Virus record (IMG/VR): IMGVR_UViG_3300021142_000014 | Coordinates: 1-64,000 of that record | Reading direction: 5' to 3' (one strand) | Length of the DNA stretch: 64,000 nucleotides | Source of the DNA: a virus | Shown here: positions 1 to 64,000 of the stretch, in pieces | Numbering within the stretch: the stretch's first letter is position 1 | Layout: the number at the start of each line of letters is the position of its first letter | The notes under the pieces: model-generated | The model's database searches: none | Told to the model about the DNA's origin: nothing | What the model saw: only the letters and a program-made list of their open reading frames with translations | Program-made: the position numbers and the translations under genes

Positions 1-602
1 TGGTATACAACGCCTTGATCTATTAATTCTTTTACTTTTTGATCATACGCAAATGTTGTTGTGACGTATCTAACCCTATCACCTGTGACAGGTTTAACTC
101 CATGAAAGTATCTTCCTATACCTGGATGGATTAACAAGTCACCTTTTGATGATTTATACTGTAAACCTAGTTTTGGGTAGTAAATCTCGCCACCTTCAAA
201 GTCACTTAGGTAGAGTGTGAAAGCTAGCTGAACAAAATTGTTCCTGCCCATATCTTCTGTAGGGTTATCGGAATGTTCAAACATCCCTTGACCCTTTTGT
301 ATCCTGTGGATAGATCCAGGATCACTAAGAAACCAGTCTTCTGTAAACAGAGTCGCTATTTGTGCTTTAATCTCTTTGTTCTTCTTATTTACTTCTTCGT
401 TGTCAACAGTATATAAAAACTTTCCATACCACCAACCTCTTCTATTTCTTTCCCACCATTGTTCCTCTGGGACAGACTCTGCAAAATCAACGAGGTAATC
501 ACATGTTTCATCTGAGATGAAGTTTTTTATTACCCATATGTTCTCTTCAATTTGTACAAAATTAGGGTGTGATTTAAGGATGTCGTAATTGAATAATTCC
601 AT
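1..602 (-). CDS. 2OG-Fe(II) oxygenase (prolyl-hydroxylase-like), runs off the window edge
   Basis: Manual translation from ATG at 602 (MELFNYDILK...). Contains HSD, LYLSDFEGGEIYY and FHGVKPVTGDRVRY, i.e. the HxD...H...R signature. Missing from the ORF track because no stop lies in the window. Confidence 0.85.
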   Translation of the reverse strand, partial: MELFNYDILKSHPNFVQIEENIWVIKNFISDETCDYLVDFAESVPEEQWWERNRRGWWYGKFLYTVDNEEVNKKNKEIKAQIATLFTEDWFLSDPGSIHRIQKGQGMFEHSDNPTEDMGRNNFVQLAFTLYLSDFEGGEIYYPKLGLQYKSSKGDLLIHPGIGRYFHGVKPVTGDRVRYVTTTFAYDQKVKELIDQGVVY

Positions 603-726
603 ACTTACTTAGTCAACAACTCAAAGCTTTTACATATGTGACAAAAGTAACGGTTCGGCGGGGGCGGCGCGGCTTGCATATATATTTCCCGAATTTTTTA
701 ATCTTTTAATGAGATCGTAATATAGC

Positions 727-963
727 TTATTCAGTTATAGGCTCAGCAATAGTTGTGCCTTTATCATGAACATTCCAGTGGCACCGGTCAAATCGGCTTG
801 GGGTTCCATAATGGTTGTAATGAGTCCATTGTGGAGGTCTTCCTTTTATTATACCTGCTGGTACTCTTTCGTCAGGCGTTCCCTCATGTATTATACAAAA
901 ACCACAGTTCTTACATTTAGAATGATTATTGCATTCTTTAGCGTATTTGAGATTCCAATTCAT
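727..963 (-). CDS. Small MNWNx(R/K)YA-tagged protein, Cys/His-rich
   Basis: Starts MNWNLKYAK; has CxxH, CxxC and CHW motifs. Confidence 0.8.
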   Translation of the reverse strand: MNWNLKYAKECNNHSKCKNCGFCIIHEGTPDERVPAGIIKGRPPQWTHYNHYGTPSRFDRCHWNVHDKGTTIAEPITE

Positions 964-1003
964 TATTCGTCTTTCAAATCTTTTAATGAGAACGTAATAT
1001 ATG

Positions 1004-1204
1004 TTATTTTAGAGTGAGAGGGTGATCCTTAGCCATGTGTTGGCCTAAGTCAATAGAAGACGTTTGTCCTTGTAGCTTTAGATCTCGATATTGACTATCG
1101 TTTAAGTTGTCAGACTTAAGGCCTTCAAAGGCAGAGCGCATGCTCTCTTGTAACTTATTACAAGTAGCACAACCCTCTATAGCGTATCTAGTGTTCCAGT
1201 TCAT
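1004..1204 (-). CDS. Small MNWNxRYA-tagged protein (start moved to 1204)
   Basis: MNWNTRYAIEGCATC; the ATG is 1 nt after the upstream gene's TAA. Confidence 0.8.
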   Translation of the reverse strand: MNWNTRYAIEGCATCNKLQESMRSAFEGLKSDNLNDSQYRDLKLQGQTSSIDLGQHMAKDHPLTLK

Positions 1205-1205
1205 A

Positions 1206-1349
1206 TTATTCGTCTTTAAGATCTTCTTCATATTGACGCATCTTCTTTGCCATTTCAGCAGTGCTTTCAAAACTTTCATCAGGAGTAAAGTCAGCATCAA
1301 TGCTTAAATTGATATTATCTTCTGAAGCGTATCGTTCATTCCAATTCAT
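1206..1349 (-). CDS. 47-aa acidic MNWNxRYA-tagged protein (start moved to 1349)
   Basis: MNWNERYASEDN...EEDLKDE; start lies just after the upstream stop at 1354. Confidence 0.75.
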   Translation of the reverse strand: MNWNERYASEDNINLSIDADFTPDESFESTAEMAKKMRQYEEDLKDE

Positions 1350-1353
1350 ATTA

Positions 1354-1887
1354 TTAAATGTCTTCCATAGCATCTTTGTATGCTTTGTACTTTTTATACA
1401 GGGTTGCTTCGTCATGGCCACAACGACGATCGTTCTCATCACATAAAGGGTGATGTTGATCATTTGCAACGTCGCAATTACAACCGGCGCAGAAGCATGG
1501 TGATTCTGTACGATCACCATATTTATCACGATATTTAAGTATTTTTGAATAATCCGCTACTCCATTAAAACAATCAGTGTAATAATCTAAATCTATATTG
1601 TTTTTAGCAGCATCTAATGCATTTTTGTGAGAATAGTCGTAAAAATGCCGATTAATAATATAATTTTGAAGACGTACACCATTAGATTTAACTTCATGTG
1701 CTTGACCCTTAGTAACCAATGGAAGGTGGTCGCTGTAACGATTCATTAATGAATACTCATTCGTGTAATCATAAGGTTCGTTTTCTTCCAAACGTTTCTT
1801 CTTAAAACTATCTTGCACGTAATTAATAAAATCATTGTCATTTGATGATTTTTTTGCATCTAATGCATATCTAAGATTCCAATTCAT
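1354..1887 (-). CDS. MNWNxRYA-tagged protein with C-terminal Cys/His cluster
   Basis: MNWNLRYAL...CFCAGCNC...DQHHPLCDENDRRCGH. Confidence 0.85.
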   Translation of the reverse strand: MNWNLRYALDAKKSSNDNDFINYVQDSFKKKRLEENEPYDYTNEYSLMNRYSDHLPLVTKGQAHEVKSNGVRLQNYIINRHFYDYSHKNALDAAKNNIDLDYYTDCFNGVADYSKILKYRDKYGDRTESPCFCAGCNCDVANDQHHPLCDENDRRCGHDEATLYKKYKAYKDAMEDI

Positions 1888-1888
1888 A

Positions 1889-2269
1889 CTATTCCTCGTC
1901 GATCATACCACTTATAGAATAAGCGTGTTGTGTTAAATTATTTGCATGCTTTATTAAACTGTCTTTCATAGCATCGTTGTATTCTTTGTACTTTTCATTA
2001 GGAGTCTCTATGTGGTTCCATACATGGTTCCAGGCTTCTGCTGCTAAAGCATGAGCATTTGCGGCAAGCTTGTGGATTGTATGATCCGTATCACCCTCAT
2101 AATGTTGGTCAGCAGATTCAGTATGGTAAGCAGTCATACCATTATGGTAATTTTCATACTCTTCAGCTTTTTCTTTATTATACTTATCAGCATCGCTATT
2201 GAACTTTTCATCAAAGTTAGAAAAGTCATATAATGAATTATCATTAGCGTAACGTTGGTTCCAGTTCAT
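1889..2269 (-). CDS. MNWNxRYA-tagged His/Ala-rich helical protein
   Basis: MNWNQRYAN...HKLAANAHALAAEAW; tightly packed with neighbours. Confidence 0.85.
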   Translation of the reverse strand: MNWNQRYANDNSLYDFSNFDEKFNSDADKYNKEKAEEYENYHNGMTAYHTESADQHYEGDTDHTIHKLAANAHALAAEAWNHVWNHIETPNEKYKEYNDAMKDSLIKHANNLTQHAYSISGMIDEE

Positions 2270-2270
2270 A

Positions 2271-2552
2271 CTACTGGTTCCTTTGCTTATGTATTTGACC
2301 TGTCATTGCGCCATACCAGATGGGTTGACTACCGAAAGGTATTGCTTGAGGGGTTGCTGTCTCTACAGGGGCTTGTGGGGCCTCTACAATGGCTTCTACG
2401 GCTACAGGCTCTTCTACCAAAGCTTCTTCGACAGCTTCCGCAATAACTACTTCTTCTACTTTGTCTTCTTCTTGTAGAACATCACTGAGGCCTTGTAGAG
2501 CTTCCTCTATAGGTGTTTCTATCTTTGTTGTTTTAGGTTTTGCTGTAGTCAT
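2271..2552 (-). CDS. Acidic low-complexity hypothetical protein
   Basis: E/V/A-rich ORF abutting the downstream gene. Confidence 0.7.
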   Translation of the reverse strand: MTTAKPKTTKIETPIEEALQGLSDVLQEEDKVEEVVIAEAVEEALVEEPVAVEAIVEAPQAPVETATPQAIPFGSQPIWYGAMTGQIHKQRNQ

Positions 2553-2595
2553 TATTCAGGAATTTTCTTAATTATTCATTACATTGCAATAATGA

Positions 2596-3375
2596 TTATC
2601 CATTAATGATCTTGTCTTGGCATTCTCTGCTACAAACATTTGCTTCAGGGTGACCAGTGTCTTTACCACAATTAAGGCAAGCACCAGCGTTGGTTCTCAT
2701 AGAAGTACCTTCACCTCGAAGAGTTTTGCATTCTGTGCAAGATGAATGGTGTTTGATCATATGCCTGTTGGTTGCTTTGATAACTTGCATAACATTGTCA
2801 TGATCGGCATTATCGGCAAAGAGTTGTTCATTCAAAGCCATTCTGGAATTAATGATGCCACGAGCAACACGGCATATAGAGTCTTCAGCAGAAGCTGTCT
2901 TAGAAAGACTTGCTACTCTTTCGCTCAATATATGTTTTTCAGCACAAGGCCGACATGCTACAGGAACATCGAGAGGAAGTTTATCAACACCAGCGTTTTC
3001 AATTCGAGTCCACCTGCCAGTATCAGGGTGTTTTACAAAACCAGAACTCATTAGATTAGTTTTTAATTTACCAAATTCATCATATTGTTTTCCCATTTCT
3101 TGATGATGTTGTACAGCTCGAGCGGTGCCTACGCTAGTCCCACAAGTATCACATTTACCTGTCCTTTTAAGTCGATCAGGTATTGCAGCAGAACCTGGAG
3201 TAGTTTTATTTTGAAAAACAAGTTCTCCATTTTCATTTTCATTTACTGAGGTTCTGGTTATGTCTGGGGATGCTGGTTGACCTGGTATTCTATCAAGAGG
3301 CGCAGCAATCTTTTGACCTAACGAGTTTGCATATTTAACATCCCATGGGGATAGTGGGTCGGGAATAAATGGCAT
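2596..3375 (-). CDS. Hypothetical protein with several CxxC motifs, WDVKYA and KTAS
   Basis: 259-aa ORF with GAAAGGA SD upstream. Confidence 0.8.
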   Translation of the reverse strand: MPFIPDPLSPWDVKYANSLGQKIAAPLDRIPGQPASPDITRTSVNENENGELVFQNKTTPGSAAIPDRLKRTGKCDTCGTSVGTARAVQHHQEMGKQYDEFGKLKTNLMSSGFVKHPDTGRWTRIENAGVDKLPLDVPVACRPCAEKHILSERVASLSKTASAEDSICRVARGIINSRMALNEQLFADNADHDNVMQVIKATNRHMIKHHSSCTECKTLRGEGTSMRTNAGACLNCGKDTGHPEANVCSRECQDKIING

Positions 3376-3674
3376 GACGAATCCTTTCGTATCTATATCC
3401 TATAGTAATTAGCACCCTATTTTACAGTATCTCTGAAAATGCCCCAAGGGGTCCCCGCCATTTTTTTTAAGTGACCTCTTTTCCTATAATAGGGGTCCCA
3501 TTTTCTATAAGTACCCCCCCTATGAAAACCCTTTGTTTCTGGAAAAGGCAAAAACTTGTCATCCTATTTTACGCCTTACATTGAGAGATGAAGTACAAAG
3601 GCAAAAAGGTTATGAACTTCTTTGGACATCATCATTCGGTAATCCTAAGTAAGAAATGAAAGGAGGTGAGTAAC

Positions 3675-3809
3675 ATGCGTATTCCAAAGTTTAACTCTGG
3701 AAGCAAGCCAACGTATCGTGGTCAGTTTAGTACACCTGCATGGCCTGCAGCTAGTGGCAGAACAACGTCATCAGGTAGACGTAATTCACCACGACGTAGA
3801 ACTAAGTAA
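3675..3809 (+). CDS. 44-aa basic Arg/Ser-rich peptide
   Basis: Strong SD (AAAGGAGGTGA); MRIPKFNSG...RRNSPRRRTK; below the ORF-track cutoff. Confidence 0.6.
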   Translation: MRIPKFNSGSKPTYRGQFSTPAWPAASGRTTSSGRRNSPRRRTK

Positions 3810-3862
3810 ACCTCAATGCAGGAGGTCCCATATCAACTCAGAAATGGTTTGGTGTGGTGCCT

Positions 3863-3877
3863 CATGTCGTGAGACAT
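3863..3877 (+). repeat. Repeated GNRA hairpin CATGTCGTGAGACAT (identical at 4289-4303 and 5611-5625; variants at 14318-14331 and 15186-15200)
   Basis: Exact 15-mer three times, always just upstream of an A-rich leader and SD. Confidence 0.85.
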
Positions 3878-3909
3878 CAATTAAACAAGTAAGAAAGTAA
3901 GTGATAAAT

Positions 3910-4071
3910 ATGAGTGTTAACTCGTACACAAGTAATGACTGGAGTAAGTTCATAGATGAGTTTGAATCTGGTGAGCTTGCCCCTCCAATGGTTGAAGTAA
4001 TTGAACCTGAGGAACCACGTCGCACACACTGTTGTTCTGACTGCGGTTGTGAGTGTGGTGGTTGTAACTAA
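3910..4071 (+). CDS. 53-aa peptide with acidic N-terminus and Cys-rich tail (CCSDCGCECGGCN)
   Basis: Manual translation; preceded by the GTAAGAAAG leader typical of this region. Confidence 0.65.
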   Translation: MSVNSYTSNDWSKFIDEFESGELAPPMVEVIEPEEPRRTHCCSDCGCECGGCN

Positions 4072-4089
4072 GTAAGAAAGGAGGTAATC

Positions 4090-4251
4090 ATGGCATCAAG
4101 CAAAAGCTTGATCCAATGTGACACATGCGGACGATGGGACGAAGTTTACGACCAAGACTTAATGTCAATCTTTAAGACGCTTGGCGGTTGTAAATTCGTC
4201 TGTCACCTTTGTGCAATTGAAGCAATGCAACAAAAAGAAGTAAGCCTCTAG
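4090..4251 (+). CDS. 53-aa zinc-ribbon protein
   Basis: SD AGAAAGGAGG; CDTC...CHLC. Confidence 0.75.
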   Translation: MASSKSLIQCDTCGRWDEVYDQDLMSIFKTLGGCKFVCHLCAIEAMQQKEVSL

Positions 4252-4335
4252 ACAGGCTGGCATCACCGGGGTAACTCGGTGGTGGCTACATGTCGTGAGA
4301 CATCTGCAGTAAATAACAAGTAAGAAAGGAAATAT

Positions 4336-4617
4336 ATGTCAGAGACAGTTCTAGCCTGGTCAACAATGATCTGGTCAGATACACCTGAGCCTCAACCCAG
4401 AGAGTTGTATGGAGGTTCACTTCTGTTGGCTGTACAAAACAGATGGAATCGCTCAAGCGACGATCCAGATAGGAAGTTTATACCTGGTCTGCTCGGGGCA
4501 TCACCTACTGTCACTGTTATCAGTGGCACAGGTAATATCGAGGTCGTTATAGCCAACGATCTTAACGAAGTCAGGGTAGAGAATATCAAGCCTAACTTAT
4601 TAGTCATTACAGACTAA
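4336..4617 (+). CDS. Hypothetical protein
   Basis: SD AAGAAAGGA; 93 aa. Confidence 0.7.
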   Translation: MSETVLAWSTMIWSDTPEPQPRELYGGSLLLAVQNRWNRSSDDPDRKFIPGLLGASPTVTVISGTGNIEVVIANDLNEVRVENIKPNLLVITD

Positions 4618-4624
4618 TGGGTTA

Positions 4625-4687
4625 CCCCACCTGGCTATCCACCAGGCTCCTGTTCAATGGAGAGTCAGAGTCAAATCTGACTTGGGG
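4625..4687 (+). ncRNA. tRNA-like cloverleaf (non-canonical)
   Basis: CCCCA/TGGGG closing stem encloses CCTGG/CCAGG, CTCC/GGAG and AGTCAG/CTGACT hairpins; the last has a T-loop-like GTCAAAT; no CCA. Confidence 0.45.
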
Positions 4688-4778
4688 ACGTTACCACTGC
4701 AGGGATGCAGGAGTAACAGCAGTAACCGGTAACTCAGCGGATCTGAGGAAATAAATAAATAAGAGAAGGAAGACTATT

Positions 4779-5510
4779 ATGTCAGAATTCAACGTAACCA
4801 CAACCAACGAGATCATGTCGGAGGAGGATGTAGCTAAACTGTTACACGACTCTTTCTACGTATTCTCGGAGGAGACTGTAGCAGAACACGAGATGCTCGT
4901 GGATGCTGTGCAGATCTTGACTCTAGCAGGTAAAATGCTAGACCAAGTCGCTGCAGCTGCAATTAGTCAGGCTAAGTCAGAGAACAACTACGGCGTAGGT
5001 CGTGTGTTCGATGTCTTTACCACTGACCAATTGAAGTACGGTCGTCACGTAGTTGCAGCTGTTATGGCTCTTACGCCAACAACAGTTGTGACCCGTGCTA
5101 TGTCATACGCTGGTAAGTACAGTAAGTCCCGTCCGCAGATCATGATCAACTCTGAGATCAAGATTGACGGTAGAGGACATAAGTACTACGAGTACATGCG
5201 TAGCTACCACTACGTGACATCCAATGTTCACAGTCCATGGGATGCGTTTAACACCAAGAACGGTGCCAAGCGTACACACAAGTTGTTCATTGCCGGTGAC
5301 CAGAAGTTCTACACCGTCAAGAACGGCAAGCGTGTTGCGGTTGCACTCGGTGCTCCAAGTGAATATGACAAGGAGATCAATGCAGCCCACTCCAGTGGTG
5401 CAGTTACACAATACACACAGGCTCTTAATGAGATCCCACAGGACCTTATCGAGACGCTGAGTGAGAATCAACAGCAGTTGTTCTTGGAAGCATTCAAGAG
5501 CATTAAGTAA
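4779..5510 (+). CDS. Hypothetical protein
   Basis: 243-aa ORF with SD. Confidence 0.85.
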   Translation: MSEFNVTTTNEIMSEEDVAKLLHDSFYVFSEETVAEHEMLVDAVQILTLAGKMLDQVAAAAISQAKSENNYGVGRVFDVFTTDQLKYGRHVVAAVMALTPTTVVTRAMSYAGKYSKSRPQIMINSEIKIDGRGHKYYEYMRSYHYVTSNVHSPWDAFNTKNGAKRTHKLFIAGDQKFYTVKNGKRVAVALGAPSEYDKEINAAHSSGAVTQYTQALNEIPQDLIETLSENQQQLFLEAFKSIK

Positions 5511-5521
5511 TACCCGCAGTA

Positions 5522-5551
5522 AGACCTGAGGTATGTCTATAAACTGCCTCA
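5522..5551 (+). ncRNA. H-type pseudoknot motif (repeated family)
   Basis: AGAC/GTCT stem; loop TGAGGTA pairs with TGCCTCA after an ATAAAC linker. Confidence 0.65.
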
Positions 5552-5608
5552 CCACCCCCCCTGGGGGATACCTTATAGGTGTATTAGGTTCGATTCCTAA
5601 TGGGGTGG
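5552..5608 (+). ncRNA. tRNA-like element (acceptor stem + T-arm)
   Basis: CCACCCC/GGGGTGG stem stacked on ATTAGG-TTCGATT-CCTAAT. Confidence 0.65.
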
Positions 5609-5656
5609 GCCATGTCGTGAGACATTGAATAAATAAACAAGAAAGGAAGTATAGGT

Positions 5657-5971
5657 ATGATAAACGAGCGAGTCGTTATCACATGGATAGATGAGCCTAA
5701 GCTATTTGACAGGGTATTCCGGAAGAAGGAAATGCGCTGTGGAGTAATTAGAGAGTCATTCCCATCTCTAGAGACTGCAGTTGTCTTTATGACAGAAGTC
5801 TATGGAGTTAATCCTAAGACATGGGTTATTAACCGAGAAGGAGATACTCTTTCCGCGAGTAAGGATCTACGTCCCATGGGCGGGGATAAGTCTATTCGTT
5901 TCACGATAACTAATCTAGTTATATCTAATGACATGTTAGACGAACCATTAGGTATCGATCTAGTGTTCTAG
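5657..5971 (+). CDS. Hypothetical protein
   Basis: SD AAGAAAGGA; 104 aa. Confidence 0.75.
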   Translation: MINERVVITWIDEPKLFDRVFRKKEMRCGVIRESFPSLETAVVFMTEVYGVNPKTWVINREGDTLSASKDLRPMGGDKSIRFTITNLVISNDMLDEPLGIDLVF

Positions 5972-6042
5972 TATAGATCGTTCTGCGTGGGACATACGAA
6001 ATATTATACGGGTGATTTAGGTCTCCGCATTTGTACTTCATA

Positions 6043-6058
6043 TGTTCCACGTGGAACA
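6043..6058. promoter_or_regulatory. parS-type palindrome TGTTCCACGTGGAACA
   Basis: Perfect 16-bp palindrome fitting the bacterial parS consensus TGTTYCACGTGRAACA, in a long non-coding spacer. Confidence 0.6.
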
Positions 6059-6544
6059 TTTATATCGATTCGATATATACTAATAAACTAATATCATATT
6101 ATGCTAATAGGTTATTACATTATTGTAATGCCATCCTAAGCTATGTTAAATGGCCTTGTTATTCAAATTCAGGGGCCTAACGTATGTTGCTAATAAGTTA
6201 ATAGCTTATTATGCTAGACACTCAAACCTCCCGAGTGCGACGCATATGTGCATAGTTTAGAATGGCATTAGGATCATGTATCCTATGAAAAAGCGCATAT
6301 TTTGAGACATGTTTACACATATCTAAGGCATCTCTTTTGTAGGTCTATCTACAATCATATGGAGAGTAGTGGTTCTATGTGGAGCGATGTGGTGTAAAGT
6401 GGTGTGGATACAGTCTCTATAGGTAGCTGTGTAGGTAGTATTCTAGTAAGGGCTGGAGTGTTATCTACAGGGTTATCTATGTACGTGAGTACAGTGGTTT
6501 CTCTCCTTGCCCAGGGTTTGGGTGTTAATAATAAGTAAGGAAGT

Positions 6545-6952
6545 ATGTATATGCTAATGTCACTTTACAGCGCATGCTGGAAGTACGATCAAGTAAGTGT
6601 GGAGGGTTCCCCGCTTGGCTATGTCTTTGATGAATGGCTTAAGCTGTTTGGACACCATCACATTCATGTTGGTTTGTTTGATTTGTCAGATGTATTCTCT
6701 GTGGTTCAAATGGAGGTTTCTCCGCAGGGTGTCTGGCAGTTGACTAGCAGTACTCCGCGACTCAGGGATGAAACAGCAATATCTCTCTTTCAGGCTACCA
6801 AGAAGGTAATCCGTTCAGAGGTAAAGCATGGTCCATATGTGTGTGCAAATAGTTGCTCTCACGGCCGGATCGAGGGTTCATTCCTTCACCTAGTACAGAA
6901 TCAACACATAGATTTGTATAACCCAGAGCGTGATGGAGTAAGTCAGTATTGA
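6545..6952 (+). CDS. Hypothetical protein
   Basis: SD AAGTAAGGAAG; 135 aa. Confidence 0.7.
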   Translation: MYMLMSLYSACWKYDQVSVEGSPLGYVFDEWLKLFGHHHIHVGLFDLSDVFSVVQMEVSPQGVWQLTSSTPRLRDETAISLFQATKKVIRSEVKHGPYVCANSCSHGRIEGSFLHLVQNQHIDLYNPERDGVSQY

Positions 6953-7005
6953 TTATTGCACAGGTCTCCTCCCGATAAGGGGAGGGGGCCGATGGGATGA
7001 TTAAT
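6949..7005 (+). repeat. Conserved stem / internal loop / hairpin element, copy 1
   Basis: ATTATTGCACAG-[GC hairpin]-CGATGGGRTGATTAAT, as at 7226-7284 but with a different inner hairpin. Confidence 0.75.
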
Positions 7006-7037
7006 CCCAATATAAACAAGAAAGAGAGTAAGCAATT

Positions 7038-7229
7038 ATGTCTAATCTAGTGTTAGGTTGCAATTGTGGAGATGATGAATGTGGAAACACAAAACTAAAG
7101 ATTGTGGGGATGGGCGGTAATGAAGCCGGTATCCTCCTTTCTGATAGAGGTGTTGAAAATGCATTCTTTGTTGGTGGCGAAGCGTTACAACACGTCATTG
7201 ACAGTTTAACTAGTATCTCTAATAGTTAA
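7038..7229 (+). CDS. Small hypothetical protein (CxCxxxxC)
   Basis: A-rich leader; flanked by the two conserved stem elements. Confidence 0.7.
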   Translation: MSNLVLGCNCGDDECGNTKLKIVGMGGNEAGILLSDRGVENAFFVGGEALQHVIDSLTSISNS

Positions 7230-7284
7230 TTATTGCACAGCTCATCCAGGGTTAACCCCCTGGGTGGGCGATGGGGTGATTAAT
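7226..7284 (+). repeat. Conserved stem / internal loop / hairpin element, copy 2
   Basis: Same flanks as 6949-7005. Confidence 0.75.
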
Positions 7285-7330
7285 AAAGAAGTTAGTAAGA
7301 ATCACTCCAAATAAGAAAGGAGCAAGGTAC

Positions 7331-7858
7331 ATGGAAACACTGCGTAAGCTGTGTCTTTGTACTTCATTGCTACTGATGGGGAATATGGGAATTTCGGGGC
7401 TAGTTTCGGCTGCCCACGCGCCCGACCTCCCACATCAGGTTCAGACAGTAACTAAGGCTAATCTGCACTGGTATGAGAAAATCATGCCAAGTGTGGTTAA
7501 GCACGAAGTTCCTGCTCTGATGCGATGGAATACAATGGCTACAGATGTAACAGCCGCATGGCCTTCTGCAACTGATCCAACTAGACAATTGCCTATTCAC
7601 ATACAAGCACAGTTTGCCTGTATTCGATACCAAGAGTCTAGAAACCACCTAACTAGTGTAAACATTCACTCTGGTGCTGGTGGTTGGTATCAGTTTACTC
7701 CATATATATGGGGTTTTGCTAGAGGGTACATACATGGATTACCTGCTACACCACAGATGGCAACTGGTGAACAACAATCACTTGTGGCTGTCTGGTATTA
7801 CCAACGTAACCACAGTTTGGTTCCCGAATGGGGTCCAGATCTGAGGATATGTAAGTAA
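7331..7858 (+). CDS. Secreted lysozyme-fold lytic transglycosylase (Rpf/SLT-like)
   Basis: Signal-peptide-like N-terminus; CIRYQES (catalytic Glu), GAGGWYQF, EQQ..VA motifs. Confidence 0.8.
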   Translation: METLRKLCLCTSLLLMGNMGISGLVSAAHAPDLPHQVQTVTKANLHWYEKIMPSVVKHEVPALMRWNTMATDVTAAWPSATDPTRQLPIHIQAQFACIRYQESRNHLTSVNIHSGAGGWYQFTPYIWGFARGYIHGLPATPQMATGEQQSLVAVWYYQRNHSLVPEWGPDLRICK

Positions 7859-7865
7859 TACGGTA

Positions 7866-7906
7866 TCCCCGATGGTCGTAATTCAGGTTCGACTCCTGAT
7901 TGGGGA
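7866..7906 (+). ncRNA. tRNA-like minihelix
   Basis: TCCCCGA/TTGGGGA (7 bp), connector TGGTCGTAAT, TCAGG-TTCGACT-CCTGA T-arm. Confidence 0.75.
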
Positions 7907-7980
7907 GCCGGAGCACAAAAGTGCTGCCCTGGTAGAGCAATCTACTAAAAATAAATAAACAAGAAGAAAGTAAGAAAAAC

Positions 7981-8742
7981 ATGAGTGAAGCAACCTATGA
8001 AGGTATTCCAGTTCCACAGTGCTACAAGGACTTGGAGGATGTGCTCAATGCCGGTGTAGACCGTGTCATTTTGTACGGCCCTCCAGGTACTGGTAAGACT
8101 TACTCTGGCCTCAACTTTGGTATTAACCAAGCTGGTGCCGAGCGTCTTATCTGTTCTGAGGATATGACGAATGCCGATGTCTCAGGTTCTGTCATGCCTA
8201 ATGAGCATGGTGGGTTCACATTCGTTCCAGGTGCTGCATTACGTTCCTGGATCGGTGACGGTACTATCGGTGCTCGTCTCGTTGTTGACGAGATTGACAA
8301 AGCCGGTGGTGACGTACAATCCACTTTGTTGGCATTCCTTGACAGTGTTGAGTCTTCATCGTTCAAGCACCCTTACACTGGAGAGACTTATACTCCAAAT
8401 CCAGGGTTCTCAGCGATCATGACTACTAACCTAGAAGACATGGATGAGTTGCCAGTCGCACTCAAGGACCGTTTTCCGATTGCAATCAAGATTGATGCTG
8501 CACATCCTGCTGCATTGATTGCTGCATTGCCACCGGAACTACGTCAACTTGCAGCTACAATCGTAGCTGGTAAGCCAGGTCAACGTGCTTCTCTACGCGC
8601 ATTCAAAGCGTTTGAGCAGCTTCGTAGTACTCCTGACTTCGGTGTAGAACGTGCAGCTCGCATGGTATTCGGTCGTATGGCTGATCCTATCATTGATGCT
8701 CTCAAGATTGGCACTCTAACTCCTGAGTATTCTCTATCATGA
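7981..8742 (+). CDS. MoxR/CbbQ-type AAA+ ATPase
   Basis: Walker A GPPGTGKT, Walker B VVDEIDK, TTN sensor, ALKDRF arginine finger. Confidence 0.9.
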   Translation: MSEATYEGIPVPQCYKDLEDVLNAGVDRVILYGPPGTGKTYSGLNFGINQAGAERLICSEDMTNADVSGSVMPNEHGGFTFVPGAALRSWIGDGTIGARLVVDEIDKAGGDVQSTLLAFLDSVESSSFKHPYTGETYTPNPGFSAIMTTNLEDMDELPVALKDRFPIAIKIDAAHPAALIAALPPELRQLAATIVAGKPGQRASLRAFKAFEQLRSTPDFGVERAARMVFGRMADPIIDALKIGTLTPEYSLS

Positions 8743-10220
8743 GTTATGACGATGACATTCTCAAGGATGAGGTAATGCCCCTACCAGGGGTTATTACCTC
8801 ATTCCGAGAGGATATTCAACAGCCAATCCAATGGGATGTTGTTCCAACTTCTGGTGAGCTAGGCGTAGGCGTAGACTTTAGTGCTGGTGTAATATCTGTT
8901 CCTCTTTCAGGTGACAGTTATTCTCAGCGTTTACAACTACAACAGCTTATCAAAACTCGTGTTTCTCCAGTTGATGACAAAGTATTATCTGAGTTAGCTA
9001 GGCAATACAAGACTAGTGGTGTTACGCTAGATGTTCTTCGTGTTTCCGAGCAAGCTCGCATCAACAAAATAACAGCTCAGTTTGCTGCTGCTAAGGGGAT
9101 AGTCACGGAGCCTGATGGTCACGAAAAGATATTGGGTAAGAGGTTGGCAACAGCCGGTGATATGCGTTCATGGGATAAAGCAGTGGAGTTCACTGCTCAG
9201 AATGCAGGTACGAAAGCTTTCGATTCATTCGCAAGTGGTATTCGTTCTGTTAATCCTGAGTGGAGTAAAGATCTGCGTAATCTCAATAAACGACTGGGTA
9301 AAACCTTCAACGAATCTGTTCAAGAACTCGGCGATACAAGACCACTTAACTTTGGTAATGATATCGTAGGTCCTAGAGGTTTACGTCACACTCTTTATGC
9401 AGCTAATGAAGTTGCTGAGTTTATGTCTGCAGGCTATAGAGCTCCTCAGAGCATTAAAGCCCTCAGAAGAGACTCAGAGGACAAACGAGCTCGTGAGTGG
9501 GGTGATACCAATGAAGATGGTAAGGTTGACTCTAATCAAACTACACTGGATACATCGGATGTACCAGATGACTTCGAATTTGCCTATGATGATGGTGAGT
9601 TTGGTAAGTTAGTCTGGGCTGAAGATCTGCCGTTGACCGTTGAGGTTAAAGGTTATATGCGCCGTAAAAAGCGTGGTATGCAGTCTGGTCGTAGAGTATC
9701 TTATCCTTCACGTCTACTTACTGACCCAGAGCGCAGAATATTTAGCCAGAAGGTTAAAGTCAAAGGTGGTATCGTTGTCGTTGACATATCAGGTTCTATG
9801 AGCTTGAGTCAAGCAGACATTGAATCCATCGTTGAAGCAGCTCCAGCTGCAGTCATTATGGCATATAGTGATTGTGGTGAGAACAGTCCCAATGCTTGGC
9901 TCCTTGCTAACCGTGGTTGGCGAGTAAGTCACGTTGACAACATTGGTGGTATGAACAATGGTGTTGACGGTACAGCATTGACATGGGCAATTCGACACAA
10001 GAAGTATGGTGAAGATATTGTCTGGGTCAGTGACGGTCAGATTACCTCAATGAATGGTGGACAACGAGATGAGTTGGCAATTCAATGTGCTAAGTTAGTC
10101 AAGAAGCACAGGATCATTATGATTCCTAGTGTTCAAGAAGCAGTCGCAATGTTTAAGAAAGGTAAGCTTATCAACAAGCCTGCCGGTCCTATTCGCGATG
10201 CTTTGCTTGGTAAACTTTAA
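8739..10220 (+). CDS. von Willebrand A (MIDAS) domain protein, partner of the AAA+ ATPase
   Basis: VVDISGSMS MIDAS and WVSDG; ATGA overlap with the AAA gene. Confidence 0.85.
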   Translation: MSYDDDILKDEVMPLPGVITSFREDIQQPIQWDVVPTSGELGVGVDFSAGVISVPLSGDSYSQRLQLQQLIKTRVSPVDDKVLSELARQYKTSGVTLDVLRVSEQARINKITAQFAAAKGIVTEPDGHEKILGKRLATAGDMRSWDKAVEFTAQNAGTKAFDSFASGIRSVNPEWSKDLRNLNKRLGKTFNESVQELGDTRPLNFGNDIVGPRGLRHTLYAANEVAEFMSAGYRAPQSIKALRRDSEDKRAREWGDTNEDGKVDSNQTTLDTSDVPDDFEFAYDDGEFGKLVWAEDLPLTVEVKGYMRRKKRGMQSGRRVSYPSRLLTDPERRIFSQKVKVKGGIVVVDISGSMSLSQADIESIVEAAPAAVIMAYSDCGENSPNAWLLANRGWRVSHVDNIGGMNNGVDGTALTWAIRHKKYGEDIVWVSDGQITSMNGGQRDELAIQCAKLVKKHRIIMIPSVQEAVAMFKKGKLINKPAGPIRDALLGKL

Positions 10221-10224
10221 TCAT

Positions 10225-10254
10225 GCGTTCCTTGAGTAACGTTATGTAACTCAA
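10225..10254 (+). ncRNA. H-type pseudoknot motif
   Basis: GCGTT/AACGT stem; loop TTGAGT pairs with ACTCAA. Confidence 0.55.
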
Positions 10255-10355
10255 AGACCTGGGGGTCTATCAAGCGACCCTCAGGTGCCATGCATATCAT
10301 ATGGTATGCAGTGTGCTAAATAGCACTGTAGTAAGAAAAAGCAAGGAGTAAGTAG

Positions 10356-10733
10356 ATGGAAGAGTTTAATCTCGACTTGATGCTTGACGAAGCAGCAAAT
10401 GCACGTATTGCCCACGCTGATTACCTTAATCGGGTTAAAGATTGGGGTGTTGAAATGGGGCAAATCATGGAGCCATTCACTTCAGTTGCCATGATCCTTA
10501 TGGATGATGACAGGGATGAGGATGATTTTAATCTTATGTGCAGAATGTTTCCTTTAGGACTTCAATTAGCCGTTGATAAGTTAAATGAATTCTATGAAAC
10601 AATGCAGAGTGAAGCAATAAAAGTCCTTGGTGCACCATTTCAACTTCATGATCAACACCATCCTTTGTGTGGAGAAAATGATAATAAATGTGGACACCAA
10701 GATCACTACATGCCCAAGCAAGAAGACGAGTAA
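10356..10733 (+). CDS. Hypothetical protein, probable paralog of 11888-12220
   Basis: SD AAGGAG; shares LDE..R..(H/Y).D and G.PF with 11888-12220; C-terminal DQHHPLC motif. Confidence 0.8.
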   Translation: MEEFNLDLMLDEAANARIAHADYLNRVKDWGVEMGQIMEPFTSVAMILMDDDRDEDDFNLMCRMFPLGLQLAVDKLNEFYETMQSEAIKVLGAPFQLHDQHHPLCGENDNKCGHQDHYMPKQEDE

Positions 10734-10763
10734 TCGTCATAAATAAGAAAGAAAGTAAGTAAT

Positions 10764-11051
10764 ATGTCCAAAGAAACAAGACAAGCAATACTTGGAATGA
10801 AGAATTGCATTGCTCAAGAACAAGACATTGATCAGTTACGTGATGCAGCTTTTGGTGTTATTGAGCTGCTCACTGATGTTGATCGGTTAATTGAACAAGA
10901 AAAAGAGCAAAGTGGCAAAGTCATTCTACAACTTGTAGGTGTAATTGAAACTGCAAGTAAAGCTCTTGATCAAGCAGGTATTGAATTGTTTAATACTGAC
11001 ACAGTAAAAGAATTGGTAGATTTTGCCAATAAAGTTACTAAAGTTAATTAA
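10764..11051 (+). CDS. Hypothetical helical protein
   Basis: A-rich leader; 95 aa. Confidence 0.75.
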   Translation: MSKETRQAILGMKNCIAQEQDIDQLRDAAFGVIELLTDVDRLIEQEKEQSGKVILQLVGVIETASKALDQAGIELFNTDTVKELVDFANKVTKVN

Positions 11052-11870
11052 TCATTGACATGAATGAAATGCTCTCATAAACTCTCTAAGACTCAGGTCT
11101 GTTGAGATGGGTTATGAAGAGTGCTTTTCCTTCTTGTTGTTGCATCTTCATAGCCCTTCTGGACAGGCCAGGGGGCTTTATTGATCTGTGAAAAAGCCAG
11201 CTATGTCAACCCGCCAGATTGGATGTTATATTAATCCAGAGTGCCTAGTTGCAAGTCTTGCATTTCACAAACCCAGCCTAAAGGGGAAGCTTAGGTAGGA
11301 AGTAACATCCTTAACAACACACTATGAGGTCTAGGCCACTGACCCAAAAAACGTGGCAATCCCATATAACTTTTATCGGTTATATGGGACCTAGTCACAT
11401 TATGGTACAAGACTTAAACGGTTCCATACGCTAGCATCGTACTGCAACCCACTATAAAGGGAAGTTTATAGAAGGTTTACCATTTCACCTAAATAATATA
11501 ATAAAGGGGCACATATGCCTAAAATATGTTGTGGGCTTACTACAATAAACGCGCCATACTTCTTGGTTGGTAGGTTAGGAACCAAGGTCGCTTTGAGCAT
11601 AGCGTCGGGAATAAAGCTCAACCTATACATGCTGTCATGGTGTGTATAGGTGCCAAGTCCTGAACAAGACTATACCACAGTTGCAGGTGTAAAAACTGTT
11701 CAAAACTCAGCATGTGGAGAAGCACATGTAGGTTAAATCACCTTAAGTATAACCTGTTGGTGGTATAGGTGAGCCAACTACCTTAGAGTGTGAAGGCAAC
11801 TCTGGTGTTGTGAGTGGATCCTTATCGAACTCTCCGTCCTGGGTATGACGTTAAAGTGCCCACTTAAATA
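11052..11870 (+). ncRNA. Candidate ~820-nt large structured ncRNA (or a cluster of small structured RNAs)
   Basis: No ORF of 60 aa or more; dense hairpins, five or more pseudoknots, long-range helices such as 11236-11246 with 11794-11805. Confidence 0.65.
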
Positions 11871-11887
11871 ATAAACAAGGAGTAAGT

Positions 11888-12220
11888 ATGGATGAGAAAG
11901 AATTCAATTCTTTACTCGATGAAGAAGTGTCTACACGTTTACATTACGGAGATTCTGTAGGTAAACTAAAGACAATATTCATGGATATGGCAACACCAAT
12001 CTTATGGCTGAAAGGTGCCAGTGAAAACTGGGAAGACCTTGATGAGGATTCTATGGTTGTTGTTGGTAAATCATTAGAAGAATTGGTTGAATATGTCCGT
12101 GCAACTATGAAAGAACTATTGGATGTAATTCAAGATAGTGCTACATATTTGTATGGCGAACCATTCAATGAAGAATCATTCCATGGAGCAAACTGTCAAT
12201 GTGACAGAGATCATAAGTAA
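11888..12220 (+). CDS. Hypothetical protein, probable paralog of 10356-10733
   Basis: SD AAGGAG; C-terminal H/C cluster. Confidence 0.8.
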   Translation: MDEKEFNSLLDEEVSTRLHYGDSVGKLKTIFMDMATPILWLKGASENWEDLDEDSMVVVGKSLEELVEYVRATMKELLDVIQDSATYLYGEPFNEESFHGANCQCDRDHK

Positions 12221-12233
12221 GAAAGGAATTATC

Positions 12234-12467
12234 ATGAATGTTAAAGGCGTTCAAACTGGAGCGGAGTTAGTTATTACTATTAACTTTGATAACGTTAATC
12301 AGTCAGAAATCTTTAATAGGCTATTTGTAGAATGTTTACAAAAAATGGCTGATGAAGATGGCTCTCAATTAATGGATATCAAGGGAGATAGAGTAAAAAA
12401 CCTTCGTCAAACAGAAATAAGTGAATCAACAAGTAAATTATCGGAGAAATTTAATAATTGGATATAG
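12234..12467 (+). CDS. Hypothetical protein (start moved to MNVKG)
   Basis: SD AGAAAGGA before 12234. Confidence 0.7.
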   Translation: MNVKGVQTGAELVITINFDNVNQSEIFNRLFVECLQKMADEDGSQLMDIKGDRVKNLRQTEISESTSKLSEKFNNWI

Positions 12468-12474
12468 GAGTTAA

Positions 12475-12870
12475 ATGTCTCGAATGGTAACATGGCGTCG
12501 GGATAGAGAAGAAGCAATGTGGAAAGCAAAGACTGCAGGATATTCAATTAAGTTTGATTTAAAACTTGAATTATCTGCAGGTATTCAAAGTGCATTGATA
12601 AATAAAAATGCAGTGCTTAAAGTAATGCGTCCTATCCCAGGCACCAATAAGAAAGAATTGTTATTTAGTAAAGAATTTTCGTCTAGCTGGATAGCTAAAG
12701 ATACTATAGATTCTTTACTATTTTTATGCTATAGTCTTTTTATAGTTTTAGGAGAAAATGAACAAGCTGAACAGTGGTTTATCGATACTCTAAGTAATTT
12801 TAAAGGTGTGGATTACCCTGAACAACCAGATCCATCAGATTATACTAAAATGTTTAAATATTATAAGTAA
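12475..12870 (+). CDS. Hypothetical protein
   Basis: SD AGGAG; 131 aa. Confidence 0.75.
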   Translation: MSRMVTWRRDREEAMWKAKTAGYSIKFDLKLELSAGIQSALINKNAVLKVMRPIPGTNKKELLFSKEFSSSWIAKDTIDSLLFLCYSLFIVLGENEQAEQWFIDTLSNFKGVDYPEQPDPSDYTKMFKYYK

Positions 12871-12876
12871 TAAATA

Positions 12877-12936
12877 ATCGATAACCCCGTGAGGGGTCTG
12901 TATGGGATGACCTCCATGCACTGATGAGATAGGTCA
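12877..12936 (+). ncRNA. Type II hammerhead ribozyme with loop pseudoknot; GAUAA core variant; predicted cut after C12898
   Basis: ATC-GATAA-CCCC(GTGA)GGGG-TC / TGTATGG..CCATGCA-CTGATGA-GAT; loop TGACCT pairs with 3' AGGTCA. Confidence 0.85.
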
Positions 12937-12952
12937 AATTAAGAAGGATAAT

Positions 12953-13348
12953 ATGGATAATGAAATGTCAGATGAACTGAAGTTGCAACTCATTAAAACT
13001 CAGTTTAATAACTTGACAATGTGTATTAAAATGCAAATCACAATTCAGACTACTCTTGAAGCATACCGACAGTATGTTGCTGGTGAGTTGCCAGAAGTGT
13101 TCAACGATGTTGTTGAAACTGAAGCATTTAAAGACACTTTTAATCAAGCTGTTCAAGCTAGTACTGAAGTTCTTCAGAATCTTATTACGTTTGCAGATAA
13201 CGTAGGTTCTGTCTTTGGAATTGATTTCAGAGCACAATTGCCTAAAAACAATGATGAACTTAATCAGATGACTAAAGATTTACATGATGAATTGCAACAA
13301 CAAAGAGAATCCGATCAAGAATTTGATTGGGAATTTAAAGACAAATAA
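12953..13348 (+). CDS. Hypothetical protein
   Basis: SD AAGAAGGA; 131 aa. Confidence 0.8.
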   Translation: MDNEMSDELKLQLIKTQFNNLTMCIKMQITIQTTLEAYRQYVAGELPEVFNDVVETEAFKDTFNQAVQASTEVLQNLITFADNVGSVFGIDFRAQLPKNNDELNQMTKDLHDELQQQRESDQEFDWEFKDK

Positions 13349-13378
13349 TTAATGTATTAAATAAAGTAAGGAAATAAC

Positions 13379-13537
13379 ATGACAGTAAAAACATTTATAT
13401 GTCCACTTTGTAAAGAATCTTGGACAGGGCATCCCGCTTTGTCTAGGGTTGATAACAAGACTGATATTTGTTCACCTTGTGGCATGCAAGAAGGTTTTAA
13501 TGACTACTTTGGTGTACCATTGCAGTCAATCGATTAA
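13379..13537 (+). CDS. 52-aa zinc-finger protein (CPLC...PALSR.DN...ICSPCG)
   Basis: Manual translation; SD AAGGA. Confidence 0.75.
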   Translation: MTVKTFICPLCKESWTGHPALSRVDNKTDICSPCGMQEGFNDYFGVPLQSID

Positions 13538-13540
13538 TTA

Positions 13541-13604
13541 GTCGATAACCCCCGTGAGGGGTATTCATAGGATTGACCGCCTATGGACTGATGAGACAGG
13601 TCAA
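13541..13604 (+). ncRNA. Type II hammerhead ribozyme; GAUAA variant; predicted cut after A13563
   Basis: GTC-GATAA-stem III-TA / TTCATAGG..CCTATGGA-CTGATGA-GAC; pseudoknot TTGACC/GGTCAA. Confidence 0.85.
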
Positions 13605-13630
13605 AGTAAGAAATAAGAAAGGAAGTAAGT

Positions 13631-14263
13631 ATGTCAGAAATGATTTGGGTAGCCAAACGTGACGGCAGTGGTTGGATTTCTAATCGCACACGTGACGTAG
13701 TTGACCTAGCATTTACTGTAAGCCGTGAACATGGTGATTACTATAGTGAAGTGTTGATTCGTTCAACATGGCACGATGGTGATGATGCGCGTGCGACTAG
13801 AATTATTGGTCGTATGTATTTTGCTACTAACAAAAATGCTAAGGCAATTATTGAAGACATTATTAAAGAAGCCAATGGAACCTTCATCGTTAAGGATGCT
13901 GGTCGTGAATGGTTGCTTAATAAAATGCTTAGTATATCCATTGATGAAGGTTTAAAAGGTAAAAGTATTTTGTTTCCTTATGCAATCATTAATCATAAGT
14001 ATATACGTAAAACACCGCCAGTTCCAACTACAACTGTAACGCCAACAACGGCTCCAGTTAGCCATGGATTGTTTAAGCCTGTTATGACTAAAACAACTAT
14101 AGATGAATCAGTTGAAGCTGAGGTGGAACAACGTTTAGCATCAATGTCATCTAACATGATAGAAACTATTACTGAAGTAACAGAAACTGTAAAACCAGTA
14201 ATAGAAACACCAAAGACTATTGTTATCAATGGTAAAGAAATAACTATCGGTTGGCCTAGCTAA
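13631..14263 (+). CDS. Hypothetical protein with Pro/Thr linker
   Basis: SD AAGAAAGGA; 210 aa. Confidence 0.8.
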   Translation: MSEMIWVAKRDGSGWISNRTRDVVDLAFTVSREHGDYYSEVLIRSTWHDGDDARATRIIGRMYFATNKNAKAIIEDIIKEANGTFIVKDAGREWLLNKMLSISIDEGLKGKSILFPYAIINHKYIRKTPPVPTTTVTPTTAPVSHGLFKPVMTKTTIDESVEAEVEQRLASMSSNMIETITEVTETVKPVIETPKTIVINGKEITIGWPS

Positions 14264-14270
14264 CTGAGCA

Positions 14271-14314
14271 ACCCCACCATGGTGGCTTGAGACAGTTCAA
14301 TTCTGTCTTGGGGT
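14271..14314 (+). ncRNA. tRNA-like minihelix
   Basis: ACCCCA/TGGGGT stem, TGGT-containing connector, GACAG-TTCAATT-CTGTC T-arm; followed by a GNRA hairpin. Confidence 0.65.
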
Positions 14315-14368
14315 GCTACGTCGGGAGACGTTAGAGTAAGTAAATAAACAAACAAGTAAAGGAATAAT

Positions 14369-14722
14369 ATGAAAGCAATAGTAGCATCTGCTGATTTTAA
14401 ACTTGATGTAGTTGAGTTTAATGAAAGTAAATCATATGAAACTATACGCGATGCAGTAGATGGCATGTTTGATTGTGTTCGTCTACCTAGTTTAGGTGTA
14501 GACATGTGGGTTAATGATGAAGGTAAATTAAATAACCTTGATTTAAACCCATTTGGTACCGCATTGTGGGTTTCAGAATATGGTATGACTGATATTGTTG
14601 TTGGTGATGTAATTATTACCGGTGGTACTGATGGTGAAGGTAAAACATTAGGTATGACCAATGAGCAGGCAATTGAAGTATTAAAATCTGCTCGTGCAAT
14701 GATGGATGAATTAATTAAATAA
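14369..14722 (+). CDS. DUF3846-like phage protein
   Basis: AVDG..DCV, MWVNDEGK, IVVGDVIITG motifs. Confidence 0.75.
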   Translation: MKAIVASADFKLDVVEFNESKSYETIRDAVDGMFDCVRLPSLGVDMWVNDEGKLNNLDLNPFGTALWVSEYGMTDIVVGDVIITGGTDGEGKTLGMTNEQAIEVLKSARAMMDELIK

Positions 14723-14750
14723 CAAATATTAAGTAAGAAAGGTAAGCAAG

Positions 14751-15134
14751 ATGGGATTAGATCAGTATGCATATGCTGTTATGCCGCATCCAGATAATAC
14801 AGATTTGAGTTATGTCTGGACTCATGAACAATATGAAGGCAAAGTCTTTTTAATTGCTCAATGGCGTAAACATCCTAATATTCAAGGTTGGATGGAAAAG
14901 CTATATGAAAGTAAAGGTGGAGAACGTGTTTTCAACTGTCAACCAGTTCGAGTGACATTTCAAGACCTTATTAATCTTAAGTATGCTGTAATAAATGAAA
15001 AGCTTCCAGTAACTCAAGGCTTCTTCTTTGGTGAAAGTCTACCAGAAGATAGAGAAGATGACCTTAAATTTATTGAGGATGCTATGAAAGCTATCGGACA
15101 AGATATGGAAATCTATTACGATAGTTGGTGGTAA
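14751..15134 (+). CDS. Conserved phage hypothetical protein (MGLDQY...WRKHP...YYDSWW)
   Basis: Recurrent phage family motifs; SD present. Confidence 0.8.
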   Translation: MGLDQYAYAVMPHPDNTDLSYVWTHEQYEGKVFLIAQWRKHPNIQGWMEKLYESKGGERVFNCQPVRVTFQDLINLKYAVINEKLPVTQGFFFGESLPEDREDDLKFIEDAMKAIGQDMEIYYDSWW

Positions 15135-15141
15135 TAAGGTA

Positions 15142-15183
15142 GCCTTGATGGTCGTAGAGTAGGTTCGACTCCTACTCAAGGCA
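15142..15183 (+). ncRNA. tRNA-like minihelix
   Basis: GCCTTGA/TCAAGGC (7 bp), connector TGGTCGTAGA, GTAGG-TTCGACT-CCTAC; same geometry as 7866-7906 with compensatory stem changes. Confidence 0.8.
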
Positions 15184-15234
15184 CTACGTCGGGATGACGT
15201 TAAACAAACAAACAAGTAAGAAAGTAGGATAAAC

Positions 15235-15651
15235 ATGGGAGACCGTGGACAAGTACAACTTATTGGTACATATGGATCAGAGCATTCTATCTATCTATAT
15301 ACCCATTGGGGAGCTAGTCATCTAGAAAACGTTGTAGCTGACGCTATAGTACGTGGCAAGGGTCGTTGGAGTGATGACGAATACCTTAACCGTATTATCT
15401 TCAGTGAAATGATTAAAGATGATGTAATGTCTGATACTGGATATGGTATCGGACTTTCTCTTCATGGTGATACATGGAAGTTAGTTGTTGTAAATCACAT
15501 TGACCAAACTGTTGGTATTAAGGTAGTTAACTATGATAAAGTTGACTGGCAAAACTACAACGAAGACGATGTTGTATGGGATTGGGAACTAGAGCCAGTA
15601 CCTTTTGAGGTGTTTGTTTATCTTAATAGTTTAGTTACAACAAAGGAATAA
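15235..15651 (+). CDS. Conserved phage hypothetical protein (MGDR...YLYTHWG)
   Basis: Recurrent phage family motif; leader and SD. Confidence 0.8.
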   Translation: MGDRGQVQLIGTYGSEHSIYLYTHWGASHLENVVADAIVRGKGRWSDDEYLNRIIFSEMIKDDVMSDTGYGIGLSLHGDTWKLVVVNHIDQTVGIKVVNYDKVDWQNYNEDDVVWDWELEPVPFEVFVYLNSLVTTKE

Positions 15652-15653
15652 TA

Positions 15654-15818
15654 ATGGGTAAAAAATTAGACAAAGCTTTTTATCAATTGAGCAATGAAAC
15701 TCGTCATCACATTAACTTAGCAATGGCTAAGCAAACTGATTTTGAGAATGGATTTGCTCAAGGATTTGCAGAAGCATTACGCATAGTAGCAAATATAAGA
15801 GAGAAGGAGAATGAGTAA
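15654..15818 (+). CDS. 54-aa hypothetical protein
   Basis: Manual translation MGKKLDK...IREKENE; SD AAAGGA. Confidence 0.6.
   Translation: MGKKLDKAFYQLSNETRHHINLAMAKQTDFENGFAQGFAEALRIVANIREKENE
15769..15809 (+). repeat. 41-bp exact direct repeat (second copy 16070-16110)
   Basis: CAGAAGCATTACGCATAGTAGCAAATATAAGAGAGAAGGAG occurs twice. Confidence 0.9.
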
Positions 15819-15993
15819 AACATATATATATAATGTACAGTTTGTGTTTGACTATGCTGTGCTCATAACTACGATTACATCTGACTCTGAAGATGACGAT
15901 GTAATTGAAAAAGAAGCATTGGGATGGTTAGAACACAATGGATTTGCTATTAAAAATACTATCAATGATATAATTATTGAGGAAATAGAATAG
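15811..15993 (+). CDS. Small acidic hypothetical protein
   Basis: 60-aa ORF between the 41-bp repeats. Confidence 0.65.
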   Translation: MSKTYIYNVQFVFDYAVLITTITSDSEDDDVIEKEALGWLEHNGFAIKNTINDIIIEEIE

Positions 15994-15999
15994 TAAAGA

Positions 16000-16060
16000 A
16001 TCGAAACGCCGGGAGGCGTCTGTATGGATTAGCCACCATGCATTGATAAGATAGGCTAAT
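16000..16060 (+). ncRNA. Type II hammerhead ribozyme; UUGAUAA (U3-A8) core; predicted cut after C16020
   Basis: ATC-GAAA-CGCC(GGGA)GGCG-TC / TGTATGG..CCATGCA-TTGATAA-GAT; pseudoknot ATTAGCC/GGCTAAT. Confidence 0.85.
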
Positions 16061-16112
16061 AGTAAGGAACAGAAGCATTACGCATAGTAGCAAATATAAG
16101 AGAGAAGGAGTA

Positions 16113-16301
16113 ATGAAAGAATACTACACAAGAGTTTCTATGGACGTTCTTGTTATAGCAAAAAATCCTGAAGAAGCAACTGATAAATTGAATCAATGGT
16201 TGGATGGTCAACAATTGATTGACAAATCAACAGGGTCTGACTTCTGGTGGGACGACATTAATTGGGATGACTGGACTGCTGTAGAATCAGAAAAAGAATA
16301 A
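16113..16301 (+). CDS. Small Trp/Asp-rich hypothetical protein
   Basis: SD GAAGGAG. Confidence 0.7.
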   Translation: MKEYYTRVSMDVLVIAKNPEEATDKLNQWLDGQQLIDKSTGSDFWWDDINWDDWTAVESEKE

Positions 16302-16302
16302 A

Positions 16303-16548
16303 ATGGATATGAACTGGCGAGATGATGCCGCTTGCATTGGTGCCTCTATTGATATTTTCTTTATAGATGAAAAAGGTAGAGGTGCTAATGCAAAGTTAGC
16401 AGAAGCTAAACAATATTGCGATTCTTGTCGGGTTCGTGAAAATTGTCTTAATTACGCTATGGAAAATAACATATATGTTGGTATCTATGGTGGATTAAGT
16501 AATAAAAAACGTAGAGAAATGAAAAGAAAGAATGGATTATGGGTTTAA
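16303..16548 (+). CDS. whiB: WhiB-family transcription factor
   Basis: WRDDAAC...AKQYCDSCRVRENCL...GIYGGL: four Cys plus the G(I/V)(W/Y)GG turn. Confidence 0.9.
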   Translation: MDMNWRDDAACIGASIDIFFIDEKGRGANAKLAEAKQYCDSCRVRENCLNYAMENNIYVGIYGGLSNKKRREMKRKNGLWV

Positions 16549-16666
16549 CTTTAAATGATTTTGGTTTAAAATCACCAACTACATTAGCAGAAGCTGAAGC
16601 TGTTATATCTAATTTATTAGATCGTTGTGATCAATTAGAAGAAATAATTATAGAAATGGAAACATA

Positions 16667-16870
16667 ATGGAATATCATTTTGTAGTAAACTGGTCTGAAG
16701 AAAATGGCTGGGTTATAGATTGGGAAATTACCATTGCTAAATTTAAGGGTAATAATGTATACATTCCTAACATAGATGAATGGGTATTTCCTGGTAAAGA
16801 TACAGAAACAGGAGACAAAGAAAAACAATTAATTGATTTATTAGAAAAAGCATTAGATAATATAAAGTAA
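16667..16870 (+). CDS. Hypothetical protein
   Basis: In a co-oriented gene run. Confidence 0.65.
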   Translation: MEYHFVVNWSEENGWVIDWEITIAKFKGNNVYIPNIDEWVFPGKDTETGDKEKQLIDLLEKALDNIK

Positions 16871-17046
16871 GGAACAAATATGCAAAAACATACTGCAATA
16901 GAACAATGGGAAATATACAAAGTATTACAATGTGTTCTTGAAGCAAAGAAAAATATCCAAGGAGGTGAGTACAATAAAGCTATACAATCCCTTAATTCAT
17001 GTTTATGGATGATGGGTATAGATGGATTAGAATAAGTTAGGATAAT

Positions 17047-17289
17047 ATGATAGTAAGTAATGAAGCTAAGTTGCAGAAGGTAAGCTCAATAGTAGATGAG
17101 ATCAGTAAACTAGAGTATCGGTTTAATGAACTATTAGCTGGGTTTAAACTCTACAATGAACACAAAGGTACGTTTGACATTGATCTATATGAGAAAAGTC
17201 TAGCGTTGTTCAATAATGCCATAGCAGCATTAGAGGAACAAATGATTAATTTTCATAACCTTTTACGAGAACTGAAAGGAACATTATAG
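17047..17289 (+). CDS. Hypothetical coiled-coil protein
   Basis: SD AGGA. Confidence 0.65.
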   Translation: MIVSNEAKLQKVSSIVDEISKLEYRFNELLAGFKLYNEHKGTFDIDLYEKSLALFNNAIAALEEQMINFHNLLRELKGTL

Positions 17290-17294
17290 TAAGT

Positions 17295-17353
17295 ATCGAA
17301 ACGCCGGGAGGCGTTTATGGGAGATTGCCTACCCATACTGATGATGATAGGCT
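17295..17353 (+). ncRNA. Type II hammerhead ribozyme; GUU triplet, extra U after CUGAUGA; predicted cut after U17315
   Basis: ATC-GAAA-CGCC(GGGA)GGCG-TT / TATGGG..CCCATA-CTGATGA-T-GAT; pseudoknot GCCT/AGGC. Confidence 0.85.
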
Positions 17354-17378
17354 ATAATAAAGAAAGGAGGAATAAACT

Positions 17379-18068
17379 ATGGTTAGTAAGTTATCTGATG
17401 TAATTTCTAAAGTTCAAAAACTACTCCGTGTTGCAGAAAGTAGCGACAAGATCGGTGAAGTTGAAGCAGCTCAGTCATTAGCTCAAGAGTTAATTACTAA
17501 GTATCAGATTGAAGAAGCTATGTTAAATAACCATATTGGTGAAGGTGGAATCATATCTCTTCGAGTAGAAACACCTAAACCATATGCTATTGATAAGAGT
17601 GTTTTGCTTAACTCTATTGCTAAATATAACTTTTGTAAAGTTCTACGCGGCGATACATACTGCATGATATATGGTTATGAAAGCGACATACAATTATGTA
17701 TTGCATTATACAATGCATTGTCTCTTCATATGATCAATGAGATGAGAGTTAAATTACATAAAACTAATGAAATTAAAGCAGAAAGACATCCTAAAGCTTG
17801 GGCTAAAGGTTTCTTCAGTGGATATGCTATATCTATAGAAGAACGTATAAGGTTTTCTAAGTCTAAAGTTATTAAGGAAGTTGAGTCTGATGTTAGCAAA
17901 TCTTTAGAGCTTGTAGTTAGAGATAAACAACATGCTATTGAAGAATACTTTCAAAAGTTAGACCGTAAGAAAGCTACTGATCGTAAATTAACCTCAGTTT
18001 CTGGCTACCGTGCTGGTATAGACAGTGGCAAAGAAGCTAATATTAATCAATTAACAATAGAAGGATAG
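17379..18068 (+). CDS. DUF2786-domain protein
   Basis: KVQKLL..AE...E.EAA...AQELITKY N-terminus; GY.AG...G C-terminus. Confidence 0.85.
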   Translation: MVSKLSDVISKVQKLLRVAESSDKIGEVEAAQSLAQELITKYQIEEAMLNNHIGEGGIISLRVETPKPYAIDKSVLLNSIAKYNFCKVLRGDTYCMIYGYESDIQLCIALYNALSLHMINEMRVKLHKTNEIKAERHPKAWAKGFFSGYAISIEERIRFSKSKVIKEVESDVSKSLELVVRDKQHAIEEYFQKLDRKKATDRKLTSVSGYRAGIDSGKEANINQLTIEG

Positions 18069-18073
18069 ATAAA

Positions 18074-18394
18074 ATGAGTAAGATTATTAATGGTTGGAAG
18101 TTAAAGCAATTAGCAGCAACTCTACCAGATAATAAAGGAATTGAATGGGTTGACGAAGCTAAATGCAACGGCAAAAACGTAGATGATTTTGTCTATGCTA
18201 GCGCAATGCCTACATTGAGTCAACGCCATAAGCTTAAGAAAACTTGCGAAGGTTGCCCCGTTATGCTAACTTGTAGGTACGAAGCTGTTCGTAACCTTGA
18301 AGAAGGTTGGTGGGGTGGCATGGACGAAAAAGAACGTGCAGTATGGGCAGCGGAGGAGCTGTTTAATGAAGATAGCTTACATACTACTATATGA
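18074..18394 (+). CDS. whiB: WhiB-family protein (divergent)
   Basis: WVDEAKC...CEGCPVMLTC...GWWGGM. Confidence 0.8.
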   Translation: MSKIINGWKLKQLAATLPDNKGIEWVDEAKCNGKNVDDFVYASAMPTLSQRHKLKKTCEGCPVMLTCRYEAVRNLEEGWWGGMDEKERAVWAAEELFNEDSLHTTI

Positions 18395-18557
18395 CATTGG
18401 AGATGGCGCTGCCGAAGTCTCTGGGGTCTATTCTAGTTTAACATCTGCTAAAAATGCTGTAGGTGTTGGTATAGAATGGAAAGAAAACCTTGCTGGTCTT
18501 TGGGAAGCATATACTGATCGTTTATGGTATATCGAAGCTCATGGGTTGCAGGATTAA
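18366..18557 (+). CDS. Small hypothetical protein (start moved to MKIAY)
   Basis: GGAGGAG upstream. Confidence 0.6.
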   Translation: MKIAYILLYDIGDGAAEVSGVYSSLTSAKNAVGVGIEWKENLAGLWEAYTDRLWYIEAHGLQD

Positions 18558-18567
18558 AGGATAAGCA

Positions 18568-18879
18568 ATGGATATATTTGATAGTAACGAAGATAAAATA
18601 AATTTAACAATGGTTGCTTATGAAGTTGGCATGGCTACACTTGGTAAAATCATTGATTATTATAATCAAATGTTGTTAATTACAGTTACCCAACTGTCAG
18701 AGCTTTCTGATAAAACACCCAATGAAATTAGAATAGAAATAGAAACTCAGCTTGGTTTGCTAGGTGCAATGGATACTTACTTAGAAAGATTGCAAGCAAC
18801 TTCTGACTTTAATAAAGAAATGCTTGGCATTACTGACGAGGATGTTGAAAGAATACTTGACGAATTCCCAGAAGATTAA
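18568..18879 (+). CDS. Hypothetical protein, last gene of the + strand block
   Basis: SD AAGGA; converges on the terminase gene. Confidence 0.75.
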   Translation: MDIFDSNEDKINLTMVAYEVGMATLGKIIDYYNQMLLITVTQLSELSDKTPNEIRIEIETQLGLLGAMDTYLERLQATSDFNKEMLGITDEDVERILDEFPED

Positions 18880-18880
18880 C

Positions 18881-20881
18881 TTATATCTTCTTTTGACTTC
18901 TAGACATACCACCGTAGTCTCTTGCAGAACGCGCAGCACCAAACTTTTGTAGTTTCTGTCTAGCACTTATAGGCCCATTGTCTGCACCATTGCGGGTGTG
19001 GTATCCACCCTTAGCACCTGGATAAAGATCTGTATTACTTAACCTATCACGCATCTCTAGCTTAACAAAGTTATCTTCAAGCAATGCATCAACAATTACC
19101 ATGATACAGTCAGAAAGATCTTCTGTGCGTATAGGTCCAAAGTCTTGCTTACGCACTCGACCATTCACTTCTTGCAAGAACTTAAGTTCCTGTTCTAATA
19201 GACTAGTTCCATCAGGACCGTAGTTATCACGATATGAATGGATCCAATTCATACCAATAGCAGACTTAAAACGCTCTGCTCTACGCATATTGCTTTGCCC
19301 AGTAAACTTTTCCTCACGAATGATTACCTTGTGTGGAGGATTTACTTGCTTAAGACGTTTTTTTAGCCTAGGCAGCGTAACAAATGCTCCGTACTGGTCA
19401 AACGAAAAGACCTTGGTTGTTCTAAAATCACACAGCGTTCTTACGAGCTCTTCTTCGATCTCTTCATAGTCTATTTGATTATCTTCGTAATCTTCTGGAT
19501 TCCATACTTTAATCCAGTCTATGATAACGTGATACCATTCTTCACCATCTTCTTGGTCCGGTATCTTTTCAACGTGTCCAATCATCGCTGCTGTGTTAGC
19601 ACCACTCTTTGAAGGGTCGCAGTGTCCTTGATAGATTATGCTAAATTTACCTTCATATTGTGGCTCTAAAATGATGAGATCACCGTCTGCATTAACATAT
19701 GGTTCAAACATACGCTCTACCATCTTAGGGTTGAGGTAAGCATTAGTAACTTCAGCCCATTGAGAAAGACGCTCTACCTTGAATGCATCAGGTTCACGCT
19801 TCTCTAAACGCTTCATAGATTCATCGTATGCCTGTGGAGCACCACGGAAATTAAACCCACCAGTTGCTCTTGGGTCATCCCAGTCTTCGTAAGGTCCCCA
19901 CGATGGCAACTGCACCATCATCATATCTGGATAGGATGGAGTATTTGTTTCATTATCTCGTTCTATAGCAGACTCATATAGGCTATATGCTTTACCAACT
20001 TTGGTGAATGGAGATGTTGGAATATAAATAAACCCATCTTTACCAAATTGGTCCAATGCAGGAGTAATAGCATTATATACTTCTTCACTCGTACGTGAAC
20101 CACCCGTACCAACTAACATGTGTGCAAACTCATCGAACATAACGCCAAAAGCCGCAGCACCACGACTAGCTTTAGAGTTACTTGTAACAGCCATGTTTCT
20201 GATTGATGCAATCAAACGACTAGGGCGAATGCCTCTAGCTTCGAACGCTGCAATTCTACGAAGGTCAGCAGGTGTACGCAATGCAAGAAAGTGCTCCTTA
20301 GCATCAGCGATATATGGCTGAAAGCATGGAGCATCAATGATAGTGTTAGCAAGGTCAGCAAACTGGAATTGTTTGGCCTGTTGAATGTTGGTAGCCACAC
20401 AGAACATATACATGTCCTTAGACTTGTCGATACCGTAATGGTACTGAGGATCATCTAGCATAAGCAGGCCCCAGTTGATATAAGCACCTATGATACCACC
20501 GATGTGGCCTTTACCACCACGACGGCCTGTGATGTTTACCACTTCACGGAAATGCTTATAGCCATTATCTTTAAGATAAGCTACACGTTCAAGAACATCA
20601 GGAGACACACCAATACTTGTGCCATTGCGATCGAATCCCTTTGTCCATCCATCAATGACTTCATAATCATAATCTGTCATATGCTCTGTCTCTAAGCATA
20701 TGAGACGAAGTAGAGTCTTTTGGCGTGGATATAGCCTACGTCCCAAGAACTCTGGATGCTCAGCAAACGTGACAATATCAGGGAGATCTGGTGTCTCGAT
20801 TAAGCTTTTTTTAGCTATCTCGAAGAAGTCATGCTGACCCTTGAGGATATTAGCATTACTATTTTTGGTTACTTTTGCCAT
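18881..20881 (-). CDS. terL: Terminase large subunit
   Basis: LYPRQ, Walker A-like GRRGGK, Walker B FDEFAH, nuclease HCDPS...DLSD. Confidence 0.9.
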   Translation of the reverse strand: MAKVTKNSNANILKGQHDFFEIAKKSLIETPDLPDIVTFAEHPEFLGRRLYPRQKTLLRLICLETEHMTDYDYEVIDGWTKGFDRNGTSIGVSPDVLERVAYLKDNGYKHFREVVNITGRRGGKGHIGGIIGAYINWGLLMLDDPQYHYGIDKSKDMYMFCVATNIQQAKQFQFADLANTIIDAPCFQPYIADAKEHFLALRTPADLRRIAAFEARGIRPSRLIASIRNMAVTSNSKASRGAAAFGVMFDEFAHMLVGTGGSRTSEEVYNAITPALDQFGKDGFIYIPTSPFTKVGKAYSLYESAIERDNETNTPSYPDMMMVQLPSWGPYEDWDDPRATGGFNFRGAPQAYDESMKRLEKREPDAFKVERLSQWAEVTNAYLNPKMVERMFEPYVNADGDLIILEPQYEGKFSIIYQGHCDPSKSGANTAAMIGHVEKIPDQEDGEEWYHVIIDWIKVWNPEDYEDNQIDYEEIEEELVRTLCDFRTTKVFSFDQYGAFVTLPRLKKRLKQVNPPHKVIIREEKFTGQSNMRRAERFKSAIGMNWIHSYRDNYGPDGTSLLEQELKFLQEVNGRVRKQDFGPIRTEDLSDCIMVIVDALLEDNFVKLEMRDRLSNTDLYPGAKGGYHTRNGADNGPISARQKLQKFGAARSARDYGGMSRSQKKI

Positions 20882-21396
20882 TAATTACTTAGTATACCAT
20901 TACTGTGCTGAAATGCATCGTTAGCAACTGCCTTATAATGATCTTCATCATCACCAGTCTCCGTATTAACACTATGTTTACCCATAATACCATTGATTAA
21001 AAAACGGCAATGTTCATGTTTGCCAATTCCTTCACGCATAATATCTTTTTTATCTGGGTCATATGTATTCATAAGTCGACGGTTTAATTGCCTTATAGCC
21101 TCGTGATGACGACCATACATATCAGCATAGTGATCCATGAATGCACGACTCATTGAACCAAACTGGTCTCCCATAGCTTGGTTAAATTCCTGCTCATTAG
21201 CAATAGCATAGCGTTCTGACCACTTCATTGCTGCCTTCTTTTCTTTTTTGCTTTCACGTTCTTGACTCTTGTGAATGGCGTATAATTGTATCTCAGCGTC
21301 TCTACGAGTTTTGTGAGTTCCAAGAGTTCTACTACCGTCTTCCGTTTTGACATAGTATTTACCGTTCTCATGTACGATAATGGCAATCTTTAACAT
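20881..21396 (-). CDS. Putative virion/head protein with internal MKWSERYA
   Basis: N-terminal ENGKYYV...LGTH.T...A..QL module; coupled to terL. Confidence 0.75.
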   Translation of the reverse strand: MLKIAIIVHENGKYYVKTEDGSRTLGTHKTRRDAEIQLYAIHKSQERESKKEKKAAMKWSERYAIANEQEFNQAMGDQFGSMSRAFMDHYADMYGRHHEAIRQLNRRLMNTYDPDKKDIMREGIGKHEHCRFLINGIMGKHSVNTETGDDEDHYKAVANDAFQHSNGILSN

Positions 21397-21397
21397 A

Positions 21398-22468
21398 TTA
21401 CCAATCAGAATTTACATTAGAGTGTTCGCCGCGGAAATCTTTTGCTGGTTTAAACTCTTTACAATTTGTGTTGAAATCACCCGTTTGGGTCCATGATCCA
21501 CATTCTCTGCAACCTAGATCTTCCATTTGTGACTCTGCTTCTGGGTTCATCTTAGTATCCCACATGTGTGCATTCTGATCGTGACCACACTTGCATTTAG
21601 TAGCAGTTTTTTCACTAGCGTAGCGTTCATCAAAATCTTCTGGTTCTTTTTGCTCTTCTGGTTCTTCTTGTTTACGTTTTTTATCATTACGTTTATTAAT
21701 TTTATCCATAATAAAGGGTTGAGCAACAATTGCAGCTGGTGTCAAAAGATTAAGAATTTCAGAAACAGATGCTTCTTTTTTCTTACCATCATGGCTTTTA
21801 GCGATACCAGCAGCCCATGGCTTATCGCTAGCAGTCTTAGAAGCAATTGTATCTTCTGGTTTCCAAACATGTTCTGGGTGATCTAGACTAGGACCAGGAC
21901 CGCCTTTGCGAGGACCAAATTCCGGCATGTGTTCTGCACAGGCATAATTGTGGCTCCAATTTTGGTGACCATGCTGATCCCACGTACCCTCGCCTCTCTT
22001 ACGAGACATGCAGTATCGTTCAGCACAGGTTACATCACCCTTTACTTCATGGTTGCCAATGTCGCATGTGTGTGTAGGAAGGACAATATCAACGTGACCA
22101 CCACGATCAGTGCCTTCACTGGCATCAAAACCACGAGTGGTAATATCATTTGGTGTTTTTACAGATGCTCTGCGGGAGTAGTTCCATTCTGCATTAGCAG
22201 TTGAAGCACCATCTTCAGCGTCTCGTTGAATTTCTGCTAATTTTTCTTGGCACTCAGTGCTACAAGATCTTCCAGCTTCTTCATTAGCTCCACCATTTCC
22301 CATAATGTCATCAAAGTCTGTACCTGGAGGGAACTTTTTACCACAAGCATCACAATTAAAACCATTTTTCATAACATCAGCATGATTTTTGTCTACCCAA
22401 TCACGATCAGATGCTGTACGAAAGTTTAATATAGTGTGTTGTTCTTGAGCTTTTGAGATTTTACGCAT
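21398..22468 (-). CDS. Modular Cys/His-rich protein segmented by K/R-x-A-S/T motifs
   Basis: RTAS, RRAS, KTAS, KEAS, ERYAS and KTAT separate Zn-ribbon-like modules. Confidence 0.8.
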   Translation of the reverse strand: MRKISKAQEQHTILNFRTASDRDWVDKNHADVMKNGFNCDACGKKFPPGTDFDDIMGNGGANEEAGRSCSTECQEKLAEIQRDAEDGASTANAEWNYSRRASVKTPNDITTRGFDASEGTDRGGHVDIVLPTHTCDIGNHEVKGDVTCAERYCMSRKRGEGTWDQHGHQNWSHNYACAEHMPEFGPRKGGPGPSLDHPEHVWKPEDTIASKTASDKPWAAGIAKSHDGKKKEASVSEILNLLTPAAIVAQPFIMDKINKRNDKKRKQEEPEEQKEPEDFDERYASEKTATKCKCGHDQNAHMWDTKMNPEAESQMEDLGCRECGSWTQTGDFNTNCKEFKPAKDFRGEHSNVNSDW

Positions 22469-22704
22469 TATTTTGTTCCTTTTCCTAAACTCTGGTGTAA
22501 TTCACGTACCTTTTTAATGATATCGACGTGCTTTTTGGACTGTGAGTCCATCTTTTTGCCATCACTAGTGGGTTTTTTAGCTTCCTGGACTTCGTCCAGA
22601 TGTTGACAGAATCCACAATCTGAACCAGTACAGTGACCGGCTCTTCCAAAATCAATACCACTCTCGGCCATAGTGCCGCTAGCATAGCGTAGGTTCCAAT
22701 CCAT
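22468..22704 (-). CDS. MDWNLRYA-tagged small protein
   Basis: MDWNLRYAS; CxxC motif. Confidence 0.75.
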   Translation of the reverse strand: MDWNLRYASGTMAESGIDFGRAGHCTGSDCGFCQHLDEVQEAKKPTSDGKKMDSQSKKHVDIIKKVRELHQSLGKGTK

Positions 22705-23426
22705 TAACGTTTCCTATCCATTCTGACTTGTTGTGCTTGGTTTCTTAATACTTCTACAGAGGCACGAGCATCATCCAAAGCTTTGTGTCCACCAGGATCT
22801 ACGCCATACTTATCGCATAATTTTTCTAGCTTAACAAAACCTTCTCTTCCTGTTACAGCCTGTTCATGACGAATAACATCAATCATCCTTGTGCTATCTG
22901 GATCAAACCCAGATGTTTTGAGTGGAGCACCATTGTTATACTTAGAGTAAGTATTCTTAAGCACGTTCATGTCATAGCCTCTGTGGTTGGCACCGACAAT
23001 GACTGCACCTTGCTTGGCATAGTGTGCTAGCACTTGCGCCATTCTATTGACACCAATCTTTGGGTGTAATGCTGGTGCCATTCCTTTAATGAATTCACCA
23101 CCGTAGCTTCTGTTTAATTCATCTTCAGACCATCCATGCACTGCTTCTGCCATGGGGTTGCTTGTTTTTGTTGGTCTAACAAGAAAATGGTGTTGTTCAT
23201 GTGGTTGAATGATACCATTGCGGTACACTACAAGACCATAAGACACTGGTTCATCAAGGTCTTGCCTTGTAATAATCCTATCAGTGCCTTTTTCTTTCTT
23301 ACCAACTTCTTTATTAAGACCAGTGGTTTCAGTATCGAACCCCACCACTAATGGTGGTAGGTTATCGTGCTTCTGAAGATCTTCGTTAAAGTTAAATGTA
23401 CTAGTATTAAAAGAAGGAGTAGTCAT
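22704..23426 (-). CDS. DEDDh 3'-5' exonuclease (DnaQ-like)
   Basis: FDTETTG, VHG, YD, HKALDDA. Confidence 0.9.
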   Translation of the reverse strand: MTTPSFNTSTFNFNEDLQKHDNLPPLVVGFDTETTGLNKEVGKKEKGTDRIITRQDLDEPVSYGLVVYRNGIIQPHEQHHFLVRPTKTSNPMAEAVHGWSEDELNRSYGGEFIKGMAPALHPKIGVNRMAQVLAHYAKQGAVIVGANHRGYDMNVLKNTYSKYNNGAPLKTSGFDPDSTRMIDVIRHEQAVTGREGFVKLEKLCDKYGVDPGGHKALDDARASVEVLRNQAQQVRMDRKR

Positions 23427-24124
23427 TACGCTTCCTCATACTTGTCTTGTCTATAATCTACTGGCATGTAGTGGCCGCTGCCCAAATTTGTCAGAGCATT
23501 GATTATCCTATTATGAATAACATGATCTTTAACAGTGTTAGCAAACATTGAGCTGTAACGATGATGGCTTATCAAACGATTGATTCTTTCGTTATAATCA
23601 TCAACAGGCAATATGCCACGTTCATCGTAAGCACTACTACCTATATGCTTTGTTAAGCTAGGATCTATCTTTGAGCATTCACTCATCATCCATTCATTTG
23701 CTCTGCGGCGGAATGGAGCATCTGGATAAACACCATCATATTGTGGTCTATTTTTTAAAGCTAAGTGATGACCAAAGATGTCTTGGACTGCATTGGATAC
23801 ATGAGGTTTATTACCTTCAACAATGCCTCTAATTTCTTCAAATTGTGAAGGGTTAGCAATTACAGTCTTATCATTATCAAGCATTGTCTTCTTATAATGA
23901 TCTTGATAACCTAGTGCTTCATCGACAGATGCATGATGACTGCCAGGATTATTTATCCTAGCAGTTTCATAGTCTTCGATTGGAATACCTTGAGATGATG
24001 CATCTTTTACTTCATCGTGAGTTGCACCCATGGAACGCACACGCTTATACGTAGCTTTATCAAAGGTATCTGGATCTATGTCCAGTCCTTTGATCTCTGC
24101 GTATTCTTCAGCCGTGGGTTCCAT
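23426..24124 (-). CDS. Hypothetical protein with short helical repeats
   Basis: 232 aa; ATHDEVKDA...GI...Y..AR unit. Confidence 0.75.
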   Translation of the reverse strand: MEPTAEEYAEIKGLDIDPDTFDKATYKRVRSMGATHDEVKDASSQGIPIEDYETARINNPGSHHASVDEALGYQDHYKKTMLDNDKTVIANPSQFEEIRGIVEGNKPHVSNAVQDIFGHHLALKNRPQYDGVYPDAPFRRRANEWMMSECSKIDPSLTKHIGSSAYDERGILPVDDYNERINRLISHHRYSSMFANTVKDHVIHNRIINALTNLGSGHYMPVDYRQDKYEEA

Positions 24125-24130
24125 GATAGT

Positions 24131-24613
24131 TTACATACCAGGAAGGATTAGCTTGTTGCTCATACCTAATGACTTACGCTTCTGTTCGTAGTAAAGGTCA
24201 GCAACACCAGCACCAGTTTCGTAACGGTTCTGTTCTGGGTTGAACTCTGAGCCATCAACACGACCTACAATAGTAATAGTAGGTGGAGTAGGCTCTTGCA
24301 TGATACCAGGCATAACCCAGTCAACGACTACCTGAAAGCCCAGAGCGTGGAACTTTTCATCTGCTTCGTTACGTAGTGAAGTTAGGTTAGCAAAGCTACC
24401 CTTACGATTACCATACTTGTATTGAAGCTCTTGAAGCAGTCTCCATACTCCCATAAGCTCAGATTCCATTAGCTCGATTGGTTCTTCCTTACCGAGTGCC
24501 TCTTCTTCAGCCTTCTGGCTAGCAAGATAGGCGTTGACCTGTGCAATTTGTTCTGGTGTCTGCTTAACATCTTCTGGACGAATTCCACCGATGTCGTTAA
24601 TATTAGTAGTCAT
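24131..24613 (-). CDS. Hypothetical protein
   Basis: SD AAAAGGA; 160 aa. Confidence 0.8.
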   Translation of the reverse strand: MTTNINDIGGIRPEDVKQTPEQIAQVNAYLASQKAEEEALGKEEPIELMESELMGVWRLLQELQYKYGNRKGSFANLTSLRNEADEKFHALGFQVVVDWVMPGIMQEPTPPTITIVGRVDGSEFNPEQNRYETGAGVADLYYEQKRKSLGMSNKLILPGM

Positions 24614-24633
24614 TATTTCCTTTTTGTAATAGA

Positions 24634-25566
24634 TTACTTATCTTCAAGGATACCAGAGTCTTGGATACTATTCCAGGATTTGTTGGTAGCCTTTTGATCT
24701 CTACGTTGTTCTAGCTTATTTTTGAGAGCATCAATAGCAGCAGGAGCCTTCTTTTTGATTGCCATCCCACCAGCTGCGTTAGCTGCAAGATCAAGCATAG
24801 ACTTAAGCTCTGTGCCAGCAGGTGCGTCTGTACCATGTGGTCCAGGGTGTCCTGCTACGTTAGCAATATCTTGTCCCAAGCCTTTTACATAATTAAAAGC
24901 AGTTTCGGCCACAGCCCTAGCGCCGTGACCCAAAGCATCAATCATCGGTAGATGCTCTACGATTCCTGCTTCTTTTTCAATAGCATAACGTTCATCAAAA
25001 GATCCTATGCGTTCTGGTAGGGGTGGTGTTCCATAGTTAATCTTAGAAGAATTAGCATTAACTGTAGCAGCGTTTGCAGAACTACTCTTAGAAACAGCAT
25101 CATTGTGATTACTAATAAGTTGCGTAGCAAATTCTGCACCTCTTGCAGAAGTGCTTGAACCAGTATCAGAAGGACCATGGCCGGGGGCATTGTTCTTAAT
25201 CATATTACTAGTGAGGGAGTGTGCATTAGCAGCATCAAGGTGAAGATTGGCAGCACTAGTATGAGCTGCAGATACTATTGGGTCAATATTTTTTAATGCA
25301 TTAGCAATATTATTGTGTTGTTGATAAGAACGTTGGTGAGCTTGACTTGCCATTAATGAAGCTGGTCCCATTTGACCTTGTCCAGCAACAGCATTTCTAA
25401 CATCAGAATGTCGAACTGCAGCATTATTAAGTCCCATCCCCAGAGTGTTTTGCTTAACTACATCATGATTAAGGGTTCCTAAGTAGTGCTCAGCAACAGG
25501 AGAGACTTGTTGACTTTGAGCACCTGCTTCTTTTTTAGAGGCATATTTTTCATTCCAATTTTTCAT
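24634..25566 (-). CDS. MKNWNEKYA-tagged Ala/His/Asn-rich protein (start moved to 25566)
   Basis: MKNWNEKYASKKEAG and internal FDERYAIEKEAG; AAAGGA upstream. Confidence 0.8.
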   Translation of the reverse strand: MKNWNEKYASKKEAGAQSQQVSPVAEHYLGTLNHDVVKQNTLGMGLNNAAVRHSDVRNAVAGQGQMGPASLMASQAHQRSYQQHNNIANALKNIDPIVSAAHTSAANLHLDAANAHSLTSNMIKNNAPGHGPSDTGSSTSARGAEFATQLISNHNDAVSKSSSANAATVNANSSKINYGTPPLPERIGSFDERYAIEKEAGIVEHLPMIDALGHGARAVAETAFNYVKGLGQDIANVAGHPGPHGTDAPAGTELKSMLDLAANAAGGMAIKKKAPAAIDALKNKLEQRRDQKATNKSWNSIQDSGILEDK

Positions 25567-25580
25567 TGTATTATCCTTTA

Positions 25581-26933
25581 TTAATCGTTCCAATAAGCAC
25601 TATCTGCAGCATCATTACGTTTTTTATTATCACGGTTCTTCTTACATTCATCAGCATCTGCGCAATGTAAACCACATTTTTCACAGACCTTTTTGTTTTT
25701 ATTAGCTAAAGCTTCCATGCGTTCTTTAACATCTTGAATAGTAGTTAGCTTTTGGCTACCACCTGAATTAAATGTTGTCATAGTATTTTCTTTCTTTGCA
25801 TTAAAACGACGAGTCTTATTTCTTGTATCTTCTTCTGGGTTATATTCTTGTTGTCCTCTTTGTTCACGAGTGAAGTAGCCACCACGAGGAACTGCTTCAA
25901 ATTCACTAGAGAATTCATATGTTGTAGGAAAACCTTTGATTGTACTACCAGGTGTTTCGACAATCTTTTTCTTAGGTCCACCAGGCAGTGTGCTTGGTAG
26001 AGTTTCAGTTGGAGTCTCCTGCCTTTTTCGCATCTTCCATCCCGGTGCAAGGCGTTGAACCTTCTTTTTAAATAGAGTAGTTAAAAACTTTTTACTATCA
26101 TCGCCTGTTACAACTGGTGTATATGGATCATAGAAGCTAGTAAAGTCATACTTGTGAGCATTGCCTAGGTGCTTCTGCCAATTACCAAGGATGCCATGGG
26201 CAGCTGCGACTGCAGAGCTTTGACTAGATCTTGTCTTATTACCTGACATAAAATCATCATGAATATTTGCCAACAGCTCATCTTCAGATTTACCAGCATC
26301 TTCTGGTTTAGTAGACGTACTCATCATTGAAGCATTGTCGAGGTGTTCTTTATATTTTGCTACGTGAGATTTTATTGCAGAAAGGTATTGGTTGCATACA
26401 CCACAATTATTTACATTGTAATGTGGTTGGTTAGCAGCAGATGTTTGAGACTGTTGCATAAGACCTTGGCTCTCTTTGAATTGAGAACCTAATTCATTAT
26501 CGCTGATACCCAAATCCCTGTGACTCATACCTGCACCATAGAGGTGAGATAATAGATGGTTTTGGAACTCATGGTTGGAATCAGCAGTAGGAGTTGTTCT
26601 TTGCAGAGTAGCAAGAGTGTTTACATTTTCTGTTCGTTTAGAAGCATCTGGCTCATTCATAAGATCAAGCCATTTATTAACAACAGTCTTATGGAATTCT
26701 TTTTTTGCCTCAGTGCTAGATGGTGTAGATTGGATCTGCTCTCGTACTTCTTCAGGCTTTGCGTCCCTAGGTATTCTTATAGATGGTGTACTAGGTGCAA
26801 CGATACCTAACTTCTCTGCGCAATTGCATGAGCTAGGGTCTGCTATTTCAAAAGGCTTTGGGTTAGCAACTTCTGTAGAAAATCCAGCGGCTTCTTTAAT
26901 ATTCTTTCTTTTAAAAACATCAAATAATTTCAT
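25581..26933 (-). CDS. Hypothetical (putative virion) protein
   Basis: 450 aa; KEAAG near the N-terminus; CxxC motifs. Confidence 0.8.
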   Translation of the reverse strand: MKLFDVFKRKNIKEAAGFSTEVANPKPFEIADPSSCNCAEKLGIVAPSTPSIRIPRDAKPEEVREQIQSTPSSTEAKKEFHKTVVNKWLDLMNEPDASKRTENVNTLATLQRTTPTADSNHEFQNHLLSHLYGAGMSHRDLGISDNELGSQFKESQGLMQQSQTSAANQPHYNVNNCGVCNQYLSAIKSHVAKYKEHLDNASMMSTSTKPEDAGKSEDELLANIHDDFMSGNKTRSSQSSAVAAAHGILGNWQKHLGNAHKYDFTSFYDPYTPVVTGDDSKKFLTTLFKKKVQRLAPGWKMRKRQETPTETLPSTLPGGPKKKIVETPGSTIKGFPTTYEFSSEFEAVPRGGYFTREQRGQQEYNPEEDTRNKTRRFNAKKENTMTTFNSGGSQKLTTIQDVKERMEALANKNKKVCEKCGLHCADADECKKNRDNKKRNDAADSAYWND

Positions 26934-27757
26934 TAGTAAACGTCCGTCGTTCTTCCATGATCAACACCAAAATAATCTCGATGCACACCGCCACCTTTAC
27001 CATTTGTTTCAATGTAATCTTTTTCATAAGCATCATTTAGCTTATCTGCAACAGATCTCATAGCAGTAGCCATTTTTGCATGACCATAATTATCTCTATC
27101 ATAGTCTCTATTGTCATAAGTAGCTATGTCATTGCCTTGTGATTCCTGATGAGCAGCCCAACTATTTAGTGTAGTAATAAGGTTTTTAACATGCAGACTG
27201 CGCATGCCATCACCTGTATTTGGATCACGAGAAGTTATGCCTTTCAAAGCTTTGTTTAGCTCCTCTTGGTGATTAACACATTCTTGACAATGCCTACAGT
27301 GATCTTCTAAACAAGGTTCTAATGTTTCTCTAGAAAGTGTTGGCACTCTTAAATCTTCCATACCACTAGTGGGCGCTTTATCTCTTAGATAACCAGATGT
27401 AGATTCACCACCACTTTGGTTGTTTAACTTAAGACAAGGAATTGGTTGTCCTTGTTCATCACGTGTTCTAATACGAAATAGCGTACCTAGTGTTGGTGAT
27501 GATTGTGATGTTTGATTAAATGCTTCAGTAAATCTTGGAGAATTACCAAATGTGTGGTTAGTTCCATCAAAGCTGTGAGTTAAAACAGGAAAACCTCGCT
27601 CACCTAGCTTAGTTACGCTTTCAGCATTCTTTTGAAGATTTTTATAAAGAAATGATCCATTGTAAAAATCATTACTAGTTATTGAATCAGACAAATGTTT
27701 GGATGTTCTTTTGCCATAATCTTGGCCAAGCTTACTTATTTCAGGTTCGTTTAACAT
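26933..27757 (-). CDS. Hypothetical protein (start probably MLNEP)
   Basis: Avoids overlap with the upstream gene; HCRHCQEC motif. Confidence 0.7.
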   Translation of the reverse strand: MLNEPEISKLGQDYGKRTSKHLSDSITSNDFYNGSFLYKNLQKNAESVTKLGERGFPVLTHSFDGTNHTFGNSPRFTEAFNQTSQSSPTLGTLFRIRTRDEQGQPIPCLKLNNQSGGESTSGYLRDKAPTSGMEDLRVPTLSRETLEPCLEDHCRHCQECVNHQEELNKALKGITSRDPNTGDGMRSLHVKNLITTLNSWAAHQESQGNDIATYDNRDYDRDNYGHAKMATAMRSVADKLNDAYEKDYIETNGKGGGVHRDYFGVDHGRTTDVY

Positions 27758-27764
27758 GGCAACT

Positions 27765-28229
27765 TTAGTTTCTTCTTCTTCTTGCACCCTCAGGGTTGCC
27801 TTCAGAGTTCCAGCCAGTACAGTTGTTCTTGCATACACGGCCAACAAATGGTGGTACGTTGATCTTTATTTGTTTAGTTTGGCTAGGCTTCTTAGGCTTA
27901 CCACAGTTACGGCATTCAACGTTCCTACTAGGGCCTGCTAGACCAAGTTTTGTTAGCACGATGTCTCTACGAGAAGCATAGACCGTGGGAGCACCATAGT
28001 TATTAAAATCGTCACTCTCAATTAAATCACGAGAATGTAGCTGACGTTGGATATCACTATCGTTATCGCTGATTTGGGTCAAAGACTCACGCATATCTGG
28101 ATTGGAAGAATTTGGGTCATACATACCAGTAACACGCTCTGGATACGGCAAGATATATGATGGAACATCCTGGGTGGAGACAGCTTTGATGCCTCTTTTG
28201 TATCTTTTTGGTGACCCGTTGTTTGCCAT
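27765..28229 (-). CDS. Hypothetical protein with C-terminal Zn ribbon
   Basis: CRNC...CKNNC. Confidence 0.7.
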   Translation of the reverse strand: MANNGSPKRYKRGIKAVSTQDVPSYILPYPERVTGMYDPNSSNPDMRESLTQISDNDSDIQRQLHSRDLIESDDFNNYGAPTVYASRRDIVLTKLGLAGPSRNVECRNCGKPKKPSQTKQIKINVPPFVGRVCKNNCTGWNSEGNPEGARRRRN

Positions 28230-28308
28230 GAATATAACCTTGCTTAACCTACACCAACTTTGGCGATTTAACGCTTATTTTACATTAAAACATGGAAAAT
28301 TGAGTGTT

Positions 28309-29037
28309 TTACAGATCTTCTTCTAATAGATCTTCATCGACATAATCATCTATATCGATATCAGCTTCTTTCAGAGCCTGTGGATTCTTATGCTTCTTAT
28401 CAGCAGTTTGGAACTCTTCAATCTTACGGAAGAGTGCTTCCTTCATATCTGGAGGCAACACTTCACGAACAGCCATAAGGATAATATCCAATTGGTTAAT
28501 AAGCTCTTCTGGACGATAGTCTTCCTGTCCTTCTTTCTCAAGCTTTTGCAGTCTTTCCATGGCTTCCATGGTCTGGTTCAAGGTTGGTTGGGTGTGACCC
28601 TTAGCAATCTCTTCCCATCCCTTGGCTACAATAACTTCATAAAACGCTTCAGCAGTGAGTAATCTTTCACTGGTATCTAGGATGCTACGATTCTTTTCAC
28701 GAGCACGACGCTCAACAGTCTCTCTGACCATTGCTTTATCAAAAGGAAGATGCCGCTTTTGATGGTTGCGAATATTTTCATAATTTATACGGTCATCACC
28801 TTCGATGCCTAGCTTATCCTGTAGTGACTGGATAGACTGGAGGACCTCTTTGTATGTCTTTGGGAACAATAGAAGTGAATCAATAATGTTCCTGAGGTCT
28901 TCACTGGTATTACAAATCTTGCACTGTGATGAATATTTATACAGATATAGTTCACCGTCAATCTCTTCACTCAATAGCTCTTGAGTAGTAGGAGTCATGT
29001 GAACTAATTCTTTGTATTCTTTAGTTCTTCTGTCCAT
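28309..29037 (-). CDS. Hypothetical protein, possible terminase small subunit / DNA-binding protein
   Basis: CKIC...NH..RH Zn/HTH-like N-part and acidic tail; function inferred. Confidence 0.55.
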   Translation of the reverse strand: MDRRTKEYKELVHMTPTTQELLSEEIDGELYLYKYSSQCKICNTSEDLRNIIDSLLLFPKTYKEVLQSIQSLQDKLGIEGDDRINYENIRNHQKRHLPFDKAMVRETVERRAREKNRSILDTSERLLTAEAFYEVIVAKGWEEIAKGHTQPTLNQTMEAMERLQKLEKEGQEDYRPEELINQLDIILMAVREVLPPDMKEALFRKIEEFQTADKKHKNPQALKEADIDIDDYVDEDLLEEDL

Positions 29038-29416
29038 CGGTACCCTCTGGTTTCTTATCTTCTGGCTTAGTGTTATTATCACCCGTCAATAGATTATTCT
29101 TATCAACGTGAACACGGCGAAAAACACCTTGTCTTGGAGGTAGATCATCCCACCCACCAATAAGTTTGCTTTGTACTTCTCGTCTTCTGCGACGCTCTAA
29201 TTGGTAATCACTGAGGAATCCCCAGTCTCTAGTGGCATCACGACCAGCTTCTTCACGAAGATCTAGAAGTATGCGGTGACCAAACCAATCGAGTCTTGCA
29301 CTCATATTCATCTCATCCCAGTTTTGTGGGAGTCGTTCTCTATACTGTTCTTCTAGAATAGAGTATTGTTCGTAAGAAGACTTTAGTCTATCTCCGATTT
29401 CCACACTGTCTCGCAT
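29021..29416 (-). CDS. Hypothetical protein
   Basis: Start moved to reduce overlap. Confidence 0.6.
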   Translation of the reverse strand: MRDSVEIGDRLKSSYEQYSILEEQYRERLPQNWDEMNMSARLDWFGHRILLDLREEAGRDATRDWGFLSDYQLERRRRREVQSKLIGGWDDLPPRQGVFRRVHVDKNNLLTGDNNTKPEDKKPEGTDGQKN

Positions 29417-29751
29417 AATGTCTTCAGAGCTTTCCTCTTGTACATTCCCACTTGACTGCTCCACTTCGTGAAGCCCATTATCCTCGCTACTTCTACTTCT
29501 TTTCGATTTTCCAAACATGATAGTACGACTGCTTGCTTCTGGCGAGGAGGCAAGCGATCTATTCCTTTCAAAATGTCATAGATGTTGACGGTAATTCCAT
29601 TCAACAGTTGCAACTCAGGGTTTCCTGTTGTTTGATAGACTTCATACCATTCCCAATAATTATTTAAAAGTCGTTCAAGAATTTGCCATGTCATCTTTCC
29701 TCTGATGACTTCTTGTTTACGACTTTTTCTTTGAGGTGGTGTGTCGCTCAT
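29383..29751 (-). CDS. Sigma-70 region-4-like HTH protein
   Basis: IDRLPPRQKQAVVL...EVARIMG...RKALKTL. Confidence 0.8.
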   Translation of the reverse strand: MSDTPPQRKSRKQEVIRGKMTWQILERLLNNYWEWYEVYQTTGNPELQLLNGITVNIYDILKGIDRLPPRQKQAVVLSCLENRKEVEVARIMGFTKWSSQVGMYKRKALKTLCETVWKSEID

Positions 29752-30308
29752 GTTCTATACCCAGAACGATAGATCTTGTTTTGTATGTGTCTTTGTGTAG
29801 CTTTTAGACTTTGTACTTTGTCATTGATAATACGCCATGCAGCATATTGAACAAAGTAGAAATAACGATCATCACGAGTTTCCATTCGTGCACGAGCAGT
29901 TAAATCATTAGTAGTTCCATTACCCTTACGGTAGTTCTCCCAATACTTATCGTCTAGCATATAATAACTAAACTGTGCTTTAAGATACCTACGAGTAACT
30001 TCTTCTTCAATTGATACTATTGTGCTTTGCAGGTTAAGAAACAAACGTTCAGCTTCTGCTTCACCCATGTTAGCATCAGTGTTAAACTTAGCTATGATAA
30101 CTTCAGCAGGATTAAGATAATCATATAAGAATTGCTCTACGATAACTTCTATGCTATCTAGCATTTCTTTTTCTTCTGGACGATCTTTCCAGTCAAACGC
30201 ACGGACTGCAAACGAATGAAGTTCATTGAACTTATCGTTATGCTCCATGCCGAGCTCTGGCTCTGTGAGCCCACTTAGTCCCTTGCGTAATGATCTGTTA
30301 TTATTCAT
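29748..30308 (-). CDS. Hypothetical helical protein
   Basis: 186 aa in the operon. Confidence 0.75.
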   Translation of the reverse strand: MNNNRSLRKGLSGLTEPELGMEHNDKFNELHSFAVRAFDWKDRPEEKEMLDSIEVIVEQFLYDYLNPAEVIIAKFNTDANMGEAEAERLFLNLQSTIVSIEEEVTRRYLKAQFSYYMLDDKYWENYRKGNGTTNDLTARARMETRDDRYFYFVQYAAWRIINDKVQSLKATQRHIQNKIYRSGYRT

Positions 30309-30348
30309 CTCTGCAATTTTAGATGAACTAAACTAATTTGTAAAGGGT

Positions 30349-30693
30349 TTAATGGTTATTTTGATAAAAAGAATATAGATCAATCCACTGCTCTAGAGTC
30401 ATGACAACATATGCTTCTTTGGCGCTCTTATTACGTCGTTTAATGATGCTAATACCAAATCGCTTCTTGGCATTCTTTTGCTCAACCAATGCTTCATCCA
30501 TAATTGAAGCTAGGGTAATCTTTGCTACATTTTTGCATTCAACGGCTGTATCTTTAACACCATTGATATCACCCTTATCAAGAGTGGCTCCAGCACCGTA
30601 ACGTCGTTCCACTTCTTGGTAGCCACGCTCATTAAAGTACTTAGCTACATCTCTTTCCCATTGAGAACCTTTAGCCTTCTGTGGCGAAGTCAT
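30349..30693 (-). CDS. Holliday junction resolvase (PD-(D/E)xK type)
   Basis: KAKGSQWERDV...DKGDI...VECKN. Confidence 0.85.
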   Translation of the reverse strand: MTSPQKAKGSQWERDVAKYFNERGYQEVERRYGAGATLDKGDINGVKDTAVECKNVAKITLASIMDEALVEQKNAKKRFGISIIKRRNKSAKEAYVVMTLEQWIDLYSFYQNNH

Positions 30694-30836
30694 CAGCCAC
30701 GCAACTTAAAAGCTTCAGCCTTATAGTCATGCACTAATCGAACACCACAATCAGGACAGAAAATGTTCTTATAAGGTTCTTCTACAACCTCACCAGCAAG
30801 ATTGGTAAACTTATTAATGTGCAAACATTCGGTCAT
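30693..30836 (-). CDS. Small Zn-ribbon protein
   Basis: MTECLH...FCPDCG. Confidence 0.55.
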   Translation of the reverse strand: MTECLHINKFTNLAGEVVEEPYKNIFCPDCGVRLVHDYKAEAFKLRG

Positions 30837-30843
30837 GTTTAAT

Positions 30844-31836
30844 TTAAAGAATATCCAAGTCAGACCAACCATAGGGTCCGCAAGCTTCACCGATGAGCAA
30901 TGTAAGCAACCCTGGTGGGTTTGCCTTACCTGTTGTACTAGTGTACCAATGCGAACCACCGTCAGCTGCAGGTGACATAAACACTTGTCGTCCAGATGCA
31001 GATGATGCCACAAAGTGATGAAGGTGTCCACAGAACAAAATATCTGCTTCTGAAATAGGCTGACGAGTCATTGTCTGTCCCATCCACCATGTTTCAATTC
31101 TTCCAATGCTACCGTTTGTCTTTGTCCAACCTTTGTTTCCATTGCGGAAAGTGTGACCATGAGCGAATCCACACTTAACACCAGAAATATCTAGTGTCAT
31201 TGTAAGATCTTGTGCAATAGCACCCAGTGGGATGTCAACGTTTGCGTAACGCTCTGGATTGTGTTCAATGATTTCCTGAATACCATCAAAGATAGCAAGG
31301 TCATCGTTATCAGTCCACGTTGTGTAAGCTTTGCCATATGAGTTTCGGTTTTCCCCATGGTTACCGGGAACAGCACCTAGAACAACACGGTATCCTTCGT
31401 CAACCAATCGATCAACAAAGTTCATAACAAGGCGTCGAGCTAAACGCATTTGCTCTCGACGGTCTAAATCTGTATTAAACGCCTGCATGTCGTAGTGTCC
31501 CGAGCATTGCTCAATTAAATCACCCAAACCCACAAGATAAACGGTAGAGATATCTCTACCAATCTTTGTTAGTTCCTTTAGGCGCAACATAAGACGGTCT
31601 TGGAATTGTCCAATGCGTTCTGCAATAGCTTCGCTTCCGCCGCCTTCTTTCTTTCCAGCCTGCCAGTCACTTAAAAGAACCAACATAGATATTTCACCTT
31701 GTGGACGAACAGGTTTTCCTGGCTTACGCTTAGCAACTGCTTTGCATAGATCGCTTAGATCTTCACCGTCAACCTCCATAGGCTCCATACGGTAACGATA
31801 AAATTCGCTGAGATCTAGTTTGTTTTTACTTGGCAC
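30844..31836 (-). CDS. Calcineurin-like metallophosphoesterase (Mre11-like); start uncertain
   Basis: SDWQ, GDLIE, GNHGE, HGH, GHLHH. Confidence 0.85.
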   Translation of the reverse strand: MPSKNKLDLSEFYRYRMEPMEVDGEDLSDLCKAVAKRKPGKPVRPQGEISMLVLLSDWQAGKKEGGGSEAIAERIGQFQDRLMLRLKELTKIGRDISTVYLVGLGDLIEQCSGHYDMQAFNTDLDRREQMRLARRLVMNFVDRLVDEGYRVVLGAVPGNHGENRNSYGKAYTTWTDNDDLAIFDGIQEIIEHNPERYANVDIPLGAIAQDLTMTLDISGVKCGFAHGHTFRNGNKGWTKTNGSIGRIETWWMGQTMTRQPISEADILFCGHLHHFVASSASGRQVFMSPAADGGSHWYTSTTGKANPPGLLTLLIGEACGPYGWSDLDIL

Positions 31837-32056
31837 AGACACACTCTTTTGAACGGTGACGCAGAATTGCAGGGTGTTTGGCATCTACGCCACGCTTCTG
31901 AATAAAGCGCACAATAGCCATAGCATTGATAGACTTTTCTTCTAACGCAGCAATAACTTTTTCTTTATCTTCTTTGTTTAGCTTATCGATGAGACGACCA
32001 GCAATACATTGCTTATCGACTACTTCAAAAAATTCGCTTAAATCAGGATTAGGCAT
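31826..32056 (-). CDS. Small HTH-like protein
   Basis: SD AAAGGAG; C...RHRSKECVC. Confidence 0.7.
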   Translation of the reverse strand: MPNPDLSEFFEVVDKQCIAGRLIDKLNKEDKEKVIAALEEKSINAMAIVRFIQKRGVDAKHPAILRHRSKECVCAK

Positions 32057-32078
32057 GCATCTCCTTTGTTATGAATAT

Positions 32079-32107
32079 ATCTTACACGATTGCAACGACG
32101 ATTGCAA
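32079..32107 (-). promoter_or_regulatory. SigA-type promoter TTGCAA-N17-TAAGAT overlapping a tandem TTGCAATCGT repeat
   Basis: Intergenic, upstream of 32056. Confidence 0.55.
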
Positions 32108-32176
32108 ATCGTATTCATTATACATAATGCTATAACATTTTACCATATATTTTACTTATTAATTTCAAATTATTCG

Positions 32177-32923
32177 TCAATTCCAATAGCTACAAATCTT
32201 ACGTGCAGGACAACTGAGAAAGACTTCATCAGTAGGGCCATTGCAACAATGTTTAAGTTCAGAATTATCATTCTTACCGATAGCAACTCTCACTCTATCC
32301 CATTTATCATATAGTTTGTCAAGCTCATCTTGATCTTTCATCACTTCAATCGTTTTGATTTTATGAGGATAAGATTTTTGGATAAATAACAATGCCATGC
32401 GGTCAGGAGCACCAGGGCAATTATCCTGATAGGTTCTTAGCTGCATTTGGTATTGATAGCTAGCTTCTTTAGGTAATTGATTACAACTTTTTATATCTAC
32501 TAAGAATTGTTCTCCATCTGGAGTTCGTAGTTTCAAGATATCTACTGCGCCAGCGCACATTCTTTCTTCGTTTTTGAACTTTACTTCTACTTCTTCCATA
32601 GTCGTAAAACCTAAATGGATTAACATGCTCTGAATAATACTGTGAAAAGCTGAACCCACTTGAAAGGTCATTTGCAGTGTTGGACTTATTCTTTCTTCTT
32701 GACATTGTAACCTCAATTCTGGATGGAATTTATAATATAATTGCAACTCACCAGCTGTTACGTCTGATGAGGGGTGATACATGTTATCAAACTTACGTTC
32801 TTTATTAAATACCTTTACAGGGTATTCTTCAGGCCAATCAGCATGAAGCAAAGCTTCCTCAATATGAGGAGTAATTGGTTCATTGTTTTGGTATGTTGCT
32901 AGAGTGCGCTCTAGGAAACTCAT
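32177..32923 (-). CDS. Cas4-like PD-(D/E)xK exonuclease
   Basis: GSAFH, GAVD, VDIKS, QLRTY, terminal Cys cluster. Confidence 0.8.
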   Translation of the reverse strand: MSFLERTLATYQNNEPITPHIEEALLHADWPEEYPVKVFNKERKFDNMYHPSSDVTAGELQLYYKFHPELRLQCQEERISPTLQMTFQVGSAFHSIIQSMLIHLGFTTMEEVEVKFKNEERMCAGAVDILKLRTPDGEQFLVDIKSCNQLPKEASYQYQMQLRTYQDNCPGAPDRMALLFIQKSYPHKIKTIEVMKDQDELDKLYDKWDRVRVAIGKNDNSELKHCCNGPTDEVFLSCPARKICSYWN

Positions 32924-33132
32924 TCTTTGTCTTTCTTCCAGTTTAGATAGTTTCTAATATATGCACCCATATATAGAGCAGAGGCAAAAATAAAACCATA
33001 TTGTTTTGTATGTAAAGCATAGGCTACCCAAAGGCATTCATTCAAGAATAAGATAACCCATCCATAGATATTTTTACTACCTATAGTAAAGACACCGAAG
33101 CCTCCGACGACTGCCAGTATCCATGACCACAT
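32920..33132 (-). CDS. Small membrane protein (PnuC-like half)
   Basis: Three hydrophobic segments; GW...N..LW..YA....QYG. Confidence 0.65.
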   Translation of the reverse strand: MWSWILAVVGGFGVFTIGSKNIYGWVILFLNECLWVAYALHTKQYGFIFASALYMGAYIRNYLNWKKDKE

Positions 33133-33551
33133 TATTCTTTTTCTTTCAATCTTAAATAGTCTTCGTATAATTCAAGAAAATCATCTTTATCCATTACTAT
33201 TAGATCAAGTTCGACCGGTAGAGTCTCAGCAGTGTTTTCTCGTTCACCCCACTCAGTCATTTCAATAGTAGGGCCATACAAACGTACAGCGAGCACTGGT
33301 CGACTAAGCCAACTTTTATTTTGAGCGTGACTCTTAACAGTATTCCAAATAGTTTTAGTAATAGAAAAACTAGAACTTTGTGTGCTCTTGCATTCAATCA
33401 TAAACTCTATCTTTTGATGTTCTTGTGTTTGAAGGTCTGCCTTCTCCCACTTAGCACCTGAACCAATAGTTCTCTTGGCCATTGGCCATTGTTCTTCTAG
33501 CTCACGCTCTTGACGTTGGCTAAATTTCTGTTGGAACTTCCCCATTTTCAC
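33132..33551 (-). CDS. PD-(D/E)xK endonuclease (resolvase-like)
   Basis: GSGA..EKAD...IECK. Confidence 0.75.
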   Translation of the reverse strand: MKMGKFQQKFSQRQERELEEQWPMAKRTIGSGAKWEKADLQTQEHQKIEFMIECKSTQSSSFSITKTIWNTVKSHAQNKSWLSRPVLAVRLYGPTIEMTEWGERENTAETLPVELDLIVMDKDDFLELYEDYLRLKEKE

Positions 33552-34339
33552 TTTCTAATTCATTAATCCATCCAAGTACAATATGGTAAGTATCATAACG
33601 CCCTCTATCGTAACTGTGGTATGTGTTATCAGCACCTGTCTCCATAAAACCTTCAAGATTTTTTAGAGCTTCAACTATTAATTGTTTGACTGGTTTCATT
33701 GTTTTCCTCCGCAGGTTCGGCTGCTTAGTTTTATTCTTCAAACGTTGGTTTTATTGTGTTATATTGAATAGCAAATTGATTTTGCCTTGGATCGCACCAA
33801 GTATCATTGGTCTCATCATGCACCCACCAAACATTACCAACGTGCACTTTTTTCTTACAACGTTCACAAATCATGAATCTATTTCACCACATTTACTGCA
33901 TACTTGGGATAGGTCTGTTCTTAAATTGAGGCAGGTTGGGCATCTATATTCATCCATAGCATTGTATAATGCATAATTACAAAATTCTTCAAGATCCATA
34001 CCGTACATTGATGCTGCTGTTTTAATTTTTTCTGTTGCAGCATCATCTAATTCAATTTCAAACGATACCCAATTTGTTTTATCCTTAGCACGGAATTCTG
34101 TTAACCATGATTGTGGATCTATCATTCTGCTACGCTCCTTAAAAAACATTCTGGATTATTTGCTAAATCAGCATCATCATGAACCCAATAAATATTGTTT
34201 CCTTCAGTGATAAGCCGAAGATCTTCATTGCATTCAGGACACTTATTATATCCCATTATAGCCTACCACTCCAAAAAACACCAATTGCAAAAACAAATAA
34301 TGAGATTAACAATATTGAATTTAAAATAACACGCATGAA

Positions 34340-34711
34340 TTAACCTTTATTATTTTCTTCTCTAAATAATACCAGAGCAATAATTGTATAAGTTGCTAGA
34401 TCAAGCAAAGAATCTTCAATACTTTCATTGACTAAATTTTGGCCACGAGCTGCTGCTTGGAGCCGTTTAATCTTGTCCGTTCCTCTAGTCATACAGCCTA
34501 TCCAACCTGGGATACCCCACTCTTCGCTTGCTCTTACATTTGCGAATGGGTCACCTTTTTTCCCATAGTCCGCTTGCTTTTTATCATGCATAGATTGTAT
34601 TTCTTTAAGAATCTGTTGGAATGGAGTTAAATGGTCATGGTCATCTAAAGGAACATCATCAGCAAATTTTATTTTTTCATCATACCAATAATTATTATTT
34701 GGTTTTTCCAT
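34340..34711 (-). CDS. DUF1599-like nucleotide-modification-associated protein
   Basis: KKQADYG..DPFAN...DK..RL...ESIEDSLLDLATY. Confidence 0.75.
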   Translation of the reverse strand: MEKPNNNYWYDEKIKFADDVPLDDHDHLTPFQQILKEIQSMHDKKQADYGKKGDPFANVRASEEWGIPGWIGCMTRGTDKIKRLQAAARGQNLVNESIEDSLLDLATYTIIALVLFREENNKG

Positions 34712-35379
34712 TATTCTTCTTCCATTGGTTCGGCTACCCATTGTTCAAATGGATGACATTTTATAGTGTAATCAAGAAATTGATGAACCCACTCACCATT
34801 AGCACCTTGAAGAATTTCTTTACGTTCTCCATTTTTACGATAGCAATTTTTGCATAATGCTTTTTTAGGTACGTAATCAGCCATTTTTATTCCTAGATAT
34901 CAAAACCATACCAATAGTCATGATAAGGGTATCAATTATCATAACCCATGAATTCATGATTTAGTTTCCCAATCTGGTTCAGCTTTGTGAGGTCCATGAG
35001 GGCTTGTGTGAACCCACTGATCATCATCACCTAATCTATCCCAATCGGTAGCATCGGAGCTATATTTTACGATTGGCATACCACAGTGTTTACATTCGGT
35101 CATTTTCTTTTTTATCCTCTGGAGTAAAATATTCTACAGCAGCTTTTATTTCTTTGCAAGTATGACTAATAAAATCAACAGCTCTATGGAAATTAACATT
35201 ACAAACGTGACAAAAATGCTTAATCGTCATTTATTACTCCAAATTTCCATATTGGATCACCGACTACAGTAACCTTACCATCAACAATATAAAAAGGTTT
35301 ACCATTGATTAGAATACCAGCCAGGTCATCTGGCCAACCCTCAGGATCAATCTCAATAGATACGCCTTCATTTTCTTCA

Positions 35380-36495
35380 TTAGACTTCTGGGTCATTGAC
35401 ATCCTCACTATCTACAGTTAATGGACGACCAAAGAATTCATCTTCGTCTACAACAGCAACGCCTGATCCTTTTTTAACAGCAGCAATAATTTCTGCTTCA
35501 AATTCTTCAGACTTACCACTAGACCAAATCTGTTCAAAGAATGCATCGCGACCTTGTGCCTTGATATCTCTCCATGTAAACCATGCACCACCTCTTTGAG
35601 CTACGCCAAGAAGAATGCCCATACGAGCAAGATCACGTCTAGTATCAATACCAGGGTGGTCTAGGAACACGTTAGGTTGGTTATAGAAGTCAGTCCAACC
35701 TTCACGAAATGGAGGGCCGTAACTGTTTTTTACTGTTTTCATAACAACAGGGAACCCAACTTGTACGTTCTCACCATTGATCTTATCAAAATATTTATCG
35801 CTACCAGGACGCAAGTAGATGCGAACTGACATTGCATGCTTAACTGCATGACCACCGGGAGTCATAGGACGGTTGTATCCATCCATGTCTGCACGTAATT
35901 GATTTAGATAGAAACAAGTTACACCATAAAGGTTTGCCAGTGGAGCAACAGTCTGAACATTACGTTTCATAACTGCAGCGTTACCACCCATTTTGTCATT
36001 CTTATCAGTCAATTGTTGCATACTATGCTTAGTGGCTGCAGCACCAATGGAATCCCATACAACTGCACAGACTTCTTTGGACTTAATCAAACTAACCATC
36101 ATGTCAGTGCCAGTCTCAGCATCTGGTGGTTGCACCACAATAAGACTTTCGTCAACCTTAAGACCAAGCTTCTCAGCCCATTCAGGATTAAAACGGTGTT
36201 CTAAGTCGATATAAGCGACCATCTTTTCACCGTTGTAGTAATCGTAACAGTCTTTCAATGCAAGAAGAGCAAAAGAACTCTTACCGCTATGTTCCTTACC
36301 GAATAGTTCAATCATCTTGCCCTCAGGCCATCCACCAACAGCAAGAAGATAAGCGAGTGCAGGAGTAAAACATGGAATAGCATTGATCTTTTCAATGTTG
36401 TTACCACGCAGAACAATAGGTTTGTTACTACCCTCAGGTGTAAATTTATTCAAATCAGCAATAAGCTTGTCGATGCCATCTCTTGTTCTAGCCAT
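35380..36495 (-). CDS. recA: RecA recombinase
   Basis: GKEHSGKS, IDLEH, WDSIGA, LNQLR, PGG.A.K. Confidence 0.95.
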   Translation of the reverse strand: MARTRDGIDKLIADLNKFTPEGSNKPIVLRGNNIEKINAIPCFTPALAYLLAVGGWPEGKMIELFGKEHSGKSSFALLALKDCYDYYNGEKMVAYIDLEHRFNPEWAEKLGLKVDESLIVVQPPDAETGTDMMVSLIKSKEVCAVVWDSIGAAATKHSMQQLTDKNDKMGGNAAVMKRNVQTVAPLANLYGVTCFYLNQLRADMDGYNRPMTPGGHAVKHAMSVRIYLRPGSDKYFDKINGENVQVGFPVVMKTVKNSYGPPFREGWTDFYNQPNVFLDHPGIDTRRDLARMGILLGVAQRGGAWFTWRDIKAQGRDAFFEQIWSSGKSEEFEAEIIAAVKKGSGVAVVDEDEFFGRPLTVDSEDVNDPEV

Positions 36496-36609
36496 AGTAA
36501 TACTCCAAGTGTCGTTGTATAAAATCTTCTACATCAATGTTATCTCTTGCAGCTTGTTTTTGCAAGGCTTCATACAAGTTCTTATCTAAATCAATCAATA
36601 ACTGTATCA

Positions 36610-37032
36610 TTATGCTCCTATCGGCCAGACGTATTCAAGATCATCTGGTACATCTGTAAAATATTGTGAATAGTGTTCTGGAAACTTACGTAGAAGATTA
36701 CTTTGATGTGATTTATGAAATTCTACGTCACCTAACCATTCTGGTTTGGTTATGCCAATAGGATAACCAGCAAGTAAATCTATGGATTTTTCAAGACATG
36801 TATCTTTATAACCACGACTAGTCCATTCATTACAAATGGCTTCTTGGTATTTAAGAAGAGTGTATTCGTGACCACGCCACATCTTTACTGCTGGGTGGTT
36901 TTGCCAACCATATCCAGGAGTGATTAATGCTTTGATTACTTGTAGGTTCTCTACACGTTGTTTGCCTAAGCGTTGACGATCAAGCACAGAAGCAGATTTA
37001 GCGAAGTCTTCATATGGTAGGAATGTTTGCAT
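36610..37032 (-). CDS. MSMEG_6728-like pyrimidine-dimer glycosylase/EndoV-fold protein
   Basis: MQTFLPY...LDRQRLGKQRVE...HPAVKMW...SHQSNLLRK...YVWP. Confidence 0.85.
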   Translation of the reverse strand: MQTFLPYEDFAKSASVLDRQRLGKQRVENLQVIKALITPGYGWQNHPAVKMWRGHEYTLLKYQEAICNEWTSRGYKDTCLEKSIDLLAGYPIGITKPEWLGDVEFHKSHQSNLLRKFPEHYSQYFTDVPDDLEYVWPIGA

Positions 37033-37328
37033 TATTTAGATTGTACAGCTTCGTATTCTTCTTCTGTGGCAAATTTAAAACAACATCCATCACAGTTATG
37101 AGTACCATCATCTACGCCATTGATAATAGAAATATCATCAGGGTCTGGGTGGCCAATGTTATGAGTGCATCTACGTTCCATAATGCCACGATCGAATCGA
37201 TAAAATTGTGGAAAACTACGCATATGGTGATTACTACGCATATGGATGGTACACACTTCTCCTAAACATTGATCTTCTTCATGCGTACGGAGGCTAATGT
37301 GACTATGCTCTAACTCATTGTATTTCAT
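37032..37328 (-). CDS. Phage Cys/His-rich hypothetical protein
   Basis: CTIH..SNHHM...ERRC.H.IGHPDPD...H.CDGCC. Confidence 0.75.
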   Translation of the reverse strand: MKYNELEHSHISLRTHEEDQCLGEVCTIHMRSNHHMRSFPQFYRFDRGIMERRCTHNIGHPDPDDISIINGVDDGTHNCDGCCFKFATEEEYEAVQSK

Positions 37329-37644
37329 ACTCTTCTTCCCCTAGTGTTTCATAAATCATAGTAGCTACTGCTTGCAAAACAAAATCATCAGGTGACAACC
37401 CTGACTTTCTAAGAGCTTTACCATAACGGATCAAAGCTACTGGACCTAATTTGAGGTTTGTATTGATAACGATTTCATTCATTCTTTTTCGTCTGCTTCT
37501 TCCCATTGTGTATTCAAATTCTTATTACTAGGACAGCGATGAGTTACCTCACGAGCTAGTGCTTGAATAACTTGCTTACATTTTGGGCAACGCCATGATT
37601 TTAATTGTGTCATTGTGTTTCCTTTCTTACTTAATTCAAAGATA

Positions 37645-40600
37645 TCATGCTGACTTTAATAAGTCAAGACGAAATAAATTCTTAAGGCTTAGGCCATCTT
37701 TGAGCTTTTCTACTTCCACCAAGACCGGCGTACCGATTTCAAGGCTTTCTTTGATCCTTGCGTAGGTGCTTGGGAAGGCCACGATTTGAATGCTTTCATC
37801 TTTCGGAGAGCTCTCTTCATCTTCCTCTTCAAGTAATCCATCCTCATCAAAATTATTAATAGGTAATTCTATCCATACTTGGCACATTTCTGCACCAGGA
37901 CTTTTGCCCTTCTTGGTTATTAATAGCTTAACCTGGGTTACCATGCCACCAATCATAGCCTTTTCGCCTTGGAACATACGTTTTTCACCAGGAAAGTTCT
38001 GTTCTTCTTCAATCAGATTAATATAATCAGCAAGAGGATCAATGCTAACCATTGTACCCAAGAGTTCCTGCTCATGGTGACCTCTGGCATTAATGTTTTC
38101 CTCATTCTCAGCGTAACATTCAAAAGTGCTAAGGCGACCAGCACAATGGATACAAGCCTCATTGCAATTATCATCTAATTTTTTGAACTCTTTCCTTGTC
38201 TTTAGGTATTCATATAGTGCTTGCTTAGTACTACCACATAAGCTATCAAATACACCACATTTAATCATTGATATTACGGCACGCTTATTGACTTTTCTAG
38301 TTGGTACACGTGCAAGGAAATCTTCCATGCTTTTATATGGCCCTAGCTTCTGAAGTTCTTCTGCAGCATTGGCAACATATTTAACACTGCTAAGCCCATA
38401 ACGGATTACACCAGCAGATGTAAGTGTAAAGTTGCCTTCACTTTCGTTAATGTCTGGACCAAGTACTTGAATACCCAATCTACGTGCTTCTCTAGTGTAA
38501 ATCACACTATCTGAAGGATTAGTGCGGAAAAGAGCAGTCATATATTCACGTGGATAATAGTATTTCATCCATGCAGTCCAGTAAGAAAGCATACTGTAGC
38601 CGTATCCGTGACTTTTGTTAAAACCATACATACCAAATGCACGCATGTCATCAAAAATAGATTCTGCAGTTCTTTTATCAATACCACTTTCAATACATTT
38701 CTGCACAAAAGTTTCTGCTTCTTCTTTCATATCCTCATAGTTAGACTTAGCAACAGCTTTACGAACACGATCAGTTTCAACAATTGTATAACCTGCTAAT
38801 TCTACGCAAGTCTCCATAATTTGTTCCTGGTAAACAAAACTACCATAAGAAACACCAAGGATCTTTTCAAGCTTTGGGTGTTTGTAAGTAACCTTACGTT
38901 TACCCTCACGCTTTTGCATATACATCTCAAGCAAGTTAAGACCAGTCTCTGCATCAAATGAACGTGTAATACCTGGGCGATAGATGGCAATCATTGTGCA
39001 TAAGTCTTCGATGCTACGTGGCAAGAAACGCTTTACAAGAGACCTAAGGCTACCTGTTTCAATCTGGAATAGACCAATGTTATTACCTGTGCCGACACTA
39101 TCCCATACTGCAGGGTCATCGTAGTACTTTTCCCATTCATGATTCCAATCATAAAAATGTTTAAACGGGAGTACACCATCGTTATTAGTCTTGATTAATT
39201 CCAATGCAGCCATCAAAGTACTTAGAGTGCGAAGTCCAAGCAAGTCGATCTTTACAAAACCAAGCTCATCGACTTCATTCATATCAAATTGTGTACGAAT
39301 ATCATCATTCTGTGGACTGTAACGCAATGGCATTGCACCAAGTAGAGTCTCTTTGCTAATCAAAATACCAGCAGCGTGCGCACTGGTGTGGCGAATGTGA
39401 TTAACGAACTCAGGCAAGTTATCAAATAGCTTAGAATACTTAGTTCTCCACGGTGAATACTCTTTAGCATATTGCTTCTCAACATCTTCCCATGTAGCAC
39501 CACGGTTCTTGATGTTCCAGTCATCATCGATGATATCAATCATTTTCTGAGTATCATCCTTATTAATATCAAGACCACGACAAATATCACGGAGTGCCTG
39601 TTTCGGACCCAGTGTATTTAAAGTTCCAATGCTTGCAATATTATTCCTACCGTACTTATTTTCTAGGTACTCACGAACAAGATGACGTTCATTCTTTGGC
39701 ATGTCAATATCAATATCGGGCATGCTTACACGTTCAGGATTAAGGAAACGTTCAAAAATAAGACCAGATGGCATTGGGTCTACGGTAGTAATGCCCATAA
39801 CGTAAGCAAGAAGAGAACCACCAACTGACCCGCGACTAGGACCAACGAGGAAACCATTCTTTTTACTCCAATCAATAATGTCATGCACTGTTAAGAAATA
39901 ACCTGGGAAGCCACGTGTAACAATAACTTCAAGTTCATACTCCATGCGTTCACGGTACTTAGGAATTAATTCTTCGTCTACGTGACCAACAATTTTGTTG
40001 GCAAAACCTTCTTCGATAACTTCACGAATCTTACGTTCATCCATAGCAGAAGATGAATAGAATACAGGCATCTTACGAGAACCTGGGACACGAGCATCAC
40101 ACATCTGTGCTATCTCATTAGTACGGTTGATAGCTTGATCAACCAATGATTCTGGCAAGTAACTCAAACGACTTCGGGTTTCTTCTTCAGAAAAAATACA
40201 TAGCTGGTTTGGACCATAAGAGAAACGGTTAGGGTCGTTGATAGTCTTACCCATTTGAATTGCAGTCATTAGTTCGTGAGCAAACCATTGCTCAGGCTCA
40301 GCATAATGAGAGTCACTAACAGCCAAGAGAGGAACACTAAAGTCCACTGCCGCTTCAGCTACACGTAGGTTCCATTCATTACTTTCAGGGTCAAGATATG
40401 TATGTAGTTCCAAGTGAAAACGATCACCAAAGATTGCTTGGTATCTACCAATGCGTTCAACAGCTTTCTCATAGTGTTCACCATCTTTAAGGTGCTTACC
40501 AATGCAACCACCCATACAACCACCAGTAACAACAAGGCCTTCGTTATATCGTTCTAGCAATTCCCAATCGAATCGTGGATTACCGTAATAACTACCTTCG

Positions 40601-40932
40601 ATATAAGCGAGACTGCTCAAAGCCCACAAGTTTTCTAGACCTTTGTTGTTAAGAGCAATGATGGTCATGTGGTCATAATTTTCACCTTTGCGACCACTTT
40701 TCTCAAAACGATCTTCAGTAAAGTATCCTTCCATACCAAAGAGAGGTTTGATGCCTGCTTTATCTGCAGCACGTTGAAGCCTAAGATGGCCACCACATTC
40801 GCCATGATCAGTGATAGCAACGGATTCTTGTCCAAGCTCTACTACTCGATTTACTACTTGGTCAATAGTTGAAAGACCATCCAAAAAACTGTACTCACTG
40901 TGCGTGTGAAGGTGCACTAACCGATCTGTCAT
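37645..40932 (-). CDS. dnaE: DNA polymerase III alpha subunit
   Basis: PHP HLHTHSEYSFLDG, SRGS, PDIDID, KIDLLGL, FNKSH; no intein seen. Confidence 0.97.
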   Translation of the reverse strand: MTDRLVHLHTHSEYSFLDGLSTIDQVVNRVVELGQESVAITDHGECGGHLRLQRAADKAGIKPLFGMEGYFTEDRFEKSGRKGENYDHMTIIALNNKGLENLWALSSLAYIEGSYYGNPRFDWELLERYNEGLVVTGGCMGGCIGKHLKDGEHYEKAVERIGRYQAIFGDRFHLELHTYLDPESNEWNLRVAEAAVDFSVPLLAVSDSHYAEPEQWFAHELMTAIQMGKTINDPNRFSYGPNQLCIFSEEETRSRLSYLPESLVDQAINRTNEIAQMCDARVPGSRKMPVFYSSSAMDERKIREVIEEGFANKIVGHVDEELIPKYRERMEYELEVIVTRGFPGYFLTVHDIIDWSKKNGFLVGPSRGSVGGSLLAYVMGITTVDPMPSGLIFERFLNPERVSMPDIDIDMPKNERHLVREYLENKYGRNNIASIGTLNTLGPKQALRDICRGLDINKDDTQKMIDIIDDDWNIKNRGATWEDVEKQYAKEYSPWRTKYSKLFDNLPEFVNHIRHTSAHAAGILISKETLLGAMPLRYSPQNDDIRTQFDMNEVDELGFVKIDLLGLRTLSTLMAALELIKTNNDGVLPFKHFYDWNHEWEKYYDDPAVWDSVGTGNNIGLFQIETGSLRSLVKRFLPRSIEDLCTMIAIYRPGITRSFDAETGLNLLEMYMQKREGKRKVTYKHPKLEKILGVSYGSFVYQEQIMETCVELAGYTIVETDRVRKAVAKSNYEDMKEEAETFVQKCIESGIDKRTAESIFDDMRAFGMYGFNKSHGYGYSMLSYWTAWMKYYYPREYMTALFRTNPSDSVIYTREARRLGIQVLGPDINESEGNFTLTSAGVIRYGLSSVKYVANAAEELQKLGPYKSMEDFLARVPTRKVNKRAVISMIKCGVFDSLCGSTKQALYEYLKTRKEFKKLDDNCNEACIHCAGRLSTFECYAENEENINARGHHEQELLGTMVSIDPLADYINLIEEEQNFPGEKRMFQGEKAMIGGMVTQVKLLITKKGKSPGAEMCQVWIELPINNFDEDGLLEEEDEESSPKDESIQIVAFPSTYARIKESLEIGTPVLVEVEKLKDGLSLKNLFRLDLLKSA

Positions 40933-41300
40933 TGCTATTCTTTTCTACTAATTGTTTTTCTACTCTATCAATATATTTGGGACTAGTTACAAGATATTCC
41001 CTAGATTTATCGTTTGGCAAACATTGATAAATTATTGTGACTAACTTTTTACGTTTACGTGGCAAACGTTTAGCACCAACTATGTGTATGTGTTTACCAT
41101 CATACATGGTTACCCACTCAGTGTTCATGCATATAACCACTTTAGAAAGAAAACTATTAGAGTAAAAATCCCTAAAAATATAACCAAGTAGAATGGTAAA
41201 AAGACAATGTATTTCCAATCATCTTTATTTTTGGCACCCATAGCACCAATGCCTAGGTAAGCTAGAATAGGTACAAGTATTTGAAGAAACAACTTCATGA

Positions 41301-41591
41301 TTACTCTTCTACGATAGCTAGAATGTGATCCGTAAGGAACACAAGATATTCTTCTTCATCGAGTTCAACTTTTTGAGCAGCTCGACGTTCAAATATTACT
41401 TTATCTCCAGCTTTAATTCCAGTTGGGATGATAGATCCATCCATGGCAATTCTTCCTGGTCCAATAGATACAACAACACCAGTTTCAGGCATAGCAGTAG
41501 CAGTATCCGGAATGTAAAGACCACTCTCGGTGGTTTCTTCTACTGCAGCGATCTTAATAATTACTTTGTTTTCGAGTGCATTGAATGGCAT
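41301..41591 (-). CDS. groES: Co-chaperonin GroES
   Basis: TTESGLYIPD, GVVVSIGPG, GDKVIF, ILAIVE. Confidence 0.92.
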   Translation of the reverse strand: MPFNALENKVIIKIAAVEETTESGLYIPDTATAMPETGVVVSIGPGRIAMDGSIIPTGIKAGDKVIFERRAAQKVELDEEEYLVFLTDHILAIVEE

Positions 41592-41753
41592 TCTATTCTT
41601 TCTTATTACGTTAGTAGTTATCTGAGTACCCAGTGGAGCAATGAATCGTGTCGGGTTAACCCACTACTCCACTGAGTCTTCAGAATATTTGATTCCTTGA
41701 TAAGTTCCATCAAGATGGAGGTGACTAATCCTCCCTCATCAAGGGTCAAACCT

Positions 41754-42569
41754 TTAGTTAGCTGCTAGCTTCTTACGAAGTCGTTCAGCTGTTGTCTCTT
41801 CATCGATAGCGACATACTCATCTTCACCATACTCTTCTTCTTCCGCAACAGGTGCAGCAGCAGGAGTAGGAGTGTCAGAAGCCTTAGGTGCTTCTTTTTC
41901 CTTGATGATTCCGTGTAGTTGAGCATCGTAGTACTCTTGGCTACCAATACGGTTGAGGAATGCTTCTACATCTGGCATGAACTTAGCATACCGAGTGTCG
42001 ATGTTCTCAATTGCCTTTTCAGGAAGAGCGAATGCCATGTATGTGGTGTCAGTTCCAGCACCTTGACGCAAGATCTCAATCTCACGGTCACGGAGTGAAC
42101 CATACTTCTCAGCGATAACCGCAATCTGATTCCAGTAGTTGCGCATACCCTGTGAAACAATGCCGACATACGGCTTCTTCTTAGTTACAGTCTTACCGTC
42201 AACAGTCTCACTGTATTCAGAAGTAACATCACGGTATCCAGTAATCTTACCGTCTTCACGTACTTCTTCACGGAGCACTGCTACGCCATAACCAACATCA
42301 CGACGGTATACCTTGTTCTGACAAAGCTCACATGAAGCATCGAATGCAGAACGGCATACAAACGTCTTCTTCTTACCATCATGGGTAGGAACATTATCGT
42401 GCACTGGAACAACAAAGATGTCATTCGAGTCAGTTAAAAATCGGAGAACTTTGCTCTCTCCACCCTGCCAGTAGAACCAGTTGGTCTGTTCATACGTCTT
42501 AGGGCCACTACTTTTCTGCGAACGTTCAAGGCTTTCACGTACTGCAGACATACCTTTTTTCAATGCCAT
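41754..42569 (-). CDS. Single-stranded DNA-binding protein (phage gp32-like)
   Basis: LRFL...H...C...CELC, R.GAGTDT.Y, acidic tail; within the replication cluster. Confidence 0.7.
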   Translation of the reverse strand: MALKKGMSAVRESLERSQKSSGPKTYEQTNWFYWQGGESKVLRFLTDSNDIFVVPVHDNVPTHDGKKKTFVCRSAFDASCELCQNKVYRRDVGYGVAVLREEVREDGKITGYRDVTSEYSETVDGKTVTKKKPYVGIVSQGMRNYWNQIAVIAEKYGSLRDREIEILRQGAGTDTTYMAFALPEKAIENIDTRYAKFMPDVEAFLNRIGSQEYYDAQLHGIIKEKEAPKASDTPTPAAAPVAEEEEYGEDEYVAIDEETTAERLRKKLAAN

Positions 42570-42751
42570 TTTATTTACCTATTTTCTATAATTGTTATAT
42601 CGTCACGTTGACGCTTGTACTACGGTACCACATGTCTCCACCATAAATCAAATTACTTAAAAAATTCTTCTAGCCCAAGCATAAAACCAATAAGCCAATA
42701 TCATATCAAAGACATGACCGTTAAGCCAATGATGAATGCTACCTAAAAAAC

Positions 42752-43759
42752 TCATGCTACTCCTTGATGTGTTAATTGCCATTCCATCGAGTTCATCGTA
42801 CTAGGAATCTCCAACAATGTAGCAGGATCCTCGTCATCCGGTGTTTCGATAACTGCAATCTTAGTATACAACTTCAATTGCTCCACTAGATTATACGTTG
42901 CATTCCTTCCAGGCAAGTCGCCATCCATAAAGATAGTTACCTTAGAGAAGTTACGCAGTAACCCAATCTGTTGAGCATCTACTTTTGCGCCGAAGGTCGC
43001 CACGACATTGTCAATCCCTCTACTCTTCAACACAAGGACGCTCATCGGGCTCTCTACAACATAGACTTTGTCAAACGCCTTGGCGTTATCTAAGTTATAC
43101 AACCAAGCTCCTCGTGGGAAGCCTTTAGAGTTCCTATACTTTGGCACTCCTGGCACATCTTGGATCTTTCTAGCGACCCATCCGACCAACTTACCCTTCA
43201 TAAAGTGGGGCAGTACGACCCTATCCAGGGTCACATTTACGTCCCCTTCTGGGGATTTAGAAATTTCGGTCCTTCCCCTCTCCACACCCGTGCGCATCGC
43301 CCTCTGAACGGCCTCTGAGACCCCTCTAACGGTCAAATACTCACAGGGACCTTCCCACCTTTTAAGCAGGTTATCGCTATAAACTGGGATCTCTGTACGG
43401 TCCTGGGGACTGTTGTCAAATACCCCTTCAAGACGTTTAATAAAGTCCTCAACCGATACAACCTTAAGCTCTGCTACCTCATTCTTGAGGACAGCAATAG
43501 CCTCCTCTTTGGTGACATTCATACAGTTCTGGACTAGCCAGATTATGCTACCCCCGCCACAGGTAAAACAGTTAAAAAGGAAAGTATCTTTGTTTATGCT
43601 GGCACTTGGGTTACGATCACCGTTTTTGTGCATGCCAAAAGGCAACGGGCAAGAATGGATAAATTCATCACCATTCTCAATCAATTCTCCTACCCCAATA
43701 ATATCTTGAAGCACCACCCTAACATCAAGACCAGGGAACAAATCAGATAATGGTGTCAT
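42752..43759 (-). CDS. dnaG: DNA primase (Zn finger + TOPRIM)
   Basis: CP...H...PS...FNCFTCG; VVESPMS; MDGD. Confidence 0.9.
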   Translation of the reverse strand: MTPLSDLFPGLDVRVVLQDIIGVGELIENGDEFIHSCPLPFGMHKNGDRNPSASINKDTFLFNCFTCGGGSIIWLVQNCMNVTKEEAIAVLKNEVAELKVVSVEDFIKRLEGVFDNSPQDRTEIPVYSDNLLKRWEGPCEYLTVRGVSEAVQRAMRTGVERGRTEISKSPEGDVNVTLDRVVLPHFMKGKLVGWVARKIQDVPGVPKYRNSKGFPRGAWLYNLDNAKAFDKVYVVESPMSVLVLKSRGIDNVVATFGAKVDAQQIGLLRNFSKVTIFMDGDLPGRNATYNLVEQLKLYTKIAVIETPDDEDPATLLEIPSTMNSMEWQLTHQGVA

Positions 43760-43872
43760 TCTTTAACTTTTCCAAAAAGTCTTTGTTTTCTTTTTTAACC
43801 TTTTCTAGAAAGGCTCGGTCTTCTGGGTTTAAATCTCTAAGGGCGTCTTGGCCCATTTCTTTAGGAGTTCTC

Positions 43873-45153
43873 TCAATCATTGTTATCCTCATATTCACGA
43901 ACAACTTGAAGTGACGTACGATCTTTAAGTTCAAAACCCATCATCCATGACTTAAGGTCACTGCGACGACTCTTAAGAATATCCATCACCAATGCCTCTT
44001 GTTGCTTCATTTCCTTGGTAGCACCAATGCCGATAGCCATGTCTACAATCTGTTCGATCTGTGAACTAAGTCCAATGTTAGCTAGCCCACCACGACCCTT
44101 CTTATTTTTCATAGCTTCACGGTTGAACTGAGCAAGCCATACAGAGGCCATACCCATCTCTCGGTTGGTAGATGCAACATCAGTAATCACTTCAGACATT
44201 TGTAGAGTCTGGAAGTTGCTTGCTTGGCCGTAACTTTTCTCAGTGCTAATCCATGACAACTGGTCACCGACAATCATGTCTGCTCCCCAATGCTTAGCCT
44301 TAGAGTAAAGTTCCATAACGCTTCGCTCGCTCTTACGGCTAGGAGAGTCGATGAGTAGATACTCACCAAACTCCATAACCTCTTCACGAGCTTCTTTAAG
44401 ACGCTTCAACTCATTAGGTGTTAGCTGACCACGCTCATAACGAGCATACGGCACACCGCTAACAAGACAGTCAAGACGCATCAAGGTTAGTTCTTTACGA
44501 AGTTCTAACGATGCAAAATAAACCTTGTTCTTACGGCGTGCTGCTTCAAGAGCAATAACGGAACCTACCCATGACTTACCAACGTTAGGGATACCTACGA
44601 CAACCGCAAGCTCACCTTTCTGAATTCCATACATGTGATCATTCAATGCATCCCAGCCAAGATAGATGCCCTTCTTATCTTTTGTTGGGTTAGATACTTC
44701 ATCCATGTAATCATTCACACGACGTTCGTAACCATCACCGTAGATTTCAATACGCTCACGTGTACTGGTATCACTCTGAATCTTTGTAAGGCTACTTAGT
44801 GCCATGGAGATACCAACCTCTGGGTCATCTTCCAAAGCATTGGCAGCTTTTAGCAAAGCACTCTGAGTAGATGCTTTACGATATTTAGTTATCAACTCTT
44901 CAATAAGAACGCCTACTAGGTATTCTTCTTCAGGCCACTCATTACGAGCAAAATAATCTTCAAACTTAGTTTCAAGGAAATCACGATCTACAGTTTGTTT
45001 GAACTCACTGCGAATGTAATAATCCACACTATATTCAAACAACTCACGTACACCATCATCAAAGAAGTGCTCACTACGAATTCCTTTCGCCCATATATCA
45101 TCAAAACTTTCTAGCTTGACAAAATGGCGAACCATACTCTTTTCAATATCCAT
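43873..45153 (-). CDS. dnaB: Replicative DNA helicase
   Basis: GIPNVGKS, SLEL, DQLS, AQFNR, IEQIVD. Confidence 0.9.
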   Translation of the reverse strand: MDIEKSMVRHFVKLESFDDIWAKGIRSEHFFDDGVRELFEYSVDYYIRSEFKQTVDRDFLETKFEDYFARNEWPEEEYLVGVLIEELITKYRKASTQSALLKAANALEDDPEVGISMALSSLTKIQSDTSTRERIEIYGDGYERRVNDYMDEVSNPTKDKKGIYLGWDALNDHMYGIQKGELAVVVGIPNVGKSWVGSVIALEAARRKNKVYFASLELRKELTLMRLDCLVSGVPYARYERGQLTPNELKRLKEAREEVMEFGEYLLIDSPSRKSERSVMELYSKAKHWGADMIVGDQLSWISTEKSYGQASNFQTLQMSEVITDVASTNREMGMASVWLAQFNREAMKNKKGRGGLANIGLSSQIEQIVDMAIGIGATKEMKQQEALVMDILKSRRSDLKSWMMGFELKDRTSLQVVREYEDNND

Positions 45154-45167
45154 CTTCTTACTTTCTA

Positions 45168-45968
45168 TTAAATAATCTTACGTACTGTACCATTCTTGAT
45201 TTCATCAAGAGTTCTGTTCCTTGCATACTCACGATAGTCGACACCATCCATGTTATGTACAATCATTCTTTCTTTTAGGAGAGAAAAAATAGCACTACCG
45301 TATCCTTCATTCAATTCTTCAATTGTCATGTTCGTAGTAATAAATGTAGGGCGGTTGTCGAGCGCACGCTGACGCAATACATGGTCAAACGTTGCTTCAC
45401 TTAGGTTGTTCTTTGTTCGGAACTCTTTGCCAATGTCATCCAAGAAGAATACATCGCTTTTAACTACCTTAGATTCAAAACGAGCTTTTTCTTCGTTGCT
45501 ACCCCATCCTCTGGTGAACTCATCAACCATTTGTGTAAAAGTAGCAAAGTAAACAGTATAACCAAGCTTTACAAGCTCTTTGGCCATAAGGCTTGTAAGA
45601 AGTGTTTTACCTGTACCCCATGTTCCGTGGTACATCAAACCCATTCCACCTTTAACAAAGTCCTTATGTTGACTTAGATAAATCTGTGCAAGCTCTAAAC
45701 CTTTGTGATCACCGTTGAAATCTTGCCAATCAAGTCGTTGATAATTGAGCCCAATGCCAGCACGTAGATAGTGTTTGTACAATTGCAATTGAACTTTGCA
45801 ATCACCACAAGTTCTATCTTCGCATGTAGGACAACCGTTTTTATTGAACGTCTCAAACTGGGGATGCTTGAGTTCTAGGTACTCAATCTCTTCATCATCT
45901 AGAAAATCATATTTTAGATTGACGTAATCTTTTTGCCAATCAAACAGCGAATCGTTTAAAGAAGTCAT
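45168..45968 (-). CDS. DnaC/IstB-like helicase loader ATPase
   Basis: GTWGTGKT, LDDIGKE, ITTN. Confidence 0.88.
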   Translation of the reverse strand: MTSLNDSLFDWQKDYVNLKYDFLDDEEIEYLELKHPQFETFNKNGCPTCEDRTCGDCKVQLQLYKHYLRAGIGLNYQRLDWQDFNGDHKGLELAQIYLSQHKDFVKGGMGLMYHGTWGTGKTLLTSLMAKELVKLGYTVYFATFTQMVDEFTRGWGSNEEKARFESKVVKSDVFFLDDIGKEFRTKNNLSEATFDHVLRQRALDNRPTFITTNMTIEELNEGYGSAIFSLLKERMIVHNMDGVDYREYARNRTLDEIKNGTVRKII

Positions 45969-46407
45969 CTGTATTCATTAACCCTTCTGAACTTGGTCGG
46001 TTCTCTTCTTTTATCTTATTTTGTTGCAACTCAATGTAGAGGGTGTCCTGAATCCATTTACTGCCCTTACTAAAAGCTGTAATGGTCATAACCATATCAT
46101 TAATCTTACCGCCATGCTTGTCAAACAACAATGCAATCATTGGACCAGCATCTTCCTTATAACGTTCTTGGAAGCTTTTAAGTATAGCAAGCTCTTTGAC
46201 CCATTCAACTACATATTCAAAACCGTTAACTTCTTTATAACGATTAGAAAAATATAGCAATAGCTCTTTAGGAGTTGCAGTAGAGAGATCTAATTCTTTT
46301 ACAAGATCTTCTTTACTCTCTATTAGCTTTACTTCAACAACGTCATCGTAGTCATTGTCATCATAATTTGACAATGGACCATCAAAACTTTTCTTTTCTA
46401 GTGTCAT
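45940..46407 (-). CDS. Hypothetical protein in the replication cluster (start MTLEK)
   Basis: SD AGAGGA. Confidence 0.7.
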   Translation of the reverse strand: MTLEKKSFDGPLSNYDDNDYDDVVEVKLIESKEDLVKELDLSTATPKELLLYFSNRYKEVNGFEYVVEWVKELAILKSFQERYKEDAGPMIALLFDKHGGKINDMVMTITAFSKGSKWIQDTLYIELQQNKIKEENRPSSEGLMNTDDFFKRFAV

Positions 46408-46762
46408 TTTTAATTCCTCTAACTGATAGAAACTTATCACATACATCTGAGAACATTTGAATCTTTTTACTAATAAATTCACGCGTTACAGAATCGATGT
46501 CATGCAAACCACGACCATTTGGACCAATGGCAGAAATATTAGATTTGTTAATCAATAAAAATCGCCATTGAGTGACTATATCATCTCTATCGTTTTCTTC
46601 ATGGCCATAAACCTGTACCCATTTTTCATCAAGACCACAGATATATCCTACGTATACGAATCCATCACTAAAGATTTGTACTTCTTGTTTTCTACTAGCA
46701 ACGATGGCTATATTTCGCTCAAACATTACATCAGAAAGTTGTGCAAGGTTTTCCATTACCAT
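46382..46762 (-). CDS. Hypothetical protein (possible Sm/SH3-like beta fold)
   Basis: 126-aa ORF in the operon. Confidence 0.65.
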   Translation of the reverse strand: MVMENLAQLSDVMFERNIAIVASRKQEVQIFSDGFVYVGYICGLDEKWVQVYGHEENDRDDIVTQWRFLLINKSNISAIGPNGRGLHDIDSVTREFISKKIQMFSDVCDKFLSVRGIKNDTRKEKF

Positions 46763-47031
46763 TCACCGTCCGTATTGTTTTTCCAACTACTAAAATCTAC
46801 TTCAAAGCCACCCCATTTGCTAGGAGCTTCAAACAAAGAAAAACTGTTTAATTTATTTTTTTGTTCAAACACAGCATCAACAAGATGCCAAGAATAAATG
46901 AATGGTGTTGCTATGATTACTATTGGCGATAATATAAGAAAAACAATGCCAAACACAGCAGTTACAAACATTTTAATCACATTTGATTTTGACACGATAT
47001 CAACTATCTGTCTCGATCTTTTTCTATTCAT
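46756..47031 (-). CDS. Membrane protein
   Basis: SD AGAAAAGGA; hydrophobic segment. Confidence 0.65.
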   Translation of the reverse strand: MNRKRSRQIVDIVSKSNVIKMFVTAVFGIVFLILSPIVIIATPFIYSWHLVDAVFEQKNKLNSFSLFEAPSKWGGFEVDFSSWKNNTDGEW

Positions 47032-47060
47032 TTACTTTCCTTTCTTACTTTTGTAAGATC

Positions 47061-48125
47061 TTAAAAATAATCCTCAAATGGATCATCTAATTCTTCGTCA
47101 GCATAAATATTAAAATCATCTACACTGTCATATTGTTCAAAAAACTCTGGGAACTGCATGTTGCCTACTTCACAAATACGTATGATCATTTTATCTTCTA
47201 AAAAATCTAACGAATAAGGATCGTCATCAACATTTATAGCAATAGTACTAATATTATCAATCCAATCATCAATAAAATCATTTACTACTTCTATGTCTTC
47301 GGCAACAATCAAACGTATGTCACCATAGAGTGTATCAAACAGATCTTTAGAATTCAAGTTCTCAAGGCGAACATAACGAGCAACATAATTAGAATTAATT
47401 ATTTTTTGCACCAACTCGCTCTTGCGTGTTAAAGGTAGTTTATCTCTATAACTTTCTATAAACTCACCATAGAATGTAATCATTGCTGCACTGAACTCTT
47501 TAATCTGTTTTTTAGTTAATTTACCTAAAATAAAATAAAACTTTGGTGCTAAGCATCCTTCACCATAAAAAGAAAAGAAATCAAAACATATTCTATTAAT
47601 TATACTTGGTGTTAATTGTTCAGATCTAACTAATCCAAAACTAAATTTAAAACCATGTTCCCAAACGCGACGATCAACCGTTTCATATTCTCTAAACGTT
47701 TCCATAGCATTCTGATTGCCAAAAACAATAATATCAGTAGAATTTTCAATTTCATCTCGCCACTCGCTACTTAATTTTAATTCATCATTGTGTGCAACAA
47801 AGATTCTAGTACGAATATGTTCAGCATAATTATCTAATACATTTTGCACCAAGAAACTTTCATCTAAGCTAGGTACTTTTACAACTATGCTATCTGGTCC
47901 TGACAACATAATGCAAAGGAATACACTTTTAGCAATAAGACCAGGCGTTTCTTTTGATCCAACAATTAGAAATTTACGACCTGTTTTTTCTTTGTATTCT
48001 TCAAAACTGTTAGGTACAAACAAGTGTTCAATTACCATTCGATAATCATTAGGTAGAAAACGACCATATTGCGATAACACATCAACCATATCAATCGATG
48101 GATTGATAATCCATTTGCTATTCAT
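47061..48125 (-). CDS. LuxC/acyl-CoA reductase-like protein (ALDH fold)
   Basis: TPG...S...VVKVPS, IIVFGN, HGFKFSFG, DFFSFYGEGCLAP with catalytic-position Cys. Confidence 0.65.
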   Translation of the reverse strand: MNSKWIINPSIDMVDVLSQYGRFLPNDYRMVIEHLFVPNSFEEYKEKTGRKFLIVGSKETPGLIAKSVFLCIMLSGPDSIVVKVPSLDESFLVQNVLDNYAEHIRTRIFVAHNDELKLSSEWRDEIENSTDIIVFGNQNAMETFREYETVDRRVWEHGFKFSFGLVRSEQLTPSIINRICFDFFSFYGEGCLAPKFYFILGKLTKKQIKEFSAAMITFYGEFIESYRDKLPLTRKSELVQKIINSNYVARYVRLENLNSKDLFDTLYGDIRLIVAEDIEVVNDFIDDWIDNISTIAINVDDDPYSLDFLEDKMIIRICEVGNMQFPEFFEQYDSVDDFNIYADEELDDPFEDYF

Positions 48126-49066
48126 CGCAATTTCCTACCAAAAGGGATAACGTCCTTCCATAAGGTGTTATTCTTCCATCGGTCTTTTACTTGAACAAAC
48201 CCAAGTTGATCAAATAGCTGTTCAAGGTTTAAAGCATTATCATCGCCGTATTTCACTGGATTGAATTGTAGATTACCCAATGGAGGGAATGCAAGCTCTT
48301 CATCAATATTTAATTCAATTAATTTTTTAGCAAGACGAACTGTATTTATATGATCAGATATTTTTGGGTCTTCTAATGCCAGTACAGAATTTAGATCACC
48401 ATTTTCAGCAATAAGTTTTGTAGCTTTCTTAGGACCAATACCTGGGATTCCTTTAACGTTATCACCCTTATCGCCCATCAATGCCCAGATTTCAGGAAGG
48501 CGCCATGGGTCTACACCCCATTGTTCGTGGATGGAAACAACATCGTATATTTCTTCTTCAATATCTTTATAACTGATGCTTGGTTTAACAACCGTAATGT
48601 TGTGTCTAATTAATTGGTGCAAATCATGATCAGCACTGACAATAATAATGCGTTCAAAAACTCCTGAATAATTCAAAGCAGCTGTAGCAATTATGTCATC
48701 TGCTTCTACATTCTCAATACGCATATATGGCAAACCAGCATTTAAACAAAGATGCATAAACATGCTAAGTTGTGGTTTAAATTCCATTGAAAAAACATCG
48801 CCCATTGGACTCTTATTATCATGTTTGCGATTGGCTTTATATTCTGGATCGAGAGCCAATCTTTTAGAGCTACGTCCTTTATCAAAGGCTACAAGAAGAT
48901 GTGATGGCTCATACTTACGCACTAAGTTGGCAATAACATTAAATGCACCATAAGCTCCCCATGTACCTGATCCATCTGGGGCACTGAGACCTTGCCTCAT
49001 CAACCCGCTAAACGAGCGAATGAAAACATTATGTCCATCAAAAATAAGTAATGTTTTCTTTTCCAT
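48122..49066 (-). CDS. 5'-3' exonuclease / flap endonuclease (Pol I N-terminal-like)
   Basis: FDGHN, YKANR, EADD, SADHD, GDKGDN..GIPGIGPKKA. Confidence 0.93.
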   Translation of the reverse strand: MEKKTLLIFDGHNVFIRSFSGLMRQGLSAPDGSGTWGAYGAFNVIANLVRKYEPSHLLVAFDKGRSSKRLALDPEYKANRKHDNKSPMGDVFSMEFKPQLSMFMHLCLNAGLPYMRIENVEADDIIATAALNYSGVFERIIIVSADHDLHQLIRHNITVVKPSISYKDIEEEIYDVVSIHEQWGVDPWRLPEIWALMGDKGDNVKGIPGIGPKKATKLIAENGDLNSVLALEDPKISDHINTVRLAKKLIELNIDEELAFPPLGNLQFNPVKYGDDNALNLEQLFDQLGFVQVKDRWKNNTLWKDVIPFGRKLR

Positions 49067-49074
49067 GGTTATCT

Positions 49075-49416
49075 TTATTTACTACCTTTTCGATAGCGAT
49101 TTCGGTGTTTCTTTATTGGTTCTTTAAAAGCATCAACTCTTAATACAATCAAACGTAATTGTCGATCTGTCATCTTATTAGCTCTACGCAAAGCATGAGC
49201 AATTTTAAGTATGTCATTTAGGCTGTAACGTCTTTTACCGCCAGGTGTTCTATTAATCTCTATTTGATTGCCCAGAGAATCGTATAAAAATTGTTCTTTT
49301 GCTCTAAAAGCTGCTGGCAATAAATCAAAAAATGCTGCAGCCATCCCTTGAGTAAACAAAAGATCATCATCACGAAGTCTTAATGCACGTTTTGGCCTAT
49401 TAGAGGCTTCTGACAT
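49075..49416 (-). CDS. MerR-like HTH DNA-binding protein
   Basis: FTQGMAAAFF...RTPGGKRRYSLNDI. Confidence 0.75.
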   Translation of the reverse strand: MSEASNRPKRALRLRDDDLLFTQGMAAAFFDLLPAAFRAKEQFLYDSLGNQIEINRTPGGKRRYSLNDILKIAHALRRANKMTDRQLRLIVLRVDAFKEPIKKHRNRYRKGSK

Positions 49417-50089
49417 AGAACGCTGAACGAACCTTACCAGGAGTAGTTGCCTGAACAATCTGTTCCATGCCTATGTTGCCAAGTTTAAGTTCTTTTTCCA
49501 AAGCTTCTTCATTGAGTTCATATTCTAAAGAGTATGAAGTCTCAGACTTACCATTGGGGTACTTGATTGTTTTATTAATACCAATCTCGTTAGTTATACT
49601 TGCAAACTGATCTGCATCTAGTTTTTGTCTTAACAAATCAATATCAATATTAAGTTTACCGCCAGAAACTTCTTTACTTAGCTTTATACCATGTTCTGGA
49701 CTAACTAGGTAGCCACTTTCTGTTGTGTAATCTTTGCCTTCGTGGGCAATCCGCATATTAATAACTTCTGTTGCGTATGCCTTAAGAGCACTCTCTCGTC
49801 CTTCTACAATGTCCTTAGCATTACGAACAGCAATCAATTCTGCAGAAAGAGTATCAACCTCTAAAGGAGTAACATTAGGAGATGGAGCACTAATATTTGT
49901 AGAACCAAGAACCTCAAAGAGAGATCCCATAACCTCATCAACATTCGTGAGGTTTACATCAATGGCACTATTTCTTCGAGTCTCCGCTCGTGTTGCCACC
50001 TTGGGTGATTCTCCATACGAAGGTTCCATAACCTCCTGCAGGGGTGTAGTAGTAGGTACCTTGCGCTTTGGCATAATTGGTTGACCCAT
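49400..50089 (-). CDS. Hypothetical protein
   Basis: SD AAGGAG; 229 aa. Confidence 0.75.
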   Translation of the reverse strand: MGQPIMPKRKVPTTTPLQEVMEPSYGESPKVATRAETRRNSAIDVNLTNVDEVMGSLFEVLGSTNISAPSPNVTPLEVDTLSAELIAVRNAKDIVEGRESALKAYATEVINMRIAHEGKDYTTESGYLVSPEHGIKLSKEVSGGKLNIDIDLLRQKLDADQFASITNEIGINKTIKYPNGKSETSYSLEYELNEEALEKELKLGNIGMEQIVQATTPGKVRSAFYVRSL

Positions 50090-50107
50090 TGTTTTTCTCC
50101 TTACTCA

Positions 50108-50680
50108 TTAAGCTTGTTTGATTTCAAGACTCTTGCTAGTAGCATACCATATATCGCCACTAACTCCTACTGCAGTTTTAGTTGCGTTTCTAGCTGCTTT
50201 AATAACATCATTTTTTGTCCATGGGCCTTCATCACCCAAAGAACCAAATGCTTCTGGTGCACCAGATCCCATAGCCCATCGACCACTAATTGGTATAGTT
50301 ACTGAAAAATCATCATCAATAGCTATAATCTTATCATCAATGATAATTAAAAGACCAGCTCCAAAAGATTCAATCTTTTTACTAGTCTCCAATGCACCAT
50401 GCTCATCAAGTGCAGTTCTCATTGCTGGAATTACATCTTTAACAATAAATTGCTCAAGATTGTCACGATGAAATTCACGTAGTTCAGGCCAATCAGTCCA
50501 ATGTTGAATTACTTGAGTTGCTCTAACGCTGCCACAACCGCCAAAAATGTATTGACGTTCTTTATCAATCCAAAGCTTTCCAGATCCTTCATGAGTTTTG
50601 TTATAATCCCAAGAGATTTCTGAATCAGCGGCAATAACCACTCCATCAACTTTGGTAATAGCAGCAGCAAGAACAGTCAT
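50108..50680 (-). CDS. HslV/proteasome beta-type Ntn protease
   Basis: N-terminal Thr2, IAADS, GK, AMGSG. Confidence 0.85.
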   Translation of the reverse strand: MTVLAAAITKVDGVVIAADSEISWDYNKTHEGSGKLWIDKERQYIFGGCGSVRATQVIQHWTDWPELREFHRDNLEQFIVKDVIPAMRTALDEHGALETSKKIESFGAGLLIIIDDKIIAIDDDFSVTIPISGRWAMGSGAPEAFGSLGDEGPWTKNDVIKAARNATKTAVGVSGDIWYATSKSLEIKQA

Positions 50681-51018
50681 TAGTAGTATTCTTCCTCATC
50701 AGTTACAACTATGTCAGAATCTTCTGATGTAGATTCAACCTCTTCTTCTGTAGATTCTTCTACTTTTGGAAGTGGTTCTGAAATAAGTTCTGTTACTACG
50801 TTCTTAAATTGAGGACCTACAACATCGTCCCACATGCTTCCAAACAGTGCCTGGAGGCGTGTGTTCATATCCTCACCCTCTTCAAGATCAGCAGCTAGTT
50901 CATTTGGGCTAATAGAAAGCTCAGCACCGACTTCGGGCTTAATCCAATCCCATTCGCCTTTAGCGTTCTTTACTTGTAGAGTTGCACCGATACTAACCGA
51001 TAGTTTCAGTTCCATCAT
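50680..51018 (-). CDS. Acidic hypothetical protein
   Basis: Coupled to the protease gene. Confidence 0.7.
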   Translation of the reverse strand: MMELKLSVSIGATLQVKNAKGEWDWIKPEVGAELSISPNELAADLEEGEDMNTRLQALFGSMWDDVVGPQFKNVVTELISEPLPKVEESTEEEVESTSEDSDIVVTDEEEYY

Positions 51019-51282
51019 CTTCCTTTAGTTCTTGATCTTTTTTTAATGATTCAGCTTGTAATCTAGCGTGTTCAACTAGATGACGATATCCACAATTAGG
51101 GCATTGGCATTTCACTGTCATTGTCTTCCTTTCGTTCTTCAATTAAGAATAGCTGATCATCTGGCACTGCGTCAATTTCATCGTAGGTCCATTCAATAAT
51201 TATTCTACCATCAGTAGTCTTACCAACAACTTTACCTAGATTGAGTTTAAGAGCTACGATGTCACCAATTTGATATTCATGT

Positions 51283-51621
51283 TCATTCATTGTTTTCTTC
51301 ATTTCTCCTAGCAGCCTCTTTTACCCAATTCATCATATCTATGAGTTCTTTTGCTTTAAACATAATTGTTTCATCGACTTCAATGCCATTTGCTAAAACA
51401 ATTTCAAGCAACGTATCAGTTACTTCAATAACTTGATCAACACCTTTTTCATAAAAAACATACTTATATGGTTCTTTAAAAGTTGGTGTTTCTTGAACTT
51501 TTTTTCTTTCTTCTTCCATAATTTTTTTATTCTCTTCCATACGATTGCTTAATTTAACTAATTCCATACCAATAGCAAATTGTGTTCCACGTTTTAAGAG
51601 TTGTGTACTTAATCTAGCCAT
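51283..51621 (-). CDS. Hypothetical protein
   Basis: SD AAGGA; downstream of a promoter. Confidence 0.7.
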   Translation of the reverse strand: MARLSTQLLKRGTQFAIGMELVKLSNRMEENKKIMEEERKKVQETPTFKEPYKYVFYEKGVDQVIEVTDTLLEIVLANGIEVDETIMFKAKELIDMMNWVKEAARRNEENNE

Positions 51622-51646
51622 ATAATCCTTACTTTTGTTTATAAAA

Positions 51647-51676
51647 ACTTTACCATAAAAACAATATGATTGTCAA
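51647..51676 (-). promoter_or_regulatory. SigA-type promoter TTGACA-N18-TAAAGT with extended TG
   Basis: Consensus -35 and TGnTAAAGT just 3' of tRNA-Tyr. Confidence 0.6.
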
Positions 51677-51680
51677 ATCT

Positions 51681-51764
51681 TGGTGGATGGAGAGGGATTC
51701 GAACCCCCGAACAATAAAGAACTGGTTTACAGCCAGCCGCGTTTGGCCACTTCGCTACCCATCC
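51681..51764 (-). tRNA. tRNA-Tyr(GUA)
   Basis: Cloverleaf, CT-GTA-AA loop, long variable region, GTTCGAATCC, encoded CCA. Confidence 0.93.
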
Positions 51765-51765
51765 G

Positions 51766-51841
51766 TGGTGCCCCAGGCAAGACTTGAACTTGCAACCTGC
51801 GGGTTAGAACTCCGATGCTCTATCCGTTGAGCTACTAGGGC
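51766..51841 (-). tRNA. tRNA-Arg(UCU) with irregular anticodon arm
   Basis: 76-nt cloverleaf, Arg-type D-loop (GGATA), loop GT-TCT-AA, encoded CCA. Confidence 0.8.
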
Positions 51842-51847
51842 AATAAG

Positions 51848-52084
51848 CTAATTAGTATCATAGATGTTAACGTCTATGCCATTCTCACGTAGGATATCCA
51901 TTGCTTGTTCAAAATAGGGGTTGCTCATATCATTAACAACTCTACGAGATGCAGACTTGATAACGCCTTTAACCCACATTGTATTAGCACTATAATTACT
52001 AAACGCAGCAATAAGCTTTGGTTGGGCTGGGATCTGTGCTAGTTCTAGCATAGTTTTTGCTGCCCAATTGAGATCTTTAGCCAT
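51848..52084 (-). CDS. Hypothetical protein
   Basis: 78 aa, upstream of the tRNAs. Confidence 0.65.
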   Translation of the reverse strand: MAKDLNWAAKTMLELAQIPAQPKLIAAFSNYSANTMWVKGVIKSASRRVVNDMSNPYFEQAMDILRENGIDVNIYDTN

Positions 52085-52410
52085 TACTTCTTACATTTAC
52101 AATTACAGTTGCCACCACATGGGCTTTTCTTCTCAGGAGCTTTAGACTTCTGATAAATACCATTCTTTACACCCTGGCTAAACATATGAACAAAAGCACC
52201 AACAAACATAAAAAATAATGCTGGTAAAACTAATACTAACATTACGTGCATTATTGTTCCTTCTTCTTTGGAGCAGCTTTCTTTGGTGCTTTCTTAGGTG
52301 CTGGCTTTGGTGCTTCTGTTCCTAGTGGGAGTGGAATATCTGGTACATTGTTATTACCACCAGTGAGACCACCTAGAAAATTCAAAAAACCTTTTAATGT
52401 ACTATTCATA

Positions 52411-52593
52411 TTATTCTCCTATATCCCAATCTTCGATTGAACCTAATCTTACCACATGGGCGCAAGGATCTCCACCTTCATCCCACGATCTTTCTTCGCT
52501 TTCATGCATGGGAAAACCATCATGAGTACTACAGAATTGTTCTGTGCAATAACCCTTATCGACACCAAACTTTAACCATTCATCAAAATCCAT
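52411..52593 (-). CDS. Small conserved hypothetical protein (C.THDG.P...GGDPC)
   Basis: Recurrent phage motif; coupled to the methyltransferase gene. Confidence 0.7.
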   Translation of the reverse strand: MDFDEWLKFGVDKGYCTEQFCSTHDGFPMHESEERSWDEGGDPCAHVVRLGSIEDWDIGE

Positions 52594-53144
52594 TATTGAT
52601 CCTCATATACTTTCTCAATCCATGCTTGATAAGTCAATTCTATTACTCTAATATAATCATGAGCAATATTCAAGACGGCATTGATACCATCCTTAGGATT
52701 GTAATATGAGCCTTTACCAAGATTCCATTCGTAGTCATCAAAAGCCATAATGCCGCCTACTTCAAGGCATTGAAAAGCATTTAATCCATCAATAGCTGTT
52801 TGGCTAGCTGTATGGTCTCCATCGATAAGGATAAAATCGTACTTTTTAGTATTGTTTTTAAAAAACTCATTGCTAGTCATTTTGTGCTTGATTACTCGTG
52901 AATCTTCACCAAACCTGCTATCATAATATACTTCTACTTCTGCAAAATTAATAGTCTCATGCGCTAATTCTAATGAACCTTCCCATGTATCTACATCGTC
53001 TATAGTTATGATATTACGATTGTTAAGCAACCACTCCGTTGCATCACCTGTGTATGTTCCAATTTGCAATACACGATATTCACGATCTTTTGGTAAATTC
53101 CTATCAAAAAAATGTGGTTGAAACCAAACTGGAAAGCTACTCAT
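52593..53144 (-). CDS. Class I SAM-dependent methyltransferase (Methyltransf_24-like)
   Basis: LQIGTYTG, VDTW, IDGDH, GGIMAFDDY. Confidence 0.88.
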   Translation of the reverse strand: MSSFPVWFQPHFFDRNLPKDREYRVLQIGTYTGDATEWLLNNRNIITIDDVDTWEGSLELAHETINFAEVEVYYDSRFGEDSRVIKHKMTSNEFFKNNTKKYDFILIDGDHTASQTAIDGLNAFQCLEVGGIMAFDDYEWNLGKGSYYNPKDGINAVLNIAHDYIRVIELTYQAWIEKVYEDQ

Positions 53145-53910
53145 TGATTGTTTCCTTAATATATTTATTATATTTATTTTTATTATCTCTAAGGTATTTT
53201 GGATAAAAATCAGAATCAATATCTACTAATCTCAACTCATATCCTCTTCCAAGAGTATCTGTATTGTTTTCAAAATTATAATCTAAACTAGATTTAATTT
53301 GATCAGTATTACATTCAGTATGAGCAAATGCTTCGATTTTATTCTTAATAAACTTAGTATCACCACAAAAAGTCCAGTGCCATCCACCATTTGGAACGCT
53401 GATTGAATTAAAACTTAATCTTAATGAAGTAGCATTGAATCCAGGCTCCCGGTACTCACGGACACTACAGGCTTTGGCTTTCCACCACAAACCTTCACCA
53501 ATGTTTTGATTGTTTAAATAGTATTGGTGAACAATCATATTGAATGAATATGAGAAGTCAGGATCAAAATTCTCACGTAAGAATTCAATAGCTTTAGGAT
53601 TGGGTATCTCGTCTAGGTCATTGATAAGAACAATATCATCATCATTATATTCAGATAAATCAAGAATTATATCACGCTGGTAGTTCTCACGACCCCATTC
53701 ATCAAGACCCTCAGGGAACTCAATCTCTATGACTGTGTGCTTTGGGTGCTTGATGGTGTTGGCAAGCATTGGCTTATCAAGACCAGTAAAAGTTTTAGTA
53801 GCTTCAATCGTGTAGAAATGATCAACTACGTCTTCCAAAATACCAAGACGCAATTCAAGAATATGTGTCTCGTTATGGAATGGAGTGATACTAACTACAC
53901 GTCGTGACAC
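53137..53910 (-). CDS. GT17-like beta-1,4-GlcNAc transferase
   Basis: FHNE..ILELRL, RENYQR, DLDEIP, GGWHW, KIEAFAHTE. Confidence 0.85.
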   Translation of the reverse strand: MSRRVVSITPFHNETHILELRLGILEDVVDHFYTIEATKTFTGLDKPMLANTIKHPKHTVIEIEFPEGLDEWGRENYQRDIILDLSEYNDDDIVLINDLDEIPNPKAIEFLRENFDPDFSYSFNMIVHQYYLNNQNIGEGLWWKAKACSVREYREPGFNATSLRLSFNSISVPNGGWHWTFCGDTKFIKNKIEAFAHTECNTDQIKSSLDYNFENNTDTLGRGYELRLVDIDSDFYPKYLRDNKNKYNKYIKETINE

Positions 53911-55193
53911 TACTTTTGTTCCTTAAGTTTACGTGCCATCTTTGCTTTATTAGTTGCTTTGTTAAATACATTCAACCATTGCTTACATACATCTGTCCAA
54001 GTGTGTGAAATGACCCATTCATAAGCTTTTTCAGCACGCTCAGCAGCTTCTTCTGGGTGATCCATAATATACTTAATAGTTTGAGCAGCTTCTTCAACAT
54101 CCATCAAAGGACGCATACGCTCATTATCATTGTCTTTAATAATCCAGTGGCTCGGTGTGTGGCCACTAGATACCTTCCAACCACGATCTTCTCCAAGAAT
54201 TTCTGGCACTGACGTGTTGTTAGGAGCAACGACCGGAAGCTTTACAGACATTGCCTCGGTAATGCTCAAACCCCAACCCTCACCATGAGTAGTGGTTAGA
54301 TAAACGTCACTTGCATTGTAAATATGATTAAGGAATTCAATTGGGAAACCACTGTGAGCACCGAACTGTCTTGGGTCTGGCACTGTAAAGTCAACATTGG
54401 GATCAAGACCAATTGATCTTGCCATTTGCATAATGCTTCCACCAAAATCGCTTTCTTGCATGTGCATATAAAGGAATGCATTGTCAACACCCATATCCTT
54501 CAATTGCTTCATGATCATTAAGCTACGTGAGATGTCTTTACGACCTTGGTTTCTGTTCACATTAGTGATAACAAACTTATCTTTCATTGCTGTAAAGATG
54601 TTTTCTTTAGCAGTTTTCTTATCTTCAGGTGATAATGGGAAAAAGTTTTTTGTATTTGTTCCATGGTAAATAACATCTTGTTTGTCTGCCAAAGCACCAA
54701 TGAATTTACGGCTTTCACCCTTTGCATACTCTGTGTAAGCAACTGGGAAATCAAAGCTTGCAACACATTGTTTTACCCATTCTTCACGTGGACCACAATC
54801 GAATGGATAGTAATAAACAGATGAGAATGTATTTGGCTTTGTTCGTTGGAGTTCCAAGATTTGAGGAACGATATCAATTACAATAAAAGTATCTTGAACA
54901 ATAAATACAATATCGTAATCAACCTGAGCAAGTCTATCTAGGAATACTTGACGACCAAAAACGTCTCCGTATGGTCCTTGTGTTCGCAAGGCACTGATGG
55001 CTGGCCATAGAGTACCAGGCCAAAGTTCTCTGTCATAAGGCCCACCATCGTAGTTAACTCCAATAACATCAATCTCATACTTTCCAGTATTATTGATCTC
55101 AGTCATAATATTTTTCATTACAGTACCGAAACCAGTGCTACATGCGTAGTCACCCCACGCTAGTACTTTGATTTTGCTCATAGGAGTCTCCAT
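53910..55193 (-). CDS. GT4 (GT-B) glycosyltransferase
   Basis: TGFG, NRNQGRKD, GEGWGLSITEAM. Confidence 0.9.
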   Translation of the reverse strand: METPMSKIKVLAWGDYACSTGFGTVMKNIMTEINNTGKYEIDVIGVNYDGGPYDRELWPGTLWPAISALRTQGPYGDVFGRQVFLDRLAQVDYDIVFIVQDTFIVIDIVPQILELQRTKPNTFSSVYYYPFDCGPREEWVKQCVASFDFPVAYTEYAKGESRKFIGALADKQDVIYHGTNTKNFFPLSPEDKKTAKENIFTAMKDKFVITNVNRNQGRKDISRSLMIMKQLKDMGVDNAFLYMHMQESDFGGSIMQMARSIGLDPNVDFTVPDPRQFGAHSGFPIEFLNHIYNASDVYLTTTHGEGWGLSITEAMSVKLPVVAPNNTSVPEILGEDRGWKVSSGHTPSHWIIKDNDNERMRPLMDVEEAAQTIKYIMDHPEEAAERAEKAYEWVISHTWTDVCKQWLNVFNKATNKAKMARKLKEQK

Positions 55194-55873
55194 TCCTTTG
55201 GACTTATATTAGGATTATTATAGGGGGTACGATAGGCTTCTTTCAAGTCTTTACGAGCACTTCCCCATTTTTTTACATAATACTCACCGCTCTTTAAAGA
55301 GTTAAGAGGCGCTGTTAATTTTTGAGTAGTTTGGTGACGAATGTGCACATAAGGAATACTTGTTTGCAATGTTTTGTATCCAAGCAAACTGATACGATAT
55401 TTCATATCAGTATCTTCCCACCAAGCTGGATCAAAATTTTCATCAAAAGTACCACATTTATCAAAAAAGTCTGGTCGTATTGCAAAACAAGCAAAACTTT
55501 GATCTTCTATGCTTTTTGTGGCATCACCCAGGACTTCATCATCCCATAAGATTTGTGTCGGATCAGTTAATGTATCAAATACATCTACTGGGAAAGCCAT
55601 TACATAATTATCTGGCATTGCCAAAGTTTCACGAACTAATTGTTTTATTGTTTTTTCAGAAAAAAGAACGTCATCATTACTTACAATAATTACATCACAT
55701 TTATCACTAATAGCTTGACGAATACCAGAATTCCAGGCAGCAGCTAAAGGAACTTGATATCTATACTGTGGTTGAATATATAGTTTTAACTCATGATCAG
55801 TTTTAGCACTATAAATAAAATCGACAGCTTGATCAAAATTATTAAGAATTGGGATTACTAATCCTATTTTCAT
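55178..55873 (-). CDS. GT2 (GT-A) glycosyltransferase
   Basis: LVIP, AAAWNSG, NDD, FDENF..WWEDTD. Confidence 0.88.
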   Translation of the reverse strand: MKIGLVIPILNNFDQAVDFIYSAKTDHELKLYIQPQYRYQVPLAAAWNSGIRQAISDKCDVIIVSNDDVLFSEKTIKQLVRETLAMPDNYVMAFPVDVFDTLTDPTQILWDDEVLGDATKSIEDQSFACFAIRPDFFDKCGTFDENFDPAWWEDTDMKYRISLLGYKTLQTSIPYVHIRHQTTQKLTAPLNSLKSGEYYVKKWGSARKDLKEAYRTPYNNPNISPKEWRLL

Positions 55874-55881
55874 ACTTGTCC

Positions 55882-56145
55882 TTAAAACCAGTTAATATTA
55901 ACCAATTCTATACCAAGCTCTTCACGCATTGCAACTCGTTCTCTTGGACCTGTTTTAGCCCAATAACCATACTCTTCAAACTTCAAAGCATGGTCTAAAC
56001 AATCTTTAAAAACAGGACAACCATCGCAAATACCAAAAATATATTGTTCATTGGTTCTACCATGTTTTGCATAATAAGCATTGACATCAACACCTTTACA
56101 AGCTGCTGCTAATTGCCAATCGTAATCAATATATTTACGTTCCAT
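55882..56145 (-). CDS. whiB: WhiB-family transcription factor (start moved to MERKY)
   Basis: WQLAAACKG...ICDGCPVFKDCL...GYWA. Confidence 0.85.
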   Translation of the reverse strand: MERKYIDYDWQLAAACKGVDVNAYYAKHGRTNEQYIFGICDGCPVFKDCLDHALKFEEYGYWAKTGPRERVAMREELGIELVNINWF

Positions 56146-56272
56146 AATATTTATGTGGAGTAAATAGCTAAGGGAAGGGCCTCGGGAGGAGTCAAAGTTG
56201 AACACCGACTGCAACTCCCGAGGAAGACCAGGCCCTTCATGAGGAGCGGAACGCCCTCATAAACTAAAGCTA

Positions 56273-56497
56273 TTATTTGCTCTTTTTTACATTATCCTTT
56301 CGGAATTGTTCTGCTTTTTTGAGCAAATTTACAATATATTCTACAAAATCTTCAAGTTCTTTAAGATTTTTGTCAGTCTTACTGCCAACGGCCACAGTCT
56401 TACCAATTAAAGTACTGTGCATTTGACCACTAAGAATCATGTCCATAAGATCTCTATGGATTTGATCATAATCGTTTTTCTTGTTCTTGCCTGTCAT
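56273..56497 (-). CDS. Hypothetical protein
   Basis: SD AAAGGA before MTGK. Confidence 0.6.
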   Translation of the reverse strand: MTGKNKKNDYDQIHRDLMDMILSGQMHSTLIGKTVAVGSKTDKNLKELEDFVEYIVNLLKKAEQFRKDNVKKSK

Positions 56498-56505
56498 TTT
56501 TTCCT

Positions 56506-56910
56506 TTACCATCCTTGTCCGCAACCATTTTGATCGGGGACATAACTACTGCCTTCGATCGTTCGAGCAATTGTCACCTGCTCCTCTGGTGTTGCTAATC
56601 CTGCATTCTTGGCAAATTTTAATCCACCAAACTTAATCCAGTTGATATTGGTTATGCCTAAACCACCACTATAGTAGGGGCCTATGTAATTCCAATTACC
56701 ACCCATTTCACAAATGTTAACTTTTTCCCAAACCAACATAATTGGTCTAGAAAATAATATTACTGGATGTACTACTTTTTTAATTTTTTGAACCACTCGG
56801 GGTGTTTCTTTGCTCGTTGTTACTTTTAGAACTGGGGCATGGTGTCCAAAGATTGTCATGGCTCCCAGGATTGAAATCGTAATTAAACGTCTCAAGATTT
56901 CTCCTAACAC
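56506..56910 (-). CDS. Resuscitation-promoting-factor (Rpf)-like transglycosylase
   Basis: Signal peptide; WEKVNICEMGGNW...YSGGLG...W...GG...ATPEEQV.IA. Confidence 0.88.
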   Translation of the reverse strand: MLGEILRRLITISILGAMTIFGHHAPVLKVTTSKETPRVVQKIKKVVHPVILFSRPIMLVWEKVNICEMGGNWNYIGPYYSGGLGITNINWIKFGGLKFAKNAGLATPEEQVTIARTIEGSSYVPDQNGCGQGW

Positions 56911-56963
56911 TATATGGATAAGTACATTAATTTTTTATAGAGCCTCCTTGTGTAAGTAAATAA

Positions 56964-56992
56964 ACCTTAATATATCTATTAAAAAAAGTCAA
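56964..56992 (-). promoter_or_regulatory. SigA-type promoter TTGACT-N17-TAAGGT
   Basis: Upstream of the Rpf-like gene. Confidence 0.5.
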
Positions 56993-56993
56993 A

Positions 56994-58856
56994 TCAAAAC
57001 AAAAAACCATATGGGGTCAAATCAATTGTATCTTCCATGTCGGCATTTTCATCAACCACTCCACGGATTGCTTCTGCCTCTGCACGTCGTCTTAATACTT
57101 TAGCATCAACTCGTTCTTCAATGGTGTTTACTGCAACTGGACGATATACCCATGTTTTGTCAACACCTTTTGATTTTGAATCAGCTCTATTAATACGATC
57201 TTTGCGTTGTTTATAATCAGCGTATGTGCGAGGCACTTCAATGTTCCAAAGATATGGAGCATAAAGATTCAACCCTTCTTGGCCAACATCACTAGTTATA
57301 AGAATAGCAGGGCCTTTTACAGAGTTAAACGTAGCGATGTTTTTTGCAACTGTGTCTGTATCCATACCAACACCCCAAATTGGTAACACCGGAATATCTG
57401 GAAACTTTTTTCTTAATGCTTCTAAGTATGGAAATAATGTTCCATTGGTCCAGAACGTAAACAGAACTGATTTTTCATTGTTCTCAACATATGATTCCAC
57501 GTTGTCTTCAATAAGCTGATACTTAGCACTATTGAGAATGTTTATACTGTCACCAAATTGTTGTACTATTTCTTTTGCAAACTTGCCTTCACTATTCTTA
57601 AGACCAGCAGTTGTATTACATATCATTCGCAAAACATCAATATAACTCCAGTTAGCTACTGGATTATCCGGGTTGTATCTTTGACGTGCAAGATCTTCCG
57701 CCCAATCATATATTTCACGATCTACATCAGATAGTTCATATACTAATTTTTTAGGCGTACTTTCTGGGAATTGAGCTGCAATGATAGGGTCGCTCTTCAT
57801 TGCAATATGAGTCCAGTTTTCATGTTTTTTACCAAGCAATGGCAGCTTAGTACGATCCCATTCTTTTACGTACATTTCTCGTACATAACCATTAACAAAA
57901 TACCCAAATTCTTTACCGTATAATGTTTTAAATGCATCAGGGTTAATATCGCTAACGCCAGGTATACCAGGGGATACTACAGAAAATATGTTCCTAATAT
58001 TTAATGGACTGGTCGTATATGGGGTAGCCGTTAAAGCCAATGCTTTTGTATTCTCTGTTGCGTTGATTAATGTATGAAATCCTTCACCAAGAAGGCTTGC
58101 ACCGCTATTAATCTTTTGAGCTTCATCAATAATAATAAGAACACGTTGGTCTTTGATCATTTCAAGTATTTGCAAAAGGTCAGTGCGATCATAAGATTTT
58201 ACTTTTTTACGTTGGCCTTTTACTCTAGCCATGTTTCCTTCACGTACTTTTTCGTAGTTAAGAACTAACACTTGGCTATTATTCTTTTCATAAAAGGCGT
58301 GACGTTTAGCTCGAACCATCTTTTCATTAACTCTTTCGACGCTAAGATGTGTCATACGTTTAAACTCTTGTTCCCAGTCAAATTGTTTGATCTTCTTACA
58401 AAAAACCAACACCCTGTCTATCTGACCATGATCAAATAGTTTTTGGCTAGTTAAACAGCTGAGCAGCGTTTTACCTGCGCCAGTATCCCATTGAACTAAT
58501 ACTTTTGGATTCTCTGAATGCATCTGTTTCCAAACGTAATTGAGACCAACATGTTGAAAAGGAAATAAACTGTGTTCTTCCAAGAACGGGCTATTTACTT
58601 CATATTTCTCAGTACTGCATAATTGTAAATCTGTATAAAGATCTTCAGCTTCATCATCTTCAAATACCAAAGAATAATTGTTATTCTTGATCATTTCAGC
58701 GAATTCATCTATCCTGTCACGGTTTTTTAGAGTACCGTAAGAATCTAACATCAAAAGTTTTTTCTTGACTTCTGTGTCCAAGGAGCTGTATCTTAGTACT
58801 CCATTGAGTAATTCACTTTTTTGTACATATATTGTCTTCTCCGAAGCCATAAACAA
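56994..58856 (-). CDS. SNF2-like superfamily 2 helicase
   Basis: DTGAGKT, IDEAQ, TATP, EGLNL, QR.DRI.R. Confidence 0.9.
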   Translation of the reverse strand: MFMASEKTIYVQKSELLNGVLRYSSLDTEVKKKLLMLDSYGTLKNRDRIDEFAEMIKNNNYSLVFEDDEAEDLYTDLQLCSTEKYEVNSPFLEEHSLFPFQHVGLNYVWKQMHSENPKVLVQWDTGAGKTLLSCLTSQKLFDHGQIDRVLVFCKKIKQFDWEQEFKRMTHLSVERVNEKMVRAKRHAFYEKNNSQVLVLNYEKVREGNMARVKGQRKKVKSYDRTDLLQILEMIKDQRVLIIIDEAQKINSGASLLGEGFHTLINATENTKALALTATPYTTSPLNIRNIFSVVSPGIPGVSDINPDAFKTLYGKEFGYFVNGYVREMYVKEWDRTKLPLLGKKHENWTHIAMKSDPIIAAQFPESTPKKLVYELSDVDREIYDWAEDLARQRYNPDNPVANWSYIDVLRMICNTTAGLKNSEGKFAKEIVQQFGDSINILNSAKYQLIEDNVESYVENNEKSVLFTFWTNGTLFPYLEALRKKFPDIPVLPIWGVGMDTDTVAKNIATFNSVKGPAILITSDVGQEGLNLYAPYLWNIEVPRTYADYKQRKDRINRADSKSKGVDKTWVYRPVAVNTIEERVDAKVLRRRAEAEAIRGVVDENADMEDTIDLTPYGFLF

Positions 58857-58881
58857 ATACTACTATATTTTATAAAAAATA

Positions 58882-61800
58882 TCAATTCAGTTCGTATATA
58901 TTTGTTATGTTTGATATTCTGTTGATACTAAAAGCAGAAGGATAAAGATTTTGATTTAATTGGAAATATGGTTTACTACTAATATCTCTTCTGGAACTGA
59001 CCTCATTGGTTTTACTACTACCAACATAGTCAATATTAAGATTAGCATAATAAGCATTCTGGTCATATTGTGGTATGATACTCACCCCAGATATAAATAC
59101 ATTAGGATCGAGTGCAGTCATACGCACTTGAATACCACTAGCTGGTATACCAGATGCAACACTTATAAAATATTCTGGATTATTAATACCTGTAGTAATT
59201 GGATACCATGTTTGGTTTGTTTGGGTATTAGCAAACTCATAACGAACTGGGTGATAAAACGGTGCTAGCATACTTACATAGAATGGTTCGTTGTATGCAG
59301 GGTTTATTTGTTGAAGCTGCATACTAAAAGAAACATAGTTTGTAGCTGTATAGCCTTGTAACTGTATGTCAAACCAGGTATTTAGTGGTAATGTTAATGA
59401 ATTATATACTTTATACACCAATTCAGTTGTATTACCTAGAATGTCAGTAGCAAACAAACTTGCTCTATATGTTCCAAGGTTTGTTCTTGGCAAGAGTGCA
59501 CGTATAACACCACTAATTCTCATATTGCTGTGGTCTGATGGTCCAATCCAAGTTGTTGCTGGTGAACTAAAAGCACCCAATTGGTATAGAGAATAAGGAA
59601 CTGCTGCACTACCACTTATTACAAGTTGAATAATGTTGCTTGGAATGTTTTTGTTATAATTAGTTCCAGTAACTGTTGCTATGTTAATGCCAGAAGTAAC
59701 CGCAAGACTGCTTCCGCTTACAGTTGTACCTGATATTACAGCATTGGTAGAAGGATTTATAAATTGTGTTTTTAGATTGATGGTTGTAGAACCAGATGCT
59801 TGTACATTGCTAAGGAAATAATAATTAAGTCCACTTGCAGGAGAATAACTACCATAACCAACAACACCAAAAGTAGGTGCACCAAATTGCACTTGCCACG
59901 TATTAATACCGCTTGCATTAACATTAGGAATGGTAAAGTTAAATGTTGCAGTGTATGCACCACCGCTAACGCTCAATCCACTAGCTGTGCCACTAAGACC
60001 CGTTGTTGGATTGTAATAATTAACAGAGGTACCAGTAATAGTTGTTCCGCTAACACCTGACCAATTAAGAATAGATCCTGAATATGGCAAGAAGTTAGCA
60101 TTGTAGTAGTTGAGAAGGTTTGTACCACTAGCGTACGGCATTGATTTAATACCGTAAACAGATCCTGGAGTTCCTGATACGGAATAAATAGTACTTGTTC
60201 CCAATGTTCCATTTTTAATCAAAGTAGAGTTAATGCTCATATTTGCTAAGTTTGTAGAAGTAAGATTATTCATCAAAGTTGGGTCTGAACTAATTGTGTT
60301 CCCTTGAGTAAGAAAACTTTGCCAGTCCGTAGTAAGCCCACCAATATTAAAACTTTTAAACGAATCAATTGTTGAAAACCATGGGGTTGTTGCTGTTTGA
60401 TCTACTTGAAGCATTACATAGTTTGTATCTTGTTGTACAAAACCAGTATTAGTTCCATTGCTTGCAAGTAGATTAGATGGAAGACCTCTAAGATCATCAT
60501 ATACTTGCTCGTAGAATGCAGTTAAGTAACGAATTCCAGTAAAATATGCTTGGTGCCAATTTTGTTGAATGTTAATTTGATTATAATTGTGTATTCTATT
60601 ATCTGGAAATCTTCTTTGAAGAAATTCAGTGTATGATTGGTAATTGTAATTACCATTAACATCAATAATTTTGTAACTAATACTTGGATCAATAATAAAT
60701 GAGCTTGTAGTTGGTCCTTGCGTTGTTGTACTATTCAATTGAGAGTTGTTCAAAGATGCAAGACTTGGCCAATTATTATCATTAGCAATTGTATTAGTAG
60801 AAACACCGAGAATTGTTGTTGAGCTTAATTGATTAGAATTCTGTGTTCGTGTTGTTAGATTGGCTCCACTATCATAAGAATATTTTACTGCGTTACCATT
60901 GATAATATTTTGTTCAATATTTGAATAAAATTGTTCTACATCATATGGGAAAACATTAATAGTTCTGTTAACTGAATCCAATGGAAGGTCATATGCTTCT
61001 GCAATTAATTTTACAAATTCAAATTTTAAGTATGTGCAACTAGTAGTTGGTATTTCATAGATACCTTTACGCAATGTAAAATCACGTTGTATTGGAGTCC
61101 AATAAAAACTGCTTGGGTCTACGGTACCGCTGTTTGTAGAATTAATTGTGTAGTATACATTAAATTTACAATTACTATAAATAGGATCTATATATAAACG
61201 GTTAATTGTTGATGGCGATGGATCACTTATTTTTATGTAAAAATAAACAATAGAATCTTTAACTGGTTGTGGAGCACACTTCCAATATGTTGAATCATTT
61301 ACAAACATATTTGTTATATTGTTTGATGAATAAGTATAATTTTCTACAAAACCAAAACGGTTTTGAGTTATTATCGCGTTAGTACCACTGATTACGCTAC
61401 TAGGTACGTCTGCTGTTGATTCAATAATAAGTTTAATACTAAAGTTTTGTAATCCTACTGAGTAAGCGACATCGGTCAACAAATTACCTGGACTGGCTGT
61501 TTGTATTTGTTTTTGGCGTGTAATGCGTATTGAAATACTTTGTGAACCAGTTAAAGGGTATGTAAAAGAACCTGTATTGGTAGATGGAGCATTATATTCA
61601 ATCCTTAACCAATTTGTAGTAGTGTAAATGTCTCCACCACCAGCTATAACAAAAGTAGAAGCACCTGGTAAATTGTTACCATTTTGGTCTAATAATTCTA
61701 CGTAGCAAGGTACATTGAGAATATCAAAACTTATATTGTTATAATACGTTGTATTGACTAAGTTATATTGCAAAACAACTGGTTTGCTATCTGATCCACC

Positions 61801-62046
61801 AAAATCTGTACTGGAGATCCAGTTAGTTTGTGCTGCTGGATTAAAAGTAATTACATTATTTGAATTATTAGAAATTTGTAGATTAGGATCGCTATAACCA
61901 GTGTTTTGAACATTGGATAGAGTGTCTACTACACCTGTTTGTGCATATATTTTATTATAAACAATTCCATCAACAGTAAGTGGTGGTATTACTTGTTGAT
62001 CTACATAATCTTTTGATGGGTCTGTATTCTTTGGTAAAATAGCCAT
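58882..62046 (-). CDS. Large tail/baseplate structural protein (start MAILP)
   Basis: ~1050 aa, N/S/T/G-rich; follows baseplate-like genes. Confidence 0.7.
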   Translation of the reverse strand: MAILPKNTDPSKDYVDQQVIPPLTVDGIVYNKIYAQTGVVDTLSNVQNTGYSDPNLQISNNSNNVITFNPAAQTNWISSTDFGGSDSKPVVLQYNLVNTTYYNNISFDILNVPCYVELLDQNGNNLPGASTFVIAGGGDIYTTTNWLRIEYNAPSTNTGSFTYPLTGSQSISIRITRQKQIQTASPGNLLTDVAYSVGLQNFSIKLIIESTADVPSSVISGTNAIITQNRFGFVENYTYSSNNITNMFVNDSTYWKCAPQPVKDSIVYFYIKISDPSPSTINRLYIDPIYSNCKFNVYYTINSTNSGTVDPSSFYWTPIQRDFTLRKGIYEIPTTSCTYLKFEFVKLIAEAYDLPLDSVNRTINVFPYDVEQFYSNIEQNIINGNAVKYSYDSGANLTTRTQNSNQLSSTTILGVSTNTIANDNNWPSLASLNNSQLNSTTTQGPTTSSFIIDPSISYKIIDVNGNYNYQSYTEFLQRRFPDNRIHNYNQINIQQNWHQAYFTGIRYLTAFYEQVYDDLRGLPSNLLASNGTNTGFVQQDTNYVMLQVDQTATTPWFSTIDSFKSFNIGGLTTDWQSFLTQGNTISSDPTLMNNLTSTNLANMSINSTLIKNGTLGTSTIYSVSGTPGSVYGIKSMPYASGTNLLNYYNANFLPYSGSILNWSGVSGTTITGTSVNYYNPTTGLSGTASGLSVSGGAYTATFNFTIPNVNASGINTWQVQFGAPTFGVVGYGSYSPASGLNYYFLSNVQASGSTTINLKTQFINPSTNAVISGTTVSGSSLAVTSGINIATVTGTNYNKNIPSNIIQLVISGSAAVPYSLYQLGAFSSPATTWIGPSDHSNMRISGVIRALLPRTNLGTYRASLFATDILGNTTELVYKVYNSLTLPLNTWFDIQLQGYTATNYVSFSMQLQQINPAYNEPFYVSMLAPFYHPVRYEFANTQTNQTWYPITTGINNPEYFISVASGIPASGIQVRMTALDPNVFISGVSIIPQYDQNAYYANLNIDYVGSSKTNEVSSRRDISSKPYFQLNQNLYPSAFSINRISNITNIYELN

Positions 62047-62047
62047 A

Positions 62048-63010
62048 TTACTGTGCACCGTATAATGTAGATGTAACTTGTAATGAAGGAGAAGCAACAC
62101 TGTTCGCTGGGAATCCAACAGTATCAGTACTGCTTACGTAATTGATATTTCCAGTTAGGTCAATTATGATTTCTTGTGTTTGCAAGTGAGCAAAGTGAGG
62201 AGCAACATTGTTTGTTCCATTTTTTACCCAGTATCGTGTATTAGCACCTGGGTTAATAACACCAGGAGTATCTAGATTATTTGCTGTTACAGTAGTTTGA
62301 AGATTAAAATACTGCGAATATCCACCGCTAGCAGCAGTATAAGATAAAGGTACTTGTGTAAAAGTTTGTATAGGGGCACCGAAACTAATTACAAAATTAG
62401 AAAAGATTAACCTGTTGATTACATTAAGAATAATGTTTTTTGTGCCTTGGTTAAAATTAAAGAAACCAGTATTGTTTGTAGAATCCATCAATGGAATTAA
62501 TACTATTTCTTGAGCTTCATTAATACCAGAAGATCCTCTTCCATACCCTGGGGTTCTCCAACTTTCTACTGCATAAAATTTTATTTGTGTTAATGCTTCG
62601 CAAAGAGTTAACAAACCCCAAAGACTTGCTCCAATTTGAAATGCTTCAGCTGCACCAAGTAATCTTTCACGATATGCAGCATCTTTGCGTATAATTTCTT
62701 GCCATTGGCTATCGGTCAATTGATCAATAAAAGGGTTGGTTGCAAAACTATATATTTCAGAAGATGCTCTTTTAACATTGAGGATAAGACCCATTATTGT
62801 GTCAAGATTGCTAAACTCTATAGTGCTTTGGCCTAACCTTGCTACAAGTTGTAGGTTGTTAAGTTGGCCTGTACCACTGTTACCTAACAATATTTTCATT
62901 AATGTAGTAAGATTGTCACCTTCATTAAAGTTATAAATATCGTCAGGGAAGTTTTTTACTTTCTGTGGGAAAGTAGAGTGTAACTGCTGAGAAAAAACGT
63001 TACCAGCCAT
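62048..63010 (-). CDS. Putative baseplate wedge/tail protein
   Basis: Directly after the baseplate J-like gene; LD...G...R...D..YR.RL pattern. Confidence 0.6.
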   Translation of the reverse strand: MAGNVFSQQLHSTFPQKVKNFPDDIYNFNEGDNLTTLMKILLGNSGTGQLNNLQLVARLGQSTIEFSNLDTIMGLILNVKRASSEIYSFATNPFIDQLTDSQWQEIIRKDAAYRERLLGAAEAFQIGASLWGLLTLCEALTQIKFYAVESWRTPGYGRGSSGINEAQEIVLIPLMDSTNNTGFFNFNQGTKNIILNVINRLIFSNFVISFGAPIQTFTQVPLSYTAASGGYSQYFNLQTTVTANNLDTPGVINPGANTRYWVKNGTNNVAPHFAHLQTQEIIIDLTGNINYVSSTDTVGFPANSVASPSLQVTSTLYGAQ

Positions 63011-64000
63011 TAAAAGTTACTACTTCCCGTAATTGTGTAATTAATACCTGATAGAGAAGGTAATTGGTTGCTTGCAAGTAAGAAATCGCTTGTGTATGTA
63101 CCTGTAGTAGTACCATCAATAGCTACAGTATTAATACTTGTTATTCTTACATTTACCACACCTGCAACAGAAAGAATTTGTGAAGCTACATTTGCAAATG
63201 AAATAGTACCAAGATAACCAAAATTATTAAAATATTGAGCAAGTTGGTTATAAATACTTGTTTGTACAGTTGTTTGACTATAACTTGATGAATATACTAT
63301 GCGAATGTTTATTACTAATTTTACATAAGTAGCTTGGTGTACTAGAGTGTTAGTACCAAATGGTCTGCTTTGTTGTGTTAACGATTCAACAGTTACAACA
63401 TCATTATTGTATCCATGTGTGTAAGTTGCCCATGATATAAGAGTAGGTAATGCGCTTGGCCATCCAGATGGTGGTGTGGTAGTATCGAAGGCAAGACCGG
63501 TTGTTTGCAATACACTATTCTTATTATCAGTTGTATCATAAATTGGGTAAACCAATGCTTTACCACTTATTGTTGTGGTAGTAGCACCAGTACCGCTAGC
63601 AAGAGATACATTTTGGTTCATGTAGATACCACTATTAGTTACTTGTGTAATATAAAATTGTGTACCTGAAGTCATTGCACTGGTGGCTAAAGCCATACCT
63701 GGATAAAGATTTGCTAGACCATTATTAGTGGTTACACTTATAAAGTTTGTACCTGAATTAGTAGCTCCAGATGCAACTGTTCCAGTGAATGTAGTCCATG
63801 GATATTTATTCAAAGCAATTGGATAAGCAACTCCGCTGCTTGTATTGACATTGTATAAATAAATAGTATCTGCAATGCCACTAGTTGCTGTACTTAATTG
63901 TGATGGAAAGTTAATTGCTGGTTGTTGGTTTAATGGAACGTATATATCACCAGATATTGTTGCATTAGTATTTGCAACAGATCCACTAGCTAAAGTATAG
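63010..64000 (-). CDS. Baseplate J-like protein, C-terminal part (5' end outside the window)
   Basis: Frame appears open upstream of 63813; C-terminal QYFNNFGYLGTISF...ILSVAGVVNVRI resembles J-like proteins. Confidence 0.65.
   Translation of the reverse strand, partial: YTLASGSVANTNATISGDIYVPLNQQPAINFPSQLSTATSGIADTIYLYNVNTSSGVAYPIALNKYPWTTFTGTVASGATNSGTNFISVTTNNGLANLYPGMALATSAMTSGTQFYITQVTNSGIYMNQNVSLASGTGATTTTISGKALVYPIYDTTDNKNSVLQTTGLAFDTTTPPSGWPSALPTLISWATYTHGYNNDVVTVESLTQQSRPFGTNTLVHQATYVKLVINIRIVYSSSYSQTTVQTSIYNQLAQYFNNFGYLGTISFANVASQILSVAGVVNVRITSINTVAIDGTTTGTYTSDFLLASNQLPSLSGINYTITGSSNF

What the first reader, a model, noticed from the sequence alone, without database searches (positions are those of the whole stretch)
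727..25566. MNWNx(R/K)YA: a portable N-terminal tag on unrelated proteins, a candidate capsid-targeting/protease signal
Seen: five tandem genes begin MNWNLKYAK, MNWNTRYAI, MNWNERYAS, MNWNLRYAL and MNWNQRYAN (two true starts were hidden in longer ORF calls). The motif recurs near the terminase as MDWNLRYAS (22704) and MKNWNEKYAS (25566), internally as MKWSERYAI, FDERYAS and FDERYAI, and as WDVKYAN in 2596-3375. Sequences after the tag are mostly unrelated. Known: T4 internal proteins share a 10-aa N-terminal capsid-targeting sequence removed by the prohead protease. Inference: this 8-aa tag is an analogous signal that loads diverse cargo, perhaps anti-defence effectors, into the head and is cut after R/K-Y-A.
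Basis: partly seen in the sequence, partly recalled or inferred. Interest (0 to 1): 0.85.

Follow-up and report, generated by a model that had tools for sequence, protein, structure and literature searches.

The report
Shared address tag on actinophage proteins
A group of uncultured lake phages of Actinobacteria puts the same eight-residue peptide (M-N-W-N-x-R-Y-A) at the front of dozens of otherwise unrelated small proteins; it looks like an undescribed docking or address tag, most plausibly for loading proteins into the phage head, but no partner has been identified.

Summary
The window has 11 in-frame copies of [WF][NDS]x[RK]YA, all on one strand (0.2 expected by chance). Synonymous codons vary, so selection acts on the protein. 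The tag recurs in dozens of related IMG/VR and metagenome contigs on about 50 sequence-unrelated cargo families: zinc ribbons, a DnaQ-type exonuclease, a cupin, ParB-like, DUF2188 and His-rich helical modules.

It is absent from cellular genomes, cultured relatives (Finch, Cali) and a complete sister phage. Distant homologs of the commonest cargo domain lack it, so it is a clade-specific add-on. It sits at module boundaries, where genes fuse and split. AlphaFold leaves it unstructured and off the cargo. Its conservation pattern fits a capped amphipathic helix.

Capsid targeting is the best reading (about 0.4), on circumstantial evidence only. The commonest cargo domain is fused to prohead proteases and portals in other phages. 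Tagged proteins of about 740 aa lie three genes upstream of the portal in relatives. Cleavage after R-Y-A has no support.

Rivals are docking to a clade-specific HslV-like peptidase or MoxR ATPase, or to a host hub. This scan has noted comparable shared tags in other phages.

The parts
727..963 (-). Tagged gene A, 78 aa, MNWNLKYA, followed by a Cys/His-rich body
1004..1204 (-). Tagged gene B, 66 aa, MNWNTRYA. The true start is inside a longer ORF call.
   Evidence: 82% homolog with the same start in L024
1206..1349 (-). Tagged gene C, 47 aa, MNWNERYA. The true start is inside a longer ORF call.
1354..1887 (-). Tagged gene D, 177 aa, MNWNLRYA
   Evidence: no PHROG or Pfam hit
1889..2269 (-). 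Tagged gene E, 126 aa, MNWNQRYA, with a His-rich helical body
2596..3375 (-). Gene F, 259 aa, with the tag variant WDVKYA at residues 10-15. Its body carries FCS/TRASH-like zinc fingers. It is the first gene after the divergent intergenic region.
20881..21396 (-). Gene G, 171 aa, immediately upstream of TerL. It has a small N-terminal domain matching phrog_3684 (DUF2188-like by eye), then an internal tag MKWSERYA (M at 21228) and a His-rich module. In relative L143 the tagged module is a separate gene.
21398..22468 (-). Gene H, 356 aa. It has an N-terminal MRKISKA...NFRTA motif and a Cys-rich region. After a charged linker comes an internal tag FDERYA (F codon starts at 21634) heading a zinc-ribbon module.
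22468..22704 (-). Tagged gene I, 78 aa, MDWNLRYA. The family is conserved and always tagged.
22704..23426 (-). DnaQ-type exonuclease. Here its N-terminus is degenerate (MTTPSFNTSTFNFNED), but orthologs start with MFNAKYA, MYNSRYA or MFNSKYA.
24634..25566 (-). Gene J, 310 aa, low-complexity Ala/Asn/His-rich. It has two tags: MKNWNEKYA at the N-terminus and FDERYA at about residue 190 (F codon starts at 24999). It is absent from the syntenic site in L021.
18881..20881 (-). Large terminase. In relatives it is flanked on both sides by tagged genes.
50108..50680 (-). HslV/proteasome-beta-like peptidase. It is a candidate partner: found in the tag-bearing genomes that cover this region and absent from tag-free relatives.
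7981..10220 (+). MoxR-type AAA_5 ATPase plus a 493-aa partner. It is a candidate partner: present in tag-bearing G001, G002 and G005, not found in tag-bearing but truncated G020, and absent from tag-free relatives.

Best explanation
The tag is a short linear docking motif. It consists of an N-cap residue (N, S, T or D) followed by a roughly 10-residue amphipathic helix, [WF]-N-x-R-Y-A-x-[ED]-K. The helix forms only on binding and is read by one common, probably multimeric, receptor.

The most likely receptor is part of the assembling head (scaffold or core, inner capsid surface, or portal). Tagged accessory modules would then be loaded into the procapsid and delivered with the DNA, as the T4 capsid-targeting sequence does for internal proteins and as cargo-loading peptides do in encapsulins.

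Shown:
- The motif exists and is under protein-level selection.
- It is portable, clade-specific, located at module boundaries, and structurally independent of the cargo.

Inferred:
- The helical conformation.
- The existence of a single receptor.
- The head as destination.

Removal by a protease is not required by any observation.
For: - Motif statistics and synonymous variation.
- Consensus from 63 unique tagged ORFs. Conserved positions are 0, 1, 3, 4, 5, 7 and 8; variable positions are 2, 6 and 9, which gives helical periodicity. Position -1 is N at N-termini and mostly S or T (once D) at internal copies, all helix N-cap residues.
- About 50 unrelated cargo families.
- Clade-specific add-on. 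In the family of alignment A3, 68 of 82 close homologs carry the tag 10-14 residues before the core domain. None of 38 distant homologs does; they start directly with the core.
- Genes fuse and split exactly at the tag: and gene G against L143.
- AlphaFold2 on a 79-sequence alignment gives core pLDDT 80-92, while tag residues 1-13 are below 50 and unpacked.
- Head link 1: the A3 core domain matches (Foldseek probability 1.0, TM 0.7-0.8) a domain fused in other phages to proteins named prohead protease, XkdF, portal (Mu gp29, COG4695, HRTV-4), Dps and ParB.
- Head link 2: fast-evolving tagged proteins of about 740 aa lie three genes upstream of the portal in G001, G005 and G020.
- Head link 3: a tagged minigene directly follows a conserved virion gene (the homolog of E3 gp107 'structural protein') in L013 and L007.
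- Tagged genes cluster in variable islands, as the T-even internal-protein loci do (PMC3012670).
- Two tags on one protein (J; L005; L011) fit a multimeric receptor.
Against: - There is no virion proteome, and no cleavage or binding data.
- A DnaQ-type exonuclease and other DNA-metabolism modules carry the tag, and most tagged genes here lie beside replication genes and TerL. That fits a replisome or packaging hub equally well.
- Portal, head protease, scaffold-like protein and capsid protein are also present in the tag-free sister phage G017. Loss of the tags there is explained more simply by an accessory receptor that G017 lacks.
- The head link for the A3 domain rests on automatic UniProt names. 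My own profile comparison with this clade's head protease gave nothing.
- Comparable capsid readings of other shared tags in this scan were later priced at only about 10-13%.
Confidence: 0.4

Rival explanations
1. The tag docks clients onto a clade-specific phage protein-handling machine. This would be the HslV/proteasome-like peptidase (50108-50680), the MoxR-type AAA+ ATPase with its partner (7981-10220), or both. The tag would then act as a degron for timed removal, or as a chaperone or metal-insertion client tag.
For: - HslV-like: present in tag-bearing G001, G002 and G020. G005's contig ends beside its conserved neighbour. Absent from tag-free G017, G016, Finch and Cali.
- AAA_5: present in G001, G002 and G005. 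Not found in tag-bearing but truncated G020. Absent from G017, G016, Finch and Cali.
- The HslV-like protein keeps T2, D19, K35 and a GSG motif invariant. These positions correspond to Thr1, Asp17 and Lys33 of proteasome-family peptidases (my own knowledge).
- In IMG/VR it was found almost only in this clade.
- Cargo is enriched in His (5.1% against 1.8%) and Cys (2.4% against 1.0%) and includes metalloprotein folds. MoxR/VWA systems often mature metalloproteins (my own knowledge).
- Loss of tags together with loss of an accessory receptor is parsimonious.
Against: - The co-occurrence amounts to a single phylogenetic event. Many other genes show the same pattern (RusA, a 52-aa zinc ribbon, a DUF2786 protein, glycosyltransferases).
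- Proteasome-type peptidases need an unfoldase, and none of the HslU type was seen.
- The two candidates are unlinked to each other and to the tagged genes.
- Tagging about 10% of one's own genes for destruction is hard to rationalise.
Confidence: 0.2
2. The tag is a hub-binding motif, analogous to clamp-binding or PIP-box peptides. It would recruit diverse accessory proteins to one host or phage DNA-metabolism or packaging hub, such as the replisome, the terminase-portal motor or RNA polymerase.
For: - The tag sits on a DnaQ-type exonuclease in many relatives.
- Nearly every gene between the exonuclease and TerL is tagged.
- It works at N-terminal or internal positions, in one or two copies, as clamp-binding motifs do.
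- Cargo includes ParB-like and zinc-ribbon nucleic-acid-type modules.
Against: - The sequence does not resemble the bacterial clamp-binding consensus QL[SD]LF (my own knowledge).
- No host-like protein starts with the tag. The 88 hits in 185,579 species genomes are scattered singletons at about the chance level.
- No clamp gene was identified in the phage.
- The sister phage G017 shares the replication and packaging core (DnaE, DnaB, primase, RecA, SSB and TerL; it lacks RusA) but has no tags.
Confidence: 0.15
3. The tag is mainly a protease recognition site. It would mark where polyproteins are cut into modules, and N-terminal copies would be by-products of gene fission.
For: - Tags sit at module boundaries, preceded by charged or Ser-rich linkers.
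- Fused and split versions of the same modules interconvert.
- E or D stands two residues after the Ala in 39 of 63 tags.
- Relatives encode a head maturation protease.
Against: - About 85% of copies are at the extreme N-terminus, where a cleavage site alone has no use yet is kept invariant.
- The tag-free phage G017 has the same head protease (60% identical).
- No matching site was seen in the capsid, scaffold-like or portal proteins.
Confidence: 0.08
4. The tag is a recognition or modification site for a tailoring enzyme, in the manner of a RiPP leader. An example candidate is the 2OG-Fe(II) oxygenase encoded just downstream of the five tandem genes.
For: - A 2OG-Fe(II) oxygenase (3-602; Pfam PF13640) ends the tandem operon.
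- Related oxygenases lie within a few kb of tags in several loci.
- An earlier scan note found another shared phage tag linked to a radical-SAM enzyme.
Against: - None of the three G000 oxygenases has a homolog in tag-bearing G001, G002, G005 or G020 (tblastn, E up to 0.01).
- The nearby oxygenases are in syntenic relatives, so they are not independent evidence.
Confidence: 0.04

Closest known systems
Capsid-targeting sequence (CTS) of phage T4 internal proteins IPI-III and Alt
   Same: - A roughly 10-residue N-terminal peptide is the only thing shared by a diverse, fast-changing set of small proteins encoded in variable loci (PMC3012670).
- An acidic residue is frequent at about position 10.
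   Different: - There is no sequence similarity.
- Functional-looking internal and doubled copies exist.
- No T4-type (S77) protease was found.
- No evidence of cleavage or of virion residence.
- The host is actinobacterial, and the phage is related to cluster C mycobacteriophages.
Encapsulin cargo-loading peptides
   Same: - A short terminal peptide on unrelated, often metal-binding, cargo.
- The proposed receptor would be an HK97-type shell. The capsid protein of relatives matches phrog_2522 'major head protein'.
   Different: - The known consensus (GSLxIGSLKG-like; my own knowledge) is unrelated and usually C-terminal.
- Binding to the shell is untested here.
N-terminal packaging signal of phage P1 DarB and the Dar antirestriction proteins
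   Same: Large and small accessory proteins are addressed to the head by N-terminal information. A P1 virion paper that mentions capsid targeting was listed but not read; what is said about DarB is from my own knowledge.
   Different: The P1 signal is not a short motif shared by many proteins.
Clamp-binding and PIP-box-type hub motifs
   Same: A short linear motif at N-terminal, internal or repeated positions on many unrelated clients, including an exonuclease.
   Different: The sequence is different, and no clamp or other hub was identified.
Other shared phage tags noted by this scan (e.g. M-N-W-Y-K-x-A-Q in a phage G-like fragment)
   Same: The same phenomenon, and even the same M-N-W start (AI notes, unchecked by me).
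   Different: The motif, phage lineage and host are different. Those tags also lack an identified receptor.

Membership tests
T4-type capsid-targeting sequence system | Short N-terminal peptide shared by otherwise unrelated proteins in variable loci | tested here: met
T4-type capsid-targeting sequence system | Sequence related to MKTYQEFIAE, ending in an (L/I)-x-E cleavage site | tested here: not met
   The consensus is MNWNxRYAx[ED]. There is no L or I at -2 from the acidic residue.
T4-type capsid-targeting sequence system | gp21-type (Peptidase_S77) prohead protease that removes the tag | tested here: inconclusive
   PF03420 gave no match in G000, but the contig is only about 69% complete and lacks the head module. 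Relatives encode a phrog_18299 head maturation protease. I did not scan the relatives for PF03420, and cleavage cannot be tested.
T4-type capsid-targeting sequence system | Tagged proteins are present inside virions and injected | not testable with these tools
   Context evidence only.
Encapsulin cargo-loading peptide | Peptide binds the inner face of an HK97-fold shell protein | not testable with these tools
   No complex prediction was available.
Encapsulin cargo-loading peptide | Gly/Ser/Leu-rich consensus, usually C-terminal | tested here: not met
   The tag is aromatic and basic, and N-terminal or internal.
Bacterial sliding-clamp-binding motif | Consensus QL[SD]LF or QxxLxxF | tested here: not met
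   The tag has no Q or L at the conserved positions.
RiPP-like leader read by a co-encoded tailoring enzyme | A tailoring enzyme consistently co-occurs with tagged genes | tested here: not met
   The 2OG oxygenases are absent from tag-bearing G001, G002, G005 and G020.

The most novel reading that the evidence does not exclude
A family of freshwater actinophages uses a sequence-readable, encapsulin-like cargo code. Any module preceded by the capped helix [WF]-N-x-R-Y-A is loaded into the capsid and injected with the DNA. The phage's whole library of delivered effectors (nucleases, zinc-binding proteins, possible ADP-ribosyltransferases) could then be read from the sequence alone, and the tag could be used to package foreign proteins.
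Probability: 0.3. Interest if true: 0.8.

Novelty: new variant of a known kind. Interest (0 to 1): 0.6.

Why it matters
- If the tag is an address for the virion, it gives a sequence rule for predicting injected proteins in an abundant group of lake phages. These are uncultured phages whose hosts, to judge from their relatives and WhiB genes, are Actinobacteria; which genus was not tested.
- It would extend the T4 capsid-targeting principle to a distant lineage, with many more clients (about 10% of genes).
- It would offer an 8-10-residue handle for packaging foreign cargo.
- If instead the tag docks clients to the phage's own HslV-like peptidase or MoxR ATPase, it would reveal a phage-run protein-turnover or maturation system with its own degron.
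- In either case, one conserved peptide ties together about 50 families of proteins of unknown function, so a single pull-down becomes informative for all of them.

Tried and rejected
- DNA-level conservation: rejected, because synonymous codons vary.
- Chance: rejected.
- Simple paralogy: rejected. BLAST on tag-stripped cargo gives 36 and 57 clusters, and distant homologs of one cargo lack the tag.
- Tag as part of the cargo fold: not supported (AlphaFold2). Only 11 of 63 tags are followed by CxxC within 24 residues.
- Mimicry of a host protein's N-terminus: the scan of 185,579 species genomes gave only scattered singletons, mostly out of frame. A few class I SAM methyltransferases start MNWN[DE]RYA.
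- 2OG-oxygenase modification tag: rejected.
- 'Decayed tags' in the sister phage G017: withdrawn. The tag-like FQAKTA and WSLRHA there are conserved family features that are also present in tag-bearing genomes.
- A different N-terminal tag in G017 or G016: none found. The apparent hits were a tandem DNA repeat and tail-fibre N-termini.
- Promoter and terminator scans: at chance level, so no timing information.
- Annotation dead ends: PHROG and Pfam gave nothing for most tagged proteins. The ESM Atlas gave nothing. PDB sequence and fold searches gave nothing. hhalign of distant A3-domain fusions against this clade's head protease gave nothing. Annotations of cluster C phages are mostly 'hypothetical'.
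- HslV and tag co-occurrence in 13 further contigs: uninformative, because these are 16-54% fragments.

Full report
**What is there.** The window is the first 64 kb of a 99.7-kb viral contig that CheckV rates about 69% complete. A six-frame scan finds eleven in-frame copies of [WF][NDS]x[RK]YA, all on the minus strand and all inside plausible genes.
- Five tandem genes (727-963, 1004-1204, 1206-1349, 1354-1887, 1889-2269) start M-N-W-N-x-[RK]-Y-A.
- Gene 2596-3375 has W-D-V-K-Y-A at residues 10-15.
- Genes starting at 22704 and 25566 begin MDWNLRYA and MKNWNEKYA.
- Three copies are internal (W or F codon starting at 21222, 21634 and 24999).

Those starts follow the preceding stop by 2-5 nt, whereas the longer calls overlap the upstream gene. 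Dinucleotide-preserving shuffles give 0.225 copies on average, with a maximum of 2 in 200. Residue shuffles of the called proteins give 0.058 against 9 observed. Codons for R, Y, A and N vary synonymously between copies, so the constraint is on the peptide.

**How widespread.** A back-translated pattern found 30 IMG/VR loci, many with 2-6 tagged ORFs. In whole records the pattern occurs only on the coding strand and never in the reversed control.

The same pattern in one genome for each of 185,579 prokaryote species gave 88 scattered single hits. My rough expectation by chance is about 70. Most are short out-of-frame ORFs, and a few are class I SAM methyltransferases that happen to start MNWN[DE]RYA.

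The large terminase is 37-44% identical to those of cluster C mycobacteriophages, Rhodococcus phages E3 and Finch, and Gordonia phages, and the phage carries WhiB-like genes. Finch and Cali have no tag.

Among uncultured relatives, G001, G002, G005 and G020 carry tags. G020 mostly uses W-S-[IL]-R-Y-A. The complete 124.7-kb sister genome G017 (TerL 66% identical) and G016 do not carry tags.

**Anatomy of the tag.** From 63 unique tagged ORFs the consensus is M-N-W-N-x-R-Y-A-[SKN]-[ED]-K.
- Conserved positions are 0, 1, 3, 4, 5, 7 and 8. Variable positions are 2, 6 and 9. This is the periodicity of an amphipathic helix with W, R, Y and E on one face.
- The residue before the aromatic is N at N-termini and mostly S or T (once D) at internal copies. 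All are helix N-caps.
- About 85% of copies are at the extreme N-terminus. Internal and doubled copies exist (J; L005; two tags 14 residues apart in L011), so a free N-terminus is not needed.

**Cargo.** With the tag removed, tagged proteins fall into 36 BLAST clusters among 63 and 57 among 137 in the larger set.
- They are very hydrophilic, and richer in His (5.1% against 1.8%) and Cys (2.4% against 1.0%) than the proteome.
- Pfam recognises only a few: an RNase_T/DnaQ exonuclease, ParB_N, Cupin_2, DUF2188, DnaJ-type CxxCxGxG, FCS/TRASH and other zinc ribbons.
- The exonuclease orthologs start with MFNAKYA, MYNSRYA or MFNSKYA in several relatives, but are degenerate in G000 and G001.

**Portability shown by a natural experiment.** The commonest cargo (alignment A3) has 1258 homologs.
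- Among the 82 close ones listed, 68 have the tag 10-14 residues before the core domain. The tag is at the N-terminus, or internal when another module is fused in front.
- All 38 distant homologs listed start directly with the core and have no tag.
- In L162 and L143 this protein continues into a second tag plus a DUF2188 module. Elsewhere that module is a separate gene beginning with the same tag.
- G000's gene G is a fusion whose tagged half is a separate gene in L143.
- The tag therefore marks module boundaries and stays with its module through fusion and fission.

**Structure.** AlphaFold2 on a 79-sequence alignment folds the core (residues 18-116) as a helical domain with pLDDT 80-92. It leaves residues 1-13 below 50, unstructured and unpacked. 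This is the behaviour of a linear motif that folds on binding.

**Where the tag might lead.**
- Foldseek against predicted viral structures matches the core domain, with probability 1.0 and TM 0.7-0.8, to a domain fused in other phages to proteins named prohead protease, XkdF, portal (Mu gp29, COG4695, HRTV-4), Dps and ParB. The PDB gave nothing.
- G000's contig lacks the head module. In G001 it reads portal, head maturation protease, 242 aa, a 464-aa acidic scaffold-like protein, 176 aa, major head protein.
- Three genes upstream of the portal sits a fast-evolving tagged protein of about 740 aa, in G001, G005 and G020.
- A tagged minigene directly follows a conserved virion gene (the homolog of E3 gp107 'structural protein') in L013 and L007.
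- These points, together with the close formal analogy to the T4 capsid-targeting sequence on hypervariable internal proteins (PMC3012670), make head targeting the best single reading.

**Why confidence is only about 0.4.**
- Nothing shows that tagged proteins are in virions.
- A replication-type exonuclease carries the tag, and in G000 the tagged genes near TerL lie beside replication genes.
- The head core genes are shared with tag-free G017.
- The genes found in tag-bearing genomes and absent from G017 and G016 include two protein-handling machines. One is an HslV/proteasome-like peptidase with invariant Thr2, Asp19 and Lys35, found in every tag-bearing genome whose contig covers that region. 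The other is a MoxR-type AAA_5 ATPase with its partner, found in G001, G002 and G005 but not on the truncated G020 contig.
- That co-occurrence is effectively one evolutionary event shared with other genes, so it is a lead and not a result.
- The 2OG oxygenase downstream of the tandem genes is not a consistent companion.
The equivalence of fused and split forms argues for no cut, or for a cut before the tag.

**Relation to earlier notes.** This scan has recorded comparable shared tags in other phages, one even starting M-N-W. Later checks of those notes kept the observations but priced the capsid reading low. One tag turned out to be linked to a tailoring enzyme, and that note prompted the oxygenase test here.

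**Verdict.** This is a real, clade-wide, previously undescribed portable peptide tag. Its mechanism is unresolved between head loading (favoured), a phage protein-handling machine, and a DNA-metabolism hub. I found no description of it in the papers searched.

Noticed in passing
window 50108-50680 (-): A phage-encoded HslV/proteasome-beta-like peptidase (phrog_1040). Thr2, Asp19, Lys35 and a GSG motif are invariant across four orthologs. In IMG/VR it was found almost only in this phage clade, and no HslU-like partner was seen.
   Followed up: partly
window 7981-8742 (+) and 8739-10220 (+): A MoxR-type AAA_5 ATPase followed by a 493-aa partner (phrog_33218) in the early block. The pair is present in tag-bearing G001, G002 and G005 and absent from G017, G016, Finch and Cali.
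   Followed up: partly
window 21398-22468 (-), N-terminus; many homologs: A second conserved N-terminal motif, MRK[VI]SRAxE.....N[FY]RTA. It heads H-family proteins with varied downstream modules, and its NFRTA end aligns with the NxRYA of the main tag.
   Followed up: partly
L263:1252-1620 and relatives (family A3), just upstream of TerL in relatives; not present in G000: A helical domain of about 100 aa (FKPPxGVQSAA...WGGDAG) with no PDB match. In other phages it is fused to proteins named prohead protease, portal, Dps and ParB, so it may itself be a head-associated module.
   Followed up: partly
window 22704-23426 (-): A DnaQ-type exonuclease whose orthologs carry the tag at the N-terminus, while the G000 and G001 copies have lost it.
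   Followed up: yes
L016:503-1660 (+): A tagged 385-aa protein with R...STS...E-rich motifs reminiscent of ADP-ribosyltransferases, followed by a second tag-like NWNTRYS and a His-rich module. Pfam gave no hit.
   Followed up: partly
G000 genome 84792-87011 (-), outside the window (L032:2792-5011): A 739-aa, very basic protein built of degenerate repeats (R-F/Y-x-R-x-A-x-A...) in the structural region. No family hit.
   Followed up: no
G016 7000-9400 (L179): A long tandem array of a repeat of about 78 bp that reads as MG[SV]T..SS in one frame.
   Followed up: no
G005 81700-82200 (L140): Several copies of a palindromic word that reads MFHVK on both strands, in the early region. It may be an operator or promoter element.
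   Followed up: no
G002 34900-48800 (L130-L131): Five tail-fibre paralogs share the N-terminus MPRxxYSxNxY.GGA. This is an ordinary conserved attachment domain and serves as a contrast to the tag.
   Followed up: no
L059, L064, L065, L268, L275 (bacterial and metagenome loci): Class I SAM methyltransferases of unrelated bacteria start MNWN[DE]RYA, the same letters as the tag. This is probably convergence.
   Followed up: no

Follow-up and report, generated by a model that had tools for sequence, protein, structure and literature searches.

Two gaps between genes of the window (the whole stretch of DNA from an uncultured phage analysed here, 64,000 nucleotides) carry a ~43-nt motif, R1, which judging from its aligned sequences is an RNA structure under selection, with the dimensions of a tRNA top half and a canonical T-loop. 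We propose, with a probability of about 0.6, that R1 is a putative cut mark at which RNase P and/or RNase Z would divide polycistronic phage RNA. The clear R1 members in the window are only those starting at positions 7866 and 15142. All elements are listed in Table 1 and referred to by their first position.

Table 1. Structured RNA elements in gaps between genes of the window.
Feature	Coordinates	Strand	Basis or remark
Cloverleaf-shaped element, not an R1 member	4625..4689	+	minimum-energy fold is a cloverleaf
Larger tRNA-like element, not an R1 member	5552..5612	+	match to the R1 T-arm alone, 13.6 bits
R1 tRNA top-half mimic, copy 1	7866..7908	+	56.7 bits, E 4e-17
Hammerhead type II-like ribozyme	12877..12940	+	Rfam RF02276, 31.1 bits (below its gathering score, 37), E 0.002-0.005
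Hammerhead type II-like ribozyme	13541..13607	+	pattern scan and alignment
Degenerate R1 member	14271..14316	+	6+6 bp, then G-C
GNRA hairpin ACGUC GGGA GACGU	14318..14331	+	directly 3' of element 14271
R1 tRNA top-half mimic, copy 2	15142..15184	+	61.9 bits, E 6.5e-19
Hammerhead type II-like element	16000..16062	+	core UUGAUAA, canonical GAAAC
Hammerhead type II-like ribozyme	17295..17357	+	canonical GAAAC and CUGAUGA

Copy 7866 reads TCCCCGA / TGGTCGTAAT / TCAGG TTCGACT CCTGA / TTGGGGA (7866-7906) and copy 15142 reads GCCTTGA / TGGTCGTAGA / GTAGG TTCGACT CCTAC / TCAAGGC (15142-15182). The stems differ in sequence and are paired in both; the preliminary description had the coordinates (7866-7906 and 15142-15183) and sequences right. 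Each copy lies 7 nt past the stop codon of an ORF (7331-7858 and 14751-15134, respectively). Copy 7866 consists of the outer stem, the GAUGGUCGUA bulge, the inner stem and a UUCGACU loop, then G-C; in copy 15142 the 3' side is A-C. Their match to R1 is far above chance, the bit scores being partly so by construction since both copies belong to the covariance model (41 sequences of other viral contigs plus these two; search space 64 kb). The two real tRNA genes of the phage encode CCA, but the mimics do not.

R1 folds into an outer stem of 5 bp, with GAUGGUCGUA as a conserved 5' bulge, and an inner stem of 7 bp capped by a UUCGAYU loop; on the 3' side come a purine and then C. The 5-bp and 7-bp stems thus make 12 stacked pairs, the same as a tRNA top half. 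The preliminary description had instead assigned exact 7-bp and 5-bp stems. Among 43 distinct R1 sequences 97.7% of the cells are paired with the 5+7 split versus 89.9% with 7+5, and the column pair 7:35 is paired in just 8. Family-wide covariation favours the 5+7 split with GAUGGUCGUA as bulge, copy 15142 being compatible with both and copy 7866 slightly better with 7+5. Double changes occur at 10 of the 12 pairs, and shuffled or register-slid alignments come nowhere near 97.7%. In 18 divergent members that the search pattern does not cover, (G/A)A(U)GGU..A and UUCGAYU are retained. The stems total ~12 bp in R1 (5+7), in element 14271 (6+6) and in an extra element of a related phage (7+5). 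On the 3' side a purine comes first in 60/70 contexts and C comes second in 64/70. Homologs retain the connector, and UGG, in a bare bulge or a mini-hairpin loop, is its sole feature common to nearly all variants.

Orthologs were compared in the related phage, at 65–96% DNA identity. Compensatory changes appear in every element that differs; at 7866 the inner stem is changed and its pairing kept, while copy 15142 shows no difference in related contigs L037 and L055. These data bear on the reading of the elements as functionless today, being either decayed tRNA genes or what is left of tRNA-targeting integration sites. The T-arm GGTTCGAnTCC is indeed that of ordinary tRNAs, and a variant in the relative attains 23.9 bits with the Rfam tRNA model, short of the threshold of 29. 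The chance of this reading is nevertheless close to negligible: over 100 distinct sequences, of phages and bacteria that are unrelated, share a 42-43-nt architecture with a conserved non-tRNA bulge and covarying stems, the D and anticodon arms leave no trace, compensatory change holds the pairing of orthologs, and the “acceptor” stem has both strands, in contrast to attachment-site remnants. The covariation contradicts this reading, and the divergent stems exclude recent duplicates of one pseudogene. Neither ARAGORN nor the Rfam tRNA model calls a tRNA at 7866 or 15142.

In the related phage an extra gene of ~470 nt lies directly past the 7866 ortholog and has its own tRNA-like element at its end; the window aligns to both flanking elements across the T-loop. 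Such a layout would suit a DNA-level joint for cassette exchange among phages (mosaic boundaries), the RNA fold being incidental. This seems very unlikely, because the stems covary despite divergence of the primary sequence and G:U pairs are confined to one strand, a sign of selection at the RNA level. In addition, the identical core (bulge and loop) is merely about 10 + 11 nt, the placement relative to genes is strand-specific, and cassettes would be exchanged as readily if each gene carried its own 3' processing signal.

The elements 14271, 5552 and 4625, previously taken as looser versions of the mimic, are real conserved structures, as judged from compensatory changes in the related-phage ortholog of each; what is not supported is a single family of all five elements. 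Element 14271 (ACCCCA / CCAUGGUGGCUUG, a 13-nt bulge / AGACAG UUCAAUU CUGUCU / UGGGGU) lies 7 nt past the stop of ORF 13631-14263. It is not matched by the R1 model in the search of the window, and its syntenic ortholog (CCCCA AAUGGUUGUA AGAUAG UUCGAUU...), which shows one compensatory change (C:G to U:A), scores 26.7 bits on R1. Element 5552 has an outer stem of 7 bp, a pair of mini-hairpins of which the first carries a UGG loop, and a 6-bp stem with the T-loop UUCGAUU. Its ortholog has 5 bp, the hairpin GCCC-UGGU-GGGC, 7 bp and UUCGAUU, so that the stems are of wholly different sequence with pairing kept. Element 5552 continues with G-CCA (5609-5612) and its ortholog lacks CCA; the former statement that no element encodes CCA is thus not strictly true. 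Element 4625, with a 5-bp closing stem, three hairpins and a weak T-like loop GUCAAAU followed by A-C, shows three compensatory differences from the relative (closing stem, hairpin 1 and hairpin 3). It has no match in the R1 model, Rfam or ARAGORN, and its tRNA-likeness rests mainly on topology.

The covariance-model search of phages and the comparison with Rfam, both suggested beforehand, gave many phage matches and no Rfam family; the motif has no annotation in the phage records checked either. R1 is a widespread phage RNA family without a name so far, matched at 56 IMG/VR loci and in 77 bacterial-genome stretches, and also found in cultured phages of Streptomyces, Gordonia, Mycobacterium and Corynebacterium; its bearers are mostly phages of Actinomycetota. 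Beyond this genome it occupies two interchangeable contexts, ~7 nt past stop codons or among VIPR guide-RNA (GGYNN) arrays. A same-strand frame of at least 80 codons ends no more than 30 nt upstream in 25 of the 44 non-array contexts (median 7 nt), versus 6/44 on the mirrored strand and 8.6% for random positions. In annotated cultured phages R1 lies in intergenic gaps, in the same orientation as the flanking genes. Of the 77 non-array copies in bacterial genomes, just 16 come after a frame of 80 codons or more, which speaks against the cut mark. No intrinsic terminators were found at the element-bearing gaps. Among more distant relatives, the homolog of ORF 15235-15651 is preceded by a gap that contains either a variant mimic, with a UGGU mini-hairpin, or, where the unit starts at a consensus promoter, no mimic.

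Arrays account for 29 of 73 R1 contexts, and in the Gordonia phage MakoManhole R1 stands both after a gene and within a GGYNN array; this genome has no such array. GGYNN arrays are described as VIPR vrRNAs, some of them reportedly hammerhead-interspersed, and structured RNA between the GGY/NN units is thought to free the units (bioRxiv 10.64898/2026.04.26.720920). R1 likewise holds the inter-unit position in many actinophage arrays, and the operon of the window contains R1 alongside hammerhead-like elements. Unlike the hammerheads, R1 has no known self-cleaving motif and would depend on an enzyme of the host. Neither tRNA nor RNase P comes up in the three VIPR preprints.

In 98% of cells the bulge GGUCG could pair with the loop CGACU, so the loop might sit in a pseudoknot rather than in a T-loop fold; bulge and loop are paired in the energy-minimised fold predicted for the gap at 7866. 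It is conceivable, if doubtful, that R1 is a cap or handle for 3' ends, a compact hairpin-pseudoknot kept on the upstream mRNA or vrRNA that would block 3' exonucleases or bind a protein, a general RNase freeing the end. Published vrRNAs end in a ~40-nt structured cap tail, that of SUSP1 being a conserved 3' pseudoknot directly past the guide repeats (bioRxiv 10.64898/2026.04.26.720927); R1 takes this place in actinophage arrays, and ~7 nt past stop codons fits a minimal stabilising 3' UTR. The tail of SUSP1 stays part of the ribonucleoprotein. The SUSP1 genome has no R1 match, which speaks against the cap. Moreover, the pairing of GGUCG with CGACU shows no double compensatory change, for or against, and a full 5-bp helix would leave no linker to the 3' strand of the inner stem, which looks sterically impossible. 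Variants retain UGG(U), often as a mini-hairpin loop, yet lose the GUCG/CGAC complementarity, and a cap accounts for neither the purine-C flank nor the 12-bp length.

We favour the cut mark. The elements would mimic the acceptor/T-arm top half of a tRNA inside the long plus-strand RNA transcribed from the small genes at about 4.2-18.9 kb. A coaxial helix of 12 bp with T-loop, purine “discriminator” and C is the shape seen by RNase P, RNase Z and the CCA-adding enzyme. RNase P would cut at the 5' edge and RNase Z past the discriminator, parting adjacent cistrons, and the UGG-containing bulge probably docks on the T-loop like G18-G19 of the tRNA D-loop. Enzymes, cut positions and this tertiary contact are what we infer; for the proposal that UGG rebuilds the elbow, its presence in nearly all variants holds and fits such docking. 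The end of the upstream mRNA would lie within the compact helix or just short of it, and the downstream mRNA would begin with a small GNRA hairpin before the ribosome-binding site; in other phages R1 would separate VIPR guide RNAs. Putative cleavage of mRNA, as first proposed, is indirectly supported by the strand-specific placement after stop codons, the spacing of VIPR units and the hammerhead-like folds in equivalent gaps.

A model hairpin with a 12-bp helix and a T-loop suffices as RNase P substrate in vitro, the T-loop aiding accuracy (PMC11143913). R1 differs from such hairpins by its conserved 5' bulge after pair 5 and by ending in purine-C instead of RCCA; its cleavage is a prediction. 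Against the cut mark, the bulge exits the helix after pair 5, in tRNA after pair 7; the base just 5' of R1 is in most cases A or C rather than U; R1 lacks the 3' CCA, which RNase P of the E. coli type prefers; and a 5'-side RNase P cut would give the upstream mRNA a ~7-nt unprotected tail.

The excised ~43-nt minihelix could itself be the product, a mini-tRNA, possibly CCA-tailed, acting as decoy or sponge for host factors or defence toxins that target tRNA acceptor ends or T-arms. Its 12-bp helix, T-loop and purine-C tail are exactly what acceptor-end enzymes read, genomes hold multiple copies, and the bearers are mostly phages of Actinomycetota, where acceptor-end-modifying toxins occur. We nonetheless regard this as unlikely: nothing ties R1 copies to defence or counter-defence genes, and 2-5 copies in a genome of ~100 kb would be poor competitors of the tRNA pool without very high expression. 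Having no anticodon arm, R1 cannot decoy anticodon nucleases, and most known tRNA-targeting defences cut that arm. A decoy would also not need strict placement after stops or between guides, nor equivalence with hammerheads.

In mascRNA (MALAT1), a tRNA-like module cut out by tRNA-processing enzymes sets the 3' end of the upstream RNA. GUT15 of Arabidopsis (PMC6152437) is a tRNA-like module in a longer transcript, excised by the same kind of enzymes. Both are full cloverleaves of eukaryotic nuclei, whereas R1 is a multi-copy phage motif without D and anticodon arms. For the t-elements of plant mitochondria, a role as RNase P/Z signals at the ends of mRNAs has been proposed (Forner et al. 2007, PMC1920247). 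Like them and the tRNA punctuation of animal mitochondria, the elements are tRNA-like folds, not functional tRNAs, at mRNA ends inside longer transcripts, but in tailed phages of bacteria. Whereas t-elements are idiosyncratic cloverleaf relics, R1 forms a single conserved ~43-nt family, a top half with a fixed 10-nt bulge.

Four other gaps of the operon, of the same type and in the plus-strand block only, carry the hammerhead-like elements, which would serve the same role. Elements 12877, 13541, 16000 and 17295 follow ORFs 12475-12870, 13379-13537, 15811-15993 and 17047-17289, respectively. Element 12877 has a CUGAUGA core, a GUC site and an extra U in the GAAA core; the ortholog of 13541 in the relative scores 24 bits; 16000 has the changes C3 to U and G8 to A. 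The extra U is present in two of the elements and CUGAUGA is altered in one, so that their cleavage activity is putative; complementarity between loop I and the 3' tail is kept though the sequence varies. Reading of the sequence also places GNRA-like hairpins at 5612-5625, 7912-7925 and 15186-15200. Downstream of each GNRA hairpin lies an A-rich AAAUAAACAAG tract and then the ribosome-binding site of the next gene, and the hairpin may cap the downstream cistron at its 5' end.

The window represents the first 64 kb of a 99.7-kb viral genome. The minus strand codes for a DnaE-type polymerase, DnaB, a primase and RecA, and the plus strand carries a block of about 30 small genes from ~4.2 to 18.9 kb. 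The DnaE polymerase is only ~35% identical to its Rhodococcus and Mycobacterium phage counterparts, no close relative was found among cultured phages, and the phage database gave neither a near-DNA nor a protein match to the region. PHROGs and Pfam returned no informative family for the genes flanking the tRNA-like elements, and relatives of the ORF 4779-5510, sought in IMG/VR, were not found. All five elements, named here by their first position, lie in gaps of the plus-strand block, on the coding strand. None of the five shows a terminator-like site (G+C-rich hairpin followed by a U tract); their 3' flanks consist of (A/G)C, a hairpin and an A-rich tract. Promoter-like sites in the block are no commoner than in shuffled sequence.

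Coordinates of the RNA elements and other features in the window
Feature	Positions	Strand	Nucleotides 3' of the outer stem, or location
tRNA-like element 4625	4625..4689	plus	A-C
tRNA-like element 5552	5552..5612	plus	G-C
tRNA-like element 7866	7866..7908	plus	G-C
tRNA-like element 14271	14271..14316	plus	G-C
tRNA-like element 15142	15142..15184	plus	A-C
GNRA-type hairpin	5612-5625		
GNRA-type hairpin	14318-14331		
GNRA-type hairpin	15186-15200		
Hammerhead type II-like element	12877-12940		gap of the plus-strand block
Hammerhead type II-like element	13541-13607		gap of the plus-strand block
Hammerhead type II-like element	16000-16062		gap of the plus-strand block
Hammerhead type II-like element	17295-17357		gap of the plus-strand block
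A+T-rich gap, 573 nt	5972-6544		
Second intergenic module, first copy	6953-7010		directly after a stop codon
Second intergenic module, second copy	7230-7290		directly after a stop codon
Structured gap, 836 nt	11052-11887		
Conserved part of the 836-nt gap	11099-11472		
tRNA-Arg(TCT) and tRNA-Tyr(GTA)	51681-51841	minus	

The preliminary description had drawn 7866-7906 and 15142-15182 with an outer stem of 7 bp and an inner one of 5 bp, the 10-nt connector TGGTCGTA(AT/GA) between them and TTCGACT as the loop. The sequences are as stated and can be drawn in this way, but the 7+5 geometry is not the best one for the family. The fold was tested by pair counts on 43 distinct sequences. With a 5-bp outer stem, a 10-nt 5' bulge GAUGGUCGUA, a 7-bp inner stem and a 7-nt UUCGAYU loop, 97.7% of the cells are paired and changes on both sides occur in 10 of the 12 pairs; the exact 7+5 register leaves 89.9% of the cells paired, its seventh pair forming in only 8/43 sequences. 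The 12 stacked pairs of the favoured fold equal the total of the acceptor and T-stem of a tRNA. A covariance model of this ~43-nt motif (R1), built from the 43 sequences including both window copies, scores 61.9 bits on 15142 and 56.7 bits on 7866, and its scan of the 99.7-kb genome gave no other match above 14 bits. Searching IMG/VR for the exact pattern of connector and T-loop yielded 56 loci, nearly all with the same 42-nt layout and with stems that differ yet stay paired. These loci and the R1 scores indicate that 7866 and 15142, in both of which the GAUGGUCGUA bulge is exact, truly belong to a widespread family rather than resembling it by chance. The invariance of bulge and loop in the 43-sequence alignment is partly a matter of construction. 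Nevertheless, the model also brought in 18 members that the pattern had missed; these retain (G/A)A(U)GGU..A and UUCGAYU, so that the conservation of the connector among homologs holds.

Directly 3' of the R1 helix a purine stands in 60 of 70 contexts, followed by C in 64/70. This flank resembles tRNA positions 73-74; CCA is not encoded, unlike in the two genuine tRNA genes of the phage, which lie 1 base apart and both encode it. ARAGORN calls only these two, tRNA-Tyr and tRNA-Arg at 51.7 kb, and RF00005 gave no match at E up to 10 over 3000-17000. With both curated and permissive thresholds Rfam has no family for the five elements: its sole match, ‘Plastid-ycf2’, is antisense and sub-threshold and reflects the T-arm. 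Covariation contradicts an origin of R1 in decayed tRNA genes, which is hardly credible. Another reading, that R1 is retained as a 3' cap or pseudoknot handle, is unlikely. The bulge GGUCG and the loop CGACU are indeed pairing-compatible in 98% of the cells, but the pair counts contain no double compensatory change, variants lose the complementarity and, by our own reasoning, a full GGUCG/CGACU helix would leave no linker to the inner stem.

Two near-identical IMG/VR contigs from a related phage (“the relative”), 65-96% identical to the window across the plus-strand block, carry orthologs of all five elements. That of 15142 is identical, and that of 7866 has kept the bulge, while its 7-bp inner stem differs and is paired throughout. 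The window copy of 14271 has 6+6 bp, a 13-nt bulge CCAUGGUGGCUUG instead of GAUGGUCGUA and a UUCAAUU loop, while its ortholog, at 26.7 bits, can be recognised as R1. Element 5552 and its ortholog have only the T-arm and the outline in common: their stems are paired and unrelated in sequence, and one or two mini-hairpins (GCCC-UGGU-GGGC in the relative) replace the bulge. Element 4625 is a three-hairpin cloverleaf with compensatory differences from the relative in 3 of 4 helices; its T-loop is poor, GG is missing from its loop, and hairpins again take the place of the bulge. Neither 5552 nor 4625 fits the R1 model. Thus the family of five first proposed is reduced to two clear members (7866 and 15142) and a degenerate one (14271), the other two being tRNA-like folds that are analogous to R1 but separate from it. 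Yet another variant occurs in a more distant relative (67% protein identity), in the gap before its homolog of ORF 15235-15651, and is composed of 5 bp, an AUCC-UGGU-GGAU hairpin, 7 bp and UUCGAUU. In three further relatives (L165-L167, ~1400-1500) a consensus TTGACA-17-TATAAT promoter and a hairpin are found there, and no mimic. UGG(U) is the one connector feature common to all variants except 4625. This fits, without proving it, the D-loop-like contact with the T-loop that was suggested in the preliminary description.

At the locus of the relative opposite window 7866-7908 (L067, minus strand, ~11700-12330), an extra ORF of ~470 nt directly follows the 7866 ortholog. It ends in a 7+5 tRNA-like element of its own (ACTGCAG / CATGGAGGATGTT / GTGGG TTCGATT CCCAC / CTGCAGT, then G-C), and across the T-loop both elements align with the window sequence. 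The bracketing of this extra gene by two mimics is what could speak for R1 as a DNA-level recombination joint, a reading that we hold to be highly improbable.

Folding of every gap of the plus-strand block revealed four hammerhead-like elements, and a hammerhead pattern scan of the rest of the genome, on both strands, found none. They were compared with the type II model RF02276 (core CUGAUGA, GAAA, an NUH site, stems I and III, open stem II), on which 12877-12940, the best of the four copies, scores 31.1 bits for a gathering threshold of 37. Stems I and III covary; stem II, either AUC/GAU or GUC/GAC, varies among copies and stays paired, and loop I likewise keeps its pairing with the 3' tail, through sequences that vary from copy to copy. 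The GAAA core contains an extra U in two copies and also in their orthologs, and one copy reads UUGAUAA, which alters both the C3 and G8 positions; these two nucleotides pair in the active hammerhead fold. Because of the extra U and the UUGAUAA core we consider these elements putative ribozymes. Downstream of each tRNA mimic come a small hairpin of GNRA type, an A-rich tract and then the ribosome-binding site of the following gene. The hairpins (e.g. ACGUC-GGGA-GACGU) resemble stem III of the hammerhead-like elements (GCC-GGGA-GGC) and might be remnants of ribozymes whose place mimics have taken. In one and the same operon some gaps hold mimics and others hammerhead-like elements, an alternation that argues for both solving the same problem and makes the window a useful natural comparison of the two.

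Among 73 non-redundant viral-contig contexts of R1, 29 are inside tandem GGYNN pentamer arrays. In 25 of the 44 non-array contexts an open frame of 80 codons or more on the same strand ends at most 30 nt upstream (median 7 nt), against 6/44 for the mirrored strand and 8.6% for random positions, all by crude open-frame rules. R1 is found in interchangeable contexts, after genes and within arrays. The window genome is a low-G+C bearer of R1 without VIPR arrays, no GGY/NN pentamer array being present anywhere in its 99.7 kb. The VIPR preprints (bioRxiv 10.64898/2026.04.26.720920, 10.64898/2026.04.26.720927) describe vrRNAs made of 9-16 YNNGG repeats and, behind these, a structured ~40-nt tail, and also hammerhead-interspersed arrays; tRNA and RNase P are unmentioned. 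R1 is not the tail of the SUSP1 vrRNA: the SUSP1 genome has no R1 copy, its only matches being to the T-arm and lying in its tRNA cluster.

Unannotated copies are present in cultured Streptomyces, Gordonia, Mycobacterium and Corynebacterium phages; they point the same way as the annotated genes on either side in Streptomyces phage Dagobah and in Gordonia phage MakoManhole. In the latter (PQ184807.1) one unannotated copy (1050-1091) lies 10 nt after gene 79, and two more (2290-2545) lie in a GGYNN array that follows a gene annotated as ‘DNA binding protein’. Bacterial genomes, taken one per species, contain the exact pattern in 77 stretches, mostly from Streptomyces and other Actinomycetota, with a few from Bacteroidales, Planctomycetota, Gemmatimonadota and Rhodanobacter bins; the outer stem is perfect in 73/81 of these copies and the purine-C tail present in 71/81. 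In the unrelated actinobacterial genomes of Nonomuraea and Herbidospora a second conserved segment, caatagcgacgacgaagggccaccgcctcccg...aaaaggcggcc, is located ~100 nt upstream of R1, and may be another RNA ending in R1.

We propose, on the indirect evidence of placement and context and with a probability of about 0.6, that R1 is a tRNA top-half mimic read by host endonucleases acting on tRNA ends, and that it divides polycistronic RNA. The comparisons establish the fold of R1, its conservation, its placement and its interchangeable contexts; which enzymes act, where they cut and the tertiary contact we infer. Cleavage by a hammerhead would give an upstream RNA ending in a hairpin and a downstream RNA with a structured 5' end, and a cut between the mimic and the GNRA hairpin would give products of the same architecture. 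This parallel leads us to favour an RNase Z-like cut 3' of the mimic, whether or not RNase P also cuts on its 5' side. It is quite improbable that R1 combines two roles, namely a portable, host-read ‘cut here’ cassette, interchangeable with ribozymes, that frees mRNAs and VIPR guide RNAs, and an excised ~43-nt minihelix completed with CCA to serve as a mini-tRNA decoy for acceptor-end enzymes or toxins. A role of excised R1 as a decoy is in itself very improbable. As a cut cassette, R1 would be the natural counterpart of engineered tRNA-guide RNA arrays.

Punctuation by the tRNA machinery is well documented in organelles and in a few eukaryotic non-coding RNAs; mitochondrial tRNA punctuation and mascRNA are both such tRNA-like processing signals. 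The concept is also known from plant mitochondrial t-elements, tRNA-like folds proposed as processing signals (PMC1920247), and hairpins made of acceptor and T-arm are cut by RNase P (PMC11143913). Searches of the literature found no description of the R1 motif in phages, and Rfam 15 lacks a corresponding model. A phage RNA family that is conserved across several phyla, keeps the top half only, with a fixed bulge, and stands after genes and between guide RNAs appears undescribed. If RNase P or RNase Z cut R1, phages of several bacterial phyla would punctuate their operons and free their guide RNAs through host tRNA maturation. This would account for conserved intergenic sequence that many cultured actinobacteriophages carry without annotation, fill in the processing step missing from VIPR arrays devoid of ribozymes, and provide a natural 43-nt processing module for synthetic operons.

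Three other intergenic features of the plus-strand block were observed. The 836-nt gap, whose plus strand contains no ORF of at least 50 aa, is predicted to be highly structured; its conserved part is 90.7% identical to the relative, compared with 67-77% for the flanking genes, and the gap, to which Rfam gives no match, is a candidate for a large non-coding RNA. In the A+T-rich gap a palindrome (GTTCCACGTGGAAC) lies inside a long predicted stem and TTATGCTAATA-like words are repeated; a regulatory region or an origin that divides the block may lie here. The second intergenic module, present twice, is composed in order of TTATTGCACAG, a strong G+C hairpin and CGATGGG(A/G)TGATTAAT.

Follow-up and report, generated by a model that had tools for sequence, protein, structure and literature searches.

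The window analysed here (64,000 nucleotides, positions 1 to 64,000 of IMG/VR virus record IMGVR_UViG_3300021142_000014) derives from an uncultured freshwater phage and contains a stretch of 836 bases, 11052-11887, flanked by + strand genes at 10764-11051 and 11888-12220. The longest ORF in this stretch is at most 54 amino acids on either strand, in agreement with the original prediction of an ORF-free stretch, and the short sequences that the prediction quoted are all present where it placed them. Each flanking gene has its own stop codon, Shine-Dalgarno (SD) sequence and start codon. On the + strand, a promoter-like site (TTGACA, 17 nt, TAAACT; score 10/12) at 11055-11083 directly follows the upstream stop codon; comparable sites occur in the relatives L058, L057 and L053 and are weak or absent in other relatives. 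At the 3' end, 11863-11890 (+) comprises an A-rich leader, the SD sequence AAGGAG (11877-11882) and the ATG (11888) of the next gene, all kept in 12 of 12 aligned relatives. A sub-threshold type II hammerhead 1 kb downstream of the RNA fits a processed polycistronic transcript.

Entering through a DnaE protein search, followed by DNA and motif scans, we found about 21 homologous regions of 441-1374 nt in related bog-lake phage contigs and analysed at least 16. Searches with the small flanking proteins or a 493-aa protein returned no homologs, nor did blastn of the region against GenBank phages; the ESM Atlas gave no result for the flanking proteins, and a literature search by motif sequence yielded merely chance primer matches. 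Because the RNA precedes gene family D1 in the window and follows it in L065 and L075, it is not the leader of one particular gene. At gathering scores, Rfam 15 identified two tRNAs alone in the whole window (51684-51841), with no match at the region for GOLLD, ROOL, HEARO, OLE, raiA, riboswitches, ribozymes, RNase P or 6S. With E values up to 10, positions 10900-12000 gave chance miRNA-type matches of 15-20 bits on the 5' hairpin M1, and ARAGORN reported tRNA-Tyr and tRNA-Arg alone, far from the region, and no tmRNA. The reported lack of tmRNA, RNase P and intron hallmarks was thus confirmed by Rfam and ARAGORN, and the suggestion of a possibly new class holds in the sense that no Rfam 15 model matched the RNA, supporting a new family relative to that release. 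Group I and group II introns were rejected for want of an Rfam match and because the flanks are separate genes of different protein families.

The + strand folds with a minimum free energy (MFE) of -260.8 kcal/mol (z = -4.5 against dinucleotide shuffles), and the - strand reaches z = -2.5. Supported helices contain 107 G-U cells versus 22 A-C cells, and we therefore assign the RNA to the + strand. No small ORF in the region retains its extent across homolog groups; small-ORF conservation mirrors mere DNA identity among near-identical relatives, and indels keep the pairing, not the reading frame. The predicted noncoding structured RNA is borne out by covarying local elements, which indicate that 11052-11887 encodes a genuine conserved structured RNA on the + strand.

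Among these elements are pseudoknots, all on the + strand. Five had been predicted: four of them (11328-11357, 11393-11427, 11589-11620 and 11835-11862) covary, and the fifth (11656-11702) is present in the window and unconserved. PK1 (11328-11357) is an H-type pseudoknot with S1 GGUC/GACC, S2 GCCAC/GUGGC and loop 3 CAAAAAAC; S1 is 89% paired, with two-sided changes in 3/4 pairs, and S2 85% paired, with 4/5. PK2 (11393-11427), also H-type (S1 AGUC/GACU, S2 AUGGUAC with GUUCCAU, loop 3 UAAAC), is limited to Group 1 and L074; its S1 is 96% paired in 6 sequences, and A-U to G-C exchanges in its S2 can be read directly from the alignment. The coremin-like PK-Y type is represented by PK-Y1 (11589-11620; S1 CGCU/AGCG, loop UUGAGCAU, S2 UGAGC/GCUCA) and PK-Y3 (11835-11862; CGUC, CUGGGUAU, GACG, UUAAAGU, GCCCA), the latter with S1 94% and S2 93% paired in 12 sequences. 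Across the PK-Y family (alignment A4, 20 copies), 96.1% of positions are paired. S1 reaches 97.5% with two-sided changes in 4/4 pairs, and S2, UGRGY with GCYCA, reaches 95%, with G-C replaced by A-U in 8/20 copies and U-G by C-G in 8. The unconserved fifth pseudoknot, PK-Y2 (11656-11702), is a candidate variant read from the window sequence, with S1 AGUC/GACU, loop CUGAACAA, S2 UGAAC/GUUCA and a long loop 3; its region is not alignable in relatives.

Stable hairpins closely follow two of the pseudoknots, at the position of coremin hp2. H1 (11360-11389, +), an 11-bp hairpin 2 nt after PK1, has 92% of cells paired and two-sided changes in 8/11 pairs, and the long hairpin H2 (11622-11650, +), 1 nt after PK-Y1, is 96% paired with 4/9; both had been picked out as strong hairpins and both covary. 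We considered the loops of the H hairpins (CUGUCAU and similar) as anticodon-loop mimics and rejected this, as they are 7-nt, C-G-closed loops lacking the constant U33 and the position-37 purine. Further local hairpins lie on the same strand. One, at 11511-11529 (ACAUAU/AUAUGU, loop GCCUAAA), corresponds by alignment reading to GCUAC/GUAGC with loop UGCCUCAAU in relatives. The X hairpin (11561-11587; UCUUGGUU with AACCAAGG) is 100% paired in 7 sequences, with covariation in the form of two-sided changes in 2/8 pairs. A 3' block (11756-11832) holds three more: GUUGG/CCAAC at 11756-11778 (89% paired), UUAGAGU/ACUCUGG at 11783-11805 and GAGU/ACUC at 11812-11832.

On the window's + strand the PK-Y type occurs in this region only. 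The motif also turned up in 109 stretches from IMG/VR and 20 from MAGs. Its carriers include over 100 unrelated phage contigs as well as isolates and MAGs, and its usual place is just after a stop codon, in phages mostly 0-10 nt downstream. The fourth S1 pair is canonical in 63 of 86 outside copies (40 expected), and the commonest spacers of the wide set are UAAAACU and GUUAAACU. Such placement next to stop codons could equally reflect a role in translation termination or gene insulation. In some copies PK-Y seemed to be enclosed by a third helix, which we discarded as a general feature (21% versus 11% in controls).

The coremin motif (xrRNA-C) stalls the exonuclease Xrn1 and requires hp1, a conserved spacer and hp2 (Dilweg et al. 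2019, PMC6546385; 2023, PMC10520033). In its Watson-Crick variant (xrRNA-WCC), a canonical stem 2 joins the loop to the end of the spacer, and this variant hindered ribosomes in an E. coli screen (PMC10321173); xrRNAs resist 5'-to-3' exonucleases generally, bacterial RNase J1 included (review, PMC8374639). PK-Y reads GUC, CUGGGUAU, GAC, GUUAAACU, GCCCA, and coremin GUCCGAAGACGUUAAACUAC (PMC10520033); GUCC and GACGUUAAA are common to coremin and the PK-Y type at 11589-11620 and 11835-11862. Both have a GUC/GAC-type hp1 stem (3-4 bp in coremin, 4 bp in PK-Y S1) and the spacer GUUAAAC(U). The conserved 8-10 nt coremin spacer, GUUAAACUAC, has its counterpart in GUUAAAGU of PK-Y3, and the PK-Y1 spacer is longer and ends in AAUAAA. 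The PK-Y loop starts with a pyrimidine and ends in A followed by U or A, and its stem 2 (UGRGY/GCYCA) is canonical and pairs the loop with the spacer end. The hp2 position is filled for PK1 (by H1), PK-Y1 (by H2) and PK-Y2 (by G module 3), and the tandem arrangement of units in a noncoding stretch resembles that in viral 3' UTRs. The two differ in that the PK-Y loop has 8 nt (YUGRGYAW) against 4-6 nt (coremin loop 1 consensus YGAD or YGNNAD), although one functional coremin octaloop has been reported (PMC10520033), and stem 2 has 5 bp against 3 bp. PK-Y3 is followed by the A-rich leader instead of an hp2, which Xrn1 resistance required in published assays. PK-Y is intercistronic. It occurs in a DNA phage infecting bacteria, where RNase J would take the place of Xrn1 as the enzyme encountered; the resistance of coremin-type motifs was shown for Xrn1 and not for RNase J. 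In sequence and predicted anatomy, the PK-Y pseudoknot type fits a Watson-Crick coremin variant.

The second recurrent element is the G module, a hairpin with a purine-rich loop between fixed flanks. Module 1 (11272-11311, +) consists of CCCA, a stem (11276-11281/11291-11296; 99% paired) with a GGGGAAG loop, and an adjoining hairpin AGGA/UCCU (11297-11300/11308-11311; 95% paired). Module 2 (11448-11490, +) has CCCA, a stem (11452-11458/11465-11471) with loop GGGAAG and the hairpin AGGU/ACCU (11473-11476/11487-11490); its stem is 100% paired, shows two-sided changes in 5/7 pairs and is matched by covariance model R1. The two related AGGG(G)AAG-loop hairpins of the original prediction (11276-11296 and 11452-11471) therefore stand, with covariation, and they are joined by a third that it missed (11710-11729). 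This module 3 (11706-11755, +) has CUCA, a stem (11710-11716/11723-11729; 100% paired in 11 sequences, 5/7 pairs with two-sided changes), loop GAGAAG and the hairpin AGGUUA/UAACCU (11730-11735/11750-11755), exchanged for AGGUC/GACCU in relatives. Pooling 27 G-module copies, 97.9% of cells are paired and 7/9 pairs show two-sided changes.

Several properties of the G modules recall a multivalent protein sponge or scaffold, in which the hairpin copies and a pyrimidine loop would be displayed for an RNA-binding protein of phage or host, in the way that CsrB/RsmZ serve CsrA. Each RNA carries 2-7 copies, a number that differs between relatives; loops and flanks (CYCA, AGG) are near-invariant and stems freely variable. 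In each of 27 contigs, the G-module covariance model matches this RNA region and nothing else (11269, 11445 and 11703 are its sole hits in the 99.7-kb genome), and the placement of the RNA is independent of its neighbouring genes. Against this, we found no cognate protein in the contig: searches for CsrA (PF02599), RtcB, Ro60/TROVE and the CCA-adding enzyme found none in this 69%-complete phage contig, and the flanking proteins match no RNA-binding family. Moreover, the AGG that follows every G hairpin takes part in the stem of the next one, leaving no free GGA site; for the same reason we dropped the idea that GGAGGU after the G hairpins acts as an SD-like decoy. As the main role of the RNA, a sponge is unlikely, and it can coexist with exonuclease stalling as a second layer.

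At the 5' end, the long hairpin M1 (11096-11169, +; stem 11096-11124/11142-11169) carries a 17-nt apical pyrimidine loop, UUUUCCUUCUUGUUGUU (11125-11141), that is invariant except for one U-to-G in L053. This hairpin, also proposed originally, is upheld by alignment A3 (12 sequences), in which 93.8% of cells are paired and 10/27 pairs changed on both sides, a score reached by 0/500 shuffles; one-nucleotide indels on either side of the loop spare the pairing and would break a reading frame. The invariance of the loop is not accounted for by an exonuclease-stalling model. Among the terminator-like sites we also listed an alternative hairpin at 11153-11176 (+), which uses the M1 3' strand and is followed by CUUUAUU; on A3 it has 82.4% of cells paired and two-sided changes in 4/9 pairs, with slid controls also high, and it is weakly supported. 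A cis-regulatory leader or attenuator, in which M1 versus the terminator-like hairpin would set read-through while the M1 loop pairs with SD regions or mimics the 16S 3' tail, could draw on this hairpin with its U-rich tail and some covariation, and on the promoter-like site directly upstream in the window. The complement of the M1 loop, AACAACAAGAAGGAAAA, resembles leader plus SD, and relatives without M1 have CCUCCUUUCU-like tracts 3' of pseudoknots. Yet the promoter is unconserved, the alternative hairpin has weak support given its high slid controls, targets complementary to the M1 loop show no enrichment in the window, and four homologs lack M1 entirely. It would account for about 80 nt and leave roughly 700 over, and we regard this reading as unlikely.

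How these elements are connected was the point on which the original prediction did not hold. It had envisaged a single global multi-pseudoknot fold of ~820 nt closed by long-range helices; relatives of 441-1374 nt lose or gain whole blocks (window 11473-11704, for example, is missing in four of them), and their long-range pairs are disrupted. The five medium- and long-range pairings proposed (11055/11203, 11221/11302, 11187/11263, 11236/11794 and 11314/11805) are present in the sequence and not conserved, with 42-70% of cells paired in relatives and essentially no compensation. Perfect 7-bp complementarities number 29 in the stretch against 20.1 +/- 4.3 in shuffles, which puts any single one at chance level, and a -35 box is the likelier reading of TTGACA at 11055. 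In an unbiased column-pair scan the highest ranks all went to local helices, and the relatives showed no conserved global core. Because the medium- and long-range helices are not conserved and such 7-base matches are expected about 20 times by chance, we regard the RNA as modular ('beads on a string'): on the comparative evidence, it is a string of small, independently folding units rather than one giant fold.

A large fold of the GOLLD/ROOL kind, whose long-range helices and tertiary contacts would form a particle or multimer, is in our judgement distinctly improbable. Its size, phage setting and many pseudoknots agree with this idea, the MFE structure of the window closes by the 11236/11794 helix, one C-to-U in L060 may restore a pair in that helix, and CUUUUCC in the M1 loop could kiss the GGGGAAG loops. 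In addition to the unconserved helices, the local ranks of the column-pair scan and a three-fold length range with entire blocks absent, the 3' strand of the closing helix lies instead in the local hairpin at about 11783-11805, whose stem differs in relatives (AGUGGU/ACCACU) and remains self-complementary by eye in the alignments; no Rfam family matches either. Highly improbable, finally, is a spacer with no collective function that accumulated generic intergenic elements or hides small peptide genes: PK-Y is a generic intergenic motif in many phages, and in relatives further removed the syntenic place holds CxxC mini-ORFs and tRNA-like minihelices, but this RNA alone has the G modules, M1, H and X, module order is kept across contigs with DnaE 76-86% identical to the window's, no small ORF has constant extent across groups, and indels respect pairing.

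The best explanation of the locus is a modular noncoding RNA specific to this clade, or else an intercistronic segment that is long and structured, transcribed with a + strand early-type operon. The scaffold or decoy function suggested originally may apply, but the data favour in the first place a chain made of repeated hairpins and of pseudoknot units of the exonuclease-resistant type. Building on the observed conservation, strand, folds, modularity and sequence likeness to coremin, we infer nuclease stalling, a discrete RNA species and protein binding. At a probability of roughly 0.45, and by analogy with known resistant RNAs, tandem exonuclease-resistant units and protein-binding hairpins would give rise to a noncoding RNA that resists nucleases and would also shield the 5' end of the downstream mRNA.

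The RNA consists of a 5' long hairpin followed by repeats of two units: the G module, a 7-bp hairpin with a GGGAAG loop and CYCA and AGG flanks, and an H-type pseudoknot with an A-rich third loop and a stable hairpin directly after it. The latter unit has the anatomy of the Watson-Crick coremin class, namely hp1, a UAAAC-type spacer, a stem 2 between loop and spacer end, and hp2. RNase J is a 5'-to-3' exoribonuclease in most non-enteric bacteria. In the proposed mechanism, a host enzyme of this kind, assumed to be RNase J, would degrade the transcript from upstream and stall at the pseudoknot units. Through stalling at the last pseudoknot (11835-11862), the downstream mRNA would gain a protected 5' end some 25 nt ahead of its start codon, and stalling at the inner units would produce a stable noncoding piece with 2-7 G hairpins that could bind several copies of a protein. 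Flaviviruses and benyviruses make sfRNA and ncRNA3 via exonuclease stalling, a logic that the proposed steps would parallel. A more specific version can be offered tentatively: a DNA phage 'sfRNA-like' RNA, in which coremin-type units stall a host exoribonuclease to give a stable RNA of 0.4-1.4 kb whose GGGAAG hairpins and anti-Shine-Dalgarno-like loop may sequester a host or phage factor.

To our knowledge, exonuclease-resistant RNAs have so far been a hallmark of eukaryotic RNA viruses, with the coremin class coming from RNA viruses of plants and other eukaryotes. If the proposal is true, bacteriophages and some bacteria would use them widely too. Large structured phage RNAs are rare and mostly unexplained; to these the present RNA adds one family, which spans about 21 loci, is backed by strong evidence of compensation and follows a clear modular grammar, and its pseudoknot units connect bacteriophage intergenic RNA to the coremin class. 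Should that link be functional, a single simple mechanism would underlie how phage operons control mRNA decay, how gene boundaries are marked and how stable noncoding RNAs are made, and the roughly 30-nt motif would offer a compact RNA-stabilising tool for bacteria with RNase J.

Among other known systems, the preQ1-I riboswitch resembles these units in being an H-type pseudoknot of roughly 30 nt whose A-rich third loop ends in AAACU, but RF00522 gives no match, stem 2 is longer and loop 2 shorter here, and there is no queuosine-gene link. Rows of consecutive H-type pseudoknots also occur in the tmRNA pseudoknot string and the TMV upstream pseudoknot domain; unlike them, the phage RNA has neither a tRNA-like end nor a tag reading frame, and ARAGORN is negative. 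CsrB/RsmZ share repeated hairpins, a conserved GGA-containing purine loop and variable copy number, whereas the G hairpin combines a 7-bp stem with a GGGAAG hexaloop, has CYCA and AGG as its fixed flanks and lies in a contig with no CsrA gene. GOLLD (RF01998) and ROOL (RF03087) are likewise large structured phage RNAs of unknown function with many hairpins and pseudoknots; the present RNA differs in that their covariance models do not match it even with E allowed to reach 10 and in having no conserved long-range core, its three-fold length range arising through module gain and loss. Compared with flaviviral sfRNA and BNYVV ncRNA3, it lies inside an operon rather than a 3' UTR, is known here from sequence alone and has no sequence or fold homology to flaviviral xrRNAs; what it would have in common with them is solely the proposed logic, in which tandem stalling structures leave a stable noncoding RNA with protein-binding structures.

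The ORF-free stretch at 11052-11887 encodes, on the + strand, a real structured RNA that is modular and represents a new family, borne by a clade of freshwater phages. It lies within a + strand gene block, between genes of 95 aa (10764-11051) and 110 aa (11888-12220), and its longest ORF is at most 54 aa. Every sequence quoted in the original prediction is present where it was placed. Measured against dinucleotide shuffles, the + strand (minimum free energy -260.8 kcal/mol) has z = -4.5 and the - strand z = -2.5. Read 5' to 3', a promoter-like site (11055-11083, good in four relatives only) is followed by the long hairpin M1 (11096-11169), whose 3' strand may also form part of an alternative, terminator-like hairpin with weak support. 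Three copies of the G module, a repeated hairpin with a GGGAAG-type loop, then alternate with other elements, each copy with an adjacent hairpin: G1 (11272-11311) precedes the H-type pseudoknot PK1 (11328-11357), hairpin H1 (11360-11389) and pseudoknot PK2 (11393-11427); G2 (11448-11490) precedes a small hairpin, hairpin X (11561-11587), PK-Y1 (11589-11620), hairpin H2 (11622-11650) and a candidate variant pseudoknot, PK-Y2 (11656-11702); and G3 (11706-11755) precedes three local hairpins and PK-Y3 (11835-11862). An A-rich leader, a Shine-Dalgarno site and an ATG close the stretch.

Covariation upholds the local elements of the original prediction, and an unbiased scan over all column pairs ranked only local helices at the top. 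M1 is paired in 93.8% of cells, with both-side changes in 10 of 27 pairs and a score reached by none of 500 shuffles; the G module (27 distinct copies) is 97.9% paired, with both-side changes in 7 of 9 pairs (56 such cells). The PK-Y pseudoknots (20 copies) are 96.1% paired; all 4 pairs of stem 1 change on both sides, and stem 2 exchanges G-C for A-U in 8 of the 20 copies. H1, H2, X, PK1 and the G-adjoining hairpins are likewise supported by pair counts, and compensatory exchanges in PK2 were read off the alignment. Supported helices hold 107 G-U cells against 22 A-C cells, so the RNA is read from the + strand. No small ORF conserves its extent from group to group, and 1-nt indels flanking the M1 loop on both sides leave the stem paired where a reading frame would shift.

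The 17-nt pyrimidine loop of M1 (11125-11141) is near-invariant, with one U-to-G change (L053), and relatives lacking M1 carry similar CCUCCUUUCU-like tracts. Some pseudoknots are also trailed by pyrimidine tracts resembling this loop, such as CUGCCUCCUUUCUUGUGU, which contain CCUCCUUUCU (L078, gap ~975-990; L053, L076 and L077, after PK-Y copies). The usual 3' tail of 16S rRNA reads CCUCCUUUCU, and the tracts of the relatives lacking M1 resemble it.

The single global multi-pseudoknot fold originally proposed does not survive comparison. Its five medium- and long-range helices are paired in 42-70% of cells in relatives with essentially no compensation, the sole case being L060, where a C has become U and one pair of the 11236/11794 helix re-forms. 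In alignments read by eye, the 3' strand of this helix instead belongs to a local hairpin, with the stem UUAGAGU/ACUCUGG in the window; relatives have AGUGGU/ACCACU. Perfect 7-bp complementarities number 29 in the stretch against 20.1 +/- 4.3 in shuffles, and the block 11473-11704 is missing from four relatives (L051, L068, L052 and L055). With longer-range helices unconserved and whole blocks absent, the RNA is thus modular. The stretch is not generic punctuation: the G covariance model has this region as its sole match in each of 27 contigs (in this genome only 11269, 11445 and 11703), and the PK-Y pattern occurs on the window + strand in this region only, so it is a coherent unit. An IMG/VR scan with the G-module pattern returned this phage clade only. 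As foreseen, ARAGORN finds no tmRNA; Rfam 15 gives no match to the region at gathering scores and, at E <= 10, chance miRNA-like matches on M1 only.

The window covers the opening 64 kb of an IMG/VR virus record of 99.7 kb (completeness estimate 69%). Its DnaE-type polymerase has 35% identity to those of Rhodococcus phage E3 and cluster C mycobacteriophages, so the phage is large and actinophage-like. Every close relative comes from bog-lake metagenomes. Neither the flanking small proteins as queries nor blastn against GenBank phages reached homologous RNA regions. A DnaE search yielded 26 related contigs, and a DNA search of those records placed the RNA in 8, patchily; a 20-nt query from the M1 apical loop added copies from IMG/VR and JGI metagenomes, for 12 distinct homologous regions. 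The G-hairpin covariance model contributed 4 more, without M1, and a pattern scan 5 further loci; homologous regions span 441-1374 nt. In three related contigs, L018, L019 and L020, the DnaE match (1001-5565) covers 4565 nt against the usual ~3285 nt; the polymerase gene there therefore contains a ~1.3 kb insertion, perhaps an intein, intron or homing-endonuclease gene.

The region upstream of the RNA (7981-10220) encodes an AAA_5 (MoxR-like) ATPase (PF07728, E 4e-12) together with a 493-aa protein whose sole match is PHROG 33218, a pair kept in relatives, including RNA-less ones. Distant relatives (DnaE 62% identity) retain the 493-aa gene and lack the RNA, with CxxC mini-ORFs and tRNA-like minihelices in the syntenic place; gaps in one of them, G015, also contain CxxC mini-ORFs. 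In relatives, tRNA-like minihelices with a T-arm (GGUGGUUCGAACCCACC; CAAGUUCGAUUCUUG) directly precede Shine-Dalgarno sites, in L078 (local 1310-1345 of the gap; G007, about 121785-121820) and on the reverse strand of L216 (gaps 625-951 and 1315-1722). In the window, 1 kb downstream of the RNA at 12876-12938 (+) and between genes 12475-12870 and 12953-13348, a match to the type II hammerhead that stays below threshold (RF02276; 31.1 bits against a gathering score of 37; E 0.006) agrees with a processed operon transcript.

The pseudoknot motif extends beyond this clade. IMG/VR has the PK-Y pattern (GTCCTGGGTATGAC, 6-10 nt, GCCC(A)) in 109 stretches, and another 20 stretches come from diverse MAGs of many phyla (loci L080-L203); no Rfam 15 family covers the motif. 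It is also present, unannotated, in Corynebacterium phages phi673 and phi674, Microbacterium phage Count, Moorella phage MTATph1, Geobacillus phage D6E and a Nostoc phage. The ~30-nt coremin-like form reads GUCCUGGGUAUGAC, N, UAAACU, GCCCA (11835-11862 and 11589-11620), with copies at L210 1501-1527 and L211 1501-1526. About half of the distinct copies (45 of 91) begin 0-10 nt past the stop codon that ends a frame of 50 codons or more, and some stand a few nt ahead of tRNA genes. In bacterial MAGs of Omnitrophota and Planctomycetes (L082, L090, L091, L097 and L098) the pseudoknot lies between a Cys-containing small ORF of ~25 codons, which in L090 extends into it, and a gene for an Rrf2-family regulator starting MKLITRNTDYAL.

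A leader dedicated to one gene is argued against by position, as the RNA lies before neighbouring gene family D1 in the window and after it in L065 and L075. The likeness of PK-Y to coremin, the plant-virus exonuclease-resistant RNA (xrRNA) motif, leads us to propose tandem, putatively exonuclease-resistant units alternating with repeated G hairpins. Decay running in from the 5' end would be held up by the pseudoknot units, the last of which may protect the downstream mRNA, and stalling would leave a stable noncoding fragment displaying the G hairpins.

Coremin-type xrRNAs are the nearest known relatives of these pseudoknot units. Coremin, GUCCGAAGACGUUAAACUAC, requires hp1 of 3-4 bp with a loop that reads YGAD or YGNNAD, then a conserved spacer and hp2, and stalls both Xrn1 and scanning ribosomes (PMC6546385, PMC10520033); according to a review, xrRNAs block 5'-to-3' exonucleases generally, bacterial RNase J1 included (PMC8374639). 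A Watson-Crick variant, screened in E. coli, has a canonical stem 2 between loop and spacer end and promotes frameshifting (PMC10321173). PK-Y shares GUCC and GACGUUAAACU with coremin and, like the Watson-Crick variant, has a stem 2; its loops are longer than those of tested coremin motifs. In two window copies a stable hairpin follows the pseudoknot by 1-2 nt, in the place of coremin hp2; PK-Y3, the last copy, lacks it.
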